In this document: one piece after another, positions 1-64,000 of the stretch
How the letters are laid out: each line of letters starts with the position of its first letter
Position numbering within the stretch: position 1 is the first letter of the stretch
Assembly: GCA_046348645.1 (NCBI GenBank)
Contig: JAXMDU010000004.1
Span: 32,645 to 96,644 of the forward strand
Reading direction: 5' to 3'
Origin: Alphaproteobacteria bacterium
GTDB lineage: Bacteria > Pseudomonadota > Alphaproteobacteria > JAXMDU01
DNA length: 64,000 nt
Translations under genes and position numbers: made by a program
The notes under the pieces: generated by a model
The model's input: the letters and a program-made list of their open reading frames with translations, nothing else
The model's database searches: none
What the model was told of the DNA's origin: nothing

Positions 1-693
1 CCGCTGACAAGCGGCTTGCGCAGCATGACCACAGCAGGCCGAGCGCTATGACGGCGCCCTGGATGCGGCGATCAGAGAATTTCGATGCGCAGGGTCGCTC
101 GGTCGCCTTCGCGCAGGCGAACGCCGAACAGCGCCGCACCTTGGCTGAAGCGCCACCCTCAACCAGCGTGAACGGCTGTGGTTCCAGATGACCGAAGGGC
201 TGATAGACGACATCAATGGCTCGCTGGAATCGAGCGATACGCGCCACCTGAACGAATACCTGATGCGCCAGCCGCGGGTCGGTCACCGCATGCCATAGCT
301 GGTGGGATCACGCGTGGCGCGGATTTCGCGCTTGCGGGCTGCCGCCCGTAACCAAGCGGCAGGCGCCTGTCTGGCCGCCCAGCGGAATCCTGAAATAGAA
401 CGGCTTCAAACAGAACCGCCTATCTGAGCTTAAAAGGCTCTAGCATTTGCGTGCCTGGTCAAGATTCACCGGCAGGAATTTGGACAACAGCGGCCAGAGG
501 CGTGCGCTACCACCCGGCGAAGGGGCGCCGTTCGCGGAACCGCAGCTTGTCATGTCGGCGCGTTCCAGGCCTGAAAACACGCTGCTGACAGAAAAGGAGG
601 AAACACCGGCTACGCGCTGCCAAGAAAAAACCGCTTCGCGTCGTGTCAAAAAGCAAGGCGAAACCGAAATCGCTGCGCGTCGTTTCGCGCCGG

Positions 694-1374
694 ATGAGCG
701 CCGAGGAATGGAAGGTTCGATGCGATCTTGCCGCCTGCGCTCGGCTGGCCGATCTGTATGGCATGTCGGACATGGCGGGCACGCATGCCGGCCGGGTGCC
801 CGGACCCGAGGATCATTTCCTGGTCAATCCGTTCGGGTTCCTTTTCGACGAAATCACCGCATCGTCACTGATCAAGGTCGACGCCTGCACGGCAAGGTGG
901 TGGACGGCGATCAGGGCCAGCTCAACCCCGCCGCTGCGTCATTCACAGCGCCATTCCGCATGGCGCGGCTTCGAACAAATCTGCGTGATGCATACCGCGA
1001 ACGCAACAAGCCGATCGCCATGCGAAGGACTGCTGCCCCTGAGCCAAGGAAGGCCCTGCTGATGTGGGACTTCGTGCGCTACCGCGACTATGAAGCGCAG
1101 CTTTGAACCTGGACGAGCGCGAGCGAATCGTGCGCGATGCGGGCGAAGAGGGCGGGCCATCGTCCACCGCAACCATGGCGCGCTTACCCATGGCCGCACC
1201 GTGGGCGAGGCCTTCTGCTGGATGTATCGCCTGGAAGCGGCTCTATCGCTATCAGGTGGGGCGGCCTGGCGGGCGGACGCGAGCTTAGCGGATGTCGGAC
1301 GAGACCTGCAGTACACCGCCGGCCAAGGGCGCAAGCTGCTGGGTCCGGGCGGCGTTGCCGATGCGGCACCTTGA
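694..1374 (+). pseudogene. class II aldolase/adducin-family gene disrupted by several frameshifts
   Basis: Aldolase-II-like segments are split over three + frames (ORF 643-1062: GMSDMAGTHAGRV...NPFGFLFDEITASSLIKVD; ORF 447-1106: GKVVDGDQGQLNP; ORF 1090-1374: IVHRNHGALTHGRTVGEAF). No single intact ORF. Confidence 0.4.
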
Positions 1375-1469
1375 GATGGCCGGGGCTGATCCGCAGAAGC
1401 GGGCCAGGACACAGGCGCAACCTATGCTGATCTGGTTGCTCCGCCGGGATGGGACGATCCTGGCTGTTC

Positions 1470-2617
1470 GCCTGCATCCAGTCCGCCAGGCGACCGAGAA
1501 GAGAGCCGCGCAGGCCTCGACCTGCCCGATCTCGTCGATGTATTCGTTCGGTGACCAGGCCTGGTCGATGCTGCCCGGACCGCGGGCGACGGCAGGAAGT
1601 CCCGCCTCCTGGAACAGCCCAGCCTCGGTGGCGAAAGCGACCGCCCCGCGGCGTTGAGACCAGGTCAGATGGCGGACCAGGGTTTCAGCCGGCATTCGGC
1701 GCCTGGCCACGGGGAGCGGCGGCCTGATCGGCGGTTTCGATCCCGGCATCGGGCGCCACCTGGCGCAGCGCGGGCAGGACCGCCTCGTTCGCGAAACGAT
1801 TGAATCGCGCCAGGATGTCTTCGGCATCGGCGGTCGGCAGGGGCCGAAATTCCCAGTGGAAGCTGCATTGGCGCGGGACGATGTTGACCGCCGTCCCGCC
1901 GCGCACAAGCCCGACATTGACCGTTGTGTGGGGCGGATCAAAGGTCGGATCAAAAGGGCCGCGCTGGCGGAGATCGTCACCAAGCCGGTCCAGGAATGCG
2001 ATCAATTTCGCGGCGGCAAAGACCGCGCTGGCGGCACGACCCGGCGCCGAGGAATGTCCCTCCAGGCCTGTGACCGTGGTCGCAAAGCCGTAAACGCCCT
2101 TGTGGGCATTGGCGATCTTCATCTCGGTCGGCTCGCCGACGATGACCAGCCTGGGTCGCGGCAGTTCGCGCATCAGGCGATGGATCAGGGATGGCACCCC
2201 TGGCAGCCCAGTTCCTCGTCGAACGACAGGGCGAAGTGAAGCGGTGTACCCAGTGGCCGCAGCCAGGAACCGCGGCACCATCGCCAGCGCCGTTCCGATG
2301 AAGCCTTTCATGTCGGCGGTGCCGCATCGCCATGTACCCATGCGCGTTCAGCTTCGCCGAAGGGATCGCCGTCCCAGGGCTGGCCCGCCACCGGCGACAT
2401 CGACCGTATCCCGACGCTGGTACCTTGGCCCATCCAGCGACCAGGCCTGGCGCAGAAGATGGCCTTGTCGCCGGCCGGGTTGCGATCCAGCACCATGCGC
2501 GCGCCGAAGCGCGCCGGTGTTCTGAGCGAATTCCTCGATCAGTGCCGGGTTGGAATTGGCAGACGTCGTATCGAACGCGACCTGATCGCTGATCATCGAT
2601 TGAGGCGTGTCGCTCAC
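1470..2617 (-). pseudogene. M20 peptidase / acetylornithine deacetylase (ArgE)-like gene with multiple frameshifts
   Basis: ArgE/M20-like blocks lie in four different minus frames: 2348-2617 (N-terminus), 2308-2496 (PWDGDPF), 1685-2341 (GTADMKGFIG...NVGLVRGGTAVNIVP), 1285-1983 (GPGSIDQAWSPNEYI). End coordinates approximate. Confidence 0.45.
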
Positions 2618-2705
2618 GCTTTGGCCCTGCCCGCGACTTTGCCCTGCCTACAGCTTTGCCTTGTCTACAACTCTGCCCCGGCCGCGACGACCCGGCTTCC
2701 ACTGA

Positions 2706-3330
2706 TCAGACGTTCTGCAGCGTGCCGCCCGAAAGATTGCCGAGCATCGCCAGCAATTCGCGCCGCGTCGCCTGATCATCGCGGAAGGCGCCCAGCATGC
2801 GGCTGGTCACCATGGTGACGCCCGGCCGATGCACGCCGCGGGTGGTCATGCACTGGTGTGCGGCCTCGATGACGACGCCGACCCCTTTCGGCTGCAGCAC
2901 CTGATCGACCACGTTGGCGATCTGTGCCGTCATCTTTTCCTGGATCTGCAGGCGCTTTGCAAAGATATCGACGACCCGGGCCAGCTTGCTGATGCCGACG
3001 ACACGGCTGCGCGGCAGATAGGCGACATGCGCCTTGCCGATGATCGGGGCGAAGTGATGCTGCAGTGGTCAGCCAGGATGTCACGCAGCAGGACGATCTC
3101 GTCGTAGCCGTCCACTTCCTCGAAGGTTCGCTGCAGGATCTCGATCGGGTCTTCGCGATAGCCGGCAAAATATTCGTCATAGGATCGGGCCTTGATCGGG
3201 CGTTGCGCGCAGGCCCTCGCGGTCCGGATCATCGCCGGCATAGCGGATCGGGGTGCACCGCCTTCAACGCCTCGTCGCGGCTTGGCCGTCCGCCATCGCG
3301 CGGGGCCGAAGCGCCACGCATGATCTTCAT
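2706..3330 (-). pseudogene. folE: GTP cyclohydrolase I (FolE) with at least two frameshifts
   Basis: C-terminal frame 2706-2933 gives [17 protein letters not shown]; hand translation upstream gives [18 protein letters not shown] and [17 protein letters not shown] in that frame, but YDEYFAGYREDPIEILQRTFEEVDGYDEIVLLRDI is in another frame (shift near 3065-3075) and DPDREGL..TP in a third (shift near 3190). 5' end approximate. Confidence 0.5.
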
Positions 3331-3922
3331 GTCCCGCTGGTCGGCGCTCATCGCTCAGATCCTGCCTGCCCAGGTCTGCGCAGCGGCCCCTCAATGCACG
3401 CGCCTTGGCACGTGCGGGCAATCGGAAAACGCCTTGTACGCGGACGGAACTGCTCGCCGCTCGCGCTGTGCATCTCGTGGAATCCCTCCATGATCCCCGA
3501 TGGCGACTTGTGACGGCGTTCCGCTTGAATAGCGGAAGGATTCCCCGGCCGCAGGACCGGCTGCTCGCCCACCACGCCGTCGCCCCGCACTTCCTGGACA
3601 TGCCCCTGGCTGTCGGTGATCCGCCAGTAGCGGCGGCGAAGCTGCTGTCCTCATCGCCTCGTTCCGGATCGCCTTCAATGTGATAGGCCCAGACGAAGTA
3701 GTTTGTCGGCTGGCGCCGACTGGTCGGTCAGGTATTCCGGCTCGACCGATACCCGGATCGCCCGTGTCGTTTCCGAATACGACATGTTCGCGTTCTTGCT
3801 GCCCATCGCCTGCCTCGACTTTCGCTGGGAAAGAAACCAACCTTGGGCGCAAACCGGCACTGCCGCCGCACGTGACCATGATAGTCGGGGAACCGGTGTT
3901 GTCCAGGCTCTCGATCCACGCG

Positions 3923-5116
3923 TCACGGGCCGAGGGCCCCGTCCAGGTCGGCGAGGATGTCGTTCACGTCCTCGAGGCCGATCGACAGCCTGACGGTCCC
4001 ATCCGTGATGCCCATGCCGGCTCGTTCCGCGGGCGTCAGGCGCTGATGGGTCGTGGTGGCGGGATGGGTGGCCAGGCTTTTTGCATCGCCCAGGTTGTTG
4101 GAAATGTCGACCAGCGTCAGGCGATCGAGAAAACGGAACGCCGCGTCCTTGCCGCCCGCGAAGTCAAGCACGACGATGTTCGCGAAGTCCCGCATCTGTG
4201 CCTTGGCAAGCGCGTGTTGGGGGTGGCTGGCAAGACCGGGATAAAGAACCCGCGCCAGCCCCGGTCGCCCATCGAGGAACGTGGCGACGCGGCGCGCATT
4301 CTCGCAATGGCGGGCCATGCGCAATGACAGGGTCTCCAGGCCCTTGAGCAGGACCCAGGCGTTGAACGGGCTCATCGCCGGGCCGGTATGGCGCAGGAAC
4401 GGGGTGAGCTCGTCATCGACATATTTGGCCGTGCCCAGCACCGCGCCGCCCAGCACCCGCCCCTGGCCGTCGATGTGCTTGGTTGCTGAATAGACAACGA
4501 TGTCGGCACCCAGTTCGAGTGGCTTCTGCAGCATGGGCGAGGCGAACACGTTGTCGACCACGACCCGCGCGCCGGCCGCGTGGGCCAGATCGGCAACCGC
4601 CCTGAGATCGATGATCTCGAGAGTCGGATTGGACGGCGTTTCCAGAAACACGGCCTTGGTCGGCCGCGACAGGGCCTGGGCCCAGGCGGAACGGTTGGTG
4701 CCATCGACAAAGACGGTCTCGATCCCCCAGCGCGGAAGGATTTCGCCGATGATGAACTGGCACGACCCGAACAGCGCGCGCGCCGCAACGACCCGGTCGC
4801 CGGCCCGCAGCTGGCAGGCAAGGCTGGTGAATACCGCCGCCATGCCGCTTGCGGTTGCCCGGCAGGCTTCGGCGCCTTCAAGCAGGGCAAGCCGATCCTC
4901 GAACATGCGCACGGTGGGATTGGAGAAGCGCGAATAGACGAAGCCGGGCTCCTGATTCTTGAAACAGGCCTCGGCCTGCTCGGCCGAGTCATAGACGAAC
5001 CCCGACGTCAGGAAGAGCCCTTCGCTGGTCTCGCGGAACTGGCTGCGCACGGTACCGCCGCGAACCAGCTTGGTCTCGGGGTTCCAGGTCTTCGGATCTG
5101 CTGGTGGCTTTGTCAT
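3923..5116 (-). CDS. metZ: O-succinylhomoserine sulfhydrylase (PLP-dependent Cys/Met metabolism family)
   Basis: ORF 3923-5158; strong MetZ-like sequence (NPTVRMFEDRLALLEGAEA...SATKHIDGQGR...SPFNAWVLLKGLETLSLRM). Start chosen at internal ATG (MTKPPADPKTW) preceded by GAGGA. Confidence 0.85.
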   Translation of the reverse strand: MTKPPADPKTWNPETKLVRGGTVRSQFRETSEGLFLTSGFVYDSAEQAEACFKNQEPGFVYSRFSNPTVRMFEDRLALLEGAEACRATASGMAAVFTSLACQLRAGDRVVAARALFGSCQFIIGEILPRWGIETVFVDGTNRSAWAQALSRPTKAVFLETPSNPTLEIIDLRAVADLAHAAGARVVVDNVFASPMLQKPLELGADIVVYSATKHIDGQGRVLGGAVLGTAKYVDDELTPFLRHTGPAMSPFNAWVLLKGLETLSLRMARHCENARRVATFLDGRPGLARVLYPGLASHPQHALAKAQMRDFANIVVLDFAGGKDAAFRFLDRLTLVDISNNLGDAKSLATHPATTTHQRLTPAERAGMGITDGTVRLSIGLEDVNDILADLDGALGP

Positions 5117-5245
5117 CACATCGTCCTCACCGCCGACCGGGCCGCGACGCGCCAACAAAAAACCCGCCCACTCACTGTCGGAGCGGCCGGGCGCTACGAC
5201 CTTTTAGCGGGTTGTTTAACGTGGCCGCAAGCCGGTCGGCTCAAA
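5117..5245 (-). promoter_or_regulatory. metZ leader with candidate SAM riboswitch-like element and hairpin plus U6 attenuator
   Basis: Minus-strand leader contains GCUUGC and CUAAAAGG boxes followed by a bulged GC stem ending in GGGCGGG and UUUUUU, then GAGGA and the start codon. metZ leaders in alphaproteobacteria commonly carry SAM-II; not verified by covariance model. Confidence 0.25.
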
Positions 5246-5301
5246 TCACCACGGTGCCGCTCTCATAGGACGCAGCGCCATGGCCGTCAAGCTGCACCCC
5301 A

Positions 5302-6318
5302 TCACGAACAGCGCCCCCCGCCCAGCACGCAGAACTTCGCGCAATGCGGATGGTTGAGCTTGACCGGTGTCGCCGCTTCGGCAAGCGTCGCTCCCATTTC
5401 GAAGCGCGCGTCATAGGGAAGCAGCGTGCAGGCCACGACGGCGGGCCGCTTGGCGCCGATGCGTTTCACGACCATGCGCGAACTGGCGCACATCATCTCG
5501 TCTGGCGAGCGGTTCAGGATGCCCCAGCAGGCCGTCGTGATCTCGGGGACATCGGCGGTCTGCTCCATCTCGGGAAACAGCACCAGGGACTGCGGATTGG
5601 AGGCCTGGATCGGCCACCCTTCGCGCGCGAACAGGCGGCCAAAACCGGCCCGCAGCGATTCGGCCGGTTCGTTCCAGGGCGGTTCGTTCCAGATGGTCCG
5701 TGCGGCAATGGCGACCCGGAACCCGCTGGCAACAAGCCAGCGTACCCCGTCCAGGGTGCGGGCATAGCTGCCATCGCCGCGTTCATGGTCATGGCGTTCG
5801 GCCTCGTAGTGATCGAGGGACACCCGAATCAGGAGACGGTCCTGGAACCGGTTCTTCAGATCAAGCAGCCTGGCCCGGTGGCGTTCCATCGGCCGCATGG
5901 CATTGGTCAGCACCAAGACGCGAAAGCCGCGGGCCAGGGCAAGATCCAGGATCGGCATGATCTCGGGGTTCATGAAGGGCTCGCCACCGGTCAGGCCGAC
6001 TTCCGCCACCGGCAGCCGGTCGCGCGCAATCTCGTCGAGGTAAGCCTGGACCTCGGCGCACGAAATATAGGTAAGGCGGTCGTTGCGCGGGCTCGATTCG
6101 ATATAGCAGCCGCGACAGGCGATATTGCACAACGTGCCGGTGTTGATCCAAAGCGTTTCCAGGGCGCGAAGCGCAACGCTGGCCCTGGTCTCGCCCGTCA
6201 AGGTCTTGTCAGGGTCCTGGAATTTCAAAGGATTCAAGGTTGGACGAAGATCAACTGAAACGTTCATGAAACCACGCCCGGCAGCCAGCGGCTTGATCCG
6301 ACTCATTTGGTGAAGCAT
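5302..6318 (-). CDS. radical SAM / Cys-rich domain protein (ArsS-like)
   Basis: CNIACRGCYIE (CxxxCxxC) radical SAM motif after LETLWINTGTL; Cys-rich C-terminus (HPHCAKFCVLGGGRC). Start could be the internal ATG at about 6267. Confidence 0.65.
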   Translation of the reverse strand: MLHQMSRIKPLAAGRGFMNVSVDLRPTLNPLKFQDPDKTLTGETRASVALRALETLWINTGTLCNIACRGCYIESSPRNDRLTYISCAEVQAYLDEIARDRLPVAEVGLTGGEPFMNPEIMPILDLALARGFRVLVLTNAMRPMERHRARLLDLKNRFQDRLLIRVSLDHYEAERHDHERGDGSYARTLDGVRWLVASGFRVAIAARTIWNEPPWNEPAESLRAGFGRLFAREGWPIQASNPQSLVLFPEMEQTADVPEITTACWGILNRSPDEMMCASSRMVVKRIGAKRPAVVACTLLPYDARFEMGATLAEAATPVKLNHPHCAKFCVLGGGRCS

Positions 6319-6410
6319 ACCCCCAAGGCAAGCCCCTTCCTAGCGTGGCTTCATCATCATGGCGGCGCTTGAGGGGCGTCGGCACTTGATCTAAGAATCG
6401 GGGCCGGGGC

Positions 6411-6484
6411 GCGGGTGTAGTTCAATGGTAGAACATCAGCTTCCCAAGCTGAGAACGTGGGTTCGATTCCCATCACCCGCTCCA
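6411..6484 (+). tRNA. tRNA-Gly (anticodon CCC)
   Basis: 74 nt cloverleaf GCGGGTGTAGTTCAATGGTAGAACATCAGCTTCCCAAGCTGAGAACGTGGGTTCGATTCCCATCACCCGCTCCA: 7-bp acceptor stem, GTTCGATTC T-loop, anticodon loop UUCCCAA, 3' CCA encoded. Confidence 0.9.
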
Positions 6485-6609
6485 ATCCGGCTGCGGTCGA
6501 ACGACATTCGCCGCCGACCCAGCCTGCCCATGCCATCTTTGGCACCGCCGTCCGGGCCGGCGGCACCGCCGTCCGAGCCGGCGAATGAGCCTTGCACAAG
6601 GGGGATTGC

Positions 6610-7629
6610 ATGCATTATCGCCGGCTTGGCCGCAGCGGAATCAGGGTTTCACCGCTCTGCCTGGGCGCCATGATGTTTGGCGGTCCCACCGACGCGCCGA
6701 CCTCGGCCCGGATCATCGCCAAGGCGCGTGACGCGGGGATCAACTTTCTCGACACGGCCAACGCCTATAGCATGGGGGCGTCCGAGGAGATCGTCGGCCG
6801 CAGCATCGCCACGGACCGCGACGCCTGGGTCCTGGCCACCAAGGTGGCCCAGCCCATGGGCAAGGGCATCCATGATCGCGGCCTGTCGCGGAAGCATATC
6901 TGGCAATCGGTCGATGCCAGCCTGCGACGGCTGGGGACCGACTATATCGATATTCTCTATCTGCACCGCGAAGACATCGGAACGCCGCTCGAAGAAACTG
7001 TCATGGCGCTTGGCGACCTGACGCGGCAGGGCAAGATCCGCTATGTCGGCCTATCCAATTTTCGCGCTTGGCGGATGGCAGAAATCTGCGCCATCAGCGA
7101 CCGCCTTGGCGTCGGCCGGCCAGTGGTGTGTCAGCCCTATTACAACCTGCTCAACCGCCAGCCCGAGGTCGAGGTCCTGCCCTGCTGCCACCATTTCGGC
7201 CTGGGGGTCGCACCCTACAGCCCGTTTGCGCGCGGCGTCCTGAGCGGAAAATACCGGCCCGGAGCCGAGCCGGCCACCGGGTCGCGCGCCGGGCGCAAGG
7301 ACAAGCGCATCCTGGAAACCGAGATGCGGACCGAATCTTTTACGATCGCCGAGACGATCATTGCCCATTGCCGGCAGCGCGGCCTGACGCCGGTCCAGTT
7401 CGCGATCAACTGGGTGCTGAACAACGCGTTGATCACGGCCCCCATCGTCGGGCCCCGCACCGAAGAGCAAATGGACGATTACCTGTTGGTGCTCGACGCC
7501 CCCTTCACGGCCGAAGACGAGGCCCTGGTCGACCGCCTGGTCACGACCGGGCACGCCTCGACGCCTGGCTACAACGACCCGCTTTACCCCATCGAGGGCC
7601 GCGTGCCGCGAACCGGGCCGGGTGCCTGA
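6610..7629 (+). CDS. aldo/keto reductase family oxidoreductase
   Basis: YRRLGRSGIRVSPLCLGAMMFGG...INFLDTANAYSMGASEEIVG...YIDILYLHR; start at ATG 6610 after AGGGGGA. Confidence 0.85.
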   Translation: MHYRRLGRSGIRVSPLCLGAMMFGGPTDAPTSARIIAKARDAGINFLDTANAYSMGASEEIVGRSIATDRDAWVLATKVAQPMGKGIHDRGLSRKHIWQSVDASLRRLGTDYIDILYLHREDIGTPLEETVMALGDLTRQGKIRYVGLSNFRAWRMAEICAISDRLGVGRPVVCQPYYNLLNRQPEVEVLPCCHHFGLGVAPYSPFARGVLSGKYRPGAEPATGSRAGRKDKRILETEMRTESFTIAETIIAHCRQRGLTPVQFAINWVLNNALITAPIVGPRTEEQMDDYLLVLDAPFTAEDEALVDRLVTTGHASTPGYNDPLYPIEGRVPRTGPGA

Positions 7630-7702
7630 CCCGCGGCACGGCCGACCGCAATCCGCCGAAAAAAGGACAAGACAACCACAGCACGGACTCTGGGAGGTCA
7701 GC

Positions 7703-8173
7703 ATGGACTTTGCGCGTATCCTGAAGGACTTCACCGCCGCCGCCGAAGTCGGCGACGGCCGCAGCTTTGCCGCCCTGTTCACCGAGGACGGCATTTATGA
7801 AGATGCCTTCTACGGCACGTTCCAGGGCCGTGACGCCATTGCGTCGATGATCAAGGATTCCTTTCATCGCGATGCCGACAATTATCGCTGGCAGATGATC
7901 GACCCGGTCTGCGACGGCCGCACCGGCTATGTGCGCTGGCTGTTCAGCTATACAAGCAAGATGCCGCACAGCGCCGGCCAGCGCGTGGTGATGGATGGTG
8001 TCGGCTGCTTCCAGCTGCGCGACGGCCTGATCGAACGTTACGAAGACGTCGCGCGGATTGGCGAGGCCCTGGTCCAGCTTGGGCTGCCCGCCGACAAGCT
8101 GCACGGCGTGTTCCGCCGCAAGAGCGACGAGATGCTGGCCCTGCCGCATGTTATCCAGCACCTGAAGGGCTGA
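7703..8173 (+). CDS. NTF2-like (SnoaL-like) small protein
   Basis: about 156 aa, start MDFARILKDF after GGGAGG; fold assignment is from general sequence character only. Confidence 0.45.
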   Translation: MDFARILKDFTAAAEVGDGRSFAALFTEDGIYEDAFYGTFQGRDAIASMIKDSFHRDADNYRWQMIDPVCDGRTGYVRWLFSYTSKMPHSAGQRVVMDGVGCFQLRDGLIERYEDVARIGEALVQLGLPADKLHGVFRRKSDEMLALPHVIQHLKG

Positions 8174-8315
8174 CCCGATCAGGACTTCGGCAGGACCTTT
8201 GCCCGAGCGGCGGCCGACCACCCGCGATACCGTCATCGCGGTTGCCATCATGCCGGGCGTGACCATGATGGTCCCGGGCATGCAACCGATCGTCCGGTGA
8301 GGGGAGAACATCACC

Positions 8316-9614
8316 ATGGCTCTGCCACCACGCATCGACTGGTCGACACCGCTTTGGCTGGCCTGCGGCAAGCGCACCCCCTTCGCGCGGGTCGATGGCC
8401 CGTTGAAGGCCTATGACGCCATTGCCCTGTCCGTGCCGGTCGTGCGCGCAATGACCGCAGGCCTGCGTTCGGGAGAATCACCCGATCTTGCGATCTGGGG
8501 CACGGTCGCACCCAATCTTGCCTACAGCAACATCGCCCGCGAGGTGTGGCTGGATGCCGGCCTTGATCCGCGCGTGCCGGCGTTCTCGACGGTGATGGCC
8601 TGTGCAACCAGCATGGCCGCCGCCTTTGCCGCGGCGGGGATGCTGGCGCAGGGCGCCGGAAGCCTGGCGCTGGTCGGCGGCGTCGAGACCATGAGCCGGG
8701 TCCAGGCGGGACTGGGCCAGAACCTGTCCGATGGGCTGCGCCGCGCCGCCCAGGCGCGCGGCTGGGGCGGGCGCATCAATGCCCTGCGCGCACTGCGGCT
8801 GGCCGATATCCGTCTCCAGGTCCAAAGCGTCAAGAACCGGACCACCGGCCTCAGCATGGGCGAGCATTGCGAGGAGATGGCCAAGACCTGGTCCATTCCG
8901 CGCGACGCGCAGGACGACATCGCGCTGGCCAGCCATCGCCATGCCATCGCAGCCCAGGAGCGCGGCTTCTTCGACGATCTGATCGTCGCGGTCGAGACGG
9001 TCGATCGGGACCCGCTGCCGCGGCGCGACACAAGCCGCGAGCGGCTGGCTGCCCTGAAGCCGGTTTTCGACCGCACCAGCGGCAAGGGCACGATCACGGC
9101 TGGCAACGCCTCGCCGCTCACCGACGGCGCCGCCGGGCTATGGGTCGCGACCGAGAGCGGTCTTGCGCGTCTTCCCGATTCCATTCCCCGGGTCCGGCTG
9201 CTGGATTGGGAGTTTGCCGCCGTCGACCTGAAGAACGAGGGGTTGCTGATGGCGCCGGCCTATGCCATCCCGCGCCTGCTGAATCGCCATGGCCTGGGCC
9301 ATGGCGATATCGCGTTGTGGGAAATCCACGAAGCCTTTGCGGCCCAGGTGCTTTGCAATCTGCGGGCGATCGAAAGCCCCGAATTCCTGCGCGATCGGGC
9401 CGGGGTCCTGGCGACACCCGCCGAGGTCCCGCGCGAGCGGATCAACCCCAATGGCGGCAGTATCGCCCTTGGGCATCCGTTCGGCGCAACGGGGGCGCGC
9501 ATTCTAAGCCAGGCGGTTCAAGCCCTGGCAACGATGCCATCCGGAAGCCGGGCCATCGTCAGCGTCTGCGCGGATGGCGGTCTGGGTGCCGTCGCCCTGC
9601 TGGTGCGACCGTGA
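8316..9614 (+). CDS. thiolase family acetyl-CoA C-acyltransferase
   Basis: RTPFARVDG N-terminus, active-site Cys context MACATSM, C-terminal GHPFGATGARIL; RBS GAGGGGAGA. Confidence 0.8.
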   Translation: MALPPRIDWSTPLWLACGKRTPFARVDGPLKAYDAIALSVPVVRAMTAGLRSGESPDLAIWGTVAPNLAYSNIAREVWLDAGLDPRVPAFSTVMACATSMAAAFAAAGMLAQGAGSLALVGGVETMSRVQAGLGQNLSDGLRRAAQARGWGGRINALRALRLADIRLQVQSVKNRTTGLSMGEHCEEMAKTWSIPRDAQDDIALASHRHAIAAQERGFFDDLIVAVETVDRDPLPRRDTSRERLAALKPVFDRTSGKGTITAGNASPLTDGAAGLWVATESGLARLPDSIPRVRLLDWEFAAVDLKNEGLLMAPAYAIPRLLNRHGLGHGDIALWEIHEAFAAQVLCNLRAIESPEFLRDRAGVLATPAEVPRERINPNGGSIALGHPFGATGARILSQAVQALATMPSGSRAIVSVCADGGLGAVALLVRP

Positions 9615-9626
9615 TCGAAACGCGCG

Positions 9627-11504
9627 TCAGCCGATTCGGAAAATTTCGATCGGGCTGCCGCGCCCGCGCAGCATGAACGTTCCAAGCGAAATCTCGTCGG
9701 TGTCCCGGCCGGCCGCCGTCACCACGCTTCGGGATGCGAGAATGATCCAGTCCTCGCCGTCGCGATGGAAGTTCTTCGCCAGATCTTCGATCCGCTGCGC
9801 CGCATTCACCGTATCGCCAACCACCGTGTAATTGAGCCGCGTTGGCGCGCCGATGTTGCCGACCACGGCCGGCCCCGAATGCAGGCCGATGCGGACGCGA
9901 ATGGGGGCCAGGCCATCACGCCGCCGGCGCCGATTGGCCTCGCCCAGCCTGGCGGTGATCGCAAGCGCCGCGCGCACGGCGCGTTCGCCATGATCGACCA
10001 GGGGTTCAGGCGCCCCCCAGAAGGCCAGCATCGCATCGCCGATGTACTTGTCGACGGTTCCGCCTTCGGCCTCGACGCAGTCCGCCAGCATGGCGAAATG
10101 CTCGTTCAGCAGATCGACCAGATGCCCGGCCGGAAGGTGTTCGGCCATCTTGGTGAAGCCGGTGATGTCGACGAACATGACGGTGATTTCGCGCGTTTCG
10201 GTATGCACGTTCTCGATCGCGCCCCGGCGGACCAGGGTTGCGACCAGGCTGCTTGGCAGATAGCGCATTGCCCCGCGCAGGAAGCCGAGCATGGTGTTGA
10301 AATCGTGGACGGCCGCATCGATTTCGACCACCCCGCTTGCCCGCACCGGCCGGACGCGATCAAGGTCGAGCCGGCGGACCCGGCGGGCGGCCACCGCGAA
10401 GCGCCGAAAGGGCCGCGCCAATCGGCGGCTGATCATCAGCGTCAGCAGCATGGCGAAACCGATCAGGATCCCGCCAACCAGCGCGATCAGGCGAATGCGA
10501 TCGGTCTGGCGTTCGATCTGCGCATAGGGCGCGAAGACCTGGATCGTCCACGCTTCGGGTCCGAAACTCCTGACTTGGCGCTCGCCGATGAAATAGTCCA
10601 TGCCGTCGGCGCGGGTGGAGCGGGAGCGGAACTCCTCACCACCCTCGGCGAAGTCGGGCTGGTCCGCGGCAAGGGCAAGGCTGGTCAGGACCGGATCGTT
10701 GACCTCCCAGGATCGCGCCAGCGGCTTCTGATCGCTTAGCGCTGGCGGCGCAGCAAGAGCCCAGGACTGGGCAACCACTTCGTCGCGGTCACGAACGATG
10801 ACCGCACGCCAGCCAGTCGACGCAAGCTCGCGCTCGAGATACTCGCTCAGGTCGGCGATCGACAGAACCGAGACCAGGGTGCCGAAATTCTGGCCGTTGC
10901 GACCAAGCGGCGTATGGATCGTGAGAAAGGTTCTTTGGACCGATTCGGCAAAGAAGAAATTGCCCCATTGCGGACCGTCACGCCCGGCCACTTCGGCCGC
11001 AATCCGTCGCAGGTTTGAATCCTGTGACCAGTCCGAGCGCCAGATGGCCCCGCTGCTGCGCTGGGCGCGCAGGGCCTTGCCGTTCCAGTCGACGAAGGCA
11101 AGCTGCCGGACCTGCGGTGCGGCTGCCAGCGCCGCGATCAGGGCCGGCCCGAAGACCTGATCCCGGCGCGGATCAAGATCGCCCCGCTTGACCAGGTCGG
11201 CAACATAGGCGGCCTGCACCATGGCGGGATTGAAATGCGAGTGGATCTTGCGCTCGATCTCGTCGACCAGTTGCGAAGCCTCTTCATGGAAGAGTTCGCT
11301 GGTGTTCCGTTCCGCCACCGCAATGCCAAGCGCAAGCGCAAGCGCGCTTGGGGCGACGATCAGGGCGGCGATCCCAAGGACCAGGTGCCGCAACGACAAG
11401 GCCGGCAGCGGCCGCAGGCGCAGGCGGGGCGTATCAAGGTGGGGCGTCGTTACGCCACTGGCGACGGAGACGGATGCCGTCAGCCCGGCCGCATTGTCGA
11501 CCAT
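9627..11504 (-). CDS. membrane-anchored class III adenylate/guanylate cyclase with N-terminal sensor and HAMP-like region
   Basis: Two hydrophobic segments flank a roughly 300-aa extracytoplasmic region; cyclase core VMFVDITGFTKMAE...DKYIGDAMLAFWGAP...RIGLHSGPAVVGNIG. Confidence 0.75.
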   Translation of the reverse strand: MVDNAAGLTASVSVASGVTTPHLDTPRLRLRPLPALSLRHLVLGIAALIVAPSALALALGIAVAERNTSELFHEEASQLVDEIERKIHSHFNPAMVQAAYVADLVKRGDLDPRRDQVFGPALIAALAAAPQVRQLAFVDWNGKALRAQRSSGAIWRSDWSQDSNLRRIAAEVAGRDGPQWGNFFFAESVQRTFLTIHTPLGRNGQNFGTLVSVLSIADLSEYLERELASTGWRAVIVRDRDEVVAQSWALAAPPALSDQKPLARSWEVNDPVLTSLALAADQPDFAEGGEEFRSRSTRADGMDYFIGERQVRSFGPEAWTIQVFAPYAQIERQTDRIRLIALVGGILIGFAMLLTLMISRRLARPFRRFAVAARRVRRLDLDRVRPVRASGVVEIDAAVHDFNTMLGFLRGAMRYLPSSLVATLVRRGAIENVHTETREITVMFVDITGFTKMAEHLPAGHLVDLLNEHFAMLADCVEAEGGTVDKYIGDAMLAFWGAPEPLVDHGERAVRAALAITARLGEANRRRRRDGLAPIRVRIGLHSGPAVVGNIGAPTRLNYTVVGDTVNAAQRIEDLAKNFHRDGEDWIILASRSVVTAAGRDTDEISLGTFMLRGRGSPIEIFRIG

Positions 11505-11645
11505 TGATCGCCTCGAACAACGCCCCGGCCGTCGAGATGGCGGCCAATCGGGTCGGGCAGGCAGACTAGACCAGGAGCCGTGAACCCGAGGTTAACGGAG
11601 GTTAATTGTCACAGCCCCTTCGACCCGGCAAATGATCCAATGGAC

Positions 11646-11709
11646 AGGCCATCTTATAGACAGGCCTATCACAAGATTGGCCCATCACAAGATCGGCCCG
11701 CCATCAGTA
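11646..11709. repeat. 4 tandem 16-bp units (GGCCYATCACAAGATY-like); last unit contains the stop codon of ACAD 11704-12870
   Basis: ggccatcttatagaca / ggcctatcacaagatt / ggcccatcacaagatc / ggcccgccatcagtac read directly. Confidence 0.7.
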
Positions 11710-12870
11710 CGACTTCGGCAGCCCCAGGATCCGCTCGGCGATATAGGACAGCAGAAGCGGCGGCGTCACCGGGCCAATGCGCTGGATCCAGATCTCGCGA
11801 TAATAACGCTCGACGTGGAACTCCTTGGCATAGCCCATACCCCCATAGGCAAAGATCGCCCGCTTGCAGGCCCTGAGACCCGCCTCGGCGCCCAGGAACT
11901 TGGCGGCATTGGCTTCGGCGCCGCAGGGCTTGCCCTGGTCGAACAGGCTGGCGGCCTTGAAGGTCATCAGGTTGGCGGCTTCAAGCTCGCACCAGCTTTC
12001 CGCCAATGGATGCTGGACCGCCTGATTCTTGCCGATCGGCCGGCCGAACACGATCCGCTCGTTCGCATAGGCCGAGATCTTGCGCAGCGCCGCACGGCCG
12101 ATGCCAATCGTCTCGGCCCCGACAATGATGCGTTCCGGGTTGATGCTGTCGAAGATGTAGCGGAGGCCCTTGCCTTCCTCGCCGATCAGGTCCTCTTTCG
12201 GAACCGGCATGCCATCGAAGAAGACCTGATTCGTGTCGACGGCTTCGCGGCCCATTTTCGGGATCACGCGGGCCTCGGCGTAGCGGCGATCGAAGTCCGT
12301 ATAGAACAGGCTGAGACCGTCAGCCGGCCGTTTGCACTTGTCAATTGGCGTGGTGCGGGCCAGCAGAACGATCTTGTTCGCTTCCTGGGCAGTGGTGGTC
12401 CAGATCTTCTGGCCGCTTACCACATAGTTCTTCCCGTTCCATTCCGCCCGGCACTGGGCCCGGGTGGTATCGACGCCGGCATTGGGTTCCGTCACCCCGA
12501 AACAGGCCCGATCCTTGAGGGTAATGAGCCGATTGACCCAGCGTTCGCGCTGGTCTTCGCTGCCATGCAGGATGACGGCCTGCGGGCCGAAAATGTTGAT
12601 GTGAACGGCCGAGCAGCCCGAAAGGCAGGCGCCGGTCTCGGCGATCGTCTGCATCATCAAGGCACCCTCGACGAAGCCAAGGCCCGAGCCGCCGTATCTT
12701 TCCGGCACCACGATGCCAAGCCAGCCCGCATCGGCCAGGGCCTGGCAGAAATCCACCGGAAAACGGGCATCGCGATCGACGGCCAGCCAATAGGCATCGT
12801 CGAAACGCTCGATGGTCTTCAAGACACCGTCGCGGATCGCCAATTGCTCGTCTGTAAACTCGAAATCCAT
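11704..12870 (-). CDS. acyl-CoA dehydrogenase (paralog group ending LGLPKSY)
   Basis: MDFEFTDEQLAIRD start; typical ACAD blocks (GVTEPNAGVDTT, FGRPIGKNQAVQHPLAE, YGGMGYAKEFHVERYYRE). Confidence 0.85.
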   Translation of the reverse strand: MDFEFTDEQLAIRDGVLKTIERFDDAYWLAVDRDARFPVDFCQALADAGWLGIVVPERYGGSGLGFVEGALMMQTIAETGACLSGCSAVHINIFGPQAVILHGSEDQRERWVNRLITLKDRACFGVTEPNAGVDTTRAQCRAEWNGKNYVVSGQKIWTTTAQEANKIVLLARTTPIDKCKRPADGLSLFYTDFDRRYAEARVIPKMGREAVDTNQVFFDGMPVPKEDLIGEEGKGLRYIFDSINPERIIVGAETIGIGRAALRKISAYANERIVFGRPIGKNQAVQHPLAESWCELEAANLMTFKAASLFDQGKPCGAEANAAKFLGAEAGLRACKRAIFAYGGMGYAKEFHVERYYREIWIQRIGPVTPPLLLSYIAERILGLPKSY

Positions 12871-13030
12871 GACCCTTCCCATCCTTTGGCGCGCCGGGCC
12901 TTTGGGCCGGGCAAAGATTGCTCATACGCCGGATACCGCCCAGTGAAAAGGGGGAGGCCGACGTTGTGCGGCCCCCGAAGCCGGCTAGAATGGCAACCCT
13001 TTTTACATTGGAGTCAATCCAGGAGACAGC

Positions 13031-14230
13031 ATGAGCGGGCCCCTTTCCGGTATCCGGGTTATCGATACGTGTTCCGTGTTCTATGGCCCGTTTGCAGCCC
13101 AGATCCTGGGCGATCTGGGCGCCGATGTGATCAAGGTCGAACCCCTGACCGGCGACACCTCGCGCCGGCTGGGGCGCGCCCATCACGACGACATGTCGGC
13201 CCATTTCCTGAATTTCAACCGCAACAAGCGGGCCGTGGCCCTGGACCTGACCCAGGCCGAGGGACGCGCGGTGCTGGCCAGGCTGGTCGAGAAAGCCGAC
13301 GTCTTCATGCTCAATCTCCGGCGCAAGCCGGCCGCGAAGCTTGGCATCGGCTATGCCGATATCGCCCGGGTCAACCCCAGGATCGTTTACTGTGCCTGCA
13401 TCGGCTATGGCCATCGGGGTCGCTACCGGGACCGCCCGGCCTATGACGATCTGATCCAGGGGGTGACCGGCATCGCCGCCCAGCTGGGTCGCCATCTGGG
13501 GACCGACCCGCGCTACGTTCCGACCCCGATTGCCGACAAGACCTCGGCGGTCTATGCGGCGCTTGCGGTTTCCAGCGCGCTGGTGCATCGCGCCAAGACG
13601 GGCGAGGGCCAGGAAATCGAAGTCCCGATGTTCGAGACCCTGACCGCCTATACCATGATCGATTACATCTATGGCCTGACCTTTGTGCCGCCAATCGGCG
13701 GGGCCGGCTACGAGCGCACCATGTCGCCCTACCGGCGGCCCTACAAGACCAAGGATGGCCATATCTGCGCGCTTTGCTACACCGACCGCCACTGGCAGCG
13801 ATTCTTCGTTGGCGTCGAGCGGCCCGATCTGGCCGCCGATTCACGCTTCAAGACGCTCGATCAGCGCACCGCCCATATCGACGAGCTGTATTCGACCTTC
13901 GAAAAAATCCTGGTCGCCCGCACCACCGCTGAATGGTTCGACTTCTTCGAAAAGGCGGACATCCCGGTGGCGCCGCTGCTGCGTGGCGAGGACCTGTTCG
14001 ACGATCCGCATGTCAAGGATGTCGGCCTCTTCAGCCAGGTCGATCACCCGACCGAGGGCCGTGTCTGGCAGATCAACGTGCCGCTCGATTTCGCCAAAAC
14101 CCCGGCCGGCGTCCGGCGGCAGGCGCCGAACTTCGCCGAGCACAGCGTCGAGGTGCTGCGCGAACACGGCTTCGGCGAGGCCGAAATCAACCGCCTGATC
14201 GAGGCGGGCGTGGTGGCGGCAAGGCGCTGA
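13031..14230 (+). CDS. CoA-transferase family III (CaiB/BaiF-type)
   Basis: MSGPLSGIRVIDTCSVFYGPFAAQILGDLGADVIKVE N-terminus; 399 aa. Confidence 0.85.
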   Translation: MSGPLSGIRVIDTCSVFYGPFAAQILGDLGADVIKVEPLTGDTSRRLGRAHHDDMSAHFLNFNRNKRAVALDLTQAEGRAVLARLVEKADVFMLNLRRKPAAKLGIGYADIARVNPRIVYCACIGYGHRGRYRDRPAYDDLIQGVTGIAAQLGRHLGTDPRYVPTPIADKTSAVYAALAVSSALVHRAKTGEGQEIEVPMFETLTAYTMIDYIYGLTFVPPIGGAGYERTMSPYRRPYKTKDGHICALCYTDRHWQRFFVGVERPDLAADSRFKTLDQRTAHIDELYSTFEKILVARTTAEWFDFFEKADIPVAPLLRGEDLFDDPHVKDVGLFSQVDHPTEGRVWQINVPLDFAKTPAGVRRQAPNFAEHSVEVLREHGFGEAEINRLIEAGVVAARR

Positions 14231-14333
14231 CGACCCCGCTGATCAGACGGCTTGATCCCAGAAACGCTTTGATCCCAAAACCGGCAGGGAGCGGCATCAG
14301 GCCGCCCCCTGCCTGTCGGTCCGTTGCGGCCGG

Positions 14334-15122
14334 CTACTTGCGGAAACGGCGGAAATTGGGCTTCCGCTTCTGCATGAAGGCGGACGCGCCTTCGGTCATT
14401 TCTTCACCGCCGGCCAGGCGCAACAGCACCTGCTTGGCGTGCTCCATGGCCGGCGCAAGGCTGTCCCACCAGACATTCGAGCTGATCTTGGAAAGCTCGA
14501 TATAGGCCGGGCTCTTGTCGAGGATTTCCTCAGCCCAGGCTTCGACCTCGTCAAACAGCTTCTTGTGCGGGACCACCTTGTTGATCCAGCCCATGTCGAG
14601 GGCTTCCTGGGCGGTATAGAGCCGGCAGAGATAGACGACCTCGCGCGCCTTTTTCTCGCCCACCGTCAGGGAGAAGAGATTGGTGGCGCCATAGACCGGC
14701 GACGAGCCGATGCGCGGGCCGGTCTGGCCGAACTTCGCGTGCTCGGACGCGATGGCAAGATCGGAGCAGATGACAAGCTCGTTGCCGCCGCCGACTGCGA
14801 AGCCGTTCACCGCCGCGATGATCGGCTGCGGGATGTGACGCATGAGGTTAAGCGTATAGGACGAGCCGCCGAACAGCTTGCGTCCCATGCTGACGTCGAA
14901 ATCGGCGAGATCGGCAAGATAGCCGCCCGCCGAAAAGGCCTTGTCGCCGGCGCCGGTCAGGACCACGACGCCGATCTTGCCATCATTGCCGGCATCGGCA
15001 AGCGCGTCGCCCAGCTCGGTGATCGTTTCGCCGTCGAACGCGTTATGTCGTTCCGGATGATTGATGGTGATCCGGGCGATGTGCCCCTTCTTCTTGTAGA
15101 TGATGTGCTTGAATTTCTGCAT
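14334..15122 (-). CDS. enoyl-CoA hydratase/isomerase (crotonase) family
   Basis: ARITINHPERHNAF...VLTGAGDKAFSAGG...AAVNGFAVGGGNEL; start at internal ATG (MQKFKHII) after AAGGAG. Confidence 0.8.
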   Translation of the reverse strand: MQKFKHIIYKKKGHIARITINHPERHNAFDGETITELGDALADAGNDGKIGVVVLTGAGDKAFSAGGYLADLADFDVSMGRKLFGGSSYTLNLMRHIPQPIIAAVNGFAVGGGNELVICSDLAIASEHAKFGQTGPRIGSSPVYGATNLFSLTVGEKKAREVVYLCRLYTAQEALDMGWINKVVPHKKLFDEVEAWAEEILDKSPAYIELSKISSNVWWDSLAPAMEHAKQVLLRLAGGEEMTEGASAFMQKRKPNFRRFRK

Positions 15123-15176
15123 CACAGACGCTCCTTGTTGTTCTTGCGATCTCGGTCGCCCAGGTTGCCGCACACC

Positions 15177-16313
15177 CTAAAGTGTACGGGAAATGATCTC
15201 TTTCATGATCTCGGATGTACCGCCGGCGATGCGGCCCTGGCGCACATCGACGAAGGCGCGGCCGATCGGATATTCCCACATGAAGCCGGCGCCGCCGTGA
15301 AGCTGCAGGCAATCGTCGATCTTGTCGTTCGCCGTGTCTGCGCTCCAGTACTTGATCATCGCGGCATCGACCGAATCGAGCTTGCCCTGCATCAGCAGCT
15401 CGGTGCAGCGGTCAAGCATGATCCGTGCCAGGATGCAATGCGTCTTGACCTCGGCCAGCTTGAACCGGGTGTTCTGGAACTCGAAGATCGGCCGACCAAA
15501 GGCCGTGCGGCCCTTGGTGAACTCGACCGTCCATTCGAGCGCCGCCTCCATCAGCGCGACGTTGCGGGCCGCCGCGATGATGCGTTCGCGGGTCAACTGT
15601 TCCATCAGATAGGTGAAGCCGCGCCCTTCCTCGCCCAGCAGGTTCGAGACCGGAACACGCACGTCCTGGAAGAACAGCTCCGAGGTGTCCTGGGCCTTGA
15701 AGCCGATCTTCTCGAGATTGCGGCCGCGGACGAACCCCTTGCGGGTCGCTTCGACGACAACCAGGCTGACGCCCTTGCCTTTCGCGGTGGGGTCGGTCTT
15801 GCAGGCGACGATGATGATGTCGGCGCTCTGGCCGTTCGAAATGTAGATCTTCTGCCCGTTGACGACATAGTGGTCGCCATCGCGGATCGCGCGGGTGGTG
15901 ATGTTCTGAAGATCGCTGCCGACCGAAGGCTCGGTCATCGCGATGGCGCCGATATATTCGCCGCTTGCCATCTTTGGCAGCCACGCCTTCTTCTGGGCTT
16001 CGCTTCCATAATGCAGCAGATAGGGCGCGACGATATCTGAATGAAGCGCAAAGCCCGGACCGGTGGCACCGACCCGCGTCAGTTCCTCGATCACGATCAT
16101 GCTGTGGGCGACATCGCCCCCGAGCCCGCCATATTCTTCCGGGATCGAGCAAAGCAGCATGCCGGTCGCGCCGGCCTTGAGCCACACGTCGCGGGGAACA
16201 ACGCCCGACTTTTCCCATTTCGCGTGATGCGGGACCACCTCTTGCTCGACGAAGCGGCGGACGGTCTGGCGAAAGATCTCGTGTTCCTCGCTGAACAACG
16301 TGCGCGGAATCAT
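15177..16313 (-). CDS. acyl-CoA dehydrogenase (second subfamily)
   Basis: AMTEPSVGSDLQNITTRA...GQKIYISNG...FGRPIFEFQNTRFKLAE...GGAGFMWEYPIGRAF. Confidence 0.85.
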   Translation of the reverse strand: MIPRTLFSEEHEIFRQTVRRFVEQEVVPHHAKWEKSGVVPRDVWLKAGATGMLLCSIPEEYGGLGGDVAHSMIVIEELTRVGATGPGFALHSDIVAPYLLHYGSEAQKKAWLPKMASGEYIGAIAMTEPSVGSDLQNITTRAIRDGDHYVVNGQKIYISNGQSADIIIVACKTDPTAKGKGVSLVVVEATRKGFVRGRNLEKIGFKAQDTSELFFQDVRVPVSNLLGEEGRGFTYLMEQLTRERIIAAARNVALMEAALEWTVEFTKGRTAFGRPIFEFQNTRFKLAEVKTHCILARIMLDRCTELLMQGKLDSVDAAMIKYWSADTANDKIDDCLQLHGGAGFMWEYPIGRAFVDVRQGRIAGGTSEIMKEIISRTL

Positions 16314-16410
16314 CCTGTTCTCCTGGCTGGGGCTGACGGGTGGGATCGGAAAGCGATCTTAGATCGCAGCGCCAAGCCTTGTCACCCGGCCTGCCCCGCC
16401 AAGCCGCGGT

Positions 16411-17190
16411 TCAGTCGCCAAGCGCCCCGGCGACAAAGCCGTCGACCAGGCGGGCAAAGGCGGTGGGGGCCTGATAGGGAATGAAATGCGCTGCCTTTTC
16501 CACCACCACGAACGAGGCGTTGGGCAGGGCCTCGAACACCGCCCGGCACGGGCCCGGCCCCCAGCCCCGATCCAAGCGGCCCGCCAGCACCAGGGTCGGG
16601 CAGCCGATGTCTTGCACCAGGGTTGAAATATCGTGATCGATCGACCCCAGCAGAATATTGGCATAGCTCTGGGGATCGTTCTCGGCCACGGCGGCCAGGA
16701 AGGCCCGGTAGCGATCGTCAAGCGGCAGGCCATTGAACGCGACCTCGACCGCCGCCGGCAGAACCGGACCGAGACTCGCCGCCTTGAGGACAAGGCCGGC
16801 CCGCTTGCGGATGACGTCCCCCACCCTGCCATCGGCGACCCGAAGCCCACAGGTGGACAGCACCAGGGCCGGCACGCGGCCCGGATGACGGGCGGCAAAC
16901 GTCGCGGCGACCATGGTCCCCATGGCGCAGCCGACCGGGACGACCTCGGTCACCCCGGCCGCGTCCAGAACCGCTTCGAGATCGGCCAGCTCGCGCTCGA
17001 GCGTCTGCGGCTCGGTCGCCCGGGGCGAACGCCCGGCGCCGCGGCGATCATAGACAACGATGCGGTAGCGTTCGCCCAGCAGCGCCACGGCATCGCGCCA
17101 CATGCGGCCATCGCTGCCAAGACCGTGCAGAAGGACCAGGGTCCGCCCCCGTGCATTGCCGAGAATCTGATAATGAAGATCGGTCGTCAT
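16411..17190 (-). CDS. alpha/beta-fold hydrolase
   Basis: LVLLHGLGSDGRMW, nucleophile elbow GCAMG; start at internal ATG (MTTDLHYQ). Confidence 0.7.
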   Translation of the reverse strand: MTTDLHYQILGNARGRTLVLLHGLGSDGRMWRDAVALLGERYRIVVYDRRGAGRSPRATEPQTLERELADLEAVLDAAGVTEVVPVGCAMGTMVAATFAARHPGRVPALVLSTCGLRVADGRVGDVIRKRAGLVLKAASLGPVLPAAVEVAFNGLPLDDRYRAFLAAVAENDPQSYANILLGSIDHDISTLVQDIGCPTLVLAGRLDRGWGPGPCRAVFEALPNASFVVVEKAAHFIPYQAPTAFARLVDGFVAGALGD

Positions 17191-17256
17191 GGCTCGACCA
17201 GAGTGGACCATGCCAGCAGTGGAACATGAAGGACGGCCATGCTAGGAGATTCTCCC

Positions 17257-18204
17257 ATGCAAGCGAAGCCCAATGTCCTTGTGGTCGTGAAGCCGCCCGA
17301 CAATGTCGTCGCCCGGCTCGAGCGTGATTTCACCCTGCTCAAGCTGTGGGAGCTGGGCAGCGACGAAACCGCCGCGCTGCGCCGCGTGGCCGATCGGGTC
17401 CAGGTGCTGTTCACCTTCAATCGCTATCTCACACCGGACTTTCTTGATCCCTTGCCGAATCTCAAGCTGATCTGCTGCTTCGGGGCCGGCTTCGATCGAG
17501 TGCCGATGGACTATTGCCGTCAGCGCGGCATCCGGGCGACGAATGGTCCCGACACCAACGCCGGCTGCGTTGCCGACGCGGCGATGGGACTTTTGCTTGC
17601 GACCCAGCGGCGGATTGCCGCCGGCGACCGCTTCCTGCGCCGCGGCGGCTGGCTCAAGCAGCGGCTCTATGACACGACCTCGCGCTTCTACGGGCGGCGC
17701 CTGGGCCTTTTGGGTTTCGGTTACATCAATGCCGCGGTGGCCAAGCGGGCCCGGGGCTTCGATCTCGAAATCGCCTACTGTACCCGCAACCGCCGCCCTG
17801 ACGTTGCCTATCGCTGGGAGCCCGATCTTATCGCCCTGGCCAGGTGGGCCGATTACCTGGTCGCTGCCATCCCGCTTGACGCGACGACCCGACACATCAT
17901 CAATCGTCCAGTAATCGAGGCGCTGGGCCCGAAGGGCATGTTCGTCAACGTTTCGCGCGGGCCGATTGTCGATCAGCCGGAATCATCGGCGGCCCTGCAG
18001 GACGGGCGCCGAGCAGCGCGGGGCTCGACGTGTTCGACGGCGAACTCCCATGTGCCGGCCGAGCTGATGGCGCTCGACAACGTGGTGCTGACCCCGCATG
18101 TGGGCGGCATGACCCATGAAAGCTTTGCCGACGGGGCCGAACTGCTGGCCCGCAACATCACGGCTTTCTATGCCGGTCGGCCGCTGATCACGCCGCTGCT
18201 GTGA
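17257..18204 (+). CDS. D-isomer-specific 2-hydroxyacid dehydrogenase family; internal compensating frameshift pair
   Basis: GLLGFGYINAAVAKRA NAD motif and C-terminal VVLTPHVGGMT; between about 18001 and 18056 the ORF reads RRAARGSTCSTANS while the expected AGLDVFDGE is in another frame. Confidence 0.65.
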   Translation: MQAKPNVLVVVKPPDNVVARLERDFTLLKLWELGSDETAALRRVADRVQVLFTFNRYLTPDFLDPLPNLKLICCFGAGFDRVPMDYCRQRGIRATNGPDTNAGCVADAAMGLLLATQRRIAAGDRFLRRGGWLKQRLYDTTSRFYGRRLGLLGFGYINAAVAKRARGFDLEIAYCTRNRRPDVAYRWEPDLIALARWADYLVAAIPLDATTRHIINRPVIEALGPKGMFVNVSRGPIVDQPESSAALQDGRRAARGSTCSTANSHVPAELMALDNVVLTPHVGGMTHESFADGAELLARNITAFYAGRPLITPLL

Positions 18205-19113
18205 TCAGCCGTCCTTGGGGCCAAGCTCGACGCCATTGAGCTTGCCCAACGCCTTGGCCAGCGATGCGGCCAGGTCATTGCCATAGCCCATCGAATCCGC
18301 CAGCGCATAGGCCTGGTGGATCGCCTGCGCCATGAACACCGGCGCCGTGATGCTTTCCGCCATGCGCGTGTAGCACCGAATGTCCTTTTTCGCGAGGGCA
18401 AGCTGGAAGATCTGCTGGCTTGGGCCCTTGCCAGTGATCCACGGCATGATGCGATCGAAGGTTGAACTCTGGGCGCCGCCCTGGGGAATGATCTTGTGGA
18501 CCATATCGAGGTCGATGCCGGCCTTGGCCGCCACCGCCATCGTTTCACAGACCAGCGCGCCGATCCCGAGGGCAAGGAAGTTATTCACCATCTTGAACCG
18601 ATGCGCCGTCCCCACCGCGCCGATATGGAAAATCGTTTCGGTGAAGGTCGAAAGAACAGGCGTGATGCGCTTCAGCATTGCCGCGTCGGTGCCGACAAAG
18701 ATGTTGAGCGTGCCGGCCTCGGCATGGGTCGGGTTGCGCTGCAGGGGGGCATCGACATAGTGGATGCCGCGCGCCTTCAGCGCCTCGATGGTCCGGCCGA
18801 TCTCGTTTGGATCGACGGTGGTCGAATCGATGACGATCAGGCCGGGCTTCGCCCCCTCGACGATGCCGCCCGGGCCCAGGCAATGACGCTCGACCTCGAC
18901 CTGCGACGGCAGGCACAGGAAGACGATGTCGGATTGGCCGGCGATCTCGGCCGCCGATCGGCCCTCGGTCGCCCCCCGGGACACAAGATCGTCGATCGGC
19001 TTCCTGTTGCGGTGTCCCATGACCATCAGGGGATAGCCCTTCATGACGATGTTCTTCGCCATGCCGTGCCCCATCAGCCCGGCCCCCAAGAATCCAATCC
19101 GTTCCTTCGCCAT
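18205..19113 (-). CDS. NAD-binding 3-hydroxyisobutyrate dehydrogenase-like (6-phosphogluconate DH N-terminal domain family)
   Basis: Start MAKERIGFLGAGLMGHGMAKN after AAGGAAG; the longer ORF 18205-19479 N-extension looks spurious. Confidence 0.75.
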   Translation of the reverse strand: MAKERIGFLGAGLMGHGMAKNIVMKGYPLMVMGHRNRKPIDDLVSRGATEGRSAAEIAGQSDIVFLCLPSQVEVERHCLGPGGIVEGAKPGLIVIDSTTVDPNEIGRTIEALKARGIHYVDAPLQRNPTHAEAGTLNIFVGTDAAMLKRITPVLSTFTETIFHIGAVGTAHRFKMVNNFLALGIGALVCETMAVAAKAGIDLDMVHKIIPQGGAQSSTFDRIMPWITGKGPSQQIFQLALAKKDIRCYTRMAESITAPVFMAQAIHQAYALADSMGYGNDLAASLAKALGKLNGVELGPKDG

Positions 19114-19133
19114 GGTCGCTTCCTTTTGTCCTT

Positions 19134-20273
19134 TTATAGGCCTTGAACAATGCGCATGAATTCTTCGGTATCGGCGCCCAGATCGGGCGGGGCCCGGGTG
19201 ATGCCGGGACGCGTGCCGTTGAAGCTGAGCGGATTCAGAATGACCTCGAGATCGGGCCGGCCGGGGACCTTGGCCGAAACCTCGCTCGCCGCCAGTTCCG
19301 GATGGGTGCAGATTTCGCGCACGTCGTGCAGCGGCCCGGCCGGCACACCCGCCGCTTCGATCCTGGCGACCCAGTTGTCGCACGTATCGGTCTTGAACAC
19401 CGCTTCGATCAGCGGCAGCAGCAGGTGCTTGTTCTCGATCCGCAGGCCGGTATTGCAGAAGCGCGGATCGTCGGCCCATTCCAGATGGCCCAGAGCCTCG
19501 GCGAATTTGCGGAACAGCCGGTCGTTCCCGGGCGCCACCACGATCAGACGGTCCTGGGTGGGAAAGGCCTGATAGGGCACGACGATGCCCGTACCCGAGC
19601 CCCAGCGACCCGGCTCCTCGCCCGAGGTGCGGTATTGGCCGATCGGGAAATTCATCAGGTTCATCGCCACCTCGAACAGCGAGGTTTCAATGTGGCAGCC
19701 CTGGCCGGTGCGATCACGCTCGCGCAAGGCCTGCAGGACGCCGATCAGGATCCACTGCGCGGTGGCGAAATCGATCAGGGCAATGCCCACCCGCGAGGGC
19801 GGCCGGTCCGGCTCGCCGGTGATCGCCATGATCCCCGAGAAGCCTTCCATCAGAAAGTCGTAGCCGGGCTTGGTGGCGTTGGCGCCCTTCTTGCTGAAGG
19901 CGCGCACCGAAGCGCAGATCAGGCCGGGCTTCTCGCGCCGCAGATCATCGGGGTCGAGGCCAAGCTTGCCCACCGTCCCCGGCCGCAGGTTCTGGATGAA
20001 CACGTCGGCCTTTTTCAAGAGGAACGTGCGCAGCAGTTTCGATTGGGCCGGGTCCTTGAGATCCAGAACGACCGAGCGCTTGTTGCGATTGACGGCGTGG
20101 AACGGCGCCGCCGATCCATAGGGCCGGGGATTGCCCATGCGGCGTGTGCTGTCGCCACCATCCGGGTTTTCAACCTTGTAGACCGTGGCGCCAAAGTCGC
20201 CGAGCGTCTGCGCCGAAAAGGGGCCGGCAATGGCCTCGCCCATTTCGACGACCGTGATTCCCGATAGCGGCAT
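19134..20273 (-). CDS. CoA-transferase family III (CaiB/BaiF-type)
   Basis: MPLSGITVVEMGEAIAGPFSAQTLGDFGATVYKVENP; start at internal ATG by analogy with paralogs. Confidence 0.85.
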   Translation of the reverse strand: MPLSGITVVEMGEAIAGPFSAQTLGDFGATVYKVENPDGGDSTRRMGNPRPYGSAAPFHAVNRNKRSVVLDLKDPAQSKLLRTFLLKKADVFIQNLRPGTVGKLGLDPDDLRREKPGLICASVRAFSKKGANATKPGYDFLMEGFSGIMAITGEPDRPPSRVGIALIDFATAQWILIGVLQALRERDRTGQGCHIETSLFEVAMNLMNFPIGQYRTSGEEPGRWGSGTGIVVPYQAFPTQDRLIVVAPGNDRLFRKFAEALGHLEWADDPRFCNTGLRIENKHLLLPLIEAVFKTDTCDNWVARIEAAGVPAGPLHDVREICTHPELAASEVSAKVPGRPDLEVILNPLSFNGTRPGITRAPPDLGADTEEFMRIVQGL

Positions 20274-20350
20274 TCCTGCTTGTTCCCCTTTCCTCCGGAT
20301 CGTTGTCACGGGTCCGTCGCGCCGACGCTTCAGCCGTTCTCTCTGGCTCG

Positions 20351-21121
20351 TCAGGTGCGAACGCCGATCTTGCTTCGCCAGCGGCGCATGCCGGCAAGCC
20401 AGCGGTCGTAATCAGCCAGCTTGCGCCGCGCCATGTCGAGCACTTCGGGATGGGGAAGGATCAGGAACTTTTCCGCCTCGATCCCCGCCATCACCGAATC
20501 CGCCACCGCCGCGGGTTCGATTATGGCCTTGTCGGCGCCGCTCAGAAAGCTTTGATTGGCCGCCACCATCGGCGTGCGCACGGTCTGCGAGGCGATCACG
20601 GAAACCCGCACGCCCTGATCGCCATAGGCAATGGCAAGATATTCGGCAAAGGCGATGGCCGCGCGCTTGGTCACCATGTAGGCCGCCGCGTGGACCTGCG
20701 CCAAAAGGCCGGCCGCTGACGTGCTCAGGATGAAATAGCCGTCGCGCCGCGCCGCCATCAGCGGCATCACGGCCCGCGCCGCGTAAACATGCGCCATGAC
20801 ATGAAGGTTCCAGTTGAGCGTCCATTCGGCATCCGGCGCCGCCTCGGTGCCGGGCTGCAGAATGCCGACATTGGACACATAAAGGCCGATCGGTCCCGCC
20901 GCTTCGGCGCGGGCGACCAGGGCCTTCACGTCCTCTTCGCGACTGACGTCGCACGGCACGGCAATGCCCCCGATCCGCGCCGCCACCGCATCAAGATCGC
21001 TTCGGGTGCGCGCCGCCAGGAATACTTCCTTCGCCCCTTCGGCCTTGAACCGCTCGGCCAGTGCAAGCCCGATGCCCGACGTCGCACCGGTCACCACCAC
21101 CACCTTGCCTGCGATCTTCAT
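20351..21121 (-). CDS. short-chain dehydrogenase/reductase (SDR)
   Basis: GKVVVVTGATSGIGLALA Rossmann motif; YMVTK (YxxxK) active site. Confidence 0.8.
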   Translation of the reverse strand: MKIAGKVVVVTGATSGIGLALAERFKAEGAKEVFLAARTRSDLDAVAARIGGIAVPCDVSREEDVKALVARAEAAGPIGLYVSNVGILQPGTEAAPDAEWTLNWNLHVMAHVYAARAVMPLMAARRDGYFILSTSAAGLLAQVHAAAYMVTKRAAIAFAEYLAIAYGDQGVRVSVIASQTVRTPMVAANQSFLSGADKAIIEPAAVADSVMAGIEAEKFLILPHPEVLDMARRKLADYDRWLAGMRRWRSKIGVRT

Positions 21122-21154
21122 GCCACGTCCCTCTGCCTGGCCGCCGCGGCCGGC

Positions 21155-22291
21155 TCAGTCCTTCATCAGGCGGCGAAAATCGGCGGTCCCTTCGCCATAA
21201 TCGGGCGGCACCAGCTTGACCGGGCAAATCTGGCCGTCAAAGTGAAGCGGGTTGCGCATGACCCGGACATCCGGGCGGCCCGGCAGCGGGACCGAGATGC
21301 CGCTGGCCTGGAATTCCCCCGATCCGACCACATCGGCAATGCTGTTCACCGGCCCGGCCGGAACGCCCGCGGCCGTGAAGCGGCGCACCCATTCATCGCA
21401 GACGTCGGACTTCAAGGCGCCGACGATCAGCTCGTAGAGAATCTTGCGATGGTCCCAGCGCGACTGCATCGTGGTGAAGCGCTGATCATCCGCCCATTCG
21501 GCATGGCCCAGCACGGTGCAGAACGCCCGGAACAGGCGCTCGTTCCCGGGCGCCACCGCGACGGGGCGGTCGGCGGTGGGAAACGCCTGATAGGGGAAGA
21601 AATAGGCGATGCCCGATCCCCACCGACCTGGCTCGCGGCCCGAGGTCTGATAATTGCCGACCGGAACGCCCAGCAGGTTCATCATCACCTCGAACAGTGA
21701 CGTCTCGATGTGGCAGCCGCACCCGCTGTGGTCGCGGTCGCGCAGCGCTTTCAACACGCCGATGACCAGCCACTGCGCGGTCGAGTAGTCGGAAATCGCC
21801 ATGCCCACCCGGCAGGGCTCGCCGTCGTTCGGGCCGGTAACCGCCAACATGCCGGCGTAAGCCTGCATCATGAAATCATAGCCGGGTTTGTCGCGATTCT
21901 CGCCCTCCTTGCTGAAGGCCCGCACCGAACAGCAGATCAGGCGCGGGTTCTCGCGCCGAAGCGCGTCCGGATCGAGGCCGTACTTCGCCAGCGTGCCCGG
22001 GCGCATGTTCTGGATGAATACATCGGCCTTTTCGAGAATGAAACGCCGCAGCAACGCTGCGTCCTCGGGCTTGGTAAAATCCAGAACCACCGAGCGCTTG
22101 TTGCGGTTCACGGCATGAAACGTGAAGGCCGATCCATAGGGCTGGCCGCCGCCCAGATGGCGGGTGGAATCGCCGCCACGCGGATTTTCGATCTTGTAGA
22201 CGGTCGCCCCGAAATCGCCAAGGACCATGGCGGAAAACGGTCCGGCGATGTTCTCGCCGATCTCGACGACGGTGATCCCGGCGAGCGGCAT
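21155..22291 (-). CDS. CoA-transferase family III (CaiB/BaiF-type)
   Basis: MPLAGITVVEIGENIAGPFSAMVLGDFGATVYKIENP. Confidence 0.85.
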   Translation of the reverse strand: MPLAGITVVEIGENIAGPFSAMVLGDFGATVYKIENPRGGDSTRHLGGGQPYGSAFTFHAVNRNKRSVVLDFTKPEDAALLRRFILEKADVFIQNMRPGTLAKYGLDPDALRRENPRLICCSVRAFSKEGENRDKPGYDFMMQAYAGMLAVTGPNDGEPCRVGMAISDYSTAQWLVIGVLKALRDRDHSGCGCHIETSLFEVMMNLLGVPVGNYQTSGREPGRWGSGIAYFFPYQAFPTADRPVAVAPGNERLFRAFCTVLGHAEWADDQRFTTMQSRWDHRKILYELIVGALKSDVCDEWVRRFTAAGVPAGPVNSIADVVGSGEFQASGISVPLPGRPDVRVMRNPLHFDGQICPVKLVPPDYGEGTADFRRLMKD

Positions 22292-22305
22292 GCAGGTCTC
22301 CCGAC

Positions 22306-23445
22306 TTATCTGGATGCGATCTTATCGAACTCGGCGTTGAATTCGCCAAGCTCGGGCGCGCCCCGCGTGACGCCAGGGCGTTTGCCGTCGAAGCTGAGCG
22401 GCGACAGGATCAATTCGAGATCCGGGCGCCCCGGTGCGGTGCCGATAATGCCGCTGGCCTTGGTCTCGGGATCGACCGCGACCTCGGCCAGATCATGCAC
22501 AGGGCCGCACGGGATCCCGGCCTTGTCGAGGGCATCGACCCAATGCTTGCACGTCCTGGTGCGCAGAACCCCTTCGATCAAGTCTTGCAGGGCATCGGCG
22601 TTACGGTCGCGGTCGGCCGGTTCGGCGAAGCGCGGATCGCGCGCCCATTCCGGATGGCCCAGCGCATCCGCCAGCTTGGTAAACAGCCGGTTGTTCGCGC
22701 AGGCAATGACAACCAGGCCGTCGCTGGCCGCAAAGGGCTGCAAGGGAACGGTTCCCGGCAGACGCCCGCCGGCCCGCTTGGCAAGCTCGCCAGTCGACCG
22801 ATACTGCCCGTATGGATTGGCAATCATCGACATCGCCACTTCGTAAAGCGACGTATTGATCGTTGCGCCCTGGCCGGTGCGCGTGCGCTCGTAAAGCGCC
22901 GACACGATCCCGATCGCGCTAAACACCCCGGTCATGGTGTCGATCGCGGACACACCAATCCTGGACGGCGGCCGATCCGATTCGCCGGTCAAGCTCAGCA
23001 GGCCGCAATAACCCTGCATCAGGATGTCATAGCCGCCCTTGTGTTCATTCGGCCCGCCCTTGGTGAAGGCGCCAAGCGAGCAATGAACGAGTGACGGCTT
23101 CAAGGCCCGAAGCCCCGCCGCGCCAAGGCCCAGGCGGTCAATCACGCCGGTGCGCAGGTTCTGTACCAGCACATCGGCCCGCTCGACGATAAATGTCTTC
23201 AACCGCGCCACCTGGGCCGGATCCTTGAGATCGATGGCGAGCGAGCGCTTGTTCCGGTTTTGCATGTGGAACATCGAACTGGCGCCGTATTGTCGCGGTC
23301 CGCCGATGCGCCGCGTGCTGTCGCCGCCAGCGGCGGGGTTTTCGATCTTGATCACGGTGGCGCCAAGATCAGCCAGGATCTGGCCGCATTGCGGCCCGGC
23401 GATGTTCTCGGTGATTTCGATGACGGTGATGCCGGTCAATTGCAT
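22306..23445 (-). CDS. CoA-transferase family III (CaiB/BaiF-type)
   Basis: MQLTGITVIEITENIAGPQCGQILADLGATVIKIENP. Confidence 0.85.
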   Translation of the reverse strand: MQLTGITVIEITENIAGPQCGQILADLGATVIKIENPAAGGDSTRRIGGPRQYGASSMFHMQNRNKRSLAIDLKDPAQVARLKTFIVERADVLVQNLRTGVIDRLGLGAAGLRALKPSLVHCSLGAFTKGGPNEHKGGYDILMQGYCGLLSLTGESDRPPSRIGVSAIDTMTGVFSAIGIVSALYERTRTGQGATINTSLYEVAMSMIANPYGQYRSTGELAKRAGGRLPGTVPLQPFAASDGLVVIACANNRLFTKLADALGHPEWARDPRFAEPADRDRNADALQDLIEGVLRTRTCKHWVDALDKAGIPCGPVHDLAEVAVDPETKASGIIGTAPGRPDLELILSPLSFDGKRPGVTRGAPELGEFNAEFDKIASR

Positions 23446-23463
23446 GGGTTCTGCTCGATCCGT

Positions 23464-24612
23464 TCAGGCCTTGGGACGACTGCCAAGCGTGGCGAAAAAT
23501 TCGGCATTGAATTCGCCCAGGTCGGGCGGATTGTGCCGGATTGGCGGACGATCGCCGTTGAAGCTGAGCGGAAAGCCAACCACTTCAATGTCGTCGCGTC
23601 CCGGCAGCTTCTTGAAGATTTGGCTGTACTCGACCTCGGGATTGCTGGTCGCCTGCGCCAGGTCATGGACCGGCCCACAGGGGACGTCGAACGCGTCGAG
23701 CACCGATTGCCAGTGGGCGCGCGTGTTGCTGGACAGAACCTCCTGGATGGCCCCCACCACCAGGTCCTTGTTCTCGAAGCGCGCGTTCAGGGTGGCGAAA
23801 CGCGGATCGGTCTTCCATTCCGGCTTGCCCAGCGCATCGGCCACCCGCCGGAAAAGACCGTCGTTGGCCGTGGCGATGACAAGCTGACCGTCCTTGGTAT
23901 CGAAGGGCTGCAGCGGCACAAAGCCCGGAAGCTGCGCGCCGGCGCGAACCGGGATCTTGCCCGAGAATTTGTACTGGGCCAGCGACGCGCCCATCATGAA
24001 CATCGACGTCTCGAACAGGGAATTGTCGACCGTCGCGCCTTCGCCCGTCACCGATCGCTTGGCCAGCGCCGCCAGGATCCCGATCGCGTTCCACAGCGAC
24101 GCGGTGATATCGATTGACGATATGCCGATCCTGACCGGCGGCCGGTCGGGATAGCCGGTCAGGCTGAGAAGCCCCGAATACGCCTGGAGGATCAGGTCAT
24201 AGCCGCCCTTGTGGGCGTTCGGGCCACCCTTGGTGAAGGCGCCCACGTTGCAGTAGACCAGACTGGGTTTTACCGCCCGCAGGCTGGCGGCATCGAGGCC
24301 GATCTTTTCGACCGTGCCGGGCCGCAGGTTTTGCAGAACGACATCGGCCCGTTCGACAATGAAGCGCTTCAGAAGCGCGACATTGGCCGGATCCTTGAGG
24401 TCGAGGGCCAGCGAGCGCTTGTTGCGATTGTTGGCGTGGAACATGGCGGCCGAGCCATGACGCTTCGGCGCCCCCATGTGCCGCGACGCATCGCCACCGC
24501 TCGGATTCTCGACCTTGATCACGGTCATGCCAAGATCTGCGAGAACCTGGCCAGACAACGGGCCGGCGACGTTCTCGCCGATCTCGACCAGGGTCATCTT
24601 GCTGAGGTCCAC
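23464..24612 (-). CDS. CoA-transferase family III (CaiB/BaiF-type)
   Basis: MDLSKMTLVEIGENVAGPLSGQVLADLGMTVIKVENP. Confidence 0.85.
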   Translation of the reverse strand: MDLSKMTLVEIGENVAGPLSGQVLADLGMTVIKVENPSGGDASRHMGAPKRHGSAAMFHANNRNKRSLALDLKDPANVALLKRFIVERADVVLQNLRPGTVEKIGLDAASLRAVKPSLVYCNVGAFTKGGPNAHKGGYDLILQAYSGLLSLTGYPDRPPVRIGISSIDITASLWNAIGILAALAKRSVTGEGATVDNSLFETSMFMMGASLAQYKFSGKIPVRAGAQLPGFVPLQPFDTKDGQLVIATANDGLFRRVADALGKPEWKTDPRFATLNARFENKDLVVGAIQEVLSSNTRAHWQSVLDAFDVPCGPVHDLAQATSNPEVEYSQIFKKLPGRDDIEVVGFPLSFNGDRPPIRHNPPDLGEFNAEFFATLGSRPKA

Positions 24613-24650
24613 GCCTTTGTCTCCTCGCTTGGTTTTGGCGATGCGCCCGG

Positions 24651-24714
24651 CCTAATCCGATTCTGGCCTAATCCGATTTCGGCCCAACCCGATTCTGGCC
24701 TAATACGATTTCGG
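24651..24714. repeat. 4 tandem 16-bp units (CCTAATCCGATTYYGG-like); last unit contains stop and final codons of ACAD 24700-25872
   Basis: cctaatccgattctgg / cctaatccgatttcgg / cccaacccgattctgg / cctaatacgatttcgg. Confidence 0.75.
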
Positions 24715-25872
24715 CAGCCCGAGAACCCGCTCGGCAATGTAGGAGAGGACCATCGGCCCCGTGATCGGCGCGATGCGATAGATCTGCATCTCGCGAAAAT
24801 AGCGCTCGACGTGGAATTCCTTGGCATAGCCCATGCCACCCATCGAGAAGATCGCGCGTTTGCAGGCCTCGAACCCGGCTTCGGCCGCGTAGAACCGGGC
24901 CGCATTGGCCTCTGGCCCGCATTCCTTGCCCTTGTCGTAGTACGAACAGGCCCGATAGGTCAGCAGATCGGCCGCCTCAAGCTTGCACCAGCTTTCCGCC
25001 AGCGGATGCTGAATCGCCTGGTTCTTGCCGATCGGGCGGTCGAAGACGATCCGCTCCTTGGCGTATTCCGTGGCCCGCTTAAGCGCCATGCGGCCCATCG
25101 AGACGCTCTCGGCCGCCACCAGCAGGCGATCGGGGATGAGGCCGTCGAGCAGGTACTTGAAGCCCTTGCCTTCCTCACCAATCCGGTCTTCCTCGGGAAT
25201 GGGCAGGCCATCGTAGAAGACCTGGTTCGAATCGAGCGCGTGACGGCCCATCTTCTCGATTTCGCGCACCTCGACATAGCGGCGATCGAAATCGGTGAAG
25301 AACAAGGTCAGACCGTCGATCGGACGCTTGGTCTTTTCGATCGGCGTGGTCCGGGTCAGCAGCAGGACCTTGGTCGCGACCTGGGCGGTCGATGTCCAGA
25401 TCTTCTGGCCATGGACGATGTAGGCCTTTCTTTTCGGATCGTATTCGGCCCGGGTCTGGATGCGGGTCGTGTCGAGGCCGGCATTGGGTTCGGTGATGCC
25501 GAAGCACGGCTTCACATCGCCCTTGATGATGGGGGTCAGCATCCGCTGCCGCTGTTCCGGCGTGCCATGCTTGACCACCGGATGCGGCCCGAAGACATTG
25601 ATGTGGATTGCCGTGCACGCCGAAAGGCCGCCACCCGATTCGGCAATCGCCTGCATCATCAGGCAGCCTTCGGTGATGCCAAGCCCCGCGCCGCCCAGGT
25701 CGGGCGGCATCATGATCCCGATCCAGCCCGCATCGGCAATGGCACGATGAAAATCGTGCGGGAAGCCGCCTTCCTGATCCTTTTTCAGCCAATAGGCGTC
25801 GTCGTATGGCGCGCAGACCTTGGCCACGGCCTCGCGGATGGCAAGCTGATCCTCGGTAAATGAATGATCCAT
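24700..25872 (-). CDS. acyl-CoA dehydrogenase (LGLPKSY paralog group)
   Basis: MDHSFTEDQLAIRE...FGITEPNAGLDTT...YAKEFHVERYFRE...LGLPKSY. Confidence 0.85.
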   Translation of the reverse strand: MDHSFTEDQLAIREAVAKVCAPYDDAYWLKKDQEGGFPHDFHRAIADAGWIGIMMPPDLGGAGLGITEGCLMMQAIAESGGGLSACTAIHINVFGPHPVVKHGTPEQRQRMLTPIIKGDVKPCFGITEPNAGLDTTRIQTRAEYDPKRKAYIVHGQKIWTSTAQVATKVLLLTRTTPIEKTKRPIDGLTLFFTDFDRRYVEVREIEKMGRHALDSNQVFYDGLPIPEEDRIGEEGKGFKYLLDGLIPDRLLVAAESVSMGRMALKRATEYAKERIVFDRPIGKNQAIQHPLAESWCKLEAADLLTYRACSYYDKGKECGPEANAARFYAAEAGFEACKRAIFSMGGMGYAKEFHVERYFREMQIYRIAPITGPMVLSYIAERVLGLPKSY

Positions 25873-25899
25873 CGTCTGATCCGGTAGGGGGTGACTGAC

Positions 25900-25925
25900 T
25901 TAGTATGACTTTCTTAGTATGACTT
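25900..25925. repeat. 2 tandem copies of TTAGTATGACTT (14-bp period) plus a degenerate third; second copy starts at the stop codon of ACAD 25914-27086
   Basis: gtgactgac ttagtatgactt tc ttagtatgactt gggcagg. Confidence 0.65.
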
Positions 25926-27086
25926 GGGCAGGCCAAGCGCACGTTCGGCGATGTAGGACAGCACCAGCGGCGGCGGGATCGGCCCGATGCGCAGGACCTG
26001 CACCTCGCGGAAATAGCGCTCGACGTGGAATTCCTTGGCATAGCCCATGCCGCCCATCGAGAAGATCGCCTTTTGGCAGGCATCGAAGCCCGCTTCGGCG
26101 CCCAGCCACTTGGCAGCGTTCGATTCCGGCCCGCAGGGCTTGCCCTGGTCGTAAAGGGTGGCGGCCTTGTAGACCATCAATTCCGCCGCTTCGAGCTTGC
26201 ACCACGCCTCGGCCAGGGGATGCTGCACCGCCTGGTTCTTGCCGATCGGGCGGTCGAACACGATCCGCTCCTTGGCATACTGGGCGGCGCGTTTCAGGGC
26301 GGCGCGCCCCATGCCCACCGATTCGGCCCCCACCATGAACCGTTCCGGATTCATGCTGTCCAGGATGTAATAGAAGCCCCGGCCTTCTTCGCCGATCAGG
26401 TCGTCCTTCGAAACCGGCATCCCGTCATAGAAGACCTGATTGGAATCGACCGCGTGGCGGCCCATTTTCGGGATTTCCCGCACCTCGGCGTAGTCCCGGT
26501 TCAGATCCGTGTAGAACAGGCTGATGCCGTCCTGGGGACGCTTGGTCTTGTCGACCGGCGTGGTGCGGGCCAGCAGCATGACCTTGTTTGCCTGCTGGCC
26601 GGTCGAGGTCCAGATCTTCTGGCCCGAGACGATGTATTTCTGGCGGGCCGGGTCCCATTCCGCCTTGCAGGTCAGCCGGGTGGTATCGATCCCGGCGCCG
26701 GGCTCGGTCACCCCGAAACAGGCCCGGTCCTTGAGGGTAATAAGCCGGTTCACCCACCGCTCGCGCTGCTCTTCCGAGCCGTGCTTCACCATCGCCATCG
26801 GCCCGAACATGTTCATGTGGATGGCTGAACAGGCGGCCAGGCAACCGCCCGACTGGGCGATGGTCTGCATCACCAGGGTGCCCTCGACCCAGCCCAGGCC
26901 GGCGCCGCCGTATTTCTCGGGCATGACCACCCCAAGCCAGCCGGCATCCGCCATGGCGCGCGCGAAATCGTGGGGGAATTCGTGCTTGTTGTCCTTGTCC
27001 AACCAGTAGGCGTCGTCAAACTTCTCGCAGACCTTGTTGATCGCATCCCGGATCGCAAGCTGTTCGTCGCTGAACTCGAAATCCAT
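25914..27086 (-). CDS. acyl-CoA dehydrogenase (LGLPKSY paralog group)
   Basis: Start MDFEFSDEQLAIRD (internal ATG of ORF 25914-27140, RBS GGAGCAGG). Confidence 0.85.
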   Translation of the reverse strand: MDFEFSDEQLAIRDAINKVCEKFDDAYWLDKDNKHEFPHDFARAMADAGWLGVVMPEKYGGAGLGWVEGTLVMQTIAQSGGCLAACSAIHMNMFGPMAMVKHGSEEQRERWVNRLITLKDRACFGVTEPGAGIDTTRLTCKAEWDPARQKYIVSGQKIWTSTGQQANKVMLLARTTPVDKTKRPQDGISLFYTDLNRDYAEVREIPKMGRHAVDSNQVFYDGMPVSKDDLIGEEGRGFYYILDSMNPERFMVGAESVGMGRAALKRAAQYAKERIVFDRPIGKNQAVQHPLAEAWCKLEAAELMVYKAATLYDQGKPCGPESNAAKWLGAEAGFDACQKAIFSMGGMGYAKEFHVERYFREVQVLRIGPIPPPLVLSYIAERALGLPKSY

Positions 27087-27309
27087 CCCCTGCTCCACCG
27101 ATTGGGACCGCTGGACCGAACCTCGGCCTCGGGGTGGCACTGTAGCGTTCGCAGGCGCCGACCGGCAAGCCGCGCCGGCCGGATGGCGAGTGTTTCCAAA
27201 TACCGGAGCAATGTTCTAGGCTTGCCGCAATGCGCCGTGGCGGACCACACCGGGTCCGCCGCTTCCCGACAGTCCTGGATCCCACCGACCCAACCGCATC
27301 GAGGCCCGC

Positions 27310-28530
27310 ATGGTTACGCAGAAGGACAAAACCGGCCTGCTTTCAGGCCTCCGCATCATCGAGCTTGGCCACGCGGTGGCGGTCCCCTTCGGGACCAGCC
27401 TTCTTTCCGATTTCGGGGCCGAAATCATCAAGATCGAGGACCCGACCCAGGGCGACATGTGCCGTGATTTCGGTCCGAAGAAGAATGGGGTCGGCCTGTG
27501 GTGGAAGGTGACCGGCCGCAACAAGAAATGCGTGACGCTCAACCTGAAGGACCCGCGCGGGGTCGATCTTTGCAAGCGCCTGATCGCCACCGCCGATGCC
27601 GTGGTCGAGAATTTCCGCCCCGGAGTTCTGAAACGGCTGGGCCTTGGCAACGACGTGCTCCGGTCGATCAAGCCCGATCTCGTCATCACCAGCGTCTCGG
27701 GCTATGGCCAGACTGGGCCCTTTTCGGATCGGCCGGGGTTCGGCAAGGTGGGCGAAGCCATGGGCGGCGTCATGAACCTGACCGGCGAGGTGAATGGCGC
27801 CCCCCTGGCGCCGGGCTTTTCCTTCGCCGATTGCTGCTCGGGCATGTTCTCGGCCCTCAGCACCATGATGGCCCTCTACCACCGGGACGCCATGAAAGGC
27901 GTGGCGGCCACCCTGGATATCGGCCTGTTCGAGCCGATCCAGCGCATGATCGAGTGGCAGGTGATCGTCGCCGATCAGCTTGGCATCGTTGCCAAGCGTT
28001 CAGGCGCCCGCTTTCCCCTGGAAGGATCGGGCTTTTCGAACTGCTTTCCCTGCCGGGACGGCAAATGGGTCATGATCTCGGCTGCATCGGCCACCGTGGT
28101 GCGCCGGGTCCTGAACGCCATCGACACGGCAGGCGCGCTGGCCAAGGACCCCCGCTTCGCCACTGATGACGCCCTTCTCAAGAACCTGGATGGACTTGAT
28201 TCAGAGGCCAGAACATGGATCGCGGCGCGCGACCGCGACCCGGTCATCACGCGCTTCACCGAGGTGGGCGCCGTCTGCGGGCCGATCTACGATGCCGCCG
28301 ACATCATGGCCGACCCCCAGGTCCTGGCCCGCGAGGATGTGATCGAGATCGACGACCCCGATCTTGGCAAGACCCGCATGGTCGGCGTGGTTCCCAAGGT
28401 CCCGGAAGCGCCCGGCCGTGTCCGCTGGGCCGGCCCCGCCCTGGGGGCCCACAATCACGAGGTTTTCGCCTCGATCCTCGGGCTCAAGGCCGCCGAGATC
28501 GATCAGTTGCGCGCCGCGGGAATCGTCTGA
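27310..28530 (+). CDS. CoA-transferase family III (CaiB/BaiF-type)
   Basis: LLSGLRIIELGHAVAVPFGTSLLSDFGAEIIKIEDP; divergent from the minus-strand operon. Confidence 0.85.
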   Translation: MVTQKDKTGLLSGLRIIELGHAVAVPFGTSLLSDFGAEIIKIEDPTQGDMCRDFGPKKNGVGLWWKVTGRNKKCVTLNLKDPRGVDLCKRLIATADAVVENFRPGVLKRLGLGNDVLRSIKPDLVITSVSGYGQTGPFSDRPGFGKVGEAMGGVMNLTGEVNGAPLAPGFSFADCCSGMFSALSTMMALYHRDAMKGVAATLDIGLFEPIQRMIEWQVIVADQLGIVAKRSGARFPLEGSGFSNCFPCRDGKWVMISAASATVVRRVLNAIDTAGALAKDPRFATDDALLKNLDGLDSEARTWIAARDRDPVITRFTEVGAVCGPIYDAADIMADPQVLAREDVIEIDDPDLGKTRMVGVVPKVPEAPGRVRWAGPALGAHNHEVFASILGLKAAEIDQLRAAGIV

Positions 28531-28585
28531 GCCGAAAATCGGGGGCCAAAAATCGGGGCCAAAAATCGAGGGCCGAAAAACAGGA
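28531..28585. repeat. 4 tandem units of about 14 bp (GCCAAAAATCGGGG-like) immediately after the CoA-transferase stop
   Basis: gccgaaaatcggggg / ccaaaaatcgggg / ccaaaaatcgaggg / ccgaaaaacagga. Confidence 0.65.
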
Positions 28586-28742
28586 GATCAGGCGCGCGGC
28601 CAAGGCGGCATCCGAGGCTGACCATGGTTGCGCCCATCGCGGCCGCCCCCTATCCTTGCCCGCCAAGCTTGCTTGCGCTGCAAAACCAACAACCCGAAGG
28701 CGCCGGCATGGACTGACCCTGGCATGGTGGCAGGAGGACATA

Positions 28743-29789
28743 ATGGCCATTAGCAAGACGGCGTTTGTTTCTGGAGCACTGATCGGCGGCTTGGTTCTGG
28801 GCCTGGCAGGCGGCGCGAATGCCGCGCAGGTCAACGGACCCAAGGTGCAGTGGAATTTTTCCATGTGGGGGACGCCGCGCGCCGCCACCGTGGGGTTCGA
28901 GCATCTTGCCAAGCTCGTATCCGAGGCGACCGACGGCAACTTCACGATCAAGATCCATTACGGTGGCGCCCTTTCGGAGCCGAAGGAAAACCTCGATGGC
29001 GTCGCCATCGGCGCGTTCGAGATGTCGCTGGTGGCAACCGGGTTCGTTCCCGGCAAGCTGCCGGTGGCGGATGGCTGCGCGCTTCCCATGCTACCGACAC
29101 CGACCGTCCATCACACCCGGGTCGTGCGCGAGACGTTCTACAAGCACCCCGACCCAAACCGCGAACTGACCGGCTGGCAATCGGTTCTCATCATGCCGAT
29201 GCCGTTCGGCGCCAACGAATTCGCGGGCAAGGGCGAGCCACCGCTGACGCTGGACGGCTGGAAGGGCAAGCGGGTGCGCGCGCTGAGCGGCGATGCCAAG
29301 GCGATGAAGGCGCTGGGCGCGGTTCCCCAGAACCTGCCAACCCCGGAAGCCTATGGCGCGCTGGAGCGCGGCCTGCTCGATGCCGCATCCAGCGGCTACT
29401 ATTCGATCCAGGCCTTCCGCTGGCACGAGCTGACCGATTGGTACACGACCAACATGGCGCTTTCCTCGGCCATGTCGGTCGTTCCCGCCACCAAGAAGGC
29501 CTATGACGCCCTGCCCCCACAGTACAAGAAACTGCTGATGGACAAGGTTCCAGCCTCGCTCGACGCGTGGGAAAAAGCCTATACCGATGCCGACCTTGCG
29601 GCGCTTGAGGTCTTCAAGAAGAAGGGCATGCGAGGGATCACCTATTCGCCGGCCGACCTTGCCAAGCTGGATGCCGCCGCCCGGCCGATCTGGAACGAGT
29701 GGGTCGCCGACGTGACCAAGAAAGGCTACAAGGGCAAGGAATTGCTTGACCTGATGCTGGCCACGGCCAAGACCGTCAAGACCTCTTAG
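28743..29789 (+). CDS. periplasmic solute-binding protein, TRAP DctP-like family (orphan)
   Basis: Signal peptide MAISKTAFVSGALIGGLVLGLAGGANA; DctP-like blocks (LVSEATDGNFTIKIHYGGAL, DGWKGKRVRALSGDAKAMKALGAVPQN, ALERGLLDAA). The ORF-track N-extension from 28215 looks spurious. Confidence 0.55.
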   Translation: MAISKTAFVSGALIGGLVLGLAGGANAAQVNGPKVQWNFSMWGTPRAATVGFEHLAKLVSEATDGNFTIKIHYGGALSEPKENLDGVAIGAFEMSLVATGFVPGKLPVADGCALPMLPTPTVHHTRVVRETFYKHPDPNRELTGWQSVLIMPMPFGANEFAGKGEPPLTLDGWKGKRVRALSGDAKAMKALGAVPQNLPTPEAYGALERGLLDAASSGYYSIQAFRWHELTDWYTTNMALSSAMSVVPATKKAYDALPPQYKKLLMDKVPASLDAWEKAYTDADLAALEVFKKKGMRGITYSPADLAKLDAAARPIWNEWVADVTKKGYKGKELLDLMLATAKTVKTS

Positions 29790-29890
29790 GGCAAGACATC
29801 ATAGCGCCCGGGCCATTGCAGCAACGGCCGATCCATTGACCGGCACAAACAAGGCGGCGCCAGCGGTGCCGCCTTGTCCCTTTGTCCAGA

Positions 29891-29932
29891 CTGCATTGCT
29901 GGCACTGCATTGCTGGCGCTGCATTGCCGGTC
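29891..29932. repeat. 3 tandem 14-bp units CTGCATTGCTGGCN
   Basis: ctgcattgctggca / ctgcattgctggcg / ctgcattgccggtc, downstream of SBP gene 28743-29789. Confidence 0.7.
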
Positions 29933-30026
29933 GTTGAGAAACTGAGTATCCTGCAGTGTTGTCGGCTTTCGTGGTCGGCAAGCACGCAACATCCTGGAAA
30001 CCCTGGAAACTAAGGATCCCAAGACG

Positions 30027-31091
30027 ATGCCGATGATTCGATCGATCACCCGCCTTGGCGCGGTGGGCGCGTGTGCGCTGGGCCTGACCGCCCTGGCCGC
30101 GGCTGCCGGCGTTCCAGCCTTGGCCGCCACCGTGGATGGGCCGAAAGTGAACTGGAACTTCAACATGTACGGCCCGAAGCGCGCCGTGACGGCCGGGCCC
30201 GAGGAGCTTGCGCGGCTGGTCTCCGAGGCGACGGGCGGCAATTTCAACATCCAGATCCACTATGCCGAAATTCTCGGCCCGCCGCGCGAGGCGCTCGACG
30301 CCATCAGCATCGGCGCCTACGAGATTACGCTTGTTGTCAGCGCTTTCACGCCCGGCAAGCTGCCGGTCGTCGAAGGCCTGGGGCTGCCGATGCTGCCGAC
30401 CCCCACCATCCATCACGGTCGCGCCATGCGGGAAGGGTTCTTCACCCATCCGGTGCCGAATGCGGATGTGGCGCGGTGGAAGGCAAAGCTGATCACGCCG
30501 ATGCCCATTCCGTCGAACGAATTCGTCGGCAAGGGCAAGCCGCCCGCCACCCTGGCAGATTGGAAGGGGCTGCGTTTTCGCGCCCTGGGCGGTGATGCAA
30601 AGACGGTCCAGCTTCTGGGCAGCACGGCGCAGAACTTCCCACCCCCGGAAATCTATGGCGCCATGGAACGTGGCCTGCTGGACGGGACCTCGTCGACCCT
30701 GAACTCGCACGGCGCGTTCAAGATCTATGAAATCGGCAACTGGTACACCACCAACATGGCCATTTCCTCGGCGCCGTCCATCATCATCGCGGGAATGGGC
30801 GCCATCAATGCCTTGCCGCCCCAATACCAGAAGCTGCTCTATAATTCGGTCGAGGCAACGAACGACTACTGGCTCAAGACCCTGCTGGCCGATGACCTGA
30901 AGGCGATCGAGGCGTTCAAGGCGAAAGGCCTGACCCCGGTCACGTTCAGCGATGCCGATCTTGCCCGCATTCGGGAACTGGTCTCGCCGGTCTGGAACGA
31001 ATGGGTCGCCGACATGGACAAGCGCGGCTATCCCGGCAAGGAGCTGCTGCAACTTATGATCGATAGCGCCAAAAAGGCGAAGGTAAGCTGA
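30027..31091 (+). CDS. periplasmic solute-binding protein, TRAP DctP-like family (orphan)
   Basis: Paralog of 28743-29789; signal peptide, conserved VNWNFNMYGPKRA and DWKGLRFRALGGDAK. Confidence 0.55.
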   Translation: MPMIRSITRLGAVGACALGLTALAAAAGVPALAATVDGPKVNWNFNMYGPKRAVTAGPEELARLVSEATGGNFNIQIHYAEILGPPREALDAISIGAYEITLVVSAFTPGKLPVVEGLGLPMLPTPTIHHGRAMREGFFTHPVPNADVARWKAKLITPMPIPSNEFVGKGKPPATLADWKGLRFRALGGDAKTVQLLGSTAQNFPPPEIYGAMERGLLDGTSSTLNSHGAFKIYEIGNWYTTNMAISSAPSIIIAGMGAINALPPQYQKLLYNSVEATNDYWLKTLLADDLKAIEAFKAKGLTPVTFSDADLARIRELVSPVWNEWVADMDKRGYPGKELLQLMIDSAKKAKVS

Positions 31092-31154
31092 GAAAGTAAG
31101 CTGATCGGGGGCCGGGCCGGCTGCGACCGGCTGGCCCTGTTCGAGCCCGATGAC

Positions 31155-31200
31155 GGCGGCCGGATCGATAGCAGATCGATCCGGCCGCCGTTTTTCTTTT
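31155..31200 (+). terminator. rho-independent terminator
   Basis: Perfect 15-bp inverted repeat GGCGGCCGGATCGAT ... ATCGATCCGGCCGCC followed by GTTTTTCTTTT. Confidence 0.75.
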
Positions 31201-31407
31201 GTCCCCCTGGTTTTGTCTCCCCAGAACCCTGGCCAGAACCCTGGGATCTGGCCTTGCCATGCCAGGGCTTGATCGGCAGGGTTTGCGGGAAAAGGGCGCG
31301 GCACGGTAGATTGTTGCCAGCCGCGACCGTGGACCGCCCGCGGGGATCAAGGCGGTATAATAGCGGGCGCAGAAGCCGCCCGCCGATTCAACAGAGGAGG
31401 TTTACGC

Positions 31408-32454
31408 ATGATGACGCCGCTGCGTCTGATGACCATGCCGCTGACCGCAGGCATGCTGGCTGTCGGGCTTGCCATGCCGGCCCCAGCCCAGACCGTTCAG
31501 GGACCGAAGGTCGAGTGGAACTTCGGCATGTACGGCAACAAGCGCGCCGCCACGGCCGGGTTCGAAGAACTGTCGCGCCTGGTCGGCGAAGCGACGAACG
31601 GCAATTTCAACATCAAGATCCATTATGGCGAAGCGCTTGGCCCGTCGAAAGAAGCGCTCGATGCGATCAAGATCGGCGCCTATGAGATGACGCTGGCCGT
31701 CAGCGGCTTCACGCCTGGAAAGCTGCCGGTGGTCGAAGGTCTTGGCCTGCCGTTCCTGCCCACACCAACCATCCACCACGTCCGCGCCATGCGCGAAGGC
31801 TTCATGCAGCACCCGACGCCGAAGGCCGAAGTTTCCGGCTGGGGTGCGGTGACCATCACGCCAATGCCGATCGGCTCGAACGAGTTCCTTGGCAAGGGCA
31901 AGCCGCCGGTCATGCTTGCGGACTGGAAGGGCTTGCGGGTCCGCGCGCTGAGCGGCGACGCCAAGGCCATGCGCCTGATCGGGGCCGTGCCGCAGAACGT
32001 GCCGACGCCGGAAACCTATGGCGCCATCGAGCGCGGCCTGCTCGATGCCGCCTCGACACTTTACTACGCCCACGCCGCTTTCCGCACCCACGAGGTGACG
32101 AACTGGTACACCACCAACATGTCGCTCTCGTCGGCACCGTCGCTGGTTCTGGCCGGGGCCAAGGCATTCGACGCATTGCCGCCCCAATACAAGAAACTGG
32201 TGATGGATTCGGTCAAACCGTCCAACGATTTCTGGGTCAAGGTGCTGATCGAGGACGATGCCAAGGCGCTTGAGCTGTTCAAGCAGAAGGGGCTGGTGGC
32301 GGTGACCATCCCGGAATCCGAATTGGCGAAGCTGCGCGAGCTGGTGAAGCCGATGTACCAGGAATGGATCGACGACATGAACAAGCGCGGCCACAATGGC
32401 CAGGAGCTGTTCGATCTGATGATCAAGAGCGCCCAGGCCTACAAGGGCGCCTGA
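31408..32454 (+). CDS. periplasmic solute-binding protein, TRAP DctP-like family (orphan)
   Basis: Third tandem paralog; RBS GAGGAGG; signal peptide MMTPLRLMTMPLTAGMLAVGLAMPAPA. Confidence 0.55.
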   Translation: MMTPLRLMTMPLTAGMLAVGLAMPAPAQTVQGPKVEWNFGMYGNKRAATAGFEELSRLVGEATNGNFNIKIHYGEALGPSKEALDAIKIGAYEMTLAVSGFTPGKLPVVEGLGLPFLPTPTIHHVRAMREGFMQHPTPKAEVSGWGAVTITPMPIGSNEFLGKGKPPVMLADWKGLRVRALSGDAKAMRLIGAVPQNVPTPETYGAIERGLLDAASTLYYAHAAFRTHEVTNWYTTNMSLSSAPSLVLAGAKAFDALPPQYKKLVMDSVKPSNDFWVKVLIEDDAKALELFKQKGLVAVTIPESELAKLRELVKPMYQEWIDDMNKRGHNGQELFDLMIKSAQAYKGA

Positions 32455-32491
32455 TCACGGGTGCGGCGTTCGCCACACTGATGGTCCGAAT

Positions 32492-32524
32492 GGGGCGGCG
32501 GGGAAACCCGCCGCCCTTTTCCAT
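32492..32524 (+). terminator. rho-independent terminator
   Basis: GGGCGGCGGG GAAA CCCGCCGCCC followed by TTTTCC. Confidence 0.65.
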
Positions 32525-32553
32525 TCCGGACCGGCGTGACGACAGCCCGCCGG

Positions 32554-34515
32554 TCAGAGCGCGAGACGCGCCTTCAATTCGTCGATCGCTTCGGGATTGA
32601 CCAGCGACGACGTGTCGCCCGCCGGTTCGCCCAGGATCACGGACCGCACCATCCGCCGCATGATCTTGAGATTGCGGGTCTTCGGCAGATCGGAAACGAA
32701 GATCACCTGCTTCGGCCGATAGGATGTTCCCATCTTGGCGACGACGGCGTTGGAAAGCTCGGCCCGCAGGCTCTCGCTTTCCGGAACACCCGGCATCGGC
32801 ACGCAGACGCAGCCGACCGCATTGCCCTTGATGTCGTCGGGCAGGCCGATCACCGCCGCCTCGACGATCTTGCCGGTCGCCATCAGCACACCTTCGATCT
32901 CGGCGGGTCCGGTGCGCTTGCCCGAGATCTTGAGCGTATCGTCGGACCGGCCAAGCAGGTACCACAGGCCGTCGTCGTCCCTGATGGCCCAGTCGCCATG
33001 GCGCCAGACGTTCTCGTACATCGACCAGTAGGTTTCGAGGTAGCGATCGTCGTCCTTCCACAGGCTGCGGGTCAGGCCGATGCTGGGCAGCGTCATCACC
33101 AGTTCGCCCACCTGGCCCGGACCGACCGGCTTGCCGTTGTCGTCGAAGATGCGGGCGCCGGTTCCCGGCATGGGACCCGTGAACGAGCATGGCTTCATCG
33201 GGTGGATCACGGTCGAGCCGACAATGCCGCCCCCCACCTCGGTGCCGCCGGTATAGTTGAGGATGGGGACCCGCTTCTGCCCCACTCTCTCGAACAGCCA
33301 CACCCAGGCATCGTGCGTCCAGGGTTCGCCCGAGCCCATGATGATGCGCAGGGCCGAGAAATCATAACGATCGACTTCGTTGCCATAACGCATCAGCGAG
33401 CGCACCGTGGTGGGCGCGATGCCCTGATAGGTGATGCGCTGCTCCTGCATCAGGCGCCAATGGCGGCCGGTATCCGGATAATCGGGCGTGCCTTCGGCGA
33501 CGATCAGGCTGGCACCGTTCACGGTCGTGCCGACCGCGGTCATCGGCCCGACCAGCCAGCCCATGTCAGAGATCCACATCATGCGATCGGATTCGCGCAT
33601 GTCGAAGATCAGGCCGTAATCCATGGCCAGCCGCACGGTGAAGCCGGCATGGGACAGCTTGGTGCCCTTGGGCTTTCCCGTGGTCCCCGACGTAAAGACC
33701 AGAAGCGCCACGTCATCCGAGGCCATCGGCTCGGTCGCGGCCTCGGGCTTCTGCTTGGCGACCGATTCGTGCCACCACAGGTCGCGGCCTTTCTGCATGG
33801 GACAGACAACCTTGTCGCCCAGGTTGTGGACCACAAAGACGCGCCGCACCGTCGGGCAGGATTGCAGGGCCTCGTCCAGGGTCTGCTTCATCGCGATCTC
33901 GCGGCCACGCCGCCAGGTGCCATCGGCGGTGACCACTGCTTTTGCTTCGCCTTCTTTCAGGCGCACGATGATCGGTTCGGTTCCGTAACCCGAAAAGAGC
34001 GGCAGCGCGATGGCCCCGATCTTGATGATCGCGAACAGGGCCACATAGGCTTCGGGCAGCCCAGGCATATAGAGACTGATAACATCGTTCTTGCCCAGGC
34101 CTTCGGCGCGGAACGCATTCGCAAGCCGGCAGACTTCGGCATCGAATTCGGCATAGGTGAAGCTCTTCTGCTTGTCGTCCTCGGTGATGCCGACCATGTA
34201 GGTGCGGTTCCAGAGCGCGGTGTTCCGATGCCGATCGATGCAGTTGAGGACGATGTTGGTCTTGCCGCCCACGCACCAGCGCGTCCAAGGTGCTCCTTTC
34301 GAGGTGTCCATCACCTTGGAGTAGGGTTCAAAGAAGCGGATATCGAGATACCGGATCAGCGCATTCCAATACCATTCGGGGTCGGCTTCGGAGCGGGCAT
34401 TGAGGTCTTCATAGCTCTTGGCGCCGACCGCATCGATGAAGGCCTGGATACGGCTTTGAGCGATGGTCTCTGGGCTGGGGCGCCAGGCGACGTCGCTTTT
34501 CTTGATCATCTCCAT
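32554..34515 (-). CDS. AMP-forming acyl-CoA synthetase (acetyl/propionyl/acetoacetyl-CoA synthetase-like)
   Basis: AMP-binding motifs FTSGTTGKPKG, YTGGTEVGG, GELV, ISGKR; start at internal ATG (MEMIKKSD) after AAGGAGA. Confidence 0.8.
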   Translation of the reverse strand: MEMIKKSDVAWRPSPETIAQSRIQAFIDAVGAKSYEDLNARSEADPEWYWNALIRYLDIRFFEPYSKVMDTSKGAPWTRWCVGGKTNIVLNCIDRHRNTALWNRTYMVGITEDDKQKSFTYAEFDAEVCRLANAFRAEGLGKNDVISLYMPGLPEAYVALFAIIKIGAIALPLFSGYGTEPIIVRLKEGEAKAVVTADGTWRRGREIAMKQTLDEALQSCPTVRRVFVVHNLGDKVVCPMQKGRDLWWHESVAKQKPEAATEPMASDDVALLVFTSGTTGKPKGTKLSHAGFTVRLAMDYGLIFDMRESDRMMWISDMGWLVGPMTAVGTTVNGASLIVAEGTPDYPDTGRHWRLMQEQRITYQGIAPTTVRSLMRYGNEVDRYDFSALRIIMGSGEPWTHDAWVWLFERVGQKRVPILNYTGGTEVGGGIVGSTVIHPMKPCSFTGPMPGTGARIFDDNGKPVGPGQVGELVMTLPSIGLTRSLWKDDDRYLETYWSMYENVWRHGDWAIRDDDGLWYLLGRSDDTLKISGKRTGPAEIEGVLMATGKIVEAAVIGLPDDIKGNAVGCVCVPMPGVPESESLRAELSNAVVAKMGTSYRPKQVIFVSDLPKTRNLKIMRRMVRSVILGEPAGDTSSLVNPEAIDELKARLAL

Positions 34516-34688
34516 CGGTCCGGTCTCCTTTGCTGTCCTGGCGACGCGGCGCTCGCCACCACCCATGATGTCATTATATTCATGGTTGGCTCAACCACCC
34601 GCTATAATGGCCAGCCCGCCGGTCAGTTGTGCCTTGCGCTGGCCGGTGGCAGTGCTGTGTAATCCATCAGCAGAACGGAGGCTAGGCC

Positions 34689-35603
34689 ATGTACGCCATC
34701 CTTCGCATCGTCGGTCGGATCGTCGCCGTGACCGGCCTGCTGGCCGGCTTGGCCGCGGGATATGGATCGGGTGCGCGCGCCGGAACGGCCGTCGATCTTG
34801 CTCTTGTCATGGCGATCGACGTGTCAGGCAGCGTCGATGAGACCGAGGCCCGCCTTCAGCGCCAGGGCTATGTGGCGGCCTTTTCCCATCCCGAGGTCAT
34901 CGCCGCCATCCGGTCCGGCACGCTGGGCCGCATCGCCGTGCTCTACTTCGAATGGTCGGATTACTCGCATCAGTCACTGGTGGTCGATTGGACGGTCATC
35001 GACAGCGACACCGCCGCCCGCGCCTTTTCAACCCTGCTAGCCGAAACACCCATCAGCCGCGGGCGACGCACCTCGATCTCGGGCGCCATCGATTTCGGCG
35101 TCGCCCAGTTCAGTCGCAGCCCGTTCGACGGCACCCGGAAAGTGATCGATATTTCGGGTGATGGTCCGAACAACAGCGGCCCCACCGTCACCAGCCCGCG
35201 CGACGGCGCGCTGGCGCAGGGCATCACCATCAACGGGCTGCCGGTGGTGAATGACCGTATGGACCCCTACGGCGCGCCGCAGATGCCCGATCTGGACCGC
35301 TACTACCTGGCCTGCGTGATCGGCGGCCCCGGATCGTTCATCGTCGTGGCCAAGGATTTCCACGATTTCGCCAATGCGGTACGGCGCAAGCTGGTCCTTG
35401 AGATCGCGGGCGGCGAGCCCGACGCGCGACACGCCAGCAACCAATCCGTTCCCGCCCAACTGCGCATTGCCCAGGCTGCGCCGGCGCCGCTGCCGCAATA
35501 CGGCCGCAGCCCACAGGCCATTTTCCCGCCGGGTTGCGATGCCGGCGAGCGCTACATGCGGCAGCGATTCCTGGATTTCAATTCGGGCGGCGGCTTCCGC
35601 TGA
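34689..35603 (+). CDS. DUF1194 (vWA-like) domain protein, secreted
   Basis: Signal peptide; DLALVMAIDVSGSVDETEARLQRQGY...GRIAVLYFEW pattern as I recall for DUF1194. Confidence 0.6.
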   Translation: MYAILRIVGRIVAVTGLLAGLAAGYGSGARAGTAVDLALVMAIDVSGSVDETEARLQRQGYVAAFSHPEVIAAIRSGTLGRIAVLYFEWSDYSHQSLVVDWTVIDSDTAARAFSTLLAETPISRGRRTSISGAIDFGVAQFSRSPFDGTRKVIDISGDGPNNSGPTVTSPRDGALAQGITINGLPVVNDRMDPYGAPQMPDLDRYYLACVIGGPGSFIVVAKDFHDFANAVRRKLVLEIAGGEPDARHASNQSVPAQLRIAQAAPAPLPQYGRSPQAIFPPGCDAGERYMRQRFLDFNSGGGFR

Positions 35604-35636
35604 CCGGCTTCCGCTGACGCCCGGCAGAACCGGGCG

Positions 35637-37178
35637 TCAGACGATTCGCGTCTTGTGGCCTTCCCAGTAGCGGGCCTTGATCCGATGCTTGGCAAGCTTG
35701 CCGCTGGGAAGGCGGGGCAATTCAACTTCGAAATCGACCGAGCGCGGGCACTTGATGTGGGACAGATGCGCCCGGCAAAAACTGATCAGTTCGGCCGCGG
35801 TTTCGGGTGACGCCGAGGCCGGATCGACAAGCTGCACGACCGCCTTCACCTCTTCGCCAAATTCGGCATTGGGAACACCGATCACCGCCACGTCCGTCAC
35901 CTTGGGGTGGGTGACAAGCAGGTTTTCCGCTTCCTGCGGATAGATGTTCACGCCGCCGGAAATGATCATGTGGGCCTTGCGGTCGGTCAGGTAGAGATAG
36001 CCGTCCCGGTCGAGATACCCCACGTCGAACAGGGTCGACCAGCCCTGGGCATTATGGGCACTGGCCGTTTTTGCGGGATCATTGTGATAGGCAAAGGCCG
36101 GACCGCCCTCGAAATAGATCACGCCTTCTTCGCCGGCGGCGCATTCCTGGCCGTCATCGCCGACGATCCGCACACGGCCGATCACGGCCTGGCCGACCGA
36201 GCCCTTGTGGGCAAGCCAGGTCGGGGAATCGATGCTGGTCAGGCCGTTGCGTTCCGAGCCTGCGTAGTATTCCCACAGGATCGGCCCCCACCAGCCAATC
36301 ATCGTCTCCTTGACCGGAATCGGGCATGGCGCCGCCGCATGCACGGCGCAGCGGTGACTGGAAAGATCAAACCCGCGCCGCACCGCCTGGGGCAGCTTCA
36401 GCATGCGGATGAAATGCGTGGGCACCCATTGGCTGTGCGTGATGTGATGTTTTTCGATCAGTTGAAGCGCAAGGAGGGCGTCAAACTTTTCCATCACCAC
36501 GACGGTCGCGCCAAGCCGCTGGAAGCGCATGGTGAAGTTGAGCGGCGCCGCGTGATAGAGCGGGCCGGGCGATAGATAGACGGCATCGCCGCTGCCGCCG
36601 TAAAGCCCGATGATCAGGGTCTGGACGGTCGAATCCTGGCCCATCGGCCCCGCCGGCGGCTTTCGGTAAACGCCCTTGGGCCGGCCCGTGGTACCCGATG
36701 AATAGAGCAGGGCCGAGCCTTCGCTTTCATCCGGAAGCGGATCGGGCGATTCGCCCGCGATCGCCGCCTCGAAGGACGCGAAGCCCGGCTCGACGCCATC
36801 GATCATCAGCCAATGCGCAACCCCTGGAACCAGGGCGGGAAGCGCCCCCGCCACCGCCGCGCCGGCCTTGCTGCTGACAACCGCCCTGGCACCGGAATCG
36901 GCCACGATATAGGCGGCCTCGTCCGGCGTCAGGTGGGTACTGATCGGCGCGAAGAACAAGCCCGAACGCTGCGCCGCCCATGCGACGACGAAGAGCTGAG
37001 CCTGATTTTCGATCATGAAGGCGATGGCATCGCCCGCCTTGAGACCGAGCCTTCGGAACAGCCGCGCGCAGCGGTTGGACTGCGCGTCAAGCTCGCCATA
37101 GGTAAGCCGCGCCCCGCCCGGCTCGACAATGACCGCAGGCTTGTCGGGCCAAGCCTGCGCATGGACTCCTGGCCACAT
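35637..37178 (-). CDS. AMP-dependent acyl-CoA synthetase/ligase
   Basis: LYSSGTTGRPKG, YYAGSERNG, GYLYLTDRKAHMIISGGVNIYPQE. Confidence 0.8.
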   Translation of the reverse strand: MWPGVHAQAWPDKPAVIVEPGGARLTYGELDAQSNRCARLFRRLGLKAGDAIAFMIENQAQLFVVAWAAQRSGLFFAPISTHLTPDEAAYIVADSGARAVVSSKAGAAVAGALPALVPGVAHWLMIDGVEPGFASFEAAIAGESPDPLPDESEGSALLYSSGTTGRPKGVYRKPPAGPMGQDSTVQTLIIGLYGGSGDAVYLSPGPLYHAAPLNFTMRFQRLGATVVVMEKFDALLALQLIEKHHITHSQWVPTHFIRMLKLPQAVRRGFDLSSHRCAVHAAAPCPIPVKETMIGWWGPILWEYYAGSERNGLTSIDSPTWLAHKGSVGQAVIGRVRIVGDDGQECAAGEEGVIYFEGGPAFAYHNDPAKTASAHNAQGWSTLFDVGYLDRDGYLYLTDRKAHMIISGGVNIYPQEAENLLVTHPKVTDVAVIGVPNAEFGEEVKAVVQLVDPASASPETAAELISFCRAHLSHIKCPRSVDFEVELPRLPSGKLAKHRIKARYWEGHKTRIV

Positions 37179-37211
37179 GGGCGATCCTATCGGGTTGCCG
37201 GGTGCATCGGC

Positions 37212-38909
37212 CTACCGCTTGCGGGCCTCGGATTTGGCGCGGTCGCGCTTGATCTCCTCGGCCAGGCGATAGCCCGCCTTGACGCGATCCCAGGTCTTGT
37301 CGGTAAAGGCGACCGCCCGCAGCTTCGCCTTCTGCACCTTCTCGGTCGGCGTCTTCGGCAGAACGTCATAGAATTCGATATAGCGCGGCACGACGAAATA
37401 GGGCATGCGCTTGTCGCACCAGGCGGTCAATTCCTCGGCCGTCAGCTTGGCGCCTGGTTTCAGAACCACGCAGGCCTTCACCTCGTCCTCGCCCGCCTCC
37501 ATGTCGGCCGGCACCCCGACCACCGCGCAATCATCCACCGCCGGGTGGGCCAGGATCGGCGCCTCGACCTCGTAGGAGGAAATATTCTCGCCGCGGCGAC
37601 GCAGCGCGTCCTTGATCCGGTCAAGGAAGTAGTACCACCCCTTGGCGTCACGCTTCACGGCGTCGCCGGTGTGGAACCAGAGATTGCGATAGGCCTCGAG
37701 GGTTTTCTCGGGCATGCCGAAATAGCCGGCATTGAGGGTCCAGGGTTCCTTGTGGCGGACAATGAATTCGCCCACCTCGCCGATGCCGACCTCTTCGTCG
37801 GTGTCGGGATTGACGACCCGGATGTCAAACCAGTCCGACACCGCAACGCCGCAGGCCCCGGCCGGGCGCTTGTGGCCGGTTGGCGTAAGAATCGGAATCG
37901 CGATCTCGGTCATGCCGTAGCATTCGAGGAATTCCTTGATGCCGAAGCGCTTCTGGAAGTCCGCCATGATCTTGAAGGCGGTCGGCGCCGCGAAGATGCG
38001 GGTCAGCTTGTGGCCCTTGTCGCGCGGCGTCGGCGGTTGCTCGTAAACAAAGGTCATGGCAACGCCCAAGAAGTTGGTGACCGTGCAGCGCGATTCATAC
38101 AGCCGGTCGACGAAGGCGCTGGGGCTGAACCGCTCGTAGCACACGCAGCGCGCGCCGGCGATCAGGCTGGGATAGATCGTCAGAAGCTGGGCGTTGGCAT
38201 GGAAGAACGGAAAGCCGGTCATGTAGGTATCGCGGCTCGTGAGCGAGACCAGGTGCCGGCATTCCTCGCTGAAGAAGTAGTTGTGGGCATGGGGCATCAT
38301 CACGCCCTTCGAGGGCCCCGTGGTGCCCGAGGTGAACATGATTGACGCCAGGTCGCGCGACGTGACCTGGACTTTCGGGTTCGACGTGTCGCGCGTGAGG
38401 ATGTCGTGGAAATCACGCGTCTTGACGCGCGTGAACGCGGGTTCCTGTCCCTTGTCGACGCCGCGTGGCGACCACAGGATGACCTGTTCGAGATGCGGCA
38501 TGTTGGCTTCGCTCTCGACCACCGCGGGCGCCAGCTCGCGATCCAGAATCATCAGCCGCGCCTTGCTCAGATTCGCCTGATGTTCAAGGAAGCTGCCCTT
38601 GTAGGCCGTGTTGATCGGGCACTCGATCGCACCCAGCTTGTTGAGCGCAAACCACGAATAGAGGTAATCGAGGCTGTTGCGCGCGAACAGAACGACCGTA
38701 TCGCCCTTGGTGACGCCAAGGGCGGCCAAGCCGTGCGCCAGGCGGTTGACGGTCCGGTTCACGTCCGAGAAGCTGTGCGGCTTTTCGCTGCCCCACTGCA
38801 GGAAGGGCTTGTCGCCGATCGTCTTCGCCTGATGCTCAAGCACCTTGCCAAGCACCCATTCCTCTTTCTTGAACTTCGGCTTTATCTTTGGATAGGTGAG
38901 AACTGGCAT
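37212..38909 (-). CDS. AMP-dependent acyl-CoA synthetase/ligase
   Basis: MFTSGTTGPSKG, ECYGMTE, GWYYFLDRIKDALRRRGENISSYEVE. Confidence 0.8.
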   Translation of the reverse strand: MPVLTYPKIKPKFKKEEWVLGKVLEHQAKTIGDKPFLQWGSEKPHSFSDVNRTVNRLAHGLAALGVTKGDTVVLFARNSLDYLYSWFALNKLGAIECPINTAYKGSFLEHQANLSKARLMILDRELAPAVVESEANMPHLEQVILWSPRGVDKGQEPAFTRVKTRDFHDILTRDTSNPKVQVTSRDLASIMFTSGTTGPSKGVMMPHAHNYFFSEECRHLVSLTSRDTYMTGFPFFHANAQLLTIYPSLIAGARCVCYERFSPSAFVDRLYESRCTVTNFLGVAMTFVYEQPPTPRDKGHKLTRIFAAPTAFKIMADFQKRFGIKEFLECYGMTEIAIPILTPTGHKRPAGACGVAVSDWFDIRVVNPDTDEEVGIGEVGEFIVRHKEPWTLNAGYFGMPEKTLEAYRNLWFHTGDAVKRDAKGWYYFLDRIKDALRRRGENISSYEVEAPILAHPAVDDCAVVGVPADMEAGEDEVKACVVLKPGAKLTAEELTAWCDKRMPYFVVPRYIEFYDVLPKTPTEKVQKAKLRAVAFTDKTWDRVKAGYRLAEEIKRDRAKSEARKR

Positions 38910-39089
38910 TCCTTCGTCTCCCTGTCAGGTGTTGCGTGCTTGTGGCAATGGACGGCCGGCGGCGGCCGCAACCCGCGTCCCAACGCCGTTCCTGCCCGCC
39001 ATCCGTGGCATTCCCTCTCGATCGCCCTTATAACCCGGGGGCCGGCGGCTGGAAACGGCCGACGCAAAGCAACCGCCTGGAGAGACAAG

Positions 39090-40073
39090 ATGAAAGCCTG
39101 GGTTATCGACCGCCACGGGGATCCGACCGTTTTCGCCGAGACCGAGGTCGCACCCCCCGAGGTCAAGGCCGGCCACGTCCTGATCGAGGTGGCGGCCACC
39201 AGCGTCAACCCCATCGATACCAAGCTGCGCCAGAACCCGGCGCCCTTTGCGCCGGCCTTGCCGGCCATCCTGCACGGCGACGTGGCGGGCACCGTGGCGG
39301 CCGTGGGCAGCGGCGTCGCCGGCTTCAAGCCCGGCGACGCGGTCTATGGCTGCGCAGGCGGCGTCCGCGGGCAAGGCGGCGCACTGGCGGATTTCATGCT
39401 GGCCGACGCCCGGCTGCTTGCGCCCAAGCCGCAAAGCCTGTCCATGGCCGAGGCGGCCGCGCTGCCGCTGGTCGCCCTGACCGCCTGGGAAGGGCTGATG
39501 GACATGGCCAGGCTGCGGGCCGGGCAGAGCGTTCTCATTCACGGCGCCGGGGGCGGCGTCGGCCATGTAGCGGCCCAGATCGCCAAGGCGGCGGGCGCCG
39601 CCGTTGTCGGCACCGGCTCGCGCCCCGAGACGCTGGCCCTGATCCGCAGCCTTGGGGTCACCGCCGCCGACTACAAGTCACAGGGCGGCGCCGATCTGGT
39701 GAAGACGTATACCGGCGGGCGGGGGTTCGACGTGGTGTTCGACATGACCGGGGCCGATGCGCTGGCCGCAACTGCGGAAACGGTGCGAACCCGGGGCCAG
39801 GTTGTGTCCATCGCCGGTTTCGGGCGGGTGAACATGACCAGCCTCTTCATGAAAGGCGTCTCGATCCACTTCGTGTTCATGATCATCCCCATGCTGACCG
39901 GCGAGGGGCGCGAACGCCATGGCGAGATCCTGCGGTCGGTCGCGCGACTGGCCGACCAGGGACGTTTGAAGCCCCATCTCGATTCGGAGCATTTCACATT
40001 TGCCCAGGTGGCCGATGCCCACCGCCGGCTTGAATCCGGCAAGGCAGTCGGGAAGGTCGTCCTGACCCGCTAA
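39090..40073 (+). CDS. MDR-family zinc-binding dehydrogenase / quinone oxidoreductase
   Basis: MKAWVIDRHGDP...VLIEVAATSVNPIDTK...GQSVLIHGAGGGVGHVAAQIAKAAGA; start at internal ATG of ORF 38406-40073. Confidence 0.8.
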   Translation: MKAWVIDRHGDPTVFAETEVAPPEVKAGHVLIEVAATSVNPIDTKLRQNPAPFAPALPAILHGDVAGTVAAVGSGVAGFKPGDAVYGCAGGVRGQGGALADFMLADARLLAPKPQSLSMAEAAALPLVALTAWEGLMDMARLRAGQSVLIHGAGGGVGHVAAQIAKAAGAAVVGTGSRPETLALIRSLGVTAADYKSQGGADLVKTYTGGRGFDVVFDMTGADALAATAETVRTRGQVVSIAGFGRVNMTSLFMKGVSIHFVFMIIPMLTGEGRERHGEILRSVARLADQGRLKPHLDSEHFTFAQVADAHRRLESGKAVGKVVLTR

Positions 40074-40320
40074 CAGGCTGGCCCGTTGGCAGGCGACCTG
40101 AGCGCAAGCATCGCTGTCGGCGGATTTTGCATCGGCCGGGATCGCCGCCCGGCCTCGCTCGCCCCGACAAATATCATTTTATTTCAACAGCTTGATTGAC
40201 AACCGGCGGGTGGCACGACGGGCCGGCAAGGTTCGGTGCGGCATTTTTCCCTGTCGAGAATCTTTACACTTGCCGGCGCCGGACCTCGCCCTATCCCAGC
40301 AAGCCGCTGGAAAACAACAA

Positions 40321-40354
40321 TTAACCATGTTTGGCACGGCTCTTGCATGGTTAA
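40321..40354 (+). promoter_or_regulatory. sigma-54 (-24/-12) promoter TGGCACG-N4-TTGCA embedded in a perfect 9-bp inverted repeat
   Basis: ttaaccatg TT TGGCACG gctc TTGCA tggttaa; consensus spacing exact; about 85 bp upstream of the PEP-CTERM gene start. Confidence 0.6.
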
Positions 40355-40431
40355 CGGCAGGTCGTGAACCGCGCCGGGTGCCAGACCGGCGCATGGGGCC
40401 GAAAACCAGAGCCACTATCCAGGAGGACACA

Positions 40432-41106
40432 ATGAAGAACCTAGCGATCGGACTGAGCGCTGCGCTCGCCCTTGCCATCGGCGGCACATGGCTTGGCGAC
40501 GCAAAGGCTGCGACCATTTCGGTTGAGAGCGGTGGCATCACCCTCAACTCGTTCGACACCACGAAAGCGGGCACCCTGGCAGATCCCTGGCTGATCGACG
40601 AGACGATGACCGCGCATGGCCATCTCAAGTTCTCGGGCGATGACGAACCGGGCGGCTCGAGCCCCCTTGGCGGTGCCAATCCGACGGGTAGCGGTCACGA
40701 CGAGGGTCGCTGGATCTCGAAGACGGTGCTGAACGATACCGGCATCACCTGGACGTCGTTCGAGCTTGAACTGCAGGTCCTTCTTGGCACGCCATCGGGT
40801 CAAGGCGACGGTCTCAGCTTCGCGGATGGCAGCAGCCTGACGACGCTCTTCACGTCGGACAAGTTCTCGTCCTACACGCGGTTCGACGTCGATCGCGACT
40901 ACCTGAACTTCAGCGGCGGCGAGGTCCTGGATGGCCAGTCGGTCACCTTCCTGTTCGTGATCACCGACAACCTGGCGAACGACCCGTTCTTCCTGCTGCA
41001 GACGCCGAACATCCGTGACGTGCCAGTGCCGGAACCGGCGACGCTGGGGCTGGTGGGCCTGGGCCTGGCCGGACTTGCGGCTTTGCGCCGGCGCAAGGCA
41101 TCCTGA
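40432..41106 (+). CDS. PEP-CTERM sorting-domain protein (exosortase substrate)
   Basis: Signal peptide MKNLAIGLSAALALAIGGTWLGDAKA; C-terminal VPVPEPATLGLVGLGLAGLAALRRRKAS (PEP motif, TM helix, basic tail). Confidence 0.85.
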   Translation: MKNLAIGLSAALALAIGGTWLGDAKAATISVESGGITLNSFDTTKAGTLADPWLIDETMTAHGHLKFSGDDEPGGSSPLGGANPTGSGHDEGRWISKTVLNDTGITWTSFELELQVLLGTPSGQGDGLSFADGSSLTTLFTSDKFSSYTRFDVDRDYLNFSGGEVLDGQSVTFLFVITDNLANDPFFLLQTPNIRDVPVPEPATLGLVGLGLAGLAALRRRKAS

Positions 41107-41130
41107 TCGCGCAGGATCGATCTGCGGAAA

Positions 41131-41160
41131 CGGCGGCCCCTGGGGCCGCCGTTTTCTTTT
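41131..41160 (+). terminator. rho-independent terminator
   Basis: CGGCGGCC cctgg GGCCGCCG followed by TTTTCTTTT. Confidence 0.7.
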
Positions 41161-41447
41161 CAGCCGGCCTTCTCTGACCCCGGCCTTCTCTGACCAGCGC
41201 AATCGGGCCAGGCTAGGGCAGGACCGGGCGATAATGCCGCGCGCGATCTCCTCGCCATCGGCCACAACCACATCCGCGCCGAAAGATTTGAGATAGGCTT
41301 GCTGCTCGCCCTTCGGGGCGTGCCCCGCGATGCGGATCCCGGTGTTTGCGGCCCGCCGGCCGCGGGGCCATTCAAGACCTGGCCCTGGTCATGCAGCCAG
41401 ACTGATTTGAATTATAATAAATCAATACCGTCGCTGTTGACCACCGC

Positions 41448-41461
41448 GTTGACTTCAGTCA
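41448..41461. promoter_or_regulatory. FNR/FixK-type box TTGAC-N4-GTCAA upstream of ubiT
   Basis: Perfect palindrome ttgacttcagtcaa centred about 34 bp upstream of the predicted ubiT start, next to an AT-rich stretch. Confidence 0.5.
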
Positions 41462-41487
41462 AAGACGACCCCAGCAATTCACCGAGA

Positions 41488-42066
41488 ATGGCCGCGATGT
41501 CGAGTTTCGCCCCCGCCCCGGAAGGGGCACCCTGCCTGCCGCCCCTGGCCGGCCGTCTGCTGGCGCCGTTGCCGCTGGGGCCGATCGCCCTGGTTGCCGG
41601 GCGCCTGTTGGGGCGGATCGCGCGCCACCATCCCGAGATGTTCGACCGCCTGGGCGAAAGCGCGACGAAAACCTTTCTGATCGACGCGACCGACCTGCCA
41701 TTCGTTTTTGTGCTGCGGCCCGATCCACTGCGCCCACGGATCGCCGTCACAAGACGGGGCCGTATCCCCGCATTCGATGCGCGAATCGCGGGCCCGCTGG
41801 CGGCTTTGCTGGGCCTTGTCCAGGGAACCTATGACGGCGATGCCCTGTTCTTTTCGCGCGACCTGATGATCGAAGGCGACGTGGAAGCGGTGCTGGCGCT
41901 GCGCAACGCCATCGACGATGCCGAGCTTGACCTGCTGAGCGAAGCCACCGGCCTGTTAGGGCCGCTTCGCCGGCCGGCCGAAGCCCTGTCGCGCGACGTG
42001 TTGCCGGTCATTCATTGGCTGGCGCGGGCATTGCCGCCCCAGCCCCTGGGTCGCCGCGCCCCATGA
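41488..42066 (+). CDS. ubiT: SCP2-domain ubiquinone biosynthesis accessory factor UbiT
   Basis: LFFSRDLMIEGDVEAVLALRNAIDDAEL resembles E. coli UbiT (YhbT); stop overlaps ubiU start (ATGA); start uncertain (41488 or 41497). Confidence 0.65.
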   Translation: MAAMSSFAPAPEGAPCLPPLAGRLLAPLPLGPIALVAGRLLGRIARHHPEMFDRLGESATKTFLIDATDLPFVFVLRPDPLRPRIAVTRRGRIPAFDARIAGPLAALLGLVQGTYDGDALFFSRDLMIEGDVEAVLALRNAIDDAELDLLSEATGLLGPLRRPAEALSRDVLPVIHWLARALPPQPLGRRAP

Positions 42067-43055
42067 CCCCCCGGCACCTGGAACTGGTCTGCCCGGCTGG
42101 AACGCCGGCAGCCCTGCGCACCGCGGTCGATGCCGGGGCGCACGCCATTTATTGCGGCTTCAATGACGAAACCAACGCCCGCAATTTCCCCGGCCTGAAT
42201 TTTTCGCGCCAGGACATGGCCAGGGGCATTGCCTATGCCCACGGCAAGGGTGCCAAGGTGCTGGTCGCCATCAACACCTTTCCACGCGCCGGCGCCGAGA
42301 CGCTTTGGCACCGGGCCGTCGCCGACGCCGATGCAGCGGGGGCAGACGCGATCATCCTGGCCGATATCGGCCTCTTGGCCTTTGCGCGCGACCACCACCC
42401 GCGGCCACGCCGCCATGTGTCGGTGCAGGCGGCGGCCGCCAATCCCCAGGCCATCGCGTTCTACACCGGCGAATTCGGCGTCAAGCGTGTGGTGTTGCCG
42501 CGTGTCCTGTCGGTTGCCGAGATTGCCGCCATCAACCGCCAGATCGACTGCGAGACCGAGGTCTTCGTCTTCGGCGGTCTGTGCGTCATGGCAGAGGGGC
42601 GTTGTTCCCTGTCGTCCTATGTCACGGGAAAGTCGCCCAACATGAATGGCGTCTGCTCGCCCGCCAGCGACGTCAGCTACCAGACGATCGGAACATCGGT
42701 CGTCTCCCGCCTCGGCGGATTCACCATCGACCAGGCCTCGCGCGACGAGCCGACCCCTTATCCGACCCTGTGCAAGGGATGCTTCAAGTCCGGTGCCTAT
42801 ACCGGCCATGTCTTTGCGGAACCGGCAAGCCTTGACGCGGCCGAACTGATCCCCGCCCTGGCCGAGGCCGGCGTTTCGGCGCTCAAGCTTGAAGGCCGGC
42901 AGCGGAGCCGCGCCTATGTCGGCAATGTCGTAAGCACGTTTCGCCGCGCGGTCGATGCCTATGCGGCGGGAAAGCCCATTCCAGCCGGGCAGTTGCAGGC
43001 GATGAGCGAAGGGCAAAGCACGACGGCCGGGGCCTATGTCAAGACCTGGCGATAG
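42063..43055 (+). CDS. ubiU: U32-family O2-independent ubiquinone hydroxylase subunit UbiU
   Basis: Peptidase U32 features (LELVCPAGTPAALRTAVDAGAHAIYCG, conserved Cys cluster) plus ubiT-ubiU-ubiV order. Confidence 0.7.
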   Translation: MTPRHLELVCPAGTPAALRTAVDAGAHAIYCGFNDETNARNFPGLNFSRQDMARGIAYAHGKGAKVLVAINTFPRAGAETLWHRAVADADAAGADAIILADIGLLAFARDHHPRPRRHVSVQAAAANPQAIAFYTGEFGVKRVVLPRVLSVAEIAAINRQIDCETEVFVFGGLCVMAEGRCSLSSYVTGKSPNMNGVCSPASDVSYQTIGTSVVSRLGGFTIDQASRDEPTPYPTLCKGCFKSGAYTGHVFAEPASLDAAELIPALAEAGVSALKLEGRQRSRAYVGNVVSTFRRAVDAYAAGKPIPAGQLQAMSEGQSTTAGAYVKTWR

Positions 43056-43064
43056 GACGGCGCC

Positions 43065-43997
43065 ATGACCGCCATGCCACCCGGGCGAATGGGTCTCACG
43101 CTGGGGCCGGTGCTGTTCCATTGGAATGGCACGCAGCTTTCCGATTTCTATGTCCGGATCGCGGACGAAGCGCCGGTCGAGCGGGTCTGCATCGGCGAGG
43201 TAGTCTGTTCGAAGCGCTTGCCAAGCGTCATCGACAGCCTGGCCCGGGCCATCGAACGCCTGGAACGGGGCGGCAAGGAGGTCATTCTTTCGACCCTTTC
43301 CCTCGTCACCCTGGAGAACGAAAGAAACCGGGTCACGGATCTGGTTCGCGACGCCGCCATGCCCGTCGAAGTGAACGATATTTCGTCCGTTCCGGCGGTT
43401 CAGGGACGCGCCTTCACGGTCGGCCCGTTCGTCAACATCTACAATGAAAGCACGCTCGGCTATTTTGCGCGCCATGGCGCGACGCGCATCTGCCTGCCGC
43501 CCGAACTGCCGCTGTCGTCCATCGCGGTCCTGGCCCGGACCGGCGCGCCGCTTGGCGTTGCCTGCGAGGTTTTCGGCTTCGGGCGTGTGCCGCTTGCCAT
43601 GTCAGGCCGCTGCTATCACGCCCGCCTGCACGGGACGCGCAAGGATGCCTGCCAGTTCGTGTGCGAAAAGGACGCCGACGGGCGGCCCGTCGATACGCTG
43701 GACGGGCAGCCGTTCCTGGCGGTGAACGGCGTCATGACCATGTCGCAGAGCTGCGTCAACCTGATCGAGGATGTCCGCGACATCGCGGGCGCCGGGATCG
43801 ATTCGATCCGCCTGTCGCCCCAGACCTGCGACATGGTCCGGGTCGCGAAGATTTTCCGCGCCGCCATCGATGGCGAGCGGGACCCGGCCGCCGCGCGCCA
43901 GGACCTGGCCGCGCTCATTCCCTTCGCGCCCTTTTCGAACGGGTTCCTGCACGGGACGCGCGGCGTCGCCTATGTCGGTCCCGCAGAGGCCGGCTGA
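43065..43997 (+). CDS. ubiV: U32-family O2-independent ubiquinone hydroxylase subunit UbiV
   Basis: U32 family (YhbV-like), cysteines CEVFGFGRVPLAMSGRCYHARLHGTRKDACQFVC; last 20 codons lie in the left direct repeat. Confidence 0.7.
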   Translation: MTAMPPGRMGLTLGPVLFHWNGTQLSDFYVRIADEAPVERVCIGEVVCSKRLPSVIDSLARAIERLERGGKEVILSTLSLVTLENERNRVTDLVRDAAMPVEVNDISSVPAVQGRAFTVGPFVNIYNESTLGYFARHGATRICLPPELPLSSIAVLARTGAPLGVACEVFGFGRVPLAMSGRCYHARLHGTRKDACQFVCEKDADGRPVDTLDGQPFLAVNGVMTMSQSCVNLIEDVRDIAGAGIDSIRLSPQTCDMVRVAKIFRAAIDGERDPAAARQDLAALIPFAPFSNGFLHGTRGVAYVGPAEAG

Positions 43998-44217
43998 AAC
44001 GCCCTATTCCGCCGCCTTCTGGCGGAACTTCGAGAGCGAGCCCGAATGCATGATCTTGCCGTTGAGATTACGGCCGATCATGCCTTCCACCATCTGCGCG
44101 CAACCGATCAGCTTGTCGAGATCGATGCCGGTCTCGATGCCAAGCTCGGCGCACAGGAACACCATGTCCTCGGTGCAGATGTTGCCGGCCGCGCCCTTGT
44201 GGCCGGCGAAGGGACAG
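43937..44217. repeat. left copy of about 281-bp direct repeat (ubiV 3' end, spacer, 3' end of HMG-CoA lyase-like gene)
   Basis: Near-identical to 48104-48386 with a few 1-2 nt indels/substitutions; flanks the low-GC insertion. Confidence 0.85.
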
Positions 44218-47200
44218 CCGCCGAGCTCACCCTCAGCATCCCATCAACCCAGGAGCACAATAACCCCAGACTCTACTTGTGAATACGATCAAAGCCAGGA
44301 GCACTTCAGCGTCACAGAATGAGAATTCTGTGGAAGCACACTTTTTACGCTTCTTCGCTCCGTTTTTTCGTTGTTGCAACCCACCGCCGTGACGCGCCTC
44401 CTGCCTTGCCTCGCTTTTTCTTCCCTCCCAGATTCACAGCCCCCTTACACTTCGGGTAGTCAGCGCATCCATAGAATGGGCCGAAACGTCCGTTGCGAAG
44501 CTTAGTAGGCCCACCGCATTCAGGGCATGGAGGCCCATCCTTCTGCAGTGACGGATCGGACGGGGAGCTTTTTCGTCCAGACGTGCCCCGCGCACTGTCG
44601 TGCCAGCCGCAGCCTTCCTCATCCTCGCATGTAAAGTACGGGCCGTAGCGGCCCTCCGCATAATATGTTCGCGAGTTGCAGTTCGGGCATCGCGGATTTT
44701 CTGCCTCGGCTACCGTCGAAGCTGCCTCCGCTCGCGCGATCCCAATCCTCTTCGAGACGAATGCAGCAACCTGTTCTGCGAACCCTTCGCTTTCGGCCCT
44801 GGTCATGAACTCATCTGTTCGAGACGTATGTGACAAGGGATTGAGAGAGCCCGACCAGATGACGCGATTATCAATCAAGACGATCTTCTCATGAATGTCG
44901 CGCCGGCAATCGACGACCACCCCAATTCCTTCCAAAGCATCCAAGGCTTGTTTCCCAAGCTCCTCGGGAATTGAGCCGTTGAACCGGGGTGGCCTCGTTA
45001 CACACCGAATTGCGACTCCGTCGCCGATTTTTGTTCTGAACAGGTCTCCATAGGACGCTACACGCTCCGGCGTTATGAAGCCGGAATACATGACAATCGA
45101 CCGCTCCGCCCGGTTCATATCCACCAGACAAGCGTCGGCGAATGTTTTGGAGTGAAACAGCCCGAGCTTCTCTGCATCCAGATCAAGCTCAACAATGCCC
45201 ATGAGGTCTTTCAGATCGCGTTCAATCGGACGCAACGCCATCACTTCGGAAGCGTCGATCACACGACCATGTTCCTGCGCAGTGTGCAGGATACCTCTAA
45301 GCAACGCGGTGCTGGGCAGATGCATATCGAGATAGGTCAGATTGGCCAGCACCAAGAGGTGCTCTTGAGCCCGGCTGACGGCGACGTTCATGAGTCGGGC
45401 ACCGACGTGCTTAGGAGGGATACCCTGCACAAACAACCCAATCCTCCGACTTGGCCCAATGCTTTCAGGGATATCGAGGATCATCATGCGCTTTTCGTCG
45501 CCTTGATAACGATGGACTGTACCGGTCGCGGCGAGTTGGGCCACTGGCTCCATATCCCCAATAAGCTTCTGCAACAGTTTGGCTTGTGCTGCATAGGGCG
45601 TGCATACACCGAGCGCGCTTGAGCTATCCAGAAATCCGTTTGATGCTAAATAGCCGACAAGATTTCGGATGAGAAGCGCATTCAGAAGGTTGAATCGGGA
45701 TTTAAAGATGTTTCGGCTTTCGAACGGCCATAGTCTGGACGTATCGATGATGGTAAGCGCCCCGTCATATGGCGCAGGCGGTCGTGGGCCGTTGGGCCGA
45801 TGGCGTTCTTTGGCCGTTGTAAGCCTTCCTTGATACATGTCTGTCGCGATGAGGCCGCATATCTCGTCCGTCATGCGATACTGAGTATCGAGCAGCGCAT
45901 ATCTGGGATCTTCGCTCTTTCCGTCGATGCCCGCCGACTCAAAGACATCCTGCCCAATGAGATCGTGGATTGCCTGTTGGCGGCTCGGCAAGATCGGCGG
46001 GAGCTGTCGGAAATCACCAGAAACGATCACCCGTTCCGTTGACAGGCCCGCAGCGAAATAAAGCGCGGGCAGAAGCACCATCGACGCTTCGTCAATCACG
46101 ACAACATCAAACCGGCCTATGTCACGTGCCTGGAGGTACGACTTTGCAACAGTTGTCCCGATCACGCGCGCCTCACGCATGATCGACGCTTCCATTTCCG
46201 CTAACCGCCGCGCAATTTCCTGAAGTTCGGCCACAAGCGGCTGACGTTCACCATCAATCGCCTGTCTGTCCCTTTCAAGCTGTTGCCGGTCTTGTACAGA
46301 GAGCTGGGATGCCAAGGATTCAGCCGAAGATCGCACTTCGTTACGTTTGTTCTCTAATGTCTTGGCTTCGGCCGTCCCGTTTCGAACAATTGCTTCCTGA
46401 CGCGCTATTTCCGATTCGGCACGTCGATAGTCGCTTATGATTATCTCATCGGAACGAAGAAAAACGCGACGCAACACGCCTGCGCTTTTCCGCTGTTGCA
46501 GCTCAGCTTTGCAGTCCTGAATTTGTTGCTGCGCCTTTTCATAGGATGCGGCAGCAGTCTTTATGGCGTTAAGGCATGTGTTCAGTTGCTGATTGAGGGA
46601 TGTCAGCTTGCTTTCGGTCCTATCAAGCCGCGCAAAGAGCTGAAGCTTTTCGTTTATAGATGTCGCTTTGGCGTCGAACAGCGCCACTTGTTCTTCCAGC
46701 TCGTGTTGTCGCTCCCTGAGTCCCTTCGACAACCGTTCGATAATACCGTCTGTCGTCACATAGGATGCGTACTCGTTCTTAAGCTCCGGAAGGACAATGT
46801 TGCCGATGCGAACAACTTTGCCTTCTTCAAACGCGGCATGTTTGAGATGCTCCAGATGACGGCAAAGCTTATAGATAAGCTGATCAACAGCCTGGTTCGT
46901 GTTGGAGCAGACGAGGATACGCTTTCCAGCGTCAAATGCGGCTTGAATGCCGACGGACAGTGTTTGCGTTTTTCCCGTCCCCGGAGGTCCCCACAGGTAT
47001 GAAATGCTGTGCTCCAGCATCAAGTGCAGTGCAGCGTTCTGGCTATCATTCAGATCGTGAGGCGGCACGCCGATTGGCGACACTTCGGAGTTGTGGATTT
47101 CCTTGGATACGACGCTATCCGCCACTGATGCAGATAGATTCAGTTCGCCCTTGCCCACCTGATCAAGGCGGTCTTTCAGTGCTTCGATCAGAGCCGTGTT

Positions 47201-48103
47201 GTCGATGAGAAGTATGCAACGTCGGATTGATGGTCCCAGGTTGCCATCCAGCGAAATAAGTATGGTCCCTTCCGATATTGATACGATTTGCCCTCTGCTA
47301 CGTCGGCCATCGACTTCAATTTCTATTCGCGCTTCCTCGAAAATCTCCGCTTCTTCAGAGAACGGGAATACATAGATAGGTTGGCCCGCCTGCGTGTCTA
47401 CGACTTTGCCGCGCTCCAGTTCATAACGGCGACTGCCGCTACCTTCTCTTCGCATTTCGCTTATCAGGGCGTCGAGCGCGAGAACATAGCGCTGTATGTT
47501 TGTGGAATCCTGCGGCAGATCGATAACCAGATCGGTGTCCAGAGCCGGTTGGTAGGCATCAGGCTTTCCCCTAACCCCTGGAGCAGCGATCCCGGTGAAA
47601 TGTTGCGGTATCCTCCTGTCATCAGGTTGCTCGTCCGGGATAGACGGAGTTGATACTTCAGCAGGCCTTTGGCTCGCCGAAGCGAATGATGCCGCTGGGT
47701 CTGAAGATGTACGGGAAGGTACGGGCCGGTTCTCCGGGCGCACGCCAACAGGCTGCCCCTCAAACAAGTGGCCGGTTGGCGCAGGGCCTTCCCTTGATTG
47801 GTTCTCTATTGCTGTGAGGCGTTCTTCAACTCGGCTACGAAGCCTCTTTGCCCGGTCGGTCTTCCGGTGTTCAAGCTCATCGAGAAGGCTCCGCATCGTG
47901 GCCCGCTCTTCGCCTTTTTCGGCGAAAAGCTTCTCAAGCTGGACTATTCCATGCTGGATGAAGGTCCGCTTCATTCTTGGTCGCCTGCCTCAAGCGCCGT
48001 TCCTTTGCTCCCAGGAAAACGTATGCCACTTCGGATGGTAAGAATTTCTCAAGACCATAGTGTTGCCCCCTAGAATAGTGCCGACGGCGAGGTAACGCTT
48101 CTT
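44218..48103. mobile_element. putative horizontally acquired insertion (about 3.9 kb, lower GC), no integrase/transposase, single cargo gene
   Basis: GC about 47-52% in sampled lines versus about 60-75% in flanks; bounded by the 281/283-bp direct repeats; interrupts the 3' region of the HMG-CoA lyase-like gene. Confidence 0.55.
44345..47974 (-). CDS. 1209-aa fusion: Upf1-like SF1 helicase + PLD (HKD) nuclease domain + two topoisomerase-type C4 zinc ribbons
   Basis: Helicase motifs WGPPGTGKTQT, VCSNTNQAVDQL, VVVIDEASM, SGDFRQLPP, QYRM, VHRYQGDEKRMMILD, NVAVSRAQEHL, with about 250-aa coiled-coil insert between Walker A and B; HKD motif HEKIVLIDNRVIWSGSLN; ribbons CPNC...C..C and CPEC...C..C; K/R-rich tail. 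Confidence 0.75.
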   Translation of the reverse strand: MKRTFIQHGIVQLEKLFAEKGEERATMRSLLDELEHRKTDRAKRLRSRVEERLTAIENQSREGPAPTGHLFEGQPVGVRPENRPVPSRTSSDPAASFASASQRPAEVSTPSIPDEQPDDRRIPQHFTGIAAPGVRGKPDAYQPALDTDLVIDLPQDSTNIQRYVLALDALISEMRREGSGSRRYELERGKVVDTQAGQPIYVFPFSEEAEIFEEARIEIEVDGRRSRGQIVSISEGTILISLDGNLGPSIRRCILLIDNTALIEALKDRLDQVGKGELNLSASVADSVVSKEIHNSEVSPIGVPPHDLNDSQNAALHLMLEHSISYLWGPPGTGKTQTLSVGIQAAFDAGKRILVCSNTNQAVDQLIYKLCRHLEHLKHAAFEEGKVVRIGNIVLPELKNEYASYVTTDGIIERLSKGLRERQHELEEQVALFDAKATSINEKLQLFARLDRTESKLTSLNQQLNTCLNAIKTAAASYEKAQQQIQDCKAELQQRKSAGVLRRVFLRSDEIIISDYRRAESEIARQEAIVRNGTAEAKTLENKRNEVRSSAESLASQLSVQDRQQLERDRQAIDGERQPLVAELQEIARRLAEMEASIMREARVIGTTVAKSYLQARDIGRFDVVVIDEASMVLLPALYFAAGLSTERVIVSGDFRQLPPILPSRQQAIHDLIGQDVFESAGIDGKSEDPRYALLDTQYRMTDEICGLIATDMYQGRLTTAKERHRPNGPRPPAPYDGALTIIDTSRLWPFESRNIFKSRFNLLNALLIRNLVGYLASNGFLDSSSALGVCTPYAAQAKLLQKLIGDMEPVAQLAATGTVHRYQGDEKRMMILDIPESIGPSRRIGLFVQGIPPKHVGARLMNVAVSRAQEHLLVLANLTYLDMHLPSTALLRGILHTAQEHGRVIDASEVMALRPIERDLKDLMGIVELDLDAEKLGLFHSKTFADACLVDMNRAERSIVMYSGFITPERVASYGDLFRTKIGDGVAIRCVTRPPRFNGSIPEELGKQALDALEGIGVVVDCRRDIHEKIVLIDNRVIWSGSLNPLSHTSRTDEFMTRAESEGFAEQVAAFVSKRIGIARAEAASTVAEAENPRCPNCNSRTYYAEGRYGPYFTCEDEEGCGWHDSARGTSGRKSSPSDPSLQKDGPPCPECGGPTKLRNGRFGPFYGCADYPKCKGAVNLGGKKKRGKAGGASRRWVATTKKRSEEA

Positions 48104-48386
48104 GAACGGGTTCCTGCACGGACGCATGGCGTCGCCTATGTCGGTCCCGCAGAGGCCGGCTGAAATCGCCCTATTCCGCCGCCTTCTGGCGGAACTTCGA
48201 GAGCGAGCTCCGAATGCATGATCTTGCCGTTGAGATTACGGCCGATCATGCCTTCCACCATCTGCGCGCAACCGATCAGCTTGTCGAGATCGATGCCGGT
48301 CTCGATGCCAAGCTCGGCGCACAGGAACACCATGTCCTCGGTGCAGATGTTGCCGGCCGCGCCCTTGTGGCCGGCGAAGGGACAGC
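48104..48386. repeat. right copy of about 283-bp direct repeat
   Basis: Duplicate of 43937-44217; contains a degenerate copy of the ubiV 3' end and the 3' end of the HMG-CoA lyase-like gene. Confidence 0.85.
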
Positions 48387-49129
48387 GCGAGCGCGGCGAG
48401 CGAACTGTCGAACAGATCGACGCCCATTTCGAGCGCCGCGTAGAAATTCGCCGGGCCAAGGCCGCGAGTATCGTGCAGATGGAGGCCGATCCGCACCTCG
48501 GGCCAGATCTCGCGCACGATGCCGATGCGGCGCTTGATCGCTTCCGGATTGGCCCAGCCGACCGTGTCGGCAAGATAGAGGGCCGGGATCTTGTAATCAT
48601 GCTCGGCGGTCACCGCTTTGATCAGCCGCACGTTTGTGGCGATCTGGGTCTCGGGGATCTCGCCTTCCATGTTGCAGCCGAAGGCGGTCGCGATATAGGC
48701 GGCCGAGGGCGCGACACGATGCTGCTTGTAGAGCTCGATCCATTCGTGCTGATCCTTGCGGTACTGCTCGATGCTGCGGTTGTTGTTCTGGGTGCAGAAG
48801 GCCTCGCTGGTGGAATAATAGATGACGCCTTCAAGGGTTACGTTCCTGAGATCGAGGGCCCGCAGGAAGCCCTGCTTGTTGAGCCAGGTCGCCGTATATT
48901 TCACGCCCGGCCGCGGATGGATGGCGGCGAAGAATTCGGGCGTGTCGGCCATCGGCGGCACCCGTTTCGGGTTGACGAGCGAGGCGACGTTGATGTGCTT
49001 CAGACCGGTATCGCTCAGGGCATCGATCAGGGCCACCCGCTGTTCCAAGGGATAGATGGTTTTTTCGATCTGGAAGCCCTCGCGCGGGCCTTCCTCGCGG
49101 AATTCGACGAAACGGGGCAGCGTCGCCAT
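48136..49129 (-). pseudogene. HMG-CoA lyase-like (DRE-TIM metallolyase) gene, frameshifted at the repeat/insertion junction
   Basis: N-terminal body (FREEGPREGFQIEKTIYP...RIGLHLHDTRGLGPANFYAALEMGVDLFDSS) in ORF 48236-50107; C-terminus (CPFAGHKGAAGNICTEDMVFL...) in ORF 48136-48600; frame changes at about 48387-48395. Confidence 0.6.
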
Positions 49130-49327
49130 GGCCGATTCTCCTGTTGCCGGTCGCTCCTGGTGCGGAAATGCGAAGGCCTGAAAAAGTAAGGACTTCGTCT
49201 GAGGATCGATGTTAGCGCAATCGGCGGGGCGCGCAATCATGACCGCCGGCCTTGCCGGCCAGCCGGTTTCAGCCCAAGATCGTGCCCCGTTCGTACCAGA
49301 CAGCAACAGTGACAGTCGGAGGAGCAT

Positions 49328-50488
49328 GTGAGCGAGCGACCAGCGATTGTCAGCGCCTTTGAGCACCCGTTGCGAAAAGGCCCCGACTACAGCGCCCTGC
49401 GATTCATCGGCGAAAGTGCGGCAGGCGCGCTGGCCGATGCCGGGCTGAAGCCCGGCGATATCGACGGGCTGGCAACCGCCGGCGAAACGATGGCGGTCAA
49501 CTATATTGCGGAATACCTGAACCTGAAGCCGCGCTGGTTCGATTCGACGTCGATCGGCGGATCGTCGTTCCTGTCGCACATCATGCACGCGTCGGATGCG
49601 ATCCGTCAGGGCAAGGCGCGCGCGGTGCTGCTGTGCTATGGTAGCACGGCGCGATCGTCGGCGGCGGCGCTGGGCGGCAGCGCCCGCACCCTGGTCATCG
49701 ACGCCCAGGGCGTCGGCGATTCCGACTATTACTACACACCCTATGGCGTCAACCTGGTATCGCAATACGCGCTGGTGGCCAGGCGCCACATGCACGAATA
49801 CGGCACCACCCGCGAGCAGCTGGCCGAGATTGCCGTCACCTGCCGCACCCATGCGGCGCTCAACCCGCTGGCCCGCTTTCGCGACCCGATCACGGTCGCC
49901 GATGTCGTGAAGTCGCGCCCGGTCGCCGAACCTCTGCACCTGCTGGATTGCTGCGTGATCACCGATGGCGGCGGCGCGGTCATCGTCGCCGCGCCCGAGG
50001 TCGCCCGCAACTGCAAGAAGAAGCCGATCCGGGTGCTGGGCGGATCGGAAGCCGCCGCCCACCGCGAGGGCGGGCACCATCGCCTGCTTGACGTGGCGGC
50101 CAGGCAATCGGGCCCGGCCGCCTTTGCCGCGACCGGATTGAAGCCATCGGATGTCGATTTCTGCATGATCTATGACAGCTTCACCATCACGGTGATGACG
50201 ACGCTCGAGGGGCTTGGCTTCTGCAAGCCGGGCGAAGGCGGCGCCTTTGTGCAGGGCGGGCGCATCAGGCTAGGTGGCGCGCTTCCCATCAATCCCGATG
50301 GCGGTGCGCTTTCCAATCACCACCCGGGACGGCGCGGCATCTTCCTGGCCATCGAGGCAGTGCGCCAGTTGCGTGGCGAAGGCGGGCCCCGGCAGGTCAA
50401 GGATGCCAGGATCGCCCTCTGTCACGGAACCGGCGGCTACCTTTCTGACCGCCACAGCGGTGTCACTTTGCTGTTGGGAGCTGACTGA
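49328..50488 (+). CDS. thiolase-like protein (SCP-x/non-condensing thiolase type)
   Basis: GTG start after GGAGGA; thiolase-like blocks; translationally coupled to the downstream DUF35 gene (TGATG overlap). Confidence 0.7.
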   Translation: MSERPAIVSAFEHPLRKGPDYSALRFIGESAAGALADAGLKPGDIDGLATAGETMAVNYIAEYLNLKPRWFDSTSIGGSSFLSHIMHASDAIRQGKARAVLLCYGSTARSSAAALGGSARTLVIDAQGVGDSDYYYTPYGVNLVSQYALVARRHMHEYGTTREQLAEIAVTCRTHAALNPLARFRDPITVADVVKSRPVAEPLHLLDCCVITDGGGAVIVAAPEVARNCKKKPIRVLGGSEAAAHREGGHHRLLDVAARQSGPAAFAATGLKPSDVDFCMIYDSFTITVMTTLEGLGFCKPGEGGAFVQGGRIRLGGALPINPDGGALSNHHPGRRGIFLAIEAVRQLRGEGGPRQVKDARIALCHGTGGYLSDRHSGVTLLLGAD

Positions 50489-50898
50489 TGGACAAGGCAA
50501 CGAAACATCCCGCCCCGCCGATGACCCCGGAGTCGGCGCCCTATTGGAAGGCGGCGAGCAAGGGCGAGCTGCTGATCGGCTGGTGCGAGGACTGCAAGAA
50601 GCCGCACCACGCGCCCCAGGGGGTGTGCCCGTTCTGCTGGTCGTCGAAGACCCGCGCCAAGCCGGCCAGTGGACGCGGCAAGGTGAATTCCTTCACGGTG
50701 ATCCACCAGACCGCAATGCCCGATTTTGTCGGCCTGGTGCCCTTTGTGGTTGCCTATGTCGAGCTTGAAGAGGGCGTGTCGCTGGTCAGCAACATCGTCG
50801 AGTGCGAATGGAGCAAGGTCAGGATCGACATGCCGGTAGTCGCAACCTTCGAGACGGTAGCCGAGAACGTCGGCATCCCGCTGTTCAAGCCGGCCTGA
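50488..50898 (+). CDS. DUF35 Zn-ribbon/OB-fold protein (thiolase partner)
   Basis: CEDCKKPHHAPQGVCPFC zinc ribbon followed by OB-fold-like C-terminus; usual pairing with SCP-x-type thiolases. Confidence 0.65.
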   Translation: MDKATKHPAPPMTPESAPYWKAASKGELLIGWCEDCKKPHHAPQGVCPFCWSSKTRAKPASGRGKVNSFTVIHQTAMPDFVGLVPFVVAYVELEEGVSLVSNIVECEWSKVRIDMPVVATFETVAENVGIPLFKPA

Positions 50899-50933
50899 GC
50901 GCGACGAAGCGACGAAACCGGGATGGACGAAAA

Positions 50934-50968
50934 TGGGGCGGCCGCCTGGGGCCGCCCCGCCCTTTTCG
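50934..50968. terminator. bidirectional rho-independent terminator between convergent genes
   Basis: GGGGCGGCC gcctg GGCCGCCCC followed by gcccTTTTCG on + and aTTTTCG on -. Confidence 0.6.
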
Positions 50969-52021
50969 TCAGCTTGCGCCTTTCTTGGCCTCGCTCAGAA
51001 CGAAGTCGAGCATCTGCTGGGCGGGATAGCCCTTCGGCGTCATCTCCTTCACCCATTCGTCCCAGACGGGTTGCCCCCCGACACGGGCGAATTCCTCGCG
51101 CATGGCGGGCGGGATCACCACCGTCCTAACACCCCGTTTCTTGAAGGCATCCTCGGCCTTGTCTTCTTCGGCCTGCAGGGCGTCGCTCTGGGCTTTGTGG
51201 GCCGCGGGGGTGACATCGAGAATCACCTTCTTGTACTGGGGCGGCAGCTTGTTGAAGGCATCGCGATTGAAATCGACATTCGAGATCGACACGCCGAGCG
51301 CCAGGCCCTTCGTGTACCACTTGCTGATCTCGTGAAGCTTGTAGACCTCGAAGGCGTAATAGGCGAAACCGGCGGCGTCGATCACGCCGCGCTCCAGGCT
51401 GCCATAGACCTCGGGGCTGGTGACCGAGGTGGCCACGGCGCCAAGCTTGGCCATCGCCGCGCCCTGACCGCCGATCGCGCGCACCCGCAGGCCTTTCCAG
51501 TCGGAAAGCTTTTCCGGCGCCTTGCCGGTGCCCATGAACTCGTAGGACGGAATGACATTCGACAGGCCGTAATTGACGTTCCAGACATCGAAATCCCGCT
51601 TCACGAACGCATGCCGATGGAAGATATCCGAGACGCGTGTCTGGGTTCTCAGGTCATCGAGCGGAAGGAAGGGCAGGCTCAGCACCGCAAGGCCGGGCTG
51701 CTTGCCCGGCGCGAAGGCGGGCACCACCCATCCCGCTTCATAGGCCCCGAGCTTGAGGCCGTCCAGGACTTCCTTTTCAGGGGACAGGGTCGCGCCATAG
51801 ACGACCTCGATCCTGAAATTGCCGTTCGTCTCGGCGGCGACAAGTTCCGAGAACTTGTCCATCGAGATCGAAACGGCGCGTGGCTTGCCATAGGCGGCCA
51901 GCCGCCAGTGGACCTTGGGCCCGTCGACGGCGGCCTGGGCCGCCGCCGCAGAGCCGAAAACAAGCGCCGCCCCAAGCGTGATCGCCGCGACGGTCATACC
52001 AAAACGATAATGCAAGAACAT
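50969..52021 (-). CDS. periplasmic solute-binding protein, TRAP DctP-like family (orphan)
   Basis: Start MFLHYRFGMTVAAITLGAALVFGSAAAAQA after GGAGGA; fourth SBP paralog. Confidence 0.55.
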   Translation of the reverse strand: MFLHYRFGMTVAAITLGAALVFGSAAAAQAAVDGPKVHWRLAAYGKPRAVSISMDKFSELVAAETNGNFRIEVVYGATLSPEKEVLDGLKLGAYEAGWVVPAFAPGKQPGLAVLSLPFLPLDDLRTQTRVSDIFHRHAFVKRDFDVWNVNYGLSNVIPSYEFMGTGKAPEKLSDWKGLRVRAIGGQGAAMAKLGAVATSVTSPEVYGSLERGVIDAAGFAYYAFEVYKLHEISKWYTKGLALGVSISNVDFNRDAFNKLPPQYKKVILDVTPAAHKAQSDALQAEEDKAEDAFKKRGVRTVVIPPAMREEFARVGGQPVWDEWVKEMTPKGYPAQQMLDFVLSEAKKGAS

Positions 52022-52208
52022 GGCAGATTTTCCTCCGTGCGCCTTTGATCTGATTGTTGTGATTTGCAGAGCACGTTGCCGGTTGTCCGGCAGAGCCGAT
52101 CCCGACATTGCATCCATGATTGCCCAAATGCTGGAAAAGTCGAGGGGAAATGCGCGGCCCTCAATTCATGCAATTCGGTCGCACATGCAAGATGGCGACT
52201 GGAAATGG

Positions 52209-52237
52209 AAAAAGCCCGCCACGGGTCAGCGCGGCGG
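52209..52237. repeat. 29-bp direct repeat copy 1 (AAAAAGCCCGCCACGGGTCAGCGCGGCGG), degenerate terminator
   Basis: Identical 29-mer recurs at 52989-53017; together they bracket a roughly 750-bp lower-GC segment. Confidence 0.8.
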
Positions 52238-52401
52238 CATGAACGGCCGAACATTCGCCGTCGCCTTCATCGAAGGACTGCCAAAACCGCAACCAGAAAA
52301 GGAGGAGAAGCAATCCGAAATACGAGACACCAACAAAGTCGCCTGACGCCCCCGCTCACCGCGGCACTGTCAGCCGATTACCCTCTCCGTACATGTTTTG
52401 C

Positions 52402-52869
52402 CTACCGCGCCCCTGAAAGCTGCAAGAGTCCGGACCAAGCGTTCACGATAACGACAAACATTCCGCAAAGTATGACAATAAACAAACCGGTCGTTACGGG
52501 CCAATCATACCAAAAACTGACGCGATCACGGTTTACTTCGCCGTAGACCTCTCGCGCATCTTTCTCAAATCTACCGTATAGGCGATTCAACCTCTCTCTT
52601 TTCTCTTTCATTGAATCCGTCGCGTAGACGATCACCATCAACCACATCTCCGCCACACCGATAGCGGCAATCGTAAGAATGGTCTTCCCCCAGCACGTCA
52701 GAGCGAACGGTGTCCGTGTCAAAAAGTACAGAGCGGCAAAGAGCAGCAGGGCATAATTCGTGATCTTCCAAGTCCTATCCTTCATGGCCGCGATATGTGC
52801 GATGGCGTCGCGGTGAATCATGTCGTACGCCCGCTGCGTTTCGACCTGTTCGGGTTGCTTTTCCTCCAT
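52402..52869 (-). CDS. small membrane protein of unknown function, 155 aa, three predicted TM helices, low GC
   Basis: Start MEEKQPEQ after AAGGAG; hydrophobic stretches ITNYALLLFAALYFL, ILTIAAIGVAEMWLMVIVYA, TTGLFIVILCGMFVVIVNAW; GC about 48%. Confidence 0.55.
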   Translation of the reverse strand: MEEKQPEQVETQRAYDMIHRDAIAHIAAMKDRTWKITNYALLLFAALYFLTRTPFALTCWGKTILTIAAIGVAEMWLMVIVYATDSMKEKRERLNRLYGRFEKDAREVYGEVNRDRVSFWYDWPVTTGLFIVILCGMFVVIVNAWSGLLQLSGAR

Positions 52870-52985
52870 GGCCGACTCCTTCAAATGTATCACCTTGAAT
52901 AGGCTACCGAGGATTAAGCCGTGTTTGGAAAAATTCCAGCGCGCCAATGTTGCAAAGGCGAGAGGCCCACATGCCCGAGAGCGCC

Positions 52986-53030
52986 AATAAAAAAGCCCGC
53001 CACGGGTCAGCGCGGCGGGCTTTTGTCTTT
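52986..53030 (-). terminator. rho-independent terminator for the MaoC-like gene; includes 29-bp repeat copy 2
   Basis: GCCCGCC...GGCGGGC stem; minus-strand RNA ends in UUUUUUAUU, plus strand has TTTTGTCTTTC. Confidence 0.75.
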
Positions 53031-53044
53031 CGTCTGTCAGCCGA

Positions 53045-53500
53045 TCAACGGGGCCGCTTCAGCATCATGCCGGCGCGCTTCGTGCTCATCACGCACTGGT
53101 TGTGCTGGTTGAAGCCCTCGTGCAGGCATTCGACCACGCCGCGATCGGGTCGCGTCTTGCTTTCCCGCTTGCCGATGATCGTGGTCTGGCCACGCAGCGT
53201 GTCGCCCGGGAAGACCGGGTTCGGGAACTTTGTGTCCGCAAAGTACAGATTGCCAAGCGTCGTGCCGAGGGTCAGCTCGGTCACCTGCAGGGCGGTGACG
53301 AACGACATCACATAGAGCGGGTTGATCTCGACCCGCTTGAACCGCGCATGCTGGGCCGCCCACTCTTCGTCCATGTAAGTGGGTTCGGTTTCCATGCACA
53401 TGCATGTGTACCAGATGCTGTCCGGCAGGGTCATCGTCCGCGTCACCTCGTGGCGATAGACCTTGCCGACCTCAAACTCCTCGAAATAGAGACCTGCCAT
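53045..53500 (-). CDS. MaoC-like (R)-specific enoyl-CoA hydratase / hotdog-fold dehydratase
   Basis: Start MAGLYFEEFEVGKVYRHEVTRT; 152 aa. Confidence 0.7.
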   Translation of the reverse strand: MAGLYFEEFEVGKVYRHEVTRTMTLPDSIWYTCMCMETEPTYMDEEWAAQHARFKRVEINPLYVMSFVTALQVTELTLGTTLGNLYFADTKFPNPVFPGDTLRGQTTIIGKRESKTRPDRGVVECLHEGFNQHNQCVMSTKRAGMMLKRPR

Positions 53501-53532
53501 GTGATGTCCTTCCCGTTCCCTTCCTATTTCCA

Positions 53533-53568
53533 AGCCCGTTGCCTGGCCCGTTCCTCGGCGTGTTCCCT
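53533..53568. repeat. 3 degenerate tandem 12-bp units (GCCCGTTCCTNG-like) downstream of ACAD 53584-54756
   Basis: gcccgttgcctg / gcccgttcctcg / gcgtgttccctg. Confidence 0.5.
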
Positions 53569-53583
53569 GGCGCGGGCCGGCCT

Positions 53584-54756
53584 TCAATATGATTTTGGCA
53601 GCCCGAGCACCCGTTCGGCAATATACGACAGAATGAGCGGCGGTGGAATTGGTCCGATGCGGAGCACCTGGACCTCGCGCAGATAGCGCTCGACATGGAA
53701 CTCCTTGGCATAGCCCATGCCGCCATGGGTCATGATCGCCTGCTCGCAGGCCTCGAACCCGGCCTCGGCCGCCAACCACTTGGCGGCATTGGATTCAGGG
53801 CCGCAGGGCTCGCCCTGGTCGTAGAGCGTGGCGGCCTTGAAGGCCATCAGGTTGGCGGCCTCGAGCTTGCACCAGGCCTCGGCCAGCGGGTGCTGGATGG
53901 CCTGGTTCTGGCCGATGGGGCGGCCAAAGACGACGCGATCACGCGCATACTGGGTGGCCCGCCGCAGGCCGGCCCGGCCCATGCCCACACATTCCACCGC
54001 CACCAGGATGCGTTCCGGGTTCAGGCTGTCCAGGAGGTAGTAAAAGCCTTTGCCCTCCTCGCCGATCAGGTCTTCCTTGGGGACCGGCATGCCGTCATAG
54101 AACACCTGGTTCGAATCGACCGCGTGGCGGCCCATCTTCTGGATTTCCCGCACCTCGGCGTATTTCTTGTTGAGGTCGGTATAGAAAAGGCTCAGGCCAT
54201 CGATCGGGCGCTTGGTCTTCTCGATCGGCGTGGTGCGCGCGATCAGCATCACCTTGTTGGCAACCTGGGCGGTCGAGGTCCAGATCTTCTGGCCCGAGAT
54301 GATGTAGCGCTGGCTCTTGGCATCCCACTCGGCCTTGGTGGTGAGATGGGTGGTGTCGATGCCGGCCCCGGGCTCGGTAACGCCGAAGGCCGAGCGGTCC
54401 TTCAGGGTGATGAGCCGATTGACCCAGCGGCGCTTCTGTTCGTCGGTGCCGTATTTCACGATGGCACCGGGCCCGAAGATGTTGACGTGCACCGCCGAAC
54501 AGGCGGCAAGACAGCCGCCTGATTCGGCGATCGTCTGCATCATCAGCGCCGCTTCGGTATAGCCCAGGCCCGAGCCGCCGTATTCCTCGGGCATGATGAT
54601 GCCAAGATAGCCGGCCTCCGCCATGGCCTTGGCAAAATCGTGCGGGAATTCGTGCTTGGTGTCGCGCTCGAGCCAGTAGGAATCGCTGAAGCCTTCGCAA
54701 ATCTTGGCAACGCCGTCCCGGATTGACAGTTGTTCCGGGGTAAACTTGAAATCCAT
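53584..54756 (-). CDS. acyl-CoA dehydrogenase (LGLPKSY paralog group)
   Basis: MDFKFTPEQLSIRD...FGVTEPGAGIDTT...GGMGYAKEFHVERYLRE...LGLPKSY. Confidence 0.85.
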   Translation of the reverse strand: MDFKFTPEQLSIRDGVAKICEGFSDSYWLERDTKHEFPHDFAKAMAEAGYLGIIMPEEYGGSGLGYTEAALMMQTIAESGGCLAACSAVHVNIFGPGAIVKYGTDEQKRRWVNRLITLKDRSAFGVTEPGAGIDTTHLTTKAEWDAKSQRYIISGQKIWTSTAQVANKVMLIARTTPIEKTKRPIDGLSLFYTDLNKKYAEVREIQKMGRHAVDSNQVFYDGMPVPKEDLIGEEGKGFYYLLDSLNPERILVAVECVGMGRAGLRRATQYARDRVVFGRPIGQNQAIQHPLAEAWCKLEAANLMAFKAATLYDQGEPCGPESNAAKWLAAEAGFEACEQAIMTHGGMGYAKEFHVERYLREVQVLRIGPIPPPLILSYIAERVLGLPKSY

Positions 54757-54927
54757 CGTTCTGCCTCCTCAAAGACCAGGTCGGGCAGCGCTGATCCCCG
54801 ATCGCGCTCTTGTGCCTTGTGCTGACCCAGTCTAGCGCCCCACAATGCCCGTGCAACAACTCCCGCTTGGCCGAGTTCGCCACTGGGTGAAGCAGGCGGC
54901 GGAACGGTCCGTGTTGGGAGGGATTCC

Positions 54928-56142
54928 ATGAGCGGCCCCTTGAGCGGCTATCGCATCCTGGATGCGAGCACGGTCTTTCTTGGCCCCTATGCCACGTCGC
55001 TGCTGGGCGACATGGGGGCCGACGTGGTCAGGATCGAGGCGCCGGGCGGCGACAACATGCGCCATGTCGGCCCGGCCCGCCACCCCGGCATGGCCGCCAT
55101 GTTCCTCAACATCAACCGGAACAAGCGCTCGGCCGTGCTGGACCTGGCCAGACCCGAAGGCCTGGCCGCCCTGAAACGCCTGGCCGAAACCGCCGATGTG
55201 CTGCTGCACAACCTGCGCCCGAAGCCGGCGGCGAAGCTTGGCCTCACCTATGCGGCCTTTGCCGCCGTCAATCCGCGCCTAGTCTTCTGCAACGCGGTGG
55301 GCTTCGGGCGGAACGGCCCCTATTGCGACCGGCCGGCCTATGACGACATCATCCAATCGATGTCGGGGGTCGCATCGCTGATGGCGAGGTCGCTTCAGGG
55401 CGCGCCGCGCTATGTGCCGATGGCGATGGCCGACAAGACCTCGGGCCTGATGGCGCTGTCCGCCATCCTTGCCGCGCTGATCCACCGCGACCGCACCGGC
55501 GAGGGGCAGGAAGTGGAACTGCCGATGTTCGAGACGGTGGCGTCCTTCGCGCTGATGGACCACATGAGCGGCACCGCGTTCGAGCCGCCGCTGGGACCGA
55601 CCGGCTATGGCCGCCAGCTGTCGCCCTATCGCCGCCCGTTCAAGACCCGGGACGGCCATATCTGCGTGCTGCCCTACACCGACAAGAACTGGCGCGATTT
55701 CTTCCGGGTCGCCGGCCGGCCGGATCTGGCCGCCGACCCGCGCTTCGCGACGCTGTCCTCGCGCACCGAGCACACCGAAGAGCTTTACCGGCTGCTGGAC
55801 GAGATCATGACGACCCGCGGCTCGGCCGAATGGATGCAGGCGCTGCTTGGGGCCGACATCCCGGCCGCGCCGGTGAACAGCCAGGACGACCTGCTTGACG
55901 ATCCGCATCTGAAGCAGGTCGGATTTTTCGAGATCTTCGATCATCCGAGCGAGGGCAAGCTGCGCTATGCCCGCGCGCCGATGACGTTCTCGCGCACGCC
56001 GACGGCAATCCGGCGCGGCTCGCCCCGCCTGGGCGAGCACACCGAAGAAATCCTGGCCGAAGCGGGCTATGACCGGGGCGAGATCGAGGCCCTGCTTGCG
56101 TCCGGCGCGGCCGGGCTTCCCCCTGGAACGGAGACCCCATGA
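54928..56142 (+). CDS. CoA-transferase family III (CaiB/BaiF-type)
   Basis: MSGPLSGYRILDASTVFLGPYATSLLGDMGADVVRIE; close paralog of 13031-14230. Confidence 0.85.
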   Translation: MSGPLSGYRILDASTVFLGPYATSLLGDMGADVVRIEAPGGDNMRHVGPARHPGMAAMFLNINRNKRSAVLDLARPEGLAALKRLAETADVLLHNLRPKPAAKLGLTYAAFAAVNPRLVFCNAVGFGRNGPYCDRPAYDDIIQSMSGVASLMARSLQGAPRYVPMAMADKTSGLMALSAILAALIHRDRTGEGQEVELPMFETVASFALMDHMSGTAFEPPLGPTGYGRQLSPYRRPFKTRDGHICVLPYTDKNWRDFFRVAGRPDLAADPRFATLSSRTEHTEELYRLLDEIMTTRGSAEWMQALLGADIPAAPVNSQDDLLDDPHLKQVGFFEIFDHPSEGKLRYARAPMTFSRTPTAIRRGSPRLGEHTEEILAEAGYDRGEIEALLASGAAGLPPGTETP

Positions 56143-57302
56143 CCAATCACGCCCCTCGCGGCGCCCTTTCGGGCCTGCGCGTTCTCGATTTCAGCCGCGT
56201 CATCGCCGGCCCCTTCTGCACCATGCAGCTGGCCGACATGGGCGCCGAGATCATCAAGGTCGAGCACCCGCAGACCGGCGACGACACCCGCGCCTGGAAG
56301 CCGCCCGAGGCCGGCGGCGAAAGCTATTTCTATCTGGCCCTGAACCGCACCAAGCGCGGCATCGCGCTTGACATCGCATCGGACGAAGGCCGCGCCATCG
56401 CCCGCGACATGGCGATGAAAAGCGACGTGGTGATCGAGAATTTTCGCCCCGGCGTGATGGGGCGCCTGGGCCTTGATTATGACCAGCTCAAGGCGCTGAA
56501 CCCGCGCCTGATCTATTGTTCGGTCTCGGCCTATGGGCAGGCGGGGCCGATGGCCGACCGGCCGGGTTTCGACCCGGTGCTACAGGCCGAACTCGGCTGG
56601 ATGGCGATGAACGGCGAACCCGGGGCCGAAGCGCTGCGCCTGCCGGTCGCGGTGATCGACACCTTCACGGCCCTTTATGCAGCGTCATCGATCCTGGCCG
56701 CCGTGATCGCGCGGGGGGCGACCGGCCATGGCCAGCGGATCGAGCTGTCGCTGATGGGGGTGGGGCTTGCGACCCTTGCCGCCCAGGCCCAGTACGCGCT
56801 GATTGCCGGCCAGACCATGCCGCGCACCGGCAACAATCACCCGATCGCGGTGCCGGTCGGGCTGTTCCCGACCCGGGGCGGCCCGATCTATGCCGCGCCC
56901 GCCAACGACAAGCTGTTCGAGGCGTTCTGCCGCGAGGTGCTGCGCGAGCCCGAGCTGGTCGCCGACCCGCGCTTCCGCGACAACGCGGCGCGGATGCAGA
57001 ACGCCAAGGCGATCTACGATCATGTCACAGGCTCGCTGGCGCGGCTCGATCGTGACGAGGTGCTGGCCCGCGCCCGCAAGGCCGGCCTGCCGGTGGGCGC
57101 GGTGCGCGACCTGACCGAAGCGCTGGAAGCGCCGGAAATCAAGGCGGCCGGGCTGGTGGCGACCGTCGATCACCCGACCGCCGGCGCCTTGCGCATGGTG
57201 GGATCGCCGATCGGAATGTCCGAAACGCCGGTCAGGCAACCGACCCCCCCGCCCCGCCTGGGCGAGCATACGGATCAGGTTCTGACCGACCTGCTGATCT
57301 GA
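56139..57302 (+). CDS. CoA-transferase family III (CaiB/BaiF-type)
   Basis: LSGLRVLDFSRVIAGPFCTMQLADMGAEIIKVEHP; start overlaps upstream stop (ATGA). Confidence 0.85.
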   Translation: MTNHAPRGALSGLRVLDFSRVIAGPFCTMQLADMGAEIIKVEHPQTGDDTRAWKPPEAGGESYFYLALNRTKRGIALDIASDEGRAIARDMAMKSDVVIENFRPGVMGRLGLDYDQLKALNPRLIYCSVSAYGQAGPMADRPGFDPVLQAELGWMAMNGEPGAEALRLPVAVIDTFTALYAASSILAAVIARGATGHGQRIELSLMGVGLATLAAQAQYALIAGQTMPRTGNNHPIAVPVGLFPTRGGPIYAAPANDKLFEAFCREVLREPELVADPRFRDNAARMQNAKAIYDHVTGSLARLDRDEVLARARKAGLPVGAVRDLTEALEAPEIKAAGLVATVDHPTAGALRMVGSPIGMSETPVRQPTPPPRLGEHTDQVLTDLLI

Positions 57303-57377
57303 TCGGGCGCGCCTTGACGCGTTGCGCAAGGGCGGCGTGATCCGCTGATCCCGCCGCCGCGTCGAGTGCGGTTTGGC

Positions 57378-58163
57378 CTAGCGTCCCTTCCACACCGGCT
57401 TGCGCTTTTCGGCGAAGGCGCGTGGTCCTTCGATCGCGTCCTCGCTCTGATAGGCCTTTTCGTGGATCTGGGTCGCTTCCTTGATGGCGTGCCCGGTGAC
57501 GATGTCCATCGCCGCGCGGGCCGAAAGCTTCGCGGCCTCGACCGAGAGCGGCGCGCCCTCGGCGATCCGCGACGCCAGGGCGCGGGCCCGTTCCAGCACC
57601 TTGGCGGCGGTGGGCTCGATGTAGTTGACGAAGCCCACCTGGTGGAAGCGCTCGACCGGCATGAAATCGCCGACCAGGGTCAGTTCCAGCAGCAGCGGCG
57701 CCGGCATCGCCCACATCGCCGGCATCGCCCAGGCCGAGCCACGGCCGCGATGCACCTCGGTGATGCCGAGCGTCGAGCCGGCAAGCCCGATCCGCAGATC
57801 GCAATTGATCGTCAGCATCATGCCGCCTGCCGGCGCATGGCCGTTCATGGCGGCGATGATCGGCTTCTTCACATCGCGCATGATGGGGCAGGACGGATCG
57901 CCGATCAGCTCAAGGATGTCGATGCCCTGCTTGGCGCGGATCTCGGCCGTTTCCTTGAGATCCATGCCGGCGCAGAACGTGCCGCAGTCGCTGCCGGTCA
58001 GAATGGCGACGCGCACTTTCGGATTCTTGTTGATGTCCTTCCAGATCTCTTCCAGCCGCTTGAATGCCGCGACGTTGAGAGCATTGCGGCGATCCGGACG
58101 GTTGAGCGTCACCGTCGCCACGTAGTTGGAGATTTCGTAGAGAACAACATCCTTATCGCTCAT
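57378..58163 (-). CDS. enoyl-CoA hydratase/isomerase family; carries an in-frame 18-bp tandem duplication
   Basis: VATVTLNRPDRRNAL...ILTGSDCGTFCAGMDL...AAMNGHAPAGGMML; SAWAMP-AMWAMP duplication at 57703-57738. Line-based coordinates here may be off by 1. Confidence 0.75.
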   Translation of the reverse strand: MSDKDVVLYEISNYVATVTLNRPDRRNALNVAAFKRLEEIWKDINKNPKVRVAILTGSDCGTFCAGMDLKETAEIRAKQGIDILELIGDPSCPIMRDVKKPIIAAMNGHAPAGGMMLTINCDLRIGLAGSTLGITEVHRGRGSAWAMPAMWAMPAPLLLELTLVGDFMPVERFHQVGFVNYIEPTAAKVLERARALASRIAEGAPLSVEAAKLSARAAMDIVTGHAIKEATQIHEKAYQSEDAIEGPRAFAEKRKPVWKGR

Positions 58164-58351
58164 AGGGCTCCCTTCCCACGCATTTGCATTCCAGAGCGGC
58201 TTCGGGCGCGCCTCACGCGGGCTTTGCCAGCCGGTCCTGTGGCTTGATAGCATGGGCCGGCCATTTCTAACAGTTGTCAGGCTTGGCCGCTGTTCGCGCG
58301 CTGCCGCCCGATTTCAGCCGACAGGCCCAATTTCAGCAGAAAGGATCATCC

Positions 58352-59008
58352 ATGTTCCAGCTCGACCGCCAGGGGGCCGTTTTCGTTCTCACCATGGATC
58401 GGGGCGAGAACCGCTTCGATCTTGACGTCTATGCCGCCCTCGATCGCCATCTCGACACGGTCGAGCGCACCACCGGCGCCCGGGCGCTGGTGACGACGGG
58501 CATGGACAAGTTCTATTCGAACGGCCTCAACATCGACGTCATCCTGGCCCGCGGCGGGCGCAAGGCGCTGGACGAGGTGGTGACCGTCACGACCCGCTTC
58601 TGCCAGCGCCTTTCCACCTTCCCGCACCCGACCGTGGCGGCCATCAATGGCCACGCCTATGCCGCCGGGGCGGTGGTGGCGCTGGCCCATGATTACCGCA
58701 TCATGCGCGAGGATCGCGGTTACTTCTGCCTGCCCGAGATCGATCTCAAGGTGGCGCTGCCGTCCGGCCTGCTCGAGATGTTCCGCGACCGCATGACGCC
58801 CCAGGCGCTGCGCGATTGCGTGCTGTTCGGCCGCCGCTATACCAGCACCGAGGCCCTGGCCGCCGCGCTGGTCGACCGGCTTGTTCCGGCCGCCGATGTT
58901 CTGGCGCAGTCGATGGCGCTTGCCACATCCCTGGCCGACAAGGACCCGCCCACTCTGGCCGAGATGAAACGCGGCCTTTACGGCCGGGGCGGCGCGGCCA
59001 TGCCGTAA
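58352..59008 (+). CDS. enoyl-CoA hydratase/isomerase family protein
   Basis: Start MFQLDRQGAVFVLTMDRGENRF after AAAGGA; AAINGHAYAAGAVVALAHDYRIM. Confidence 0.7.
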   Translation: MFQLDRQGAVFVLTMDRGENRFDLDVYAALDRHLDTVERTTGARALVTTGMDKFYSNGLNIDVILARGGRKALDEVVTVTTRFCQRLSTFPHPTVAAINGHAYAAGAVVALAHDYRIMREDRGYFCLPEIDLKVALPSGLLEMFRDRMTPQALRDCVLFGRRYTSTEALAAALVDRLVPAADVLAQSMALATSLADKDPPTLAEMKRGLYGRGGAAMP

Positions 59009-59126
59009 GCGGAGGGCGGATCACTTTCCGCCTTGACCGCCGCGGGCGATTCGAACAATTGTTAGACAGGCGCTGCGGCATCCCGCCCGCCCCTGCAAGC
59101 CAGCCCCGAAAGCGAGACCCAATCCC

Positions 59127-59963
59127 ATGTTCCAGAAAGACCTGCTCCAGGACAAACGGATCCTGATTACCGGCGGCGGCTCGGGCCTGGGGCGTGCCAT
59201 GGCCAAGCGCTTCGCCGAGCTTGGCGCCCATGTGATCGTCGCGGCGCGGCGCGAAGAGCTGCTCCGGGAAACGGTGGCCGAGATCCAGGCGGCCGGCGGC
59301 CGGGCCAGCTGGCATCCGCTCGATATCCGGGTTGCATCGCTGTGCGAAGAGGTGGTCGAGCGCATCTGGTCCGAGGGTCCGCTTGATGTGCTGGTCAACA
59401 ATTCGGCCGGCAATTTTGCCGCCCGGACCGAAACCCTGTCGGCCCGGGCACTCGATTCGGTCCTCAACCCGACCCTGCACGGAACGCTTTACATGACTGT
59501 CGAATGCGGCAAGCGCTGGATCCGCGACCGCCGCAAGGGCAACGTCATCAGCATGGTGTTTTCCGGCGCTTCGGTCGGCTCGGCGTTCACGGTGCCGTCG
59601 GCGATGTCAAAGGCGGGCATGGTGGCGATGACCCGCAGCCTGGCGGTTGAATGGGGCCCGAAGGGCATCCGCCTGAACGCCATTTCGCCCGGCGCCTTTC
59701 CGACCAAGGGCGCCTGGGACCGGCTGCTGCCGCGCCCCGAACTGGCGCACGAGTTCGAGACCAACAACCCGCTCGGCCGTCCCGGCCGCTACGACGAAGT
59801 TGTCCATCTTGCCGCGTTCCTGGCCGCCGACGGGTCCGAATACATCAATGGCGATGTCATCACCATCGACGGCGGCCAATGGCTGCAAGGGGCCGGGACC
59901 TTCAACTTCCTGCGCAAGCTGACCGACGCCGAGTGGGACAGCATGAAGCCGCCCAAGCGCTGA
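59127..59963 (+). CDS. SDR-family oxidoreductase (2,4-dienoyl-CoA reductase-like)
   Basis: RILITGGGSGLGRAMA Rossmann motif; SAMSKAGM (YxxxK-type context). Confidence 0.75.
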   Translation: MFQKDLLQDKRILITGGGSGLGRAMAKRFAELGAHVIVAARREELLRETVAEIQAAGGRASWHPLDIRVASLCEEVVERIWSEGPLDVLVNNSAGNFAARTETLSARALDSVLNPTLHGTLYMTVECGKRWIRDRRKGNVISMVFSGASVGSAFTVPSAMSKAGMVAMTRSLAVEWGPKGIRLNAISPGAFPTKGAWDRLLPRPELAHEFETNNPLGRPGRYDEVVHLAAFLAADGSEYINGDVITIDGGQWLQGAGTFNFLRKLTDAEWDSMKPPKR

Positions 59964-60025
59964 GAGCCGCGTGCAGGACGGTCGGGCGCGGGAAAGCCGG
60001 AGGTCCCGGAATGCCGAGGCGCGTT

Positions 60026-60499
60026 TCAGCCGCCCGCCGGCGGCCGCTTGCGAAGCAGGAAGCGCAGGGTCGCCTCGAGGCACGGCTCGCCCCTTTGATT
60101 GACGAGCGATGCCGCAAGCACCACGACACCGGTGGTGCGCCCCGGATCAAGCGCCGCAACCTTGAGCATCGGCTGCACGGTATCGTTCCGGAAGACGGGC
60201 TTCAGGAACTTGACCGTCATGTCGAGCAGGAACATCAGCGATTGATCGAGACCGAGCGCAAAGCTTCCCGACCCCGGCGACAGCAGGTTCACAAGCTGGA
60301 AGCCGCTGGCCAGCTGATCGGGGAAGCCGCGGGCCCGGCAGTATTCCCGGTCGTAATGGGTCTTGTTCCCGTCGCCGCTGACGACAAGCTGGGCCGCGAA
60401 ATGGCCATCATCGACGGTGCGCGACGGCATATAAAAGGTATCACCAACGGTGAAATCCTCGAAAAAGCGTGCCGGGGGTGTGGCGGGAATGGTGCTCAT
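60026..60499 (-). CDS. MaoC-like / hotdog-fold acyl dehydratase
   Basis: 157 aa; FFEDFTVGDTF N-terminus typical of MaoC-dehydratase-like proteins. Confidence 0.6.
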   Translation of the reverse strand: MSTIPATPPARFFEDFTVGDTFYMPSRTVDDGHFAAQLVVSGDGNKTHYDREYCRARGFPDQLASGFQLVNLLSPGSGSFALGLDQSLMFLLDMTVKFLKPVFRNDTVQPMLKVAALDPGRTTGVVVLAASLVNQRGEPCLEATLRFLLRKRPPAGG

Positions 60500-60636
60500 C
60501 GGGTCCTCGTCCAGTCAAACGATGCGGCTCGACCTTCGAATGTCGCATGGCGCCTGTCAAGGCACGATTGCCGAACCGCTTGCTGGCCCCATCGACTGAG
60601 CCCTAAAGTCGCGCGTGCATTCCGGATCGAGGCCCC

Positions 60637-62247
60637 ATGAGCATCATCAAGTCCACCGTTCATACCGCCAGCGAGGAATTCCGGCTGAATGCCGAGGCCT
60701 ATCGCGCCGAAATCGCGCGCCTGCACGCGCTCAGGCGCGAGGCGCGCCGCGGCGGTCCTGACGAGGCGCGCAGGCGCCATACCGAAGAGCGCGGCCAGAT
60801 CCTGCCACGCGACCGGGTGCGCGCGCTGATCGATCCGGGCTCGCCGTTTCTCGAGTTCGGCGAGCTGGCCGGTCTCAACCTGTACGAGGGCGTGCCACCC
60901 GGTGGCAGCATCATCACCGGCGTCGGCCGCATCGAGGGCCGGCACTGCATGATCATCGCCAATGACGCGACCGTGAAGGGCGGCACCTGGTATCCGATCA
61001 CCTGCCGCAAGCATGTGCGCGCCCAGGAATACGCCCACACCCATCGCCTGCCCTGCATCACCCTGGTGCAGAGCGGCGGCGCCAACCTGCCGACCCATGC
61101 CGGCATCTTTCCCGACAAGGGTATGTGCGGCTCGATCTTCCAGAACCAGATCCGCATGTCCGGCGACAAGATTCCGCAGATTGCCGTGGTGTTCGGCCCG
61201 TCAACCGCCGGCGGTGCCTATGTTCCCGCGCTGTGCGACGAATCGGTGATCGTGCGCAACAAGGGATTCATGTATCTGGGCGGCCCCGAACTGACCCGCG
61301 CCGCGACCGGCGAAGTGGTGGACCAGGAAAGCCTGGGCGGCGCCGAGATGCACAGCCGCATTTCGGGTGTGACCGACCACATCGCCGAGGATGACCGCCA
61401 CGCGCTGGCCATCACCCGCAAGATCGTCGCCAACATGGGCAATCTGCCGAAGCAGCGCTGGGACGTGGCGCCGCCCCGCCCGCCCCGCTACGACCCGACC
61501 GAGATCTACGGCATCATCAGCCGCGACCCCAAGCTGCCGCACGAAACCCGCGAGATCGTCGCCCGCCTGGTGGATGACAGCGAATTGCAGGAATTCAAGG
61601 CGCTGTTTGGCGATACGCTGATCTGCGGTTTTGCCCGCATCAAGGGCTTCGAGGTCGGCATCCTGTGCAATCGCGGCGTGCTGTTCGCCGAAAGCGCGGT
61701 CAAGGGCGCGCATTTCATCGAGCTTTGCACGCGGCGCGATATCCCGCTTCTGTTCCTGCCCGACGTGTCGGGCTTCATGGTGGGCAAGGTCGCCGAGCAG
61801 GGCGGCATCGCCAAGGCGGGCGCACGGCTGATGACGGCGATGGCATCTGCCAACGTGCCGAAATACACGGTCTACATCGGCGCGGCCTATGGCGCCGGTT
61901 ATATGGCGATGGCGGCCCGCCCCTTCGAGCCGACCGCGACCTTCTTCTGGCCCAATGGCCGCGCCGACCTGATGGGCCCCGATCAGGCCGCCAACACCCT
62001 GTGGGATGTCCGCGTCGCCGGATTGCGCCGCCAGAACAAGACCTGGACGCCCGCGGACGAACGAAGCTTCAAGGAACCGATGCTGGCCGATTTCAACGCC
62101 TTCTCGAATGCCTACAACTTTGCCGCCAATCTGTGGACAGATGGCGTGATCGACCCGGTCGAGACCCGCGACGTGCTGGCCCTGATGCTTGATGTTGCCG
62201 GCCGCACGCCACCGGTCGAGACCCGATACGGCATTTTCCGGCATTAA
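60637..62247 (+). CDS. biotin-dependent acyl-CoA carboxylase, carboxyltransferase (beta) subunit (methylcrotonyl/geranyl-CoA carboxylase-like)
   Basis: MCCase-beta/PCC-beta-like sequence (GGSIITGVGRIEGRHCMIIANDATVKGGTWYP...FGPSTAGGAYVPAL...FLPDVSGFMVGK). Confidence 0.85.
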   Translation: MSIIKSTVHTASEEFRLNAEAYRAEIARLHALRREARRGGPDEARRRHTEERGQILPRDRVRALIDPGSPFLEFGELAGLNLYEGVPPGGSIITGVGRIEGRHCMIIANDATVKGGTWYPITCRKHVRAQEYAHTHRLPCITLVQSGGANLPTHAGIFPDKGMCGSIFQNQIRMSGDKIPQIAVVFGPSTAGGAYVPALCDESVIVRNKGFMYLGGPELTRAATGEVVDQESLGGAEMHSRISGVTDHIAEDDRHALAITRKIVANMGNLPKQRWDVAPPRPPRYDPTEIYGIISRDPKLPHETREIVARLVDDSELQEFKALFGDTLICGFARIKGFEVGILCNRGVLFAESAVKGAHFIELCTRRDIPLLFLPDVSGFMVGKVAEQGGIAKAGARLMTAMASANVPKYTVYIGAAYGAGYMAMAARPFEPTATFFWPNGRADLMGPDQAANTLWDVRVAGLRRQNKTWTPADERSFKEPMLADFNAFSNAYNFAANLWTDGVIDPVETRDVLALMLDVAGRTPPVETRYGIFRH

Positions 62248-62265
62248 CCCGCGCGCAAGGCCACC

Positions 62266-64000
62266 ATGCCCCTGTTCCGCAAAATTCTGATCGCCAACCG
62301 CGGCGAGATCGCCTGCCGGATTGCCCGAACCTGCCATCGCCTGGGCATTCCCGTGGTTGGCATCCATTCCATTCCCGATCGCGATTCGCTGGCGGTGCGC
62401 ATGATCGGCGAATCGATCGAGATCGGCGGCGCCACCCCGACCGAAAGCTATCTCAACATCGAGGCCGTGCTTGGCGCGGCAAAGCGCGCCGGCGCGGATG
62501 CGATCCATCCTGGTTTCGGATTCCTGTCCGAGAATGCGGCCTTCGCCCGGGCCGTCGAAGCGGCCGGCATCACCTTTATCGGACCGAGCGCGCGCATCCT
62601 TGAACGATTCGGCGACAAGGCCGCGGCCAAGCAGGAAGCCCGCGCCGCCGGTGTGCCGGTCGTTCCAGGCAGCGTCGATCCAAGCCGCGACCCGAACGAG
62701 ATCCAGCGCCTGGCGCAGGAAATCGGGCTACCCGTCATGTTGAAGGCGGCGGCCGGCGGCGGCGGGCGCGGCATGCGCATCGTCAACGACGCGGCGCACC
62801 TCGGGCACGAGGTCGAGGCTGCCATGCGCGAGGCCAAGGGCGCCTTCGGCGATGACCGCCTGATCGTCGAGAAGCTGGTGACCTATGGCCGCCACATCGA
62901 GGTCCAGATCGCCGGCGACGGCAATGGCAACGTGATCCATCTCTACGAACGGGAATGCACACTGCAACGGCGCCACCAGAAGGTGATCGAGGAAGCGCCG
63001 GCGCCCAACCTGCCGGTCGCCTTGCGGGCCCGGATTCTGGACGATGCCTGCCGCCTGGCGGCGCGCGACCGGTTCCGGGGCCTGGGCACGGTCGAGTTCA
63101 TTCTGACCGGCGATCAATACTACTTCCTCGAGGTGAACCCGCGCCTGCAGGTCGAACATCCGGTAACCGAATCGGTGACCGGCCTTGATCTGATCGAGAT
63201 CCAGCTGCGCGCGGTGGCGGGCCACGGTCTTGCCGTCGCGCAAGAATCGGTCCGGATCGACGGCCATGCCGTCGAGGCGCGCGTCTATGCCGAGGATCCC
63301 GCCCAGGGCTTCATGCCATCCACGGGCCGCCTGGCGGGCGTGCATTTCCCGCCCGACATCCGGGTCGAGACCGGCGTCGACAGCGGCAGCGAGATCACCC
63401 CCTATTACGATGCCATGATCGCCAAGCTGATCACCCATGCGCCAAGCCGTGACGAGGCGCTGGATCGCATGGACCACGCCCTGGCCGAGACCGCCATCTT
63501 CGGCATCACCACCAATATCGGCTTTCTGCGCACCTTGGTTGCCCTGCCGGAAACCCGCTCGGCGCGCTTCCACACGACCCTGATCGATGAAGGTTTGAGC
63601 CGCTGGGCGACGACATCGGCCGACAGCGCCGAGACCCGGGCCATCGCCGCCTATCTCTGGCTGCGCAGCCAGCGCGCCAGCACCGAAACCGACCCCTGGG
63701 GCGCGTGGAACGGGATGACAGGCTGGCAGGTCGGAATCGGCGAACAGGTGGTCGATGGCGTGCCAACCCTGATCCTGCGCGGCGAATCCGAAACGGCCGA
63801 GATTCGATTGTCGCAGATCGGCGCCGATGGCGCGCTCCGCATCGGGCTTGGGCCAGCGATCGTCACGGTCCGGGCCAGACCGCTGGCGGATGGCCGCGAT
63901 CTTGTCACGGTCGATGCGCGCCAGCTTGCCATACGCGCCGCGATCGGTGCGGGCCGCATTCACCTGCATGGCGAATTCGGCACGGTAAGCTATGGCGTCG
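62266..64000 (+). CDS. biotin carboxylase / biotin-carboxyl-carrier alpha subunit of acyl-CoA carboxylase (3' partial, runs off window)
   Basis: MPLFRKILIANRGEIACRIARTC...MLKAAAGGGGRGMRIV...EVNPRLQVEHPVTE; not in ORF track because no stop within the window. Confidence 0.85.
   Translation, partial: MPLFRKILIANRGEIACRIARTCHRLGIPVVGIHSIPDRDSLAVRMIGESIEIGGATPTESYLNIEAVLGAAKRAGADAIHPGFGFLSENAAFARAVEAAGITFIGPSARILERFGDKAAAKQEARAAGVPVVPGSVDPSRDPNEIQRLAQEIGLPVMLKAAAGGGGRGMRIVNDAAHLGHEVEAAMREAKGAFGDDRLIVEKLVTYGRHIEVQIAGDGNGNVIHLYERECTLQRRHQKVIEEAPAPNLPVALRARILDDACRLAARDRFRGLGTVEFILTGDQYYFLEVNPRLQVEHPVTESVTGLDLIEIQLRAVAGHGLAVAQESVRIDGHAVEARVYAEDPAQGFMPSTGRLAGVHFPPDIRVETGVDSGSEITPYYDAMIAKLITHAPSRDEALDRMDHALAETAIFGITTNIGFLRTLVALPETRSARFHTTLIDEGLSRWATTSADSAETRAIAAYLWLRSQRASTETDPWGAWNGMTGWQVGIGEQVVDGVPTLILRGESETAEIRLSQIGADGALRIGLGPAIVTVRARPLADGRDLVTVDARQLAIRAAIGAGRIHLHGEFGTVSYGV

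Follow-up and report, generated by a model that had tools for sequence, protein, structure and literature searches.

Frameshifts in five adjacent genes of an alphaproteobacterial MAG contig are probably uncorrected sequencing errors

Five frameshifted genes at the left end of the window

The DNA analysed here, called the window, is a stretch of 64,000 nt from a contig of an Alphaproteobacteria bacterium metagenome-assembled genome (MAG; GCA_046348645.1, JAXMDU010000004.1:32645-96644), with a GC content of ~65%. Frameshift-aware alignment to intact proteins of the same strain, whose source is described below, placed 35 frameshifts over five consecutive genes in window positions 1-3702. The leftmost gene, encoding a 197-aa hypothetical protein (hyp197), starts to the left of the window, and its C-terminal 91 codons occupy 1-269 on the + strand. 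In the alignment to the same-strain protein (P0334, 87.5% identity) this fragment has three apparent frameshifts, at 34, 74 and 150, and the gene is unbroken in contigs L161-L165. The intergenic spacer that follows (270-609, assigned to no strand) exceeds that of the relative L082 in length and contains 13 discrepancy events between positions 269 and 608. The extra 314 nt at 268-581 were considered as an insertion relative to L082, a possibility rejected because the same-strain contigs also have the long spacer, of ~360 nt.

The next gene, at 610-1432 (+), belongs to the class II aldolase/adducin family and would encode 277 aa when intact. It has 13 apparent frameshifts relative to its same-strain partner (P0328), its Pfam matches to Aldolase_II (PF00596) fall on two fragments, 643-1062 and 1090-1374, and it is intact in six same-strain contigs. 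On the opposite strand, at 1459-2617 (-), lies a gene for an ArgE-like M20 peptidase, labelled ‘acetylornithine deacetylase’ by the sources, with 387 aa when intact and 10 apparent frameshifts relative to its partner, P0336. The central 154 codons of this gene are clean, an ORF at 1685-2341 carries a Pfam match to M20_dimer (PF07687), and the gene is intact in contigs L159 and L161.

The folE gene, for GTP cyclohydrolase I, spans 2706-3351 (-; 217 aa when intact). Its three apparent frameshifts all lie within the N-terminal 100 codons, and the C-terminal 118 codons are clean and in a single frame; Pfam matches to GTP_cyclohydroI (PF01227) are split between fragments 2706-2933 and 2930-3601. 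The frame-corrected product is clearly a FolE, with identities of 97% to the same-strain composite and 92.5% to FolE of L082, and the top database match of the reconstructed protein is 95% identical. Same-strain coverage of folE comes in parts, with the N-terminal 99-143 codons intact in L081 and L155-L158 and the last 33 codons in L161. The fifth gene, apaG (DUF525, PF04379), lies at 3391-3806 (-) and has six apparent frameshifts, its first 34 codons being clean. Its assignment follows from the PF04379 match of the 138-aa same-strain product (P0316), to which the window copy aligns over residues 1-138; the intact 138-aa DUF525 gene is present in five Logan contigs. After correction of frames, with substitutions left uncorrected, the window copies of the five genes are 87.5-97% identical to the same-strain proteins. 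Judged by the codon-position GC pattern, the only long coding-like ORF in positions 1-3925 is one of 120 aa. A repeat search of 1-6000 gave only short chance-like matches and no mobile element that could account for the zone.

In the spacer between folE and apaG, at 3358-3385, all five of the same-strain short-read contigs that were compared have a tandem duplication of 15 nt that is nearly perfect, CAGATCCTGCCTGCC / CAGATCCTGCCTGCA. In the window this duplication is garbled and lacks 7 nt.

To the right of the zone, metZ (O-succinylhomoserine sulfhydrylase, MFO1188290.1; 3923-5116, -) is intact with no frameshifts and served as an internal control. Directly upstream of metZ is a SAM-II (SAM_alpha, RF00521) riboswitch at 5184-5262 (-, 73 bits). 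The initial annotation had reported the aldolase, ArgE-like and folE genes as each multiply frameshifted, and the Pfam fragments and the 13, 10 and 3 frameshifts bear this out. Its observation that genes from 3.9 kb onward are mostly intact also holds, with long coding-like ORFs tiling the window to ~40 kb and most of 49-64 kb, and with metZ unbroken. Those three genes are indeed among the ones affected, but the extent of 694-3330 given for the damage was too small, since five genes are affected and the zone covers at least 22-3702; nor is 3330-3920 without an assignable gene, because apaG lies there.

Comparison with same-strain contigs and with relatives

Same-strain reference contigs were drawn from seven datasets, Logan SRR26348421, SRR22840551, -552, -553, -554 and -555, and ENA ERZ773282. 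They were found through an exact MetZ protein match, which identified contig L081 in SRR26348421, and then through members of protein clusters and the contigs carrying them; the same-strain ArgE and aldolase sat inside 90% clusters and were found by listing the cluster members. Homologue searches, which returned cluster representatives, gave no same-strain FolE, full-length or partial. No same-strain DNA was found in JGI metagenomes with an ArgE search (best match 57% identical), and a literature search on the run accessions found nothing. The reference contigs are only 1-5 kb long, the ENA contig having a coverage of 2.45, and jointly they cover 1-2808 and 2931-5253 of the window. In these contigs the genes are called intact, in the orders hsp33-Dph-hyp197-aldolase (277 aa)-ArgE (387 aa) and apaG (138 aa)-metZ, with folE represented by intact partial calls at contig ends. 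Contig L081 is 100% identical to the window over 3716-5253, differs from it in clusters over 3058-3715, and has an intact apaG.

The reference contigs agree with each other except at four SNPs and at the left end of L160 (window positions below 78), which is unrelated. The SNPs, at window positions 119, 3058, 3609 and 3652 only, are genuine population SNPs, and their frequency of ~0.1% gives a baseline for real variation in the population. L160 itself (ERZ773282 NODE_7973, coverage 2.45) carries the same-strain aldolase and, of ArgE, only the last 149 codons. The neighbourhood there is different, with an RNB exoribonuclease gene on the upstream side and DUF3159 and MerR/ILVD-like genes on the downstream side, so that L160 represents either a low-coverage chimera or a strain with a rearrangement.

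When the window was compared with the same-strain consensus, 366 alignment columns differed, in ~100 events, and every one of these events lies within 22-3702. The events fall into three patches. The first, at 22-1732, has 69 events and 12.6% of columns differing over ~1,710 nt compared; the second, at 2196-2590 (395 nt), has 16 events and 18.5% of columns differing; and the third, at 3058-3702 (645 nt), which ends inside apaG, has 15 events and 11.5% of columns differing. No event is present in the 461 nt at 1735-2195, in the 345 nt covered at 2591-3057 (where 2809-2930 is outside contig coverage, but in frame), or in the 1,551 nt of the right flank at 3703-5253. At the zone’s mean event rate, the probabilities of clean runs of this kind are 2.6e-6 for 1735-2195, and 6.5e-5 and 1.5e-19 for the other two. 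The edges of the patches, at 1732/1735, 2195/2196, 2590/2591, 3057/3058 and 3702/3703, all fall within argE, folE or apaG and are unrelated to gene structure. By frame disruption alone, with 35 frameshifts in five genes, these would be pseudogenes; the neutral divergence expected of pseudogenes is not found, however, as 11.5-18.5% of columns differ in the patches and none in 2,357 adjacent or interleaved nt. Nor are the lesions reproducible, with 0 of the ~100 events occurring in any of the seven datasets. Taken by itself, run SRR26348421 is 100% identical to the window in three places, 3703-5253, 1735-2195 and, in contig L166, 3,900 nt at 44197-48096; because of this identity elsewhere, the run must hold the same strain, along with its intact genes.

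Relatives were used to assign the differences to branches. Among GTDB genomes scanned with MetZ, the nearest are only 55-69% identical at the protein level. A JGI contig, L082, has ~88% nucleotide identity to the window, and L151 and L152 are more distant. In the comparison with relatives that the initial annotation had proposed, all three carry every gene intact in the same order: metZ-apaG-folE-argE-like and then, on the opposite strand, the aldolase gene, the 197-aa gene and a Dph-like gene. This conserved alphaproteobacterial neighbourhood, metZ-apaG-folE-argE-like facing the aldolase gene, is common in order and orientation to L082, L151, L152, the same-strain contigs and the window, and with the errors taken out the window shows no departure from it. 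Aligned to L082, the window has 58 indels from 25 to 3702 and none inside metZ. With L082 as outgroup in 3076-3715, L082 sides with L081 at 20 of 20 polarizable substitutions and at 14 gap columns, and never with the window at a substitution.

A relative-rate test, in which window-private and L082-private substitutions were counted using outgroups, agrees with the patch map. The two classes are near balance in metZ (21:27), in the 5' end of apaG plus the spacer (12:12) and in the clean part of folE (6:6). An excess on the window’s side is found in every patch tested: 62:20 in the aldolase patch (789-1440), 22:6 and 50:4 in the two argE patches (1441-1732 and 2197-2600), 19:9 in the folE patch (3061-3351), and 29:8 in the apaG patch (3396-3715). 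The clean part of argE also shows a mild window-private excess (19:7), and these changes are real lineage differences, because the window is identical to the same-strain contigs there. The differences in the patches are thus private to the window, at 20:0 in 3076-3715 and with an excess in the patches generally. Since these extra changes are confined to this one record, both an import from a diverged lineage and a mixture with an L082-like population are argued to be excluded as their source.

Origin of the frameshifts

The types of change in the patches are those expected of long-read errors: the differences are rich in indels, biased to deletions, marked by homopolymer contraction, and show an excess of transitions. 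Relative to the same-strain consensus, the window has 90 bases deleted and 29 inserted. Length changes account for 54 of the 100 events, and in 48 of these the change is not a multiple of three. As to homopolymers at the shift points, which the initial annotation had wanted analysed, almost every single-base deletion falls in a homopolymer or a doubled base (GG, AA, GGGG, CCCCC). Isolated substitutions are transitions in 22 of 25 cases, A>G being the commonest. Many of the events are short scrambles of a complex kind, as where AACAACCC is read as GGCCTT. This spectrum matches the one published for nanopore reads, in which errors are more frequent at high GC (~8%) and consist mainly of deletions at homopolymers and short repeats, and in which transitions outnumber transversions (PMC8486125). 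Gene fragmentation by long-read errors is a recognised problem (PMC12007338, PMC8011154), and tools such as Kastor (PMC12007338) and Homopolish (PMC8011154) exist to counter spurious fragmentation. Systematic nanopore error at GANTC/GATC methylation motifs was considered as the main cause and rejected, because the events, inspected by eye, are not tied to these motifs and the rest of the window is clean.

From the sequence comparisons we conclude, with a probability of roughly 0.93, that the broken genes are patches of uncorrected sequencing error in the MAG contig and that the organism’s five genes are intact. The frameshifts would be base-calling or consensus errors, and 22-1732, 2196-2590 and 3058-3702 would stand at roughly raw long-read accuracy, the sequence between them and to their right being accurate. 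The nanopore-like profile suggests unpolished long-read sequence, and each patch may have been supplied by a single raw long read or very few, with polishing absent. The contig is probably the product of long-read or hybrid assembly, its organism being of low abundance, and the accurate segments would be short-read contigs or well-polished long-read consensus. The likely origin of the patches would then be a hybrid assembly in which long reads joined small short-read contigs across gaps, or a depth too low for polishing; the clean islands of ~460 nt would fit small short-read contigs joined by raw long-read sequence.

The case resembles gene fragmentation by long-read or hybrid indels in that the frameshifts are private to one assembly, deletion-biased, concentrated in contractions of homopolymers and short repeats, and accompanied by substitutions dominated by transitions, and in that the genes can be restored with the help of short-read data or homologues. 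It differs from the usual homopolymer errors, which are sparse and spread over the whole assembly, in having three dense patches at about the raw-read level in an otherwise error-free 64-kb window, and dense patches in a clean window suggest a local failure of polishing or gap filling with raw reads. Some points stand against sequencing error. The column discrepancy of 11-18%, which is inflated by misalignment within complex events, exceeds the ~8% of recent nanopore reads and could point to older chemistry or to another cause. It is also odd that the short reads of SRR26348421 left the patches unpolished, if that run contributed to the assembly.

The initial annotation had offered two accounts, a local zone of relaxed selection or low-quality sequence at this end of the window, though its title spoke of decayed genes. 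Clusters of true pseudogenes are found in genome reduction, for example in Mycobacterium leprae and recent symbionts, and the zone is like them in that adjacent housekeeping-type genes each have multiple frameshifts. That the strain lost selection on a five-gene block, which is now decaying, would account for five genes being repeatedly disrupted in one contiguous block, and a deletion bias is also typical of bacterial pseudogenes. The marks of true decay are absent here, namely diverged neutral sites in the flanks, lesions common to conspecific samples, and more substitutions than indels; the indel:substitution ratio is near 1:1, and the patch boundaries cut through genes. Decay also cannot yield 11-18% divergence beside 1,551, 461 and 345 nt with none, synonymous sites included. 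At the hundreds of synonymous and intergenic sites in the flanking and interleaved segments there is not one difference from the sister sequences, so the real divergence time must be near zero, and against this the patches differ by >10%. Loss of selection does not raise the mutation rate, and for that reason relaxed selection is ruled out as the cause of such a contrast. The seven datasets, including a run otherwise 100% identical to the window, contain only the intact allele. This intact orthologous region in the same strain, and the same run’s identity to the rest of the window, refute the ‘decayed genes’ of the initial annotation, and we regard genuine pseudogenes as very unlikely. Its alternative of low-quality sequence is strongly supported by the intact same-strain short-read contigs and by the patchy, private differences.

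The changes might instead be real DNA of another kind, either imported by recombination from a divergent lineage whose genes had already decayed or produced by localized hypermutation. The sharply bounded mosaic of divergent and identical segments does resemble recombination tracts, but the changes from an import should be split between the two branches, and in 3076-3715 all 20 of the polarizable substitutions are on the window’s branch and none on L081’s; the relative-rate excess is moreover confined to the patches. As for hypermutation, we know of no bacterial process giving >10% mixed indels and substitutions over kilobases. Real DNA of this kind therefore seems extremely improbable. In its most specific form, the MAG lineage would carry three kilobase-scale, indel-rich hypermutation tracts that destroy five housekeeping genes, folE among them, with the intervening sequence identical to that of the sister population; we consider this very improbable, and, if real, such tracts would be a bacterial kataegis-like localized mutagenesis. 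That the lesions are real by any route in the MAG’s cell lineage, through localized hypermutation or true decay, is as a whole improbable. The garbling might also stem from a chimeric consensus, built from mixed reads of two co-occurring related populations, instead of from low depth. Relatives at ~88-90% nucleotide identity do occur in similar samples (L082), and polishing with mixed reads can garble the consensus of a metagenome. At substitution sites, however, no window-private state is ever that of L082, the closest known relative, and as the relatives’ frames are all intact, mixing alone would not create 48 frame-shifting events. We give such a mixture hardly any weight, and, if true, it would still be an artefact and would leave the verdict unchanged.

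The database record and the rest of the window

The ORF at 1685-2341 (-) has a 218-aa product identical to NCBI MFO1188287.1, which is annotated as ‘MAG: peptidase dimerization domain-containing protein [Alphaproteobacteria bacterium]’ and lies on a contig of 253,165 nt. It follows that the window is part of a MAG and that the frameshifts were present when the sequence was deposited, with none arising afterwards. To judge from the same-strain sequence, MFO1188287.1 is an artefactual fragment of the 387-aa enzyme; its N-terminus and its last ~11 residues are out-of-frame translation resulting from the error events at 2326-2342 and 1709-1732. The public MAG record thus holds at least 3.7 kb of uncorrected sequence, giving rise to spurious pseudogenes and to one or more spurious protein entries, and folate auxotrophy, FolE2 dependence or genome reduction inferred from it would mislead. 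The initial annotation had reasoned that a folE pseudogene would imply a second folE or FolE2; since folE is intact in the organism, the premise is gone and neither is needed. The feature is not biological, and its value is that of a data-quality warning. A cheap, read-free test is available for such cases: the suspect region is compared with exact-match same-strain short-read contigs, and one asks if the differences are private, patchy and indel-rich.

Several features of the remaining window are recorded here in their own right. A tRNA-Gly(CCC) gene lies at 6411-6484 (+), and the product of a gene at 40192-41106 (+), 304 aa long, has a PEP-CTERM sorting motif at its C-terminus. By Pfam, 41299-43997 contains a gene for an SCP2-domain protein and then two Peptidase_U32 genes, an arrangement that we take to resemble UbiT/UbiU/UbiV of O2-independent ubiquinone synthesis. 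A low-GC block of ~3.9 kb at 44219-48119 (54-56% GC, against 65% elsewhere) is flanked by a direct repeat of ~265 nt (43954-44218 and 48120-48386; 96-100% identical), a duplication of the 3' ends of the U32-peptidase and HMGL-like genes on either side. Its one protein, MFO1188323.1, is 1209 aa long, with SF1-helicase AAA_11/AAA_12 and Zn_ribbon_Top1 domains and a weak PLD-nuclease-like match (PLDc_2) that is below Pfam’s cut-off. The block looks like an inserted island, probably mobile and possibly defence-related, and it is present with 100% identity in Logan run SRR26348421.

Follow-up and report, generated by a model that had tools for sequence, protein, structure and literature searches.

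Bacterial intergenic VNTR, or minisatellite, loci are used for MLVA typing in species such as Burkholderia pseudomallei (PMC1853098) and Yersinia pestis (PMC3689786). The repeats of Borg elements of Methanoperedens are archaeal and A-rich, as a rule with many copies; many sit within ORFs, where the unit length is a multiple of three, and partial repeats frequently flank them (PMC9879509). MIRUs form one dispersed, probably mobile family, and translation of the small ORF inside them is coupled to that of the gene that follows (PMC12548453). For fail-safe tandem stops, in which a second stop codon lies a few codons past the first, the title and abstract of a published study report no evidence of selection in bacteria.

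We analysed a 64-kb stretch of the genome of an uncultured alphaproteobacterium (the window), together with ~38 kb from close relatives, and compared its tandem arrays with these systems. Like VNTR loci, the arrays have a head-to-tail, locus-specific unit, lie in non-coding DNA and vary in copy number among close relatives, and in both, errors of replication or repair are the likely cause of their origin and change. Unlike VNTR loci, the arrays in the window are mostly at the earliest stage (2 copies) and unusually dense (~1 per 5 kb), half of them are anchored on a stop codon, and no length variation was seen across three sequencing runs. They also resemble Borg repeats, which are likewise numerous, recent, near-perfect, unique to their locus and derived from local sequence, with a density specific to the genome; here, too, nearly perfect repeats that are each unique to a locus and start in a gene end with their first unit were specific to one genome. 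However, they sit on a bacterial chromosome, two copies are the usual number, and the A-enriched units and in-frame ORF repeats of the Borg type were not matched, since unit composition was mixed and the coding DNA showed no recent in-frame duplication.

MIRUs, too, are short units repeated in tandem between the genes of an operon, in register with the stop and start codons of the neighbours. We rejected a MIRU-like or REP/MITE-like dispersed repeat: each unit was confined to its own locus within the window when up to 2 mismatches were allowed, no ATG-initiated ORF bridged the ACAD2 and ACAD3 spacers, and none of the array units folded on itself. Fail-safe tandem stops were rejected as well, since the periods are 16, 14, 15, 13 and 14 and only 2/5 are in frame, the proportion expected by chance; an in-frame second stop occurs only at ACAD2, through the fourth copy, and at DctP-1. 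Gene 3'-end duplication by integrating elements similarly re-creates the stop-codon region and keeps the gene intact. The window holds one such attachment-site repeat (43931-44218 and 48098-48386), whose 288-bp copies flank a 3.9-kb inserted islet; unlike the stop arrays, it was made by site-specific integration and not by tandem copying.

The reading that we consider probable is that the arrays arose recently, each at its own locus, by tandem duplication of 12-17 bp and survive as mutational scars that often copy a gene's last codons and stop, and that they are not a conserved signal of acyl-CoA dehydrogenase (ACAD) genes. The four ACAD genes of the window all lie on the minus strand, with stops at 11704, 24700, 25914 and 53584, and have the C-terminal end LGLPKSY in common; the ACAD2 protein is identical to P0001 from an NCBI Alphaproteobacteria MAG. 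An earlier note on this DNA, made from the sequence alone, had described tandem copies of the stop-containing terminus at three of these genes, and its observation was partly confirmed. At ACAD2 and ACAD3 the description held. The first ACAD2 unit, GCCGAAATCGTATTAG, comprises the final 13 coding nt and TAG and is followed by three more 16-nt copies (TRF period 16 x 3.9, score 89; period 32 x 2.1, score 115). ACAD3 has one further copy only, located in the ACAD3-ACAD2 spacer (TRF 14 x 1.9, 100% matches; stop scan P=4e-7). The description held only in part for ACAD1, where a real 16-nt array begins 4 nt past the TGA stop and the stop-containing segment matches the unit at only 11/16 positions (TRF 11663-11699, 16 x 2.3, with 2.3 good copies and score 60; lag-16 autocorrelation 0.51). 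At ACAD4, the degenerate 12-nt periodicity that had been noted is real (TRF 12 x 3.2, 69% matches, score 41; lag-12 autocorrelation 0.54, P=4e-4), but the stop lies outside the array, which fills the 83-nt spacer to the MaoC-like hydratase gene (53045-53500, minus strand) and extends into the ribosome-binding site of that gene.

Comparable duplications, absent from the earlier note, were present at the non-ACAD stops 28530, 29789, 31091 and 35603 (Table 1). The CoA-transferase array begins at the first base past the TGA of a family-III CoA-transferase gene (27310-28530), and the unit of the DctP-1 duplication ends with the stop. In the DUF1194 duplication (TRF 14 x 2.0, 100%; stop scan P=1e-8), the predicted fold has a bidirectional terminator hairpin with the CTGAC of the second copy at its foot. 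The repeat at the zinc-type alcohol dehydrogenase stop could, taken alone, be chance. Three spacer arrays lie away from stops and shortly past terminators: the 29890 array begins shortly past the T-tract of the DctP-1 terminator, the 31221 array follows the DctP-2 terminator (31152-31192), and the 41164 array follows the terminator of a PEP-CTERM gene, with no real ORF ending inside 41164-41195. The 6541 duplication is flanked by tRNA-Gly, which lies 56 nt upstream, and by gene 6592, 8 nt downstream.

Table 1. ACAD genes and tandem arrays of the window, with units where given.
Feature	Position	Strand	Details
17-nt array	2619..2678	-	x 3.5; TRF score 62; 27 nt downstream of folE remnant stop
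21-nt duplication	6541..6583	+	TRF score 79
Array 3' of ACAD1	11630..11699	-	16-nt units GGGCCGATCTTGTGAT, GGGCCAATCTTGTGAT and two degenerate copies
ACAD1 gene	11704..12882	-	
ACAD2 terminal array	24652..24715	-	4 x 16 nt: GCCGAAATCGTATTAG, GCCAGAATCGGGTTGG, GCCGAAATCGGATTAG, GCCAGAATCGGATTAG
ACAD2 gene	24700..25872	-	390 aa; Pfam Acyl-CoA_dh N, M, C domains
ACAD3 terminal duplication	25899..25925	-	AAGTCATACTAAG x 2; period 14; TAA stop in unit
ACAD3 gene	25914..27086	-	390 aa; identical to P0007
CoA-transferase 14-nt array	28531..28579	+	GCCAAAAATCGGGG x 3.6; TRF score 70
DctP-1 stop-region duplication	29775..29804	+	GTCAAGACCTCTTAG then GGCAAGACATCATAG; 12/15 matches; stop scan P=2.8e-5
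Spacer array	29890..29927	.	ACTGCATTGCTGGC x 2.7; TRF score 69; not at stop
DctP-2 (30027-31091) stop-region duplication	31079..31104	+	GAAGGTAAGCTGA then GAAAGTAAGCTGA; TRF 13 x 2.0; P=1.4e-6
Spacer array	31221..31244	.	CCAGAACCCTGG x 2, perfect (TRF)
DUF1194 gene (34689-35603) stop-region duplication	35591..35618	+	CGGCTTCCGCTGAC x 2, perfect
Zinc-type alcohol dehydrogenase stop, weak candidate	40062..40093	+	CTGACCCGCTAACAGG then CTGGCCCGTTGGCAGG; 12/16; P=8.5e-5
Spacer array	41164..41195	.	CCGGCCTTCTCTGACC x 2, perfect; TRF score 64
Degenerate 12-nt array at ACAD4	53501..53574	-	GCCAGGGAACAC-like, ~6 units
ACAD4 gene	53584..54756	-	identical to P0014

Repeats of this kind exceed both chance and the level in other genomes. 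TRF (period 10-40, score >=45) found 16 repeats in the window compared with 1.5 in third-order Markov shuffles. The density of non-coding repeats was 12 per 64 kb in the window and 52 per 1.9 Mb in a background of 117 homologous loci from other Proteobacteria; coding density did not differ. Stop-covering repeats were found at 4/52 genes in the window and 6/1526 in the other Proteobacteria (Fisher P=2e-4), and a sensitive stop scan detected a duplicated stop region at 7/51 and 13/1523 genes, respectively (P=1.4e-6), making stop-region duplication ~16-20 times commoner in the window. The gene's own terminus serves as the first copy of the unit. There is no targeting of the ACAD genes: they account for just four of ~51 gene ends, while about one gene in seven is scarred.

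A copy-number comparison among relatives (the earlier note had proposed one among strains) gave a graded series at ACAD2, with 1 copy in L162 (~85% nucleotide identity), 2 in L161 (~93%) and 4 in the window (100%). The extra ACAD3 copy is missing in both of these relatives, the extra CoA-transferase and DctP-1 copies are missing in L162, and the extra DctP-2 copy and the 31221 spacer array are missing in L163, in which the C-terminal tail of DUF1194 differs and the stop lies in another repeat, peculiar to L163. The orthologous spacers of the relatives show no conservation of the arrays. The arrays are thus young, unstable and variable in copy number among relatives. Taken together with the excess over other genomes and with units that are each found only at their own locus (the earlier note had already seen that they differ between loci), these data bear out its proposal of recurrent, independent tandem duplication of gene termini, so that its interpretation as a whole is partly supported. 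The repeats are real, of local origin, recent and not ACAD-specific.

We infer a logic of mutation plus purifying selection for these scars. In this alphaproteobacterial lineage, errors of replication or repair would copy local sequence into tandem duplications of 12-17 bp (once 21 bp), and the copies would survive only where they are harmless, either within spacers or with a stop codon in the duplicated unit. Since the first copy then ends the protein at the same residue, the extra copies stay untranslated. Once two copies are present, further growth would become possible, as the ACAD2 series of 1, 2 and 4 copies suggests. No recent frame-breaking duplication was found inside the intact genes of the window, and multiples of 3 make up 4/14 of the non-coding periods, close to the one-third chance expectation. 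Of the 52 non-coding repeats of the background set, 10 are located on a stop or close to one, in line with the 10-17% expected if the unit need only contain the stop. However, no recent in-frame duplication was found in the 55 kb of coding DNA either, which counts against a uniform mutation process, since such a process might leave a few.

The placement of the arrays is also more stop-centred than simple neutrality predicts, since 6/13 non-coding repeats lie at or <=4 nt from a stop, compared with 1.7 expected under uniform placement (P=0.003) and 3.2 under a spacer-conditional expectation (P=0.02). At ACAD2 and at the four clean two-copy loci, the end of the unit falls 0-1 nt past the stop, while the phase of background stop-scan matches relative to the stop is spread over 0-12; this fixed phase argues against a neutral filter, which permits any phase. 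The majority of two-copy arrays measure exactly 2.0 copies and have a junction microhomology of 0-1 nt, unlike classic slippage, and slipped-strand duplication, which the earlier note had put forward, is one candidate mechanism. These stop-edge unit ends and the scarce junction microhomology are left over by a reading of the arrays as harmless duplication scars.

Both could be accounted for if the duplications arose by a mutational route other than replication slippage, such as staggered-break fill-in and joining (through NHEJ-type repair or abortive transposase or integrase nicking) or a process coupled to the termini of translation or transcription units. Apart from the copy numbers, junctions and unit boundaries at the stop codon edge, such a route is suggested by a possible filler base at the ACAD3 junction, by the start of three arrays just past terminator T-tracts and by the clustering of the arrays at 24-42 kb, within one 18-kb region. 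On the other hand, the ACAD2 junction has GCCG(G) microhomology, and the 0-1 nt figure comes from a small sample of seven other arrays. Nicking by one transposase would give a target-site duplication of fixed length, in contrast with units of 12 to 21 nt, and no element or remnant was found between or beside the copies or in the relatives. A transposon target-site duplication footprint was rejected on similar grounds: periods range over 12-21 nt, the copies abut directly, and the relatives have an empty site without an element. We regard a non-slippage route as unlikely, and the duplication of local sequence may have proceeded by slippage or by fill-in joining.

A different possibility is that the duplications were selected because they insert 13-16 nt between the stop and a downstream hairpin or ribosome-binding site. 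Such an insert would protect transcription termination or re-initiation and leave the protein and the downstream signal unchanged; 13-16 nt is approximately the length of mRNA beyond the stop that lies under a terminating ribosome. Selection for spacing would account for the unit size as well as for the unit end 0-1 nt past the stop. Before the duplication, the DUF1194 stop lay inside the strong bidirectional terminator stem and it now lies 14 nt upstream, at DctP-2 a hairpin begins ~7 nt past the array, and in L162 a hairpin sits directly past the ACAD2 stop, at the position of the repeats in the window. However, a hairpin is found 3' of only 2/8 stop-proximal arrays, the ACAD2 (x4) and CoA-transferase (x3.6) arrays exceed any spacing need, similar arrays occur off stops (29890, 31221, 41164 and 2619), and the arrays are not conserved among relatives. 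Adaptive spacing thus appears improbable.

Far less probable still is that the ACAD genes share a conserved 3' UTR or regulatory element, be it an RNA motif or direct repeats bound by a regulator. The arrays do occupy the same relative position in four paralogues of one window, which had led to the suggestion of such an element and of a tie to ACAD paralogues. Both are already contradicted: unit sequences are unrelated between loci, orthologous spacers of relatives have different arrays or none, four non-ACAD genes behave alike, and only 2/154 LPKSY-type ACAD ends in other genomes showed a weak trace of duplication at P<1e-4 (0/154 at P<1e-5), leaving 152/154 with nothing at the former threshold. 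A scan at Rfam gathering thresholds matched no family to the arrays; its only matches, a tRNA and a SAM-alpha riboswitch, lie elsewhere.

The four-copy ACAD2 array is identical in three public Logan assemblies from separate sequencing runs, with no length polymorphism among their contigs, and Logan contigs of SRR26348421 equal the window sequence across five of the arrays. Identity was seen at the CoA-transferase array (L173), the DctP-1, DctP-2 and 29890 arrays (L167) and the DUF1194 duplication (L174). Thus, although the source is a metagenome-assembled genome and the TRF score of the ACAD4 array by itself (41) is close to what shuffles give, the recovery of the same sequence in independent assemblies, where the earlier note had named a lack of the repeats as refuting, the two-copy ACAD2 version on JGI contig L161, the excess over shuffles and the ACAD4 periodicity leave assembly artefact or chance similarity a negligible probability, and for the arrays covered by independent assemblies contradict it.

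Young duplication scars remain the probable reading of the arrays. A more speculative extension, which we consider improbable, is that this lineage has a mutational process by which tandem duplications of 12-17 bp arise, independently of microhomology, specifically where translated or transcribed units end. Insertion of new copies would then take place directly 3' of the stop codon or shortly beyond terminator T-tracts, possibly because untranslated nascent RNA, R-loops or polymerase conflicts start there, or because a lineage-specific repair defect acts there. We know of no description of such a process in bacteria; if true, it would mean that this lineage has a termination-coupled mutation hotspot.

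Tandem Repeats Finder (TRF; period 10-40, score >=45) detected 16 arrays in the window, compared with 1.5 in third-order Markov shuffles. Logan contigs of SRR26348421 matched the window exactly at 26234-29009, 29711-31797 and 32592-35961, and the four-copy array at the stop of the acyl-CoA dehydrogenase (ACAD) gene ACAD2 was the same in contigs of SRR26348421, SRR22840552 and SRR22840555. The repeats thus survive comparison with independent assemblies, and the objection that they might be absent from these fails. Logan contigs from three runs (L175-L177) all break at window position ~24826, within the conserved ACAD 3' coding block (...ATGCCAAGGAATTCCACGTCGAGCGCTAT...); because the ACAD paralogues share this block, it confounds short-read assembly there.

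All window proteins that were compared are identical to those of a 253-kb contig from an NCBI metagenome-assembled "Alphaproteobacteria bacterium". All four ACADs of the window (G+C ~64%) have the C-terminus ...LGLPKSY. The earlier note had placed stop-region repeats at three of them and a related degenerate array at the fourth; this held in full at two of the four genes and only loosely at the others. The gene after ACAD4 encodes a MaoC-like hydratase, and its ribosome-binding site is made up of the final units of the intervening array. Using a curated gene map, we located ACAD-like terminal structure at four unrelated genes, namely DctP-1, DctP-2, DUF1194 and a family-III CoA-transferase, so the supposed link to ACADs does not hold. 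When every gene's stop was scanned for an adjacent stop-containing copy, 7 of 51 window genes carried one at P<1e-4, with 0.8 expected from coding-position controls. Other arrays lie in spacers away from stops; the TGA inside the 41164 unit was considered as a gene end and terminates no real ORF. Nine of 14 arrays fall within 24-42 kb, overlapping a dense cluster of catabolic paralogues.

Arrays and other features of the window (gene-end arrays by stop position, spacer arrays by start; ACAD sequences in sense direction)
Feature	Strand	Position	Description
ACAD1	-	11704	array begins 4 nt past TGA: GGGCCGATCTTGTGAT, GGGCCAATCTTGTGAT, two decayed units
ACAD2	-	24700	...CTG CCG AAA TCG TAT TAG; 16-nt GCCGAAATCGTATTAG, then GCCAGAATCGGGTTGG, GCCGAAATCGGATTAG, GCCAGAATCGGATTAG
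ACAD3	-	25914	...AAG TCA TAC TAA G, then AAAGTCATACTAAG
ACAD4	-	53584	spacer after gene is a decayed 12-nt array
Family-III CoA-transferase	+	28530	14-nt array; first array base directly after TGA
DctP-1	+	29789	stop duplication, GTCAAGACCTCTTAG then GGCAAGACATCATAG
DctP-2	+	31091	stop duplication, GAAGGTAAGCTGA then GAAAGTAAGCTGA
DUF1194	+	35603	stop duplication, CGGCTTCCGCTGAC x 2
Spacer arrays		2619, 6541, 29890, 31221, 41164	away from stops
Catabolic paralogue cluster		11700-38900	four ACADs, at least six family-III CoA-transferases, three tandem DctP TRAP binding proteins, two AMP-forming ligases
folE (GTP cyclohydrolase I)	-	2706-3600	broken across three reading frames
SAM riboswitch (alphaproteobacterial)	-	5184-5262	upstream of gene 3923-5158
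tRNA-Gly(CCC)	+	6411-6484	21-nt perfect-type duplication 56 nt downstream
Direct repeats, 288 nt, near-identical		43931-44218, 48098-48386	include 3' ends of two convergent genes; enclose 3.9-kb insert, GC 54-56% (low)
Single gene of insert	-	44345-47974	1209 aa; helicase (AAA_11/AAA_12), PLD-nuclease and Top1 zinc-ribbon domains

As a background we used ACAD2 homologues among the matches listed in scans of genome and metagenome contigs, which at 56-68% identity served as background rather than as relatives (117 loci, 1.9 Mb, ~1,520 genes). Non-coding repeats numbered 12 in the 64-kb window and 52 in the 1.9-Mb background, a ~7-fold difference in density, whereas coding repeat density was equal in the two. 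Repeats covering a stop were found at 4 of 52 window genes versus 6 of 1526 background genes (P=2e-4), and the stop-scan matches compared with 13 of 1523 in the background (P=1.4e-6). Among 154 LPKSY-type ACAD ends in the background loci, two scored at P<1e-4 and none at P<1e-5. A similar, isolated scar is present at a stop in another proteobacterial contig (L026 16835-16865, GTTGATCGTCTCTAG x 2); therefore, the window differs from other Proteobacteria in frequency and not in kind. A further proteobacterial contig has ACCCAAGTCTTATTGA followed by AGCAAAATCGTATTGA in an ACAD (L112, ~2197-2228).

Contigs of close relatives, found by protein search, allowed the changes to be polarized, with ACAD2 and ACAD3 as the ACADs covered. 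Exact look-ups of ACAD2 and of the MaoC-like protein gave no match. L161 (~93% nucleotide identity), L162 and L163 (both ~85%) are syntenic with the window. The extra 14 nt at the ACAD3 stop are missing from both L161 and L162; at the ACAD2 stop, the four copies of the window correspond to two in L161 (GCCGAAATCGTACTAG then GCGAAATCGTATCAG) and to no repeat in L162, which has a hairpin directly 3' of the stop (5943-5988, CCCCGCG-GGAC-GCGCGGGG) in place of the tandem repeat seen in L161 and the window. Neither the array at the CoA-transferase, nor the duplicate at DctP-2, nor the spacer array at 31221 is present in L162/L163. Both relatives do have a small number of private 13-nt repeats, located 25-30 nt beyond stops. 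Since copies are absent or fewer in the relatives, the comparison indicates that the extra copies are the derived state, acquired singly while synonymous sites diverged by 15-40%, and that turnover is ongoing. The DUF1194 protein ends in ...MDMPLGIDPR in L163 versus ...LDFNSGGGFR in the window, and the L163 stop (stop region 3198-3345) lies inside a repeat of its own, CGGTAAGGCGAG...CGGTAAGGCGAG; this different tail and separate repeat indicate that the gene end was remodelled independently in two lineages. Two apparent duplications were discarded: the 17-nt one in contig L164 is the contig switching to a paralogue, and the 17/18-nt "repeat" of the AMP-ligase gene shows no indel relative to L163.

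Taken together, the feature consists of tandem duplication scars that are real, ordinary in kind, unusual in density and wrongly ascribed to ACADs. The suggestion of recurrent duplication at gene termini was right, given the density excess and the derived copies, while that of a conserved 3' UTR element was wrong: relatives lack the copies, each unit is confined to its own locus, and no array has an Rfam match. The arrays also do not fold into hairpins. Most likely, the lineage has a general tendency toward short tandem duplications, on which selection would then act as a filter. A duplication within a gene would shift the frame or add residues and be lost, one spanning the entire stop codon would leave the protein unaltered and survive, and one in a spacer would be harmless unless it struck a signal. 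Under such a filter, 10-17% of the arrays that persist should reach a stop, and the background set has 10 of 52. Multiples of three are not favoured among the non-coding periods (4/14). This mutation-plus-selection logic is inferred.

Several regularities in stop-edge phase, microhomology, T-tracts and clustering do not fit this combination of mutation and selection neatly, although each rests on few events. Six of the 13 non-coding arrays in the window are at a stop or <=4 nt away, where 1.7 were expected (P=0.003), or 3.2 with each array kept in its own spacer (P=0.02). In ACAD2 and each of the four clean two-copy examples, the unit boundary lies 0-1 nt past the stop, for which simple arithmetic on a pattern spotted post hoc gives a chance of ~1e-4 if phase is uniform; unit ends of the background matches are spread over 0-12. 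The two-copy arrays have exactly 2.0 copies and 0-1 nt of microhomology, the ACAD2 junction has GCCG(G) microhomology, and three further arrays begin immediately after terminator T-tracts. A spacing benefit would suit DUF1194, where the stop before duplication sat within a terminator stem, and perhaps also DctP-2, but the remaining arrays do not suit this explanation. Hairpin-stalled slippage was set aside as a general cause, a hairpin abutting only 2 of 8 arrays, and the 12-17 nt size class is no mechanistic clue, its lower bound being set by the TRF score threshold and background periods being similar. A strand or replication bias is dismissed because affected genes occupy both strands and GC skew is negative over most of the window. 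Inspection of the unit sequences likewise showed no consistency across loci for a common motif or a GANTC or GGCC site bordering the units, for a CsrA-like GGA site or for paralogue gene conversion.

Two other parts of the window drew attention. The segment at 43931-48386 looks like a defence islet that may have inserted at the ends of genes, duplicating these ends anew at a larger scale, because its flanking repeat contains the 3' ends of convergent genes; the best PADLOC matches of the insert protein are Mokosh MkoA and MkoC. The folE gene, in which Pfam profile positions 29-65 and 72-177 fall into different frames, is either a pseudogene or bears indel errors; an 11-nt "repeat" (3183-3205) is not the cause of the frameshift, as the frame stays broken upon its removal.

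The arrays behave like nascent VNTRs and resemble the repeats of Borg elements in being locus-unique and recently formed; about half of the latter are described as intergenic or as having the first unit in gene ends (PMC9879509). With neither a dispersed family nor a bridging ORF, they are unlike MIRU (PMC12548453), REP or MITE elements. The duplicated stops fall in random frames, so the arrays are not fail-safe stops either. Most of our literature searches turned up no account of bacterial duplications anchored on stop codons. These results correct a tempting misreading, since the repeats are not a signal tied to a single enzyme family, and offer a natural illustration of selection deciding where insertions persist, a stop-carrying duplication being unseen by the protein. 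With ~1 in 7 gene ends affected, many arrays at two copies and 1-, 2- and 4-copy states among relatives, the lineage may suit the study of tandem repeat birth. If the stop-edge phasing and missing microhomology were to hold across the whole genome, they would suggest that termination and DNA instability are connected in a way so far unrecognised.

Follow-up and report, generated by a model that had tools for sequence, protein, structure and literature searches.

Putative catabolic modules with duplicated family-III CoA-transferases and TRAP binding proteins in a 64-kb genomic stretch

Introduction

The itaconate cluster unites a family-III itaconate CoA-transferase with a methylsuccinyl-CoA dehydrogenase, an itaconyl-CoA hydratase and a citramalyl-CoA lyase, and the itaconate/methylsuccinate cluster of Pseudomonas aeruginosa and Cupriavidus necator comprises Ict, Ich, Ccl, a methylsuccinyl-C4-CoA dehydrogenase as well as an MmgE/PrpD isomerase (PMC12290011). 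Its logic is sequential: a family-III CoA-transferase (CoAT) activates a branched C5 dicarboxylate, an acyl-CoA dehydrogenase (ACAD) oxidises it, and a MaoC-type hydratase and then a lyase follow. Proliferation of CoATs is documented in SAR202 Chloroflexi, where five genomes hold 62 CaiB/BaiF proteins, which Landry et al. (2017) read as ATP-free activation of many acyl compounds (PMC5395668). The bbs operon for benzylsuccinate beta-oxidation represents a further related arrangement, with the BbsEF CoAT, the BbsG ACAD, the BbsH hydratase, the BbsCD short-chain dehydrogenase (SDR) and the BbsAB thiolase. In Betaproteobacteria, triads of a CoAT, a crotonase (ECH) and an ACAD occur beside TTT (Bug/TctC) binding proteins and LysR regulators, as in locus L028 of Variovorax boronicumulans. 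Here we compare with these systems a 64-kb stretch of a 253-kb contig, referred to as the window, which belongs to an NCBI MAG of an uncultured organism labelled “Alphaproteobacteria bacterium”.

Results

Gene content: Pfam scans and a tblastn self-scan of the whole window identified eight CoA_transf_3 proteins, five ACADs, three crotonases, two thiolases and three AMP-ligases, the same counts as in an earlier note on this DNA, and the self-scan returned no extra copies or fragments of these five families in the window. The range given there for the expansion, 13031-57302, was too narrow, as it excludes one ACAD, one thiolase and two crotonases, and its inventory overlooked four DctP genes, an HMGL-like lyase, two MaoC hydratases, an acyl-CoA carboxylase beta/alpha pair and ubiTUV. 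The NCBI protein numbers, MFO1188297 to MFO1188332, allow no more than a single small gene in addition to those mapped. Unrelated genes, namely ubiTUV, a gene for a PEP-CTERM protein and a defence island, are interspersed among the modules.

Family-III CoA-transferases: All eight CoATs match PF02515 over its full length (356-427 bits), and an alignment, made for the Asp check that the earlier note had proposed, shows an invariant catalytic Asp column, which matches the corresponding residue in 4ed9 and 10uh. Pairwise identities range from 25 to 60%, with CoAT6 the most distant paralog at 25-31%. Their best structural-database relatives are SUGCT (9br6, succinate-hydroxymethylglutarate CoA-transferase), YfdE (4hl6, acetyl-CoA:oxalate transferase), the Brucella CaiB/BaiF protein 4ed9 and 10uh, annotated as “formyl-CoA transferase”; these match over the full length with the catalytic Asp aligned, and a PDB profile search together with individual searches placed all eight copies closer to them than to racemases. 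The likeness has limits: the best PDB match reached 176 to 301 bits in the four copies searched individually (CoAT1, 4, 6 and 8), and the NCBIfam succinate-glutarate CoA-transferase model scored 193-331 against a cut-off of 750, so that no window CoAT is its equivalog. More broadly, every CoAT, ACAD, crotonase and ligase falls far below all curated NCBIfam equivalog cut-offs, which are reached by none of the eight CoATs, and no paralog belongs to a known single-substrate clade.

Left part and ligases: Thiolase1, identified by its family match, lies at 8316-9614 on the plus strand. CoAT1 (13031..14230, plus; 371 bits against full-length PF02515, D169 conserved, NCBI MFO1188297.1) is 52% identical to CoAT7 and lies divergent to ACAD1 (11704..12882, minus), which has the Pfam ACAD N, M and C domains. 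Three minus-strand genes and one plus-strand gene were mapped between CoAT1 and the large operon: ECH1 (14334..15173, minus), a Pfam ECH_1 crotonase of a MenB/BadI-like branch that stays below cut-offs (badI 235 vs 468; MenB 243 vs 380); ACAD2 (15177..16313, minus), of a separate subfamily and 28% identical to ACAD1; a PcaD-like alpha/beta hydrolase (16411..17211, minus; below cut-off); and, by Pfam/NCBIfam, a D-2-hydroxyacid dehydrogenase family member (17239..18204, plus). Three minus-strand ligases lie further right: the acetyl/propionyl-CoA-synthetase-like AMP1 (32554..34566) and the FadD4-like acyl-CoA ligase AMP2 (35637..37178), both below cut-off, and the acyl-CoA ligase AMP3 (37212..38909; Pfam/NCBIfam).

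The large operon: As the earlier note described, a single closely spaced run of minus-strand genes at 18205-27140 contains four CoATs. It begins with ACAD4 (25914..27086, start probably 27086 rather than 27140) and continues with ACAD3 (24700..25872), CoAT5 (23464..24612), CoAT4 (22306..23445) and CoAT3 (21155..22291), the three CoATs being CoA_transf_3 proteins with the Asp conserved, followed by SDR1 (20351..21121; Pfam and relatives), CoAT2 (19134..20273, the start being trimmed from 20309 to the probable true start at 20273 according to 379-aa orthologs) and, as the last gene, a beta-hydroxyacid dehydrogenase (HIBDH, 18205..19119). HIBDH carries Pfam NAD_binding_2 and NAD_binding_11, belongs to the 3-hydroxyisobutyrate / tartronate-semialdehyde reductase family, below NCBIfam cut-offs, and has orthologs in L019 and L021. 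ACAD3 and ACAD4, about 65-67% identical to each other, form with ACAD1 and ACAD5 the set of four LGLPKSY-terminated ACADs already seen in the earlier note (63-72% identity in our alignment); in ACAD3 the helix-G Glu is replaced by Asp, a replacement conserved in its orthologs. Since a hydratase, a lyase and a thiolase are all missing from it, the operon as written encodes an incomplete pathway.

Synteny was assessed in related metagenome contigs. In L019 the order ACAD4-ACAD3-CoAT5-CoAT4-CoAT3-SDR-CoAT2-HIBDH, with a divergent CoAT6-DctP-DctP, is retained one-to-one at 70-91% amino-acid identity, and L022 (92-99%) preserves the order from a CoAT6 fragment through SDR1; dN/dS was 0.08-0.17 in all eight gene pairs that were computable. 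In a neighbour-joining tree, CoAT2-5 and their orthologs form one clade (196 of 200 bootstraps) with topology ((2,3),(4,5)), whose sister consists of single-copy CoATs. Both of the sister CoATs whose context was examined lie in CoAT-ECH-ACAD triads, the ACADs of which share the LG(L/M)P(K/R)SY subfamily with ACAD3 and ACAD4, and the nearest outgroup of CoAT2-5 adjoins an MmgE/PrpD gene. On this sequence evidence, the four operon CoATs arose by tandem duplication from one ancestral CoAT within the lineage.

The divergent arm: The intergenic region at 27087..27309 contains blocks conserved in L019 and L022 that are candidate promoters or operator. CoAT6 (27310..28530) is transcribed divergently from the operon on the plus strand, and is followed on that strand by DctP1 (28746..29789), DctP2 (30027..31091) and DctP3 (31408..32454), which are tandem TRAP substrate-binding protein genes, 54-63% identical and each encoding a signal peptide. 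A strong hairpin with a T-tail follows DctP2 (31152-31192) and a terminator-like hairpin follows DctP3 (32492-32517). Uptake through these proteins is assumed, since the window encodes no DctQ/DctM membrane components.

The second module: At 48136-57302, an HMG-CoA-lyase-like gene (48136..49129, minus; HMG-CoA lyase subfamily match), DctP4 (50969..52117, minus), MaoC1 (53045..53500, minus) and the LGLPKSY-type ACAD5 (53584..54756, minus) face CoAT7 (54928..56142, plus), of a very widespread orthologous group, and CoAT8 (56139..57302, plus), which overlaps CoAT7 by 4 bp and, among the eight, comes nearest to characterised transferases (10uh, SUGCT). This arrangement, DctP4 included, is kept in L026. 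An SCPx-type thiolase2 (49328..50488, plus) and its DUF35 / ChsH2-type OB-fold partner (50488..50898, plus) are absent from the equivalent L026 locus, and the pair is therefore not core to the module. The lyase appears frameshifted in this genome, with a 2-nt deletion near 48390 and a 1-nt indel near 48209; the L026 copy is intact.

The module holds all four enzyme classes of the itaconate cluster plus a binding protein, a likeness by enzyme class, and can be read, by analogy with the itaconate/methylsuccinate cluster, as a full pathway for a branched dicarboxylate. It differs in having two CoATs instead of one and no MmgE/PrpD gene in the window; MaoC1, which matches Pfam MC_hydratase and NCBIfam RipB/Ich and resembles mesaconyl-CoA / itaconyl-CoA hydratases, scores 100 bits against the Ich equivalog cut-off of 340, and the lyase is HMGL-like whereas Ccl is a CitE-type enzyme.

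To its right lie ECH2 (57378..58253, minus; Pfam/NCBIfam), ECH3 (58274..59008, plus; Pfam and relatives), a 2,4-dienoyl-CoA-reductase-like SDR2 (59127..59963, plus; below cut-off), MaoC2 (60026..60499, minus; Pfam and relatives) and the carboxyltransferase (beta) and biotin carboxylase (alpha) subunits of an acyl-CoA carboxylase (60637..62247, plus, by Pfam; 62263..64000, plus, by domain match), the latter running past the window end. The enzyme classes at 49328-60499 equal those of bbs: a pair of diverged CoATs side by side, an ACAD, crotonases, an SDR and the SCPx-type thiolase with its OB-fold partner. Similarity is nevertheless low (BbsB model 155 vs a cut-off of 750; BbsF 173 bits for CoAT8), and the window has no benzylsuccinate synthase.

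Regulation: No Pfam transcription-factor/HTH domain was found in the called genes of the window or, at E<=0.01, in 58 leftover ORFs of at least 55 aa located mostly outside them, which confirms at the domain level the earlier impression that the window has no recognisable transcription factor. Its one cis-regulatory RNA, a SAM_alpha riboswitch (5184-5262, minus), belongs to a methionine gene rather than to the cluster. The relatives L019 and L026 likewise show no regulator, whereas L028, which combines a CoAT7 homolog (54% identical) with another CoAT, periplasmic binding proteins and genes for a crotonase and ACADs, differs in its LysR and MalT/LuxR regulators and in having TctC instead of DctP proteins. 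The cluster regulators are presumably encoded elsewhere or absent, with control exerted from genes beyond the window, or weak.

Discussion

The region is real but ordinary, following a known pattern of modular catabolic operons with duplicated parts rather than a new kind of system. We consider it probable (about 0.6) that it comprises several separate catabolic modules for imported organic acids, with short or branched dicarboxylates as the likeliest substrates. In the proposed sequence, a periplasmic TRAP binding protein would capture the acid, a family-III CoAT would activate it without ATP from a CoA donor thioester (for example, succinyl-CoA or acetyl-CoA), an LGLPKSY-subfamily flavin ACAD would introduce a double bond, a MaoC or crotonase hydratase would add water, and a lyase or thiolase would cleave the product. 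This order and the dicarboxylate nature of the substrates are inferred from gene content, and the CoATs would act as separate homodimers; with three AMP-forming ligases in the same stretch, ATP-free activation is not the sole route. The earlier proposal of a catabolic supercluster for branched or carboxylated acids holds for acid breakdown, which fits the TRAP protein, two CoATs, ACAD, MaoC and lyase of the second module and the carboxylase pair at the right end, but “supercluster” misleadingly implies a single pathway where several independent modules are mixed with unrelated genes. “Extreme” was likewise overstated, as proliferation of the family has already been described (PMC5395668) and the related loci retrieved commonly carry CoAT-ECH-ACAD modules.

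An assembly or binning artefact, with a chimeric contig joining paralogs of different strains, can be given practically no weight: although the window derives from a MAG and contains frameshifted genes and a 290-bp exact repeat pair, JGI contigs of other samples show the whole gene order again, at 70-99% identity. Collapsed repeats, which the earlier note had also dismissed, are excluded by the divergence of the paralogs (25-60% identity) and by the recurrence of operon parts at or near 100% identity in independent Logan assemblies from four sequencing runs, two observations that also count against a chimera. It is very doubtful that some CoATs are acyl-CoA racemases (MCR/Far-like), as the earlier note suggested, or intramolecular mutases resembling mesaconyl-CoA C1-C4 isomerase that reshape intermediates of one pathway. 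Enzymes of these kinds do occur in the family, the PDB profile matches include MCR, Far and 2-methylfumaryl-CoA isomerase, and several CoATs of one operon could act at successive steps of a single pathway; yet transferases reach 360-394 bits, whereas MCR and Far stay at 174-180 and the isomerase at about 150, every copy being far better matched by SUGCT-, YfdE- and 4ed9-type proteins. No MCR/Far entry appeared at E<=1e-35 (1e-40 for CoAT4) when CoAT1, 4, 6 and 8 were searched singly, and NCBIfam mesaconyl-CoA isomerase, whose cut-off is 725, scored 49-89 bits, with no match for CoAT3 at E<=1e-10. Tyr or Phe occupies in all eight the presumed column of the MCR catalytic His (GHD motif).

It seems improbable that the stretch belongs to a pathway degrading carboxylic acids of alicyclic, isoprenoid or steroid-like type, for instance naphthenic acids, acyclic terpenes and the side chains of bile acids, in place of small dicarboxylates. 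ECH1 is nearest to the ring-acting BadI/MenB crotonases, the SCPx-type thiolase with a ChsH2-type protein is typical of side-chain cleavage, and two MaoC hydratases, a dienoyl-CoA-reductase-like SDR, FadD-like ligases and, as in Liu/Atu pathways, a carboxylase pair with an HMG-CoA-lyase-like gene would suit such substrates. However, oxygenases, KstD/Ksh-type genes and further ring-opening enzymes were not found in the 64 kb, the matches are all below curated cut-offs, the thiolase pair is missing in L026, and DctP-type proteins are generally known to take small carboxylates. Taken by themselves, ECH1, the SCPx thiolase and DUF35 are equally compatible with alicyclic or steroid-like acids. Unlikely, though somewhat less so, is the pairing of adjacent CoATs (CoAT7+CoAT8, CoAT4+CoAT5, CoAT2+CoAT3) as subunits of heteromers like BbsEF or SmtAB. 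The CoAT7/CoAT8 overlap is identical in L026, gaps of merely 14-18 bp separate CoAT5/CoAT4 and CoAT4/CoAT3, the tree groups (2,3) and (4,5), an ACAD adjoins two neighbouring CoATs in the unrelated contigs L007 and L011, and PDB 9fn0 contains two distinct subunit chains of benzylsuccinate CoA-transferase. Against this, all eight retain the catalytic Asp, so that none resembles a degenerate partner; profile similarity to BbsE/BbsF is low (190-253 bits vs 394 for the best match), an SDR gene separates CoAT3 from CoAT2, and the nearest outgroups are single-copy. If heteromers were formed, the eight genes would account for no more than some four or five enzymes, with the expansion representing subunit specialisation rather than more substrates.

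Under the preferred reading of separate modules, one ancestral CoAT would have given rise to CoAT2-5, one binding protein to DctP1-3 and one ACAD to two, by tandem duplication and divergence. The window shares with SAR202, which differs in phylum and habitat, many paralogous family-III CoATs alongside short-chain dehydrogenases; unlike there, the paralogs are tandem copies within conserved operons, accompanied by TRAP binding proteins and ACADs that are themselves paralogous, which allows the duplication history to be read directly. Each duplicate would have been retained under purifying selection, and each copy therefore most likely has its own, though related, substrate or pathway intermediate.

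Gene content of the locus

Genes were called by third-position GC and then scanned against Pfam, and the resulting counts agree exactly with those of the earlier note: eight PF02515 (family-III CoA-transferase) genes, five acyl-CoA dehydrogenases, three crotonases, two thiolases, and three AMP-ligases. Searching the window against itself with tblastn returned no extra copies or fragments of these families. The range over which the expansion had been placed takes in most of these genes, but one acyl-CoA dehydrogenase, one thiolase, and two crotonases lie beyond it. We refer to the CoA-transferases as CoAT1 to CoAT8 in genome order and number the acyl-CoA dehydrogenases (ACADs) and other paralogs likewise. 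Our gene map confirms four CoATs within a single minus-strand gene string at 18205-27140, where intergenic gaps measure 14-87 bp and no strong terminator lies inside. The first reading had overlooked four DctP-type TRAP binding-protein genes, an HMG-CoA-lyase-like gene, two MaoC hydratases, an acyl-CoA carboxylase beta-subunit gene with, downstream of it, a biotin carboxylase gene cut off by the window end, and the ubiT-ubiU-ubiV genes, which score above curated cut-offs. Two further open reading frames were rejected as antisense shadows, 62728-63969(-) of the biotin carboxylase gene and 48218-49189(+) of the lyase gene.

Exact sequence matches place the window in an NCBI metagenome-assembled genome, on a contig of 253,165 bp. 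Its proteins run from MFO1188297.1, the first CoA-transferase, to MFO1188332.1, the last, and their accession numbering leaves space for at most one small gene outside our map. A collapsed-repeat or chimera artefact was rejected: parts of the locus, including parts of the operon, recur at or near 100% identity in independent Logan assemblies from four sequencing runs, and the CoAT paralogs are clearly diverged, as had been claimed, with pairwise identities of 25-60%.

The G+C content of the window is 62-69%, apart from two lower-GC patches. The segment 1-3900 holds only split-frame fragments (two of a class II aldolase, one of an M20 peptidase, two of GTP cyclohydrolase I, and one of ApaG), none of which shows the high third-position GC of intact genes; this segment is either a pseudogene patch or locally poor assembly. 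An alphaproteobacterial SAM riboswitch (RF00521, 73 bits) at 5184-5262(-) precedes a gene for a Cys/Met PLP enzyme (3923-5158(-)), and its type agrees with the assignment to the class Alphaproteobacteria. No other cis-regulatory RNA was detected in the window.

Family and active site of the CoA-transferases

All eight CoATs match PF02515 above the gathering score, with 356-427 bits and model positions 1-364 of 366 covered. By pairwise identity they form the groups CoAT1 and CoAT7 (52%) and CoAT2 to CoAT5 (43-60%), with CoAT6 and CoAT8 each standing alone. The catalytic aspartate column is invariant in all eight copies (D169 in CoAT1 numbering), which answers the check proposed in the earlier note, and aligns with the aspartate of the nearest solved structures, 4ed9 and 10uh. 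From an alignment that is ungapped over positions 1-204, we infer that this residue is the equivalent of Frc D169, which carries the acyl-aspartyl anhydride.

Placement relative to characterized enzymes was made by proxy, through NCBIfam equivalog scores and PDB score rankings. The equivalogs compared were Frc, YfdE, CaiB, succinate-glutarate CoA-transferase, succinyl-CoA:mesaconate CoA-transferase, and mesaconyl-CoA isomerase. None of the eight CoATs reaches a curated cut-off; the best, CoAT8, scores 331 bits against the 750 set for succinate-glutarate CoA-transferase, and the others score lower. The paralogs therefore do not fall together into one known single-substrate clade. The nearest PDB proteins are the uncharacterized Brucella CaiB/BaiF protein 4ed9, entry 10uh, YfdE, and human SUGCT.

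The suggestion that some copies might be racemases finds no support in these rankings. In PDB profile scores, MCR and Far receive 174-180 bits against 360-394 for the transferases; these two and 2-methylfumaryl-CoA isomerase reach about half the transferase scores, and searches with CoAT1, CoAT4, CoAT6, and CoAT8 singly return no MCR or Far entry at E<=1e-35 (1e-40 for CoAT4). The aspartate of the MCR His/Asp pair (His126/Asp156 of M. tuberculosis MCR) is present in all eight CoATs, and at the alignment position that we take to be the MCR GHD motif they carry Tyr or Phe.

Regarding distribution, CoAT7 belongs to a very large orthologous set, with 54-62% identity in SAR324, Rokubacteria, Cupriavidus, Variovorax, and Polaromonas. 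A scan of GTDB species representatives with CoAT4 found no close cultured relative, the best match being 48% identical (Roseomonas populi) and without synteny, and a JGI metagenome scan returned a single short relative (contig L009, 83%).

Acyl-CoA dehydrogenases and TRAP binding proteins

All five ACADs have the three-domain architecture PF02771/PF02770/PF00441 above gathering scores. As first noticed, four belong to one subfamily ending in LGLPKSY; they are 63-72% identical to one another, and the fifth is only 28% identical to them. ACAD1, ACAD3, ACAD4, and ACAD5 have Pro where the T. thermophilus enzyme 1ws9 has the Glu of its 'GEG' motif, so the Glu376-type glutamate of MCAD is absent. 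At the helix-G position, ACAD3 (24700-25872(-)) has Asp (IPDR) in place of the Glu (NPER) of the other LGLPKSY enzymes, and this Asp is kept in all three lineages available, namely the window and the related metagenome contigs L019 (4770-5942) and L022 (1906-3078). We tentatively equate this Glu/Asp site with the catalytic base of IVD and LCAD.

Three of the four DctP genes (PF03480) stand in tandem downstream of CoAT6 and the fourth lies in a second module (48136-57302). Signal-like N-termini are found in all four, and DctP1 and DctP3 pass NF037995. No DctQ or DctM membrane-subunit domain is present in any gene of the window or in the related contigs L019 and L026, and the DctP copies may share one transporter encoded outside the window. 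Strong hairpin terminators follow DctP2 (31152-31192, with an 18-bp stem) and DctP3 (32492-32517), and the copies are therefore perhaps transcribed separately.

Duplication history of the main operon

A neighbor-joining tree, that is, a distance tree and not a maximum-likelihood one, was built with Kimura distances and 200 resamplings from the eight CoATs, their L019 orthologs, and 20 database homologs. CoAT2 to CoAT5 form one clade in 196 of the 200 replicates, with the topology ((2,3),(4,5)), and the sister of this clade consists of single-copy CoATs from Xanthobacteraceae-type MAGs and other bacteria. The two sister CoATs inspected for genomic context each lie in a CoAT-crotonase-ACAD triad, one of them adjoining an MmgE/PrpD gene, and the ACADs of these outgroup triads belong to the same LG(L/M)P(K/R)SY subfamily as those of the window. 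One ancestral triad was therefore expanded in this lineage. The expansion proceeded through two rounds of CoAT tandem duplication together with an ACAD duplication, and the three tandem DctPs, which share 54-63% identity, are a parallel expansion beside it.

The whole arrangement recurs one-to-one on the JGI contig L019 at 70-91% amino-acid identity, in the order DctP, DctP, CoAT6 and, divergently, ACAD4, ACAD3, CoAT5, CoAT4, CoAT3, SDR, CoAT2, HIBDH. Similarly, L022 (92-99% identity) carries the stretch from a CoAT6 fragment through SDR1 in unchanged order. Genes of both contigs are far nearer to their positional orthologs than to any paralog. Between the window and L019, dN/dS ranges over 0.08-0.13 across the five CoATs; each of the two ACADs gives 0.08, and the SDR 0.17. 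By these comparisons, the duplications are old and all copies have been retained.

Regulators and promoter regions

The claim that the 64 kb contain no transcription factor holds at the domain level. Pfam finds no such domain in any called gene, nor, at E<=0.01, in the 58 leftover open reading frames (55 aa or longer and largely clear of the called genes), where the only matches are fragments of GTP cyclohydrolase I, class II aldolase, M20 peptidase, and ApaG. The 12 kb of contig L019 and the 14 kb of L026, both related to the window, contain no regulator either, whereas the homologous Variovorax module has a LysR gene and a MalT/LuxR gene alongside. Regulators are taken as 5-8% of genes, and at that frequency the chance of encountering about 50 genes without one is roughly a few percent. 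For these reasons, we consider the absence real at the domain level and mildly unusual.

The 223-bp divergent region between ACAD4 and CoAT6 contains sequence blocks conserved in three lineages, including a candidate -35/-10 pair. An inverted-repeat search of three divergent promoter regions found no palindromic operators. The sole signaling protein of the window is a 625-aa class III adenylate/guanylate cyclase (9627-11504(-)), whose long N-terminal region has no domain match.

The second module and its relative

The second module encodes an HMGL-like lyase, DctP4, MaoC1, ACAD5, CoAT7, and CoAT8. These six genes would make up a complete route for a branched dicarboxylate, comprising transport, CoA transfer, dehydrogenation, hydration, and C-C cleavage. 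One candidate route would lead from methylsuccinate through mesaconyl-CoA and citramalyl-CoA to acetyl-CoA and pyruvate; another would convert 3-methylglutarate to HMG-CoA. The itaconate/methylsuccinate cluster of Pseudomonas and Cupriavidus is a characterized analogue (PMC12290011), but the window parts are not demonstrable orthologs of it, MaoC1 scoring 100 bits against a cut-off of 340 for the Ich/RipB model.

Contig L026, whose CoAT7 is 82% identical to the window copy, has ubiT-ubiU-ubiV, then convergently a lyase, a DctP, a MaoC (MC_hydratase), and an ACAD, and divergently a CoAT pair. Its HMGL-like lyase is intact (319 aa), and its arrangement probably represents the ancestral state of window positions 41-60 kb. 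After the CoAT pair, L026 has a hemerythrin-domain gene (11085-11501) where the window has an opposite-strand crotonase (57378-58253); the region downstream of the pair is thus variable among close relatives.

The window's own ubiT, ubiU, and ubiV (41299-43997(+)) exceed the NCBIfam equivalog cut-offs for oxygen-independent ubiquinone biosynthesis, which suggests that the host respires with ubiquinone at low oxygen. Separately, a PEP-CTERM protein gene (40192-41106(+)) implies an exosortase system in the host.

Insertions and a probably disrupted lyase

Compared with L026, the window has gained a low-GC island, a pair of SCPx-thiolase and DUF35 genes, and a low-GC segment of about 0.8 kb. Separating ubiV from the lyase, the island measures 3.9 kb at about 55% G+C and has no counterpart in L026. 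On either side of it stands a direct repeat of about 290 bp (43931-44218 and 48098-48386); the two repeats are identical over their inner 177 nt and are made up of the 3' ends of the convergent genes ubiV and lyase. The sole gene of the island (44345-47974(-)) codes for a Upf1-like helicase of 1209 aa that combines a PLD nuclease domain with zinc ribbons; the best matches of this protein are the Mokosh defense proteins MkoA and MkoC. No integrase is present in the island. A single-crossover (Campbell-type) integration of circular DNA that bore the target sequence would leave the layout observed.

The lyase copy that is joined to its 5' part (48136-49129(-)) has a 2-nt deletion (GGCGGC to GCGC) near 48390, exactly where the island repeat has its inner edge, as well as a 1-nt indel near 48209. 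The left copy (44007-44225) comprises only the last 73 codons and is free of lesions. Unless these lesions are assembly errors, the window lyase is probably a pseudogene. The SCPx-type thiolase and its DUF35/ChsH2-type OB-fold partner (49328-50898(+)) separate the lyase from DctP4; the pair is missing at the corresponding position of L026 and is therefore a lineage-specific addition, which may compensate for the broken lyase. The remaining low-GC segment (52118-53044), between DctP4 and MaoC1, is likewise absent from L026. It is enclosed by two identical direct repeats of 29 nt (52209-52237 and 52990-53018) that resemble hairpin terminators, and it contains a 181-aa open reading frame (52402-52947(-)) that looks hydrophobic on visual inspection and matches nothing in Pfam or PADLOC.

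Interpretation and significance

In our best reading, the locus is a series of mutually independent, modular operons that handle organic acids taken up from outside, and their DctPs, CoATs, and ACADs were tandemly duplicated and then diverged. The earlier proposal of a catabolic supercluster stands in so far as it concerns organic-acid catabolism in general; a single pathway is unsupported, as genes of ubiquinone biosynthesis, a PEP-CTERM protein gene, a defense island, and genes for unrelated enzymes lie in the same stretch.

The chief competing explanation is that neighboring CoATs associate into heteromers, in the manner of BbsEF or SmtAB. Such an arrangement would fit the 4-bp overlap of CoAT7 and CoAT8, two diverged genes that are adjacent and translationally coupled both in the window and in L026, as well as the gaps of only 14-18 bp between CoAT5 and CoAT4 and between CoAT4 and CoAT3, and the pairwise structure of the tree, (2,3) and (4,5). 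However, every CoAT copy keeps the catalytic aspartate and the outgroup CoATs are single-copy, and we regard heteromers as unlikely. A substrate range of alicyclic or terpenoid compounds, to which the BadI-like ECH1 (a crotonase), the SCPx thiolase, and the carboxylase and HMG-lyase-like genes could point, seems improbable. Also improbable is the idea that the conserved five-CoAT operon, with no dedicated local regulator, works as a relay, the four recently duplicated CoATs forming heterodimers whose paired active sites pass CoA straight from a product of the pathway to the next substrate, or that these CoATs provide a combinatorial substrate range matched to the three DctPs.

The window proteins are new uncharacterized members of established families, and their arrangement is of a familiar type; they bring no new mechanism or system. 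CoAT-crotonase-ACAD modules adjoining periplasmic binding proteins recur among the related loci examined, and proliferation of CaiB/BaiF proteins has been described, for example, in five SAR202 genomes, where 62 copies were taken to reflect a wide range of acyl substrates (PMC5395668). The distinctive feature of this locus is its clean, conserved record of module-level duplication, which makes it a useful, unsurprising model.

Family-III CoA-transferases are among the most duplicated and least understood families in environmental bacteria, and to our knowledge the substrate is known for almost none of their paralogs. This locus offers a compact test case, with four CoATs derived from one ancestor, three co-duplicated DctPs, and two co-duplicated ACADs, all under purifying selection and conserved in order among relatives, and could reveal how such families divide substrate space.

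Follow-up and report, generated by a model that had tools for sequence, protein, structure and literature searches.

Gene Organisation of the SBP Locus

The window, by which we mean the whole 64-kb stretch of DNA analysed, contained four intact genes for orphan periplasmic solute-binding proteins (SBPs) of the TRAP-type DctP family, also known as SBP family 7. Three of them lay in tandem on the plus strand, namely SBP1 (28743..29789, 348 aa), SBP2 (30027..31091, 354 aa) and SBP3 (31408..32454, 348 aa), and SBP4 (50969..52021, 350 aa) was encoded on the minus strand. The first-pass annotation of this DNA had placed three tandem SBP genes and a fourth at the same positions, leaving the strand of SBP4 unstated. 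SBP1 shared 54% identity with SBP2 in a four-way alignment, and SBP4 was 37% identical to SBP1. By inspection, all four N-termini carried a hydrophobic Sec-type leader with an A-x-A site, and the putative cleavage sites were ANA/AQV, ALA/ATV, APA/QTV and AQA/AVD in SBP1–4, respectively. Residues 1–21 of the AlphaFold (AF2) model of SBP3, located at the leader, were disordered. Ribosome-binding sites of the GGAGG type were found in SBP1 (GGAGGA), SBP3 and SBP4, and a weaker site (AAGGA) was found in SBP2. The description of each tandem gene as having its own signal peptide and ribosome-binding site held.

Terminators had also been described between the tandem genes, and this was only partly backed. 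A terminator scan called two strong terminator-like hairpins on the plus strand, one with an 18-bp stem after SBP2 (31152–31192, with a T-run to 31202) and one after SBP3 (32492–32517, with a T-run to 32527), the latter being common to the convergent CoA ligase gene. In contrast, the hairpin on the 3′ side of SBP1, between SBP1 and SBP2 (ca. 29843–29880), was seen by eye, had a poor T-run and was not called by the scan; furthermore, the three terminator-like sites in the region represented no excess over the 4.2 expected in shuffled sequence.

A family III CoA-transferase gene (27310..28530, plus strand; PF02515, 356 bits), one of approximately eight such paralogues in the window, lay directly upstream of SBP1, an arrangement that recurred in the syntenic metagenome contig L171. 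Three AMP-binding acyl-CoA synthetase/ligase genes on the minus strand (32554–34566, 35637–37178 and 37212–38909), interrupted by a plus-strand DUF1194 gene (34689–35603), flanked the SBP array, and this layout (32554..38909) was kept in L082. Near SBP4, the minus strand encoded a MaoC/mesaconyl-CoA-hydratase-like protein (53045–53500) and an acyl-CoA dehydrogenase (53584–54756), and the plus strand encoded two family III CoA-transferases (54928–56142 and 56139–57302); this gene set (53045..57302) was conserved in L170. An HMGL-like lyase gene adjoining SBP4 was frameshifted, and its pathway may thus be decaying. Two foreign-looking insertions were also observed in the SBP4 neighbourhood.

Family Assignment and Predicted Fold

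The assignment of these proteins to the DctP family, initially made from motif resemblance, was backed by profile searches, PDB sequence matches and structural modelling. PF03480 (Pfam DctP) matched SBP1–4 with scores of 96–118 bits (SBP1, 100.2; SBP2, 96.3; SBP3, 110; SBP4, 118.4) against a cutoff of 23.4 and over profile positions 13–283 of 286. NF037995 (NCBIfam TRAP_S1) matched them with 58–85 bits (SBP1, 85.4) against a cutoff of 50. The first-pass annotation had proposed an HMM comparison of SBP_bac_7, TctC and TAXI. None of the four SBPs matched TctC (PF03401) at E ≤ 0.01, with DctP being the sole Pfam family reported, and none matched a TAXI profile, with only DctP, TRAP_S1 and dctP returned from Pfam and NCBIfam; both alternative assignments were rejected on these results. 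Every PDB sequence match was a DctP-type TRAP SBP.

The AF2 model of SBP3, the only copy modelled, had a pLDDT of 92.9 and a pTM of 0.88. Its top Foldseek matches were TRAP SBPs (TM 0.8–0.88), as were all of the best 50 PDB matches (E 1e-18 to 1e-21; TM 0.75–0.94), and SBP3 is thus predicted to adopt the TRAP SBP fold of two alpha/beta domains. Aromatic-acid TRAP SBPs (5iga, TarP) were the best structural matches; considering their identity of ca. 20% and their tiny lead over dozens of other TRAP SBPs, the reading of a specific ligand from the structure was rejected.

The conserved arginine, which had been suggested as a check on the ligand pocket, was also found. The arginine of ‘WKGLRVRAL’ (R179, SBP3 numbering) was aligned to that of ‘GLKIRTL’ in 4p47, was kept in SBP1–4 and was invariant across 97 homologues in the sequence alignment. 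We take R179 to be the counterpart of SiaP Arg147, the arginine that binds the substrate carboxylate, and R179 is accordingly a predicted carboxylate-binding residue.

SBP1–4 have PF03480, the two-domain fold, the strand arginine in ‘KGL+x+R’, the Sec leader and a size of ca. 350 aa in common with canonical DctP-type TRAP SBPs (DctP, SiaP and TarP; PDB 5iga, 7nr2 and 4p47). However, they were only ca. 20%–25% identical to the solved TRAP SBP structures, the canonical ‘DGxENP’ stretch was replaced by ‘DAASS’ or ‘DAAST’, and their scores with the TIGR00787 dctP subfamily model (52–78 bits) were far below its cutoff of 175. The altered stretch and the low subfamily scores indicate, at the sequence level, that SBP1–4 are a divergent subfamily and not classical C4-dicarboxylate DctP proteins. 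The binding and docking chemistry of this subfamily may differ.

Absence of TRAP Membrane Genes and Origin of the Orphan Clade

TRAP transporters are usually described as having one SBP per membrane unit, the two being encoded together. The first-pass annotation had reported that DctQ and DctM were lacking from the window, and this was confirmed in two ways. Among open reading frames (ORFs) of at least 60 aa in all frames of the 64 kb, none had four or more TM-like segments. In addition, DctQ and DctM HMMs seeded from Pfam-verified neighbours of the relatives' SBP genes matched 140 and 137 ORFs, respectively, in the fetched related loci but had no match in the window. No SBP gene was therefore accompanied by dctQ and dctM, or by a fused dctQM, as in a complete TRAP transporter. 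The only small membrane ORF (52402–52869, minus strand, low GC, three TM-like segments) was considered as a DctQ candidate and rejected, as it matched neither Pfam nor the DctQ HMM; it sat in a 781-bp low-GC insertion between 29-bp direct repeats, and this insertion was missing from the syntenic L170.

Scans of genome and metagenome contigs yielded almost only relatives at 35%–45% identity, which formed the QM-linked comparison set, together with a single close relative (L084, 55% identity) on a 2.5-kb contig; the exact SBP3 protein had no match on record. At nearly every locus of the 35%–45% relatives, the SBP gene was followed by a gene for a ca. 215-aa protein with four TM segments and then by one for a ca. 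435-aa protein with 12–14 TM segments, and dctQ began within ca. 100–200 bp of dctP in the QM-linked relatives. In the wider subfamily, which is the sister group, dctP-dctQ-dctM linkage was found for 140 of 144 genes of known context, with the other four being orphan. In contrast, SBP1–3 belonged to a 44-member clade (60/60 bootstraps), in which all nine members of known context were orphan and none was QM-linked. Given this difference (140/144 vs. 0/9; Fisher p = 7e-12), the orphan arrangement is unlikely to have arisen by chance. The grouping of SBP4 with SBP1–3 was weak (36/60 bootstraps), and P0079, the nearest basal relative of SBP4, was QM-linked. Twelve positions conserved at ≥ 90% in the QM-linked sisters were variable among the orphans and differed between SBP1–4, and 42 positions were conserved in both groups.

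Orphan SBP loci were also found in a related organism (L082, L164, L165, L166, L170 and L171); these grouped as many as three SBPs and always lay amid CoA-transferase, ACAD, ECH or AMP-ligase genes. Orthologues of SBP2 and SBP3 (80% identity each) were located in L082, that of SBP4 (P0072, 75% identity) in L170 and that of SBP1 (P0017) in L171, and dctQM was absent from four syntenic metagenome contigs, L082, L170 and L171 among them. One related metagenome sample had at least eight orphan SBP genes on its contigs, compared with four in the window, and long MAG contigs each bore several SBP paralogues. SBP1–4 form part of a paralogue expansion specific to one uncultured alphaproteobacterial lineage, and this expansion derives from an ordinary dctP-dctQ-dctM operon family. 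In the literature, which was covered incompletely, we found general statements on orphan TRAP SBPs and no paper describing the 44-member clade.

Comparison With Known Orphan SBPs

The Bug/TctC orphans of Bordetella and Cupriavidus, and AdpC of Rhodopseudomonas palustris, are paralogue expansions without adjacent membrane components that adjoin catabolic genes and are presumed to share a few membrane units (PMC5812351). The likeness to these proteins proposed in the first-pass annotation was borne out, as SBP1–4 likewise represent a paralogue expansion without adjacent membrane genes and lie amid catabolic neighbours, i.e., family III CoA-transferases, acyl-CoA dehydrogenases and CoA ligases. 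In Betaproteobacteria, bug genes also often adjoin family III CoA-transferases. However, Bug/TctC is an SBP family unrelated to SBP1–4, as reflected in the missing PF03401 match, and its hosts differ from the uncultured alphaproteobacterium considered here. The scale is also smaller here: B. pertussis has 76 bug genes, against at least eight SBP genes in the related sample and four in the window.

Within the TRAP superfamily, orphan DctP- or TAXI-type SBP genes away from TRAP membrane genes are an acknowledged minority case (PMC12344293). Whereas the earlier examples were isolated genes, the orphan status described here extends over a whole, well-supported clade in which genes are duplicated in tandem and synteny is conserved. 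The TAXI-GltS system of Bordetella pertussis (BP0403) similarly has a TRAP-superfamily SBP without TRAP membrane genes; this SBP is of the TAXI type, dimeric and equipped with an extra domain, and the gene encoding it overlaps that of the permease, gltS (PMC12344293). In contrast, SBP1–4 are standard-length DctP-type proteins with no membrane gene nearby. The orphan SBP observation is confirmed, and its earlier interpretation is supported as regards the family, the missing TRAP membrane genes and the likeness to Bug/TctC; the two functions put forward with it, supply of a distal transporter and sensing, are candidates. The arrangement is real but of a kind already known, as orphan TRAP SBPs and Bug/TctC expansions have been described before, and the present result adds a documented example rather than establishing a new principle.

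Proposed Function and Alternative Explanations

On balance, we favour the reading that SBP1–4 are functional, secreted orphan DctP SBPs that capture organic acids for a distal DctQM and the adjacent CoA enzymes. DctP-family SBPs would have become separated from their TRAP membrane genes, and in the periplasm each paralogue would most likely bind an organic acid of its own via the conserved arginine. The acid would then pass to a DctQM, probably common to several SBPs, whose genes would lie in another part of the genome. The adjacent CoA-transferases or CoA ligases would activate it, and its degradation would fall to the acyl-CoA dehydrogenases, hydratases and thiolases encoded nearby. In the published work on SiaP and SiaQM, a TRAP membrane unit is considered to work only with its own SBP, and to our knowledge no TRAP QM has been demonstrated to serve many SBPs.

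A more far-reaching proposal, which we regard as tentative, is a Bug-like DctP system in which a sizeable, diversified set of orphan SBPs feeds one or a few DctQM units or docks on a non-TRAP partner. If true, such many-to-one sharing of SBPs would be new for TRAP transporters, as far as we know. A membrane unit serving several SBPs is assumed yet largely untested for Bug/TctC, and an orphan clade inside CoA-dependent acid-degradation clusters would offer a natural test case for one QM serving several SBPs. The SBP set could also help to find the ligands of the poorly understood family III CoA-transferase pathways.

Among the alternatives to acid uptake through a distal DctQM, a role in sensing is the least improbable, although we consider it unlikely. 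Ligand-loaded SBPs might dock on a signalling protein in the membrane and so report organic acids; candidate partners would be chemoreceptors, sensor kinases and the HAMP-nucleotide cyclase of the window. Signalling by orphan SBPs via membrane receptors has been documented in other SBP families (PMC8461474; BctC/BctE, PMC5812351). The window indeed encoded a two-TM protein with HAMP and class III nucleotide cyclase domains and ca. 300 aa of unassigned N-terminal sequence (9627–11504), and no classical transcription regulator was found among the ca. 44 window proteins scanned. However, this cyclase gene lay 17 kb from SBP1. Moreover, no chemoreceptor or sensor kinase gene adjoined the orphan-clade SBPs in the window, L082, L164, L166, L170 or L171, and L165 had only a lone response-regulator gene ca. 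1.5 kb off. A set of three diverged paralogues, in tandem and surrounded by genes of catabolism, is more in keeping with nutrient capture than with signalling.

Recruitment of the SBPs by a non-TRAP membrane transporter encoded elsewhere, as for the Bordetella TAXI SBP and GltS, appears less probable still. This cooperation of a TRAP-family SBP with a non-TRAP permease is a precedent (PMC12344293), and the divergence of the subfamily, with its sub-cutoff TIGR00787 scores and altered ‘DGxENP’ stretch, would be compatible with it. Nevertheless, the SBP gene of the precedent overlaps its permease gene, whereas the 64 kb analysed here contained no polytopic membrane gene, and no such gene recurred across the related loci. 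The 42 positions common to the orphans and their QM-linked sisters likewise gave no sign of an altered docking surface.

It is very unlikely that the SBPs are not true orphans, i.e., that a cognate dctQM lies just beyond the window or was lost through assembly or truncation of the window. Only 64 kb was visible, and SBP4 was located 11.9 kb from the right-hand end. However, SBP1–3 were at least 28 kb from both ends, compared with the ca. 100–200 bp of dctP within which dctQ starts in the QM-linked relatives, and every gene between SBP4 and position 64000 encoded a soluble enzyme. The independent syntenic contigs L082, L170 and L171 were equally QM-less.

Finally, the idea that the SBP genes are decaying, functionless remnants of former TRAP operons might draw on the frameshifted HMGL-like neighbour and the two foreign-looking insertions around SBP4, but it is barely credible against the four intact reading frames with leaders and ribosome-binding sites, the retained binding arginine and 42 family-conserved residues, and the substitution pattern of the orthologues. 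The dN/dS values of the orthologue pairs were 0.17 for SBP2 (L082), 0.20 for SBP3 (L082) and 0.17 for SBP4 (L170), at dS values of 0.6–1.0. Based on these ratios, the SBP genes are under purifying selection and functional.

Intact DctP-Family Binding Proteins

The four solute-binding protein (SBP) genes reported in the first-pass annotation, SBP1 (28743–29789, +), SBP2 (30027–31091, +), SBP3 (31408–32454, +) and SBP4 (50969–52021, −), all translated to complete proteins of 348–354 aa; for SBP4 the coordinates held, with its minus-strand location, previously left unstated, now added. In a four-way alignment, SBP2, SBP3 and SBP4 were 54%, 57% and 37% identical to SBP1, respectively. Each of the three tandem genes had been described as having its own signal peptide and ribosome-binding site, and this was borne out by hydrophobic leaders that close with an A-x-A motif in all four products and by GGAGG-type sites ahead of SBP1, SBP3 and SBP4, with a weaker AAGGA ahead of SBP2. 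The terminators claimed between the genes stood only in part: a terminator scan detected terminator-like hairpins with T-runs 3′ of SBP2 (31152–31192) and SBP3 (32492–32517), whereas the sole hairpin downstream of SBP1, spotted by eye, has a poor T-run, and terminator-like sites were not in excess over the whole region (3 found vs. 4.2 expected from shuffled sequence). Intergenic short tandem repeats with 14-nt units lie on both sides of SBP1, at 28531–28579 (3.6 copies) and 29890–29927 (2.7 copies).

The assignment to the DctP family was confirmed by matches of all four proteins to nearly the whole of the Pfam DctP profile PF03480 (96–118 bits; cutoff 23.4) and by scores above the NCBIfam TRAP_S1 cutoff, with no TctC or TAXI match in the Pfam search; scores for the narrower TIGR00787 dctP model were far below its cutoff. 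Every protein returned by sequence searches of the PDB was a DctP-type TRAP SBP, at low identity and with an E-value between 1e-17 and 1e-21. The AlphaFold2 model of SBP3 was confident (pLDDT 92.9, pTM 0.88; 97 homologues), and its best Foldseek matches were TRAP SBPs (TM 0.75–0.94, 18–24% identity). The arginine of the 'WKGLRVRAL' motif, invariant in the 97 homologues, aligned with that of 'GLKIRTL' in 4p47. This residue corresponds to SiaP Arg147, the arginine that binds the carboxylate in this family. The 'DGxENP' stretch usual in the family is replaced by 'DAASS/DAAST' in the window SBPs. SBPs for aromatic acids (5iga, and 7nr2 and 7nra of TarP) headed the Foldseek list, with too small a margin over the other matches for a ligand to be named.

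Local Absence of TRAP Membrane Genes

A six-frame scan of all ORFs of at least 60 aa in the 64-kb window yielded no ORF with four or more TM-like segments. Furthermore, DctQ and DctM HMMs, made from the genes following the SBP gene in related loci (the L002 examples were identified by Pfam as DctQ, PF04290, and DctM, PF06808), matched 140 and 137 ORFs, respectively, across the fetched loci but no ORF of the window. Both searches upheld the earlier statement that no DctQ- or DctM-like protein is encoded there; SBP1–4 belong to the DctP family, but not to a locally encoded TRAP transporter.

The best-supported reading of SBP1–4 is transport through a distally encoded DctQM. The four proteins would be exported and would use the conserved arginine to bind organic acids, a different one for each SBP. 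The DctQM receiving these acids would be encoded at another locus and would probably be common to several SBPs; neighbouring CoA-transferases or ligases would then activate the acids for degradation. Four alternatives were weighed against this reading. The strongest is that the proteins act in sensing via a membrane signalling protein; a scan of approximately 44 window proteins yielded no transcription regulator. Next in weight is recruitment by a non-TRAP permease, which might operate by analogy with TAXI-GltS, a precedent for a TRAP-superfamily SBP working with such a permease (PMC12344293). Orphan TRAP SBPs, i.e., those encoded without dctQ and dctM (QM), are an acknowledged minority, as "the vast majority ... 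are operonic" (PMC12344293), and large orphan expansions are well known in the TctC/Bug family (PMC5812351), which SBP1–4 could resemble in mode of work, though the families are unrelated. SBP1–4 are a further instance of a known phenomenon, and a literature search of incomplete coverage found no description of the orphan clade containing SBP1–3.

Orphan Status Among Relatives

The proteins closest to the window SBPs came from metagenomes and MAGs labelled Alphaproteobacteria, with some long MAG contigs holding several paralogues. The relatives recovered by scanning genome and metagenome collections were mostly 35–45% identical, and in nearly all of these the SBP gene was directly followed by a ca. 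215-aa gene with 4 TM segments and a ca. 435-aa gene with 12–14; a DctM match lay within 3 kb of 138 of the 194 SBP ORFs, and the remainder were mostly at contig ends. Close relatives (≥ 50% identity) with a readable context were all orphans (contigs L082, L164, L165, L166, L170 and L171). L082, carrying three tandem SBP genes, a CoA ligase, a DUF1194 gene and two more ligases, is syntenic with 28.7–38.9 kb of the window, L171 with 19–30 kb and L170 with the SBP4 neighbourhood, and L166 carries three SBP genes. Five of these six contigs came from one JGI sample (3300009868), and at least eight orphan-clade SBP genes were present on them. Beside these contexts, the third alternative, that QM lies just outside the window, is poorly supported. 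In five transporter-linked loci (L023, L034, L036, L070 and L141), a second SBP gene lies ca. 2.8 kb upstream of dctQ, placing two SBPs near one QM; on a small scale, this may be a precedent for SBPs sharing a QM.

In a neighbour-joining tree of 263 sequences, SBP1–3 fell within a 44-member clade recovered in 60/60 bootstraps. QM-linked and orphan genes numbered 0 vs. 9 in this clade and 140 vs. 4 in its sister group (Fisher p = 7e-12). SBP4 and two other orphans, from L170 and L166 (L166_2924), fell in a smaller group whose basal member, P0079, belongs to a normal dctPQM operon (L168). Given the low support for the SBP4 grouping (33/60) and for its union with the SBP1–3 clade (36/60), together with the QM-linked basal P0079, orphan status may have arisen once or twice, each time from transporter-linked ancestors.

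Comparison of the window SBP genes with their orthologues in L082 and L170 gave dN/dS values of 0.17–0.20 at dS 0.6–1.0, which indicates purifying selection; gene decay, the last of the four alternatives, is poorly supported beside these values and the four complete reading frames. At 42 positions, the orphan clade and the QM-linked sisters have the same residue, with at least 90% conservation in each. Another 12 positions (40, 42, 83, 98, 147, 155–157, 200, 218, 245 and 280 in SBP3 numbering) reach at least 90% conservation in the QM-linked sisters, yet vary within the orphan clade and are not the same across SBP1–4. Such a pattern would be consistent with diversified ligands on a scaffold that has been kept. 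Two of the 12 (98 and 245) are cysteines 97% conserved in the transporter-linked sisters, where they possibly form a disulfide; none of the four window SBPs has kept either cysteine.

Gene Surroundings

Genes for CoA-dependent acid catabolism dominate the window. They include approximately eight family III CoA-transferases (four Pfam-confirmed, the other four backed by synteny with L171), at least four acyl-CoA dehydrogenases (by Pfam or L171 synteny), enoyl-CoA hydratases, an SDR, a thiolase, a MaoC/mesaconyl-CoA-hydratase-like protein, an HMGL-like lyase and a carboxyltransferase, and three AMP-binding CoA ligases directly adjoin SBP1–3. These surroundings, the tandem paralogues and the orphan clade support the likeness to Bug/TctC orphan expansions beside catabolic genes that the first-pass annotation had proposed. 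The paralogous CoA-transferases and acyl-CoA dehydrogenases are unusually dense at 11704–28530 and 53045–59963. A single signalling membrane protein was seen in the window (9627–11504, −; 625 aa). It has two TM-like segments, HAMP and class III adenylate/guanylate cyclase domains, and an N-terminal stretch of ca. 350 residues without Pfam assignment.

The SBP4 neighbourhood differs from that in L170 in several respects. Between the MaoC-like gene and SBP4, a 781-bp low-GC segment (52209–53018) flanked by perfect 29-bp direct repeats of a terminator sequence has no counterpart in L170 and resembles a small insertion. Within it lies a 155-aa ORF (52402–52869, −) with three TM-like segments; this sole small membrane ORF of the window was rejected as a DctQ candidate, having no Pfam match and lying inside the segment. 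A 1209-aa protein with AAA_11/AAA_12 helicase and PLD-like nuclease domains and a Top1-type zinc ribbon (44345–47974, −) is encoded in a stretch of 54%–56% GC, compared with ca. 64% for the window, and no such gene separates the HMGL-like lyase from the U32 genes in L170; it is probably a foreign insertion and possibly defence-related. The thiolase-like (Thiolase_C_1) and DUF35/ChsH2 OB-fold genes between SBP4 and the HMGL-like gene (49328–50898, +) are likewise missing from the equivalent position in L170. Relative to its L170 orthologue, the HMGL-like lyase gene (48136–49129, −) has a 2-bp deletion, and its frame shifts just ahead of the conserved 'GGCPFAGHKGAAGN' stretch; that stretch can still be read in a different frame. 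The gene is either a pseudogene or affected by a sequencing error. An SCP2-domain gene and, after it, two genes of the U32 peptidase family (41299–43997, +) are kept beside the SBP4 neighbourhood in L170, and are a putative counterpart of the UbiT/UbiU/UbiV set of oxygen-independent ubiquinone synthesis.
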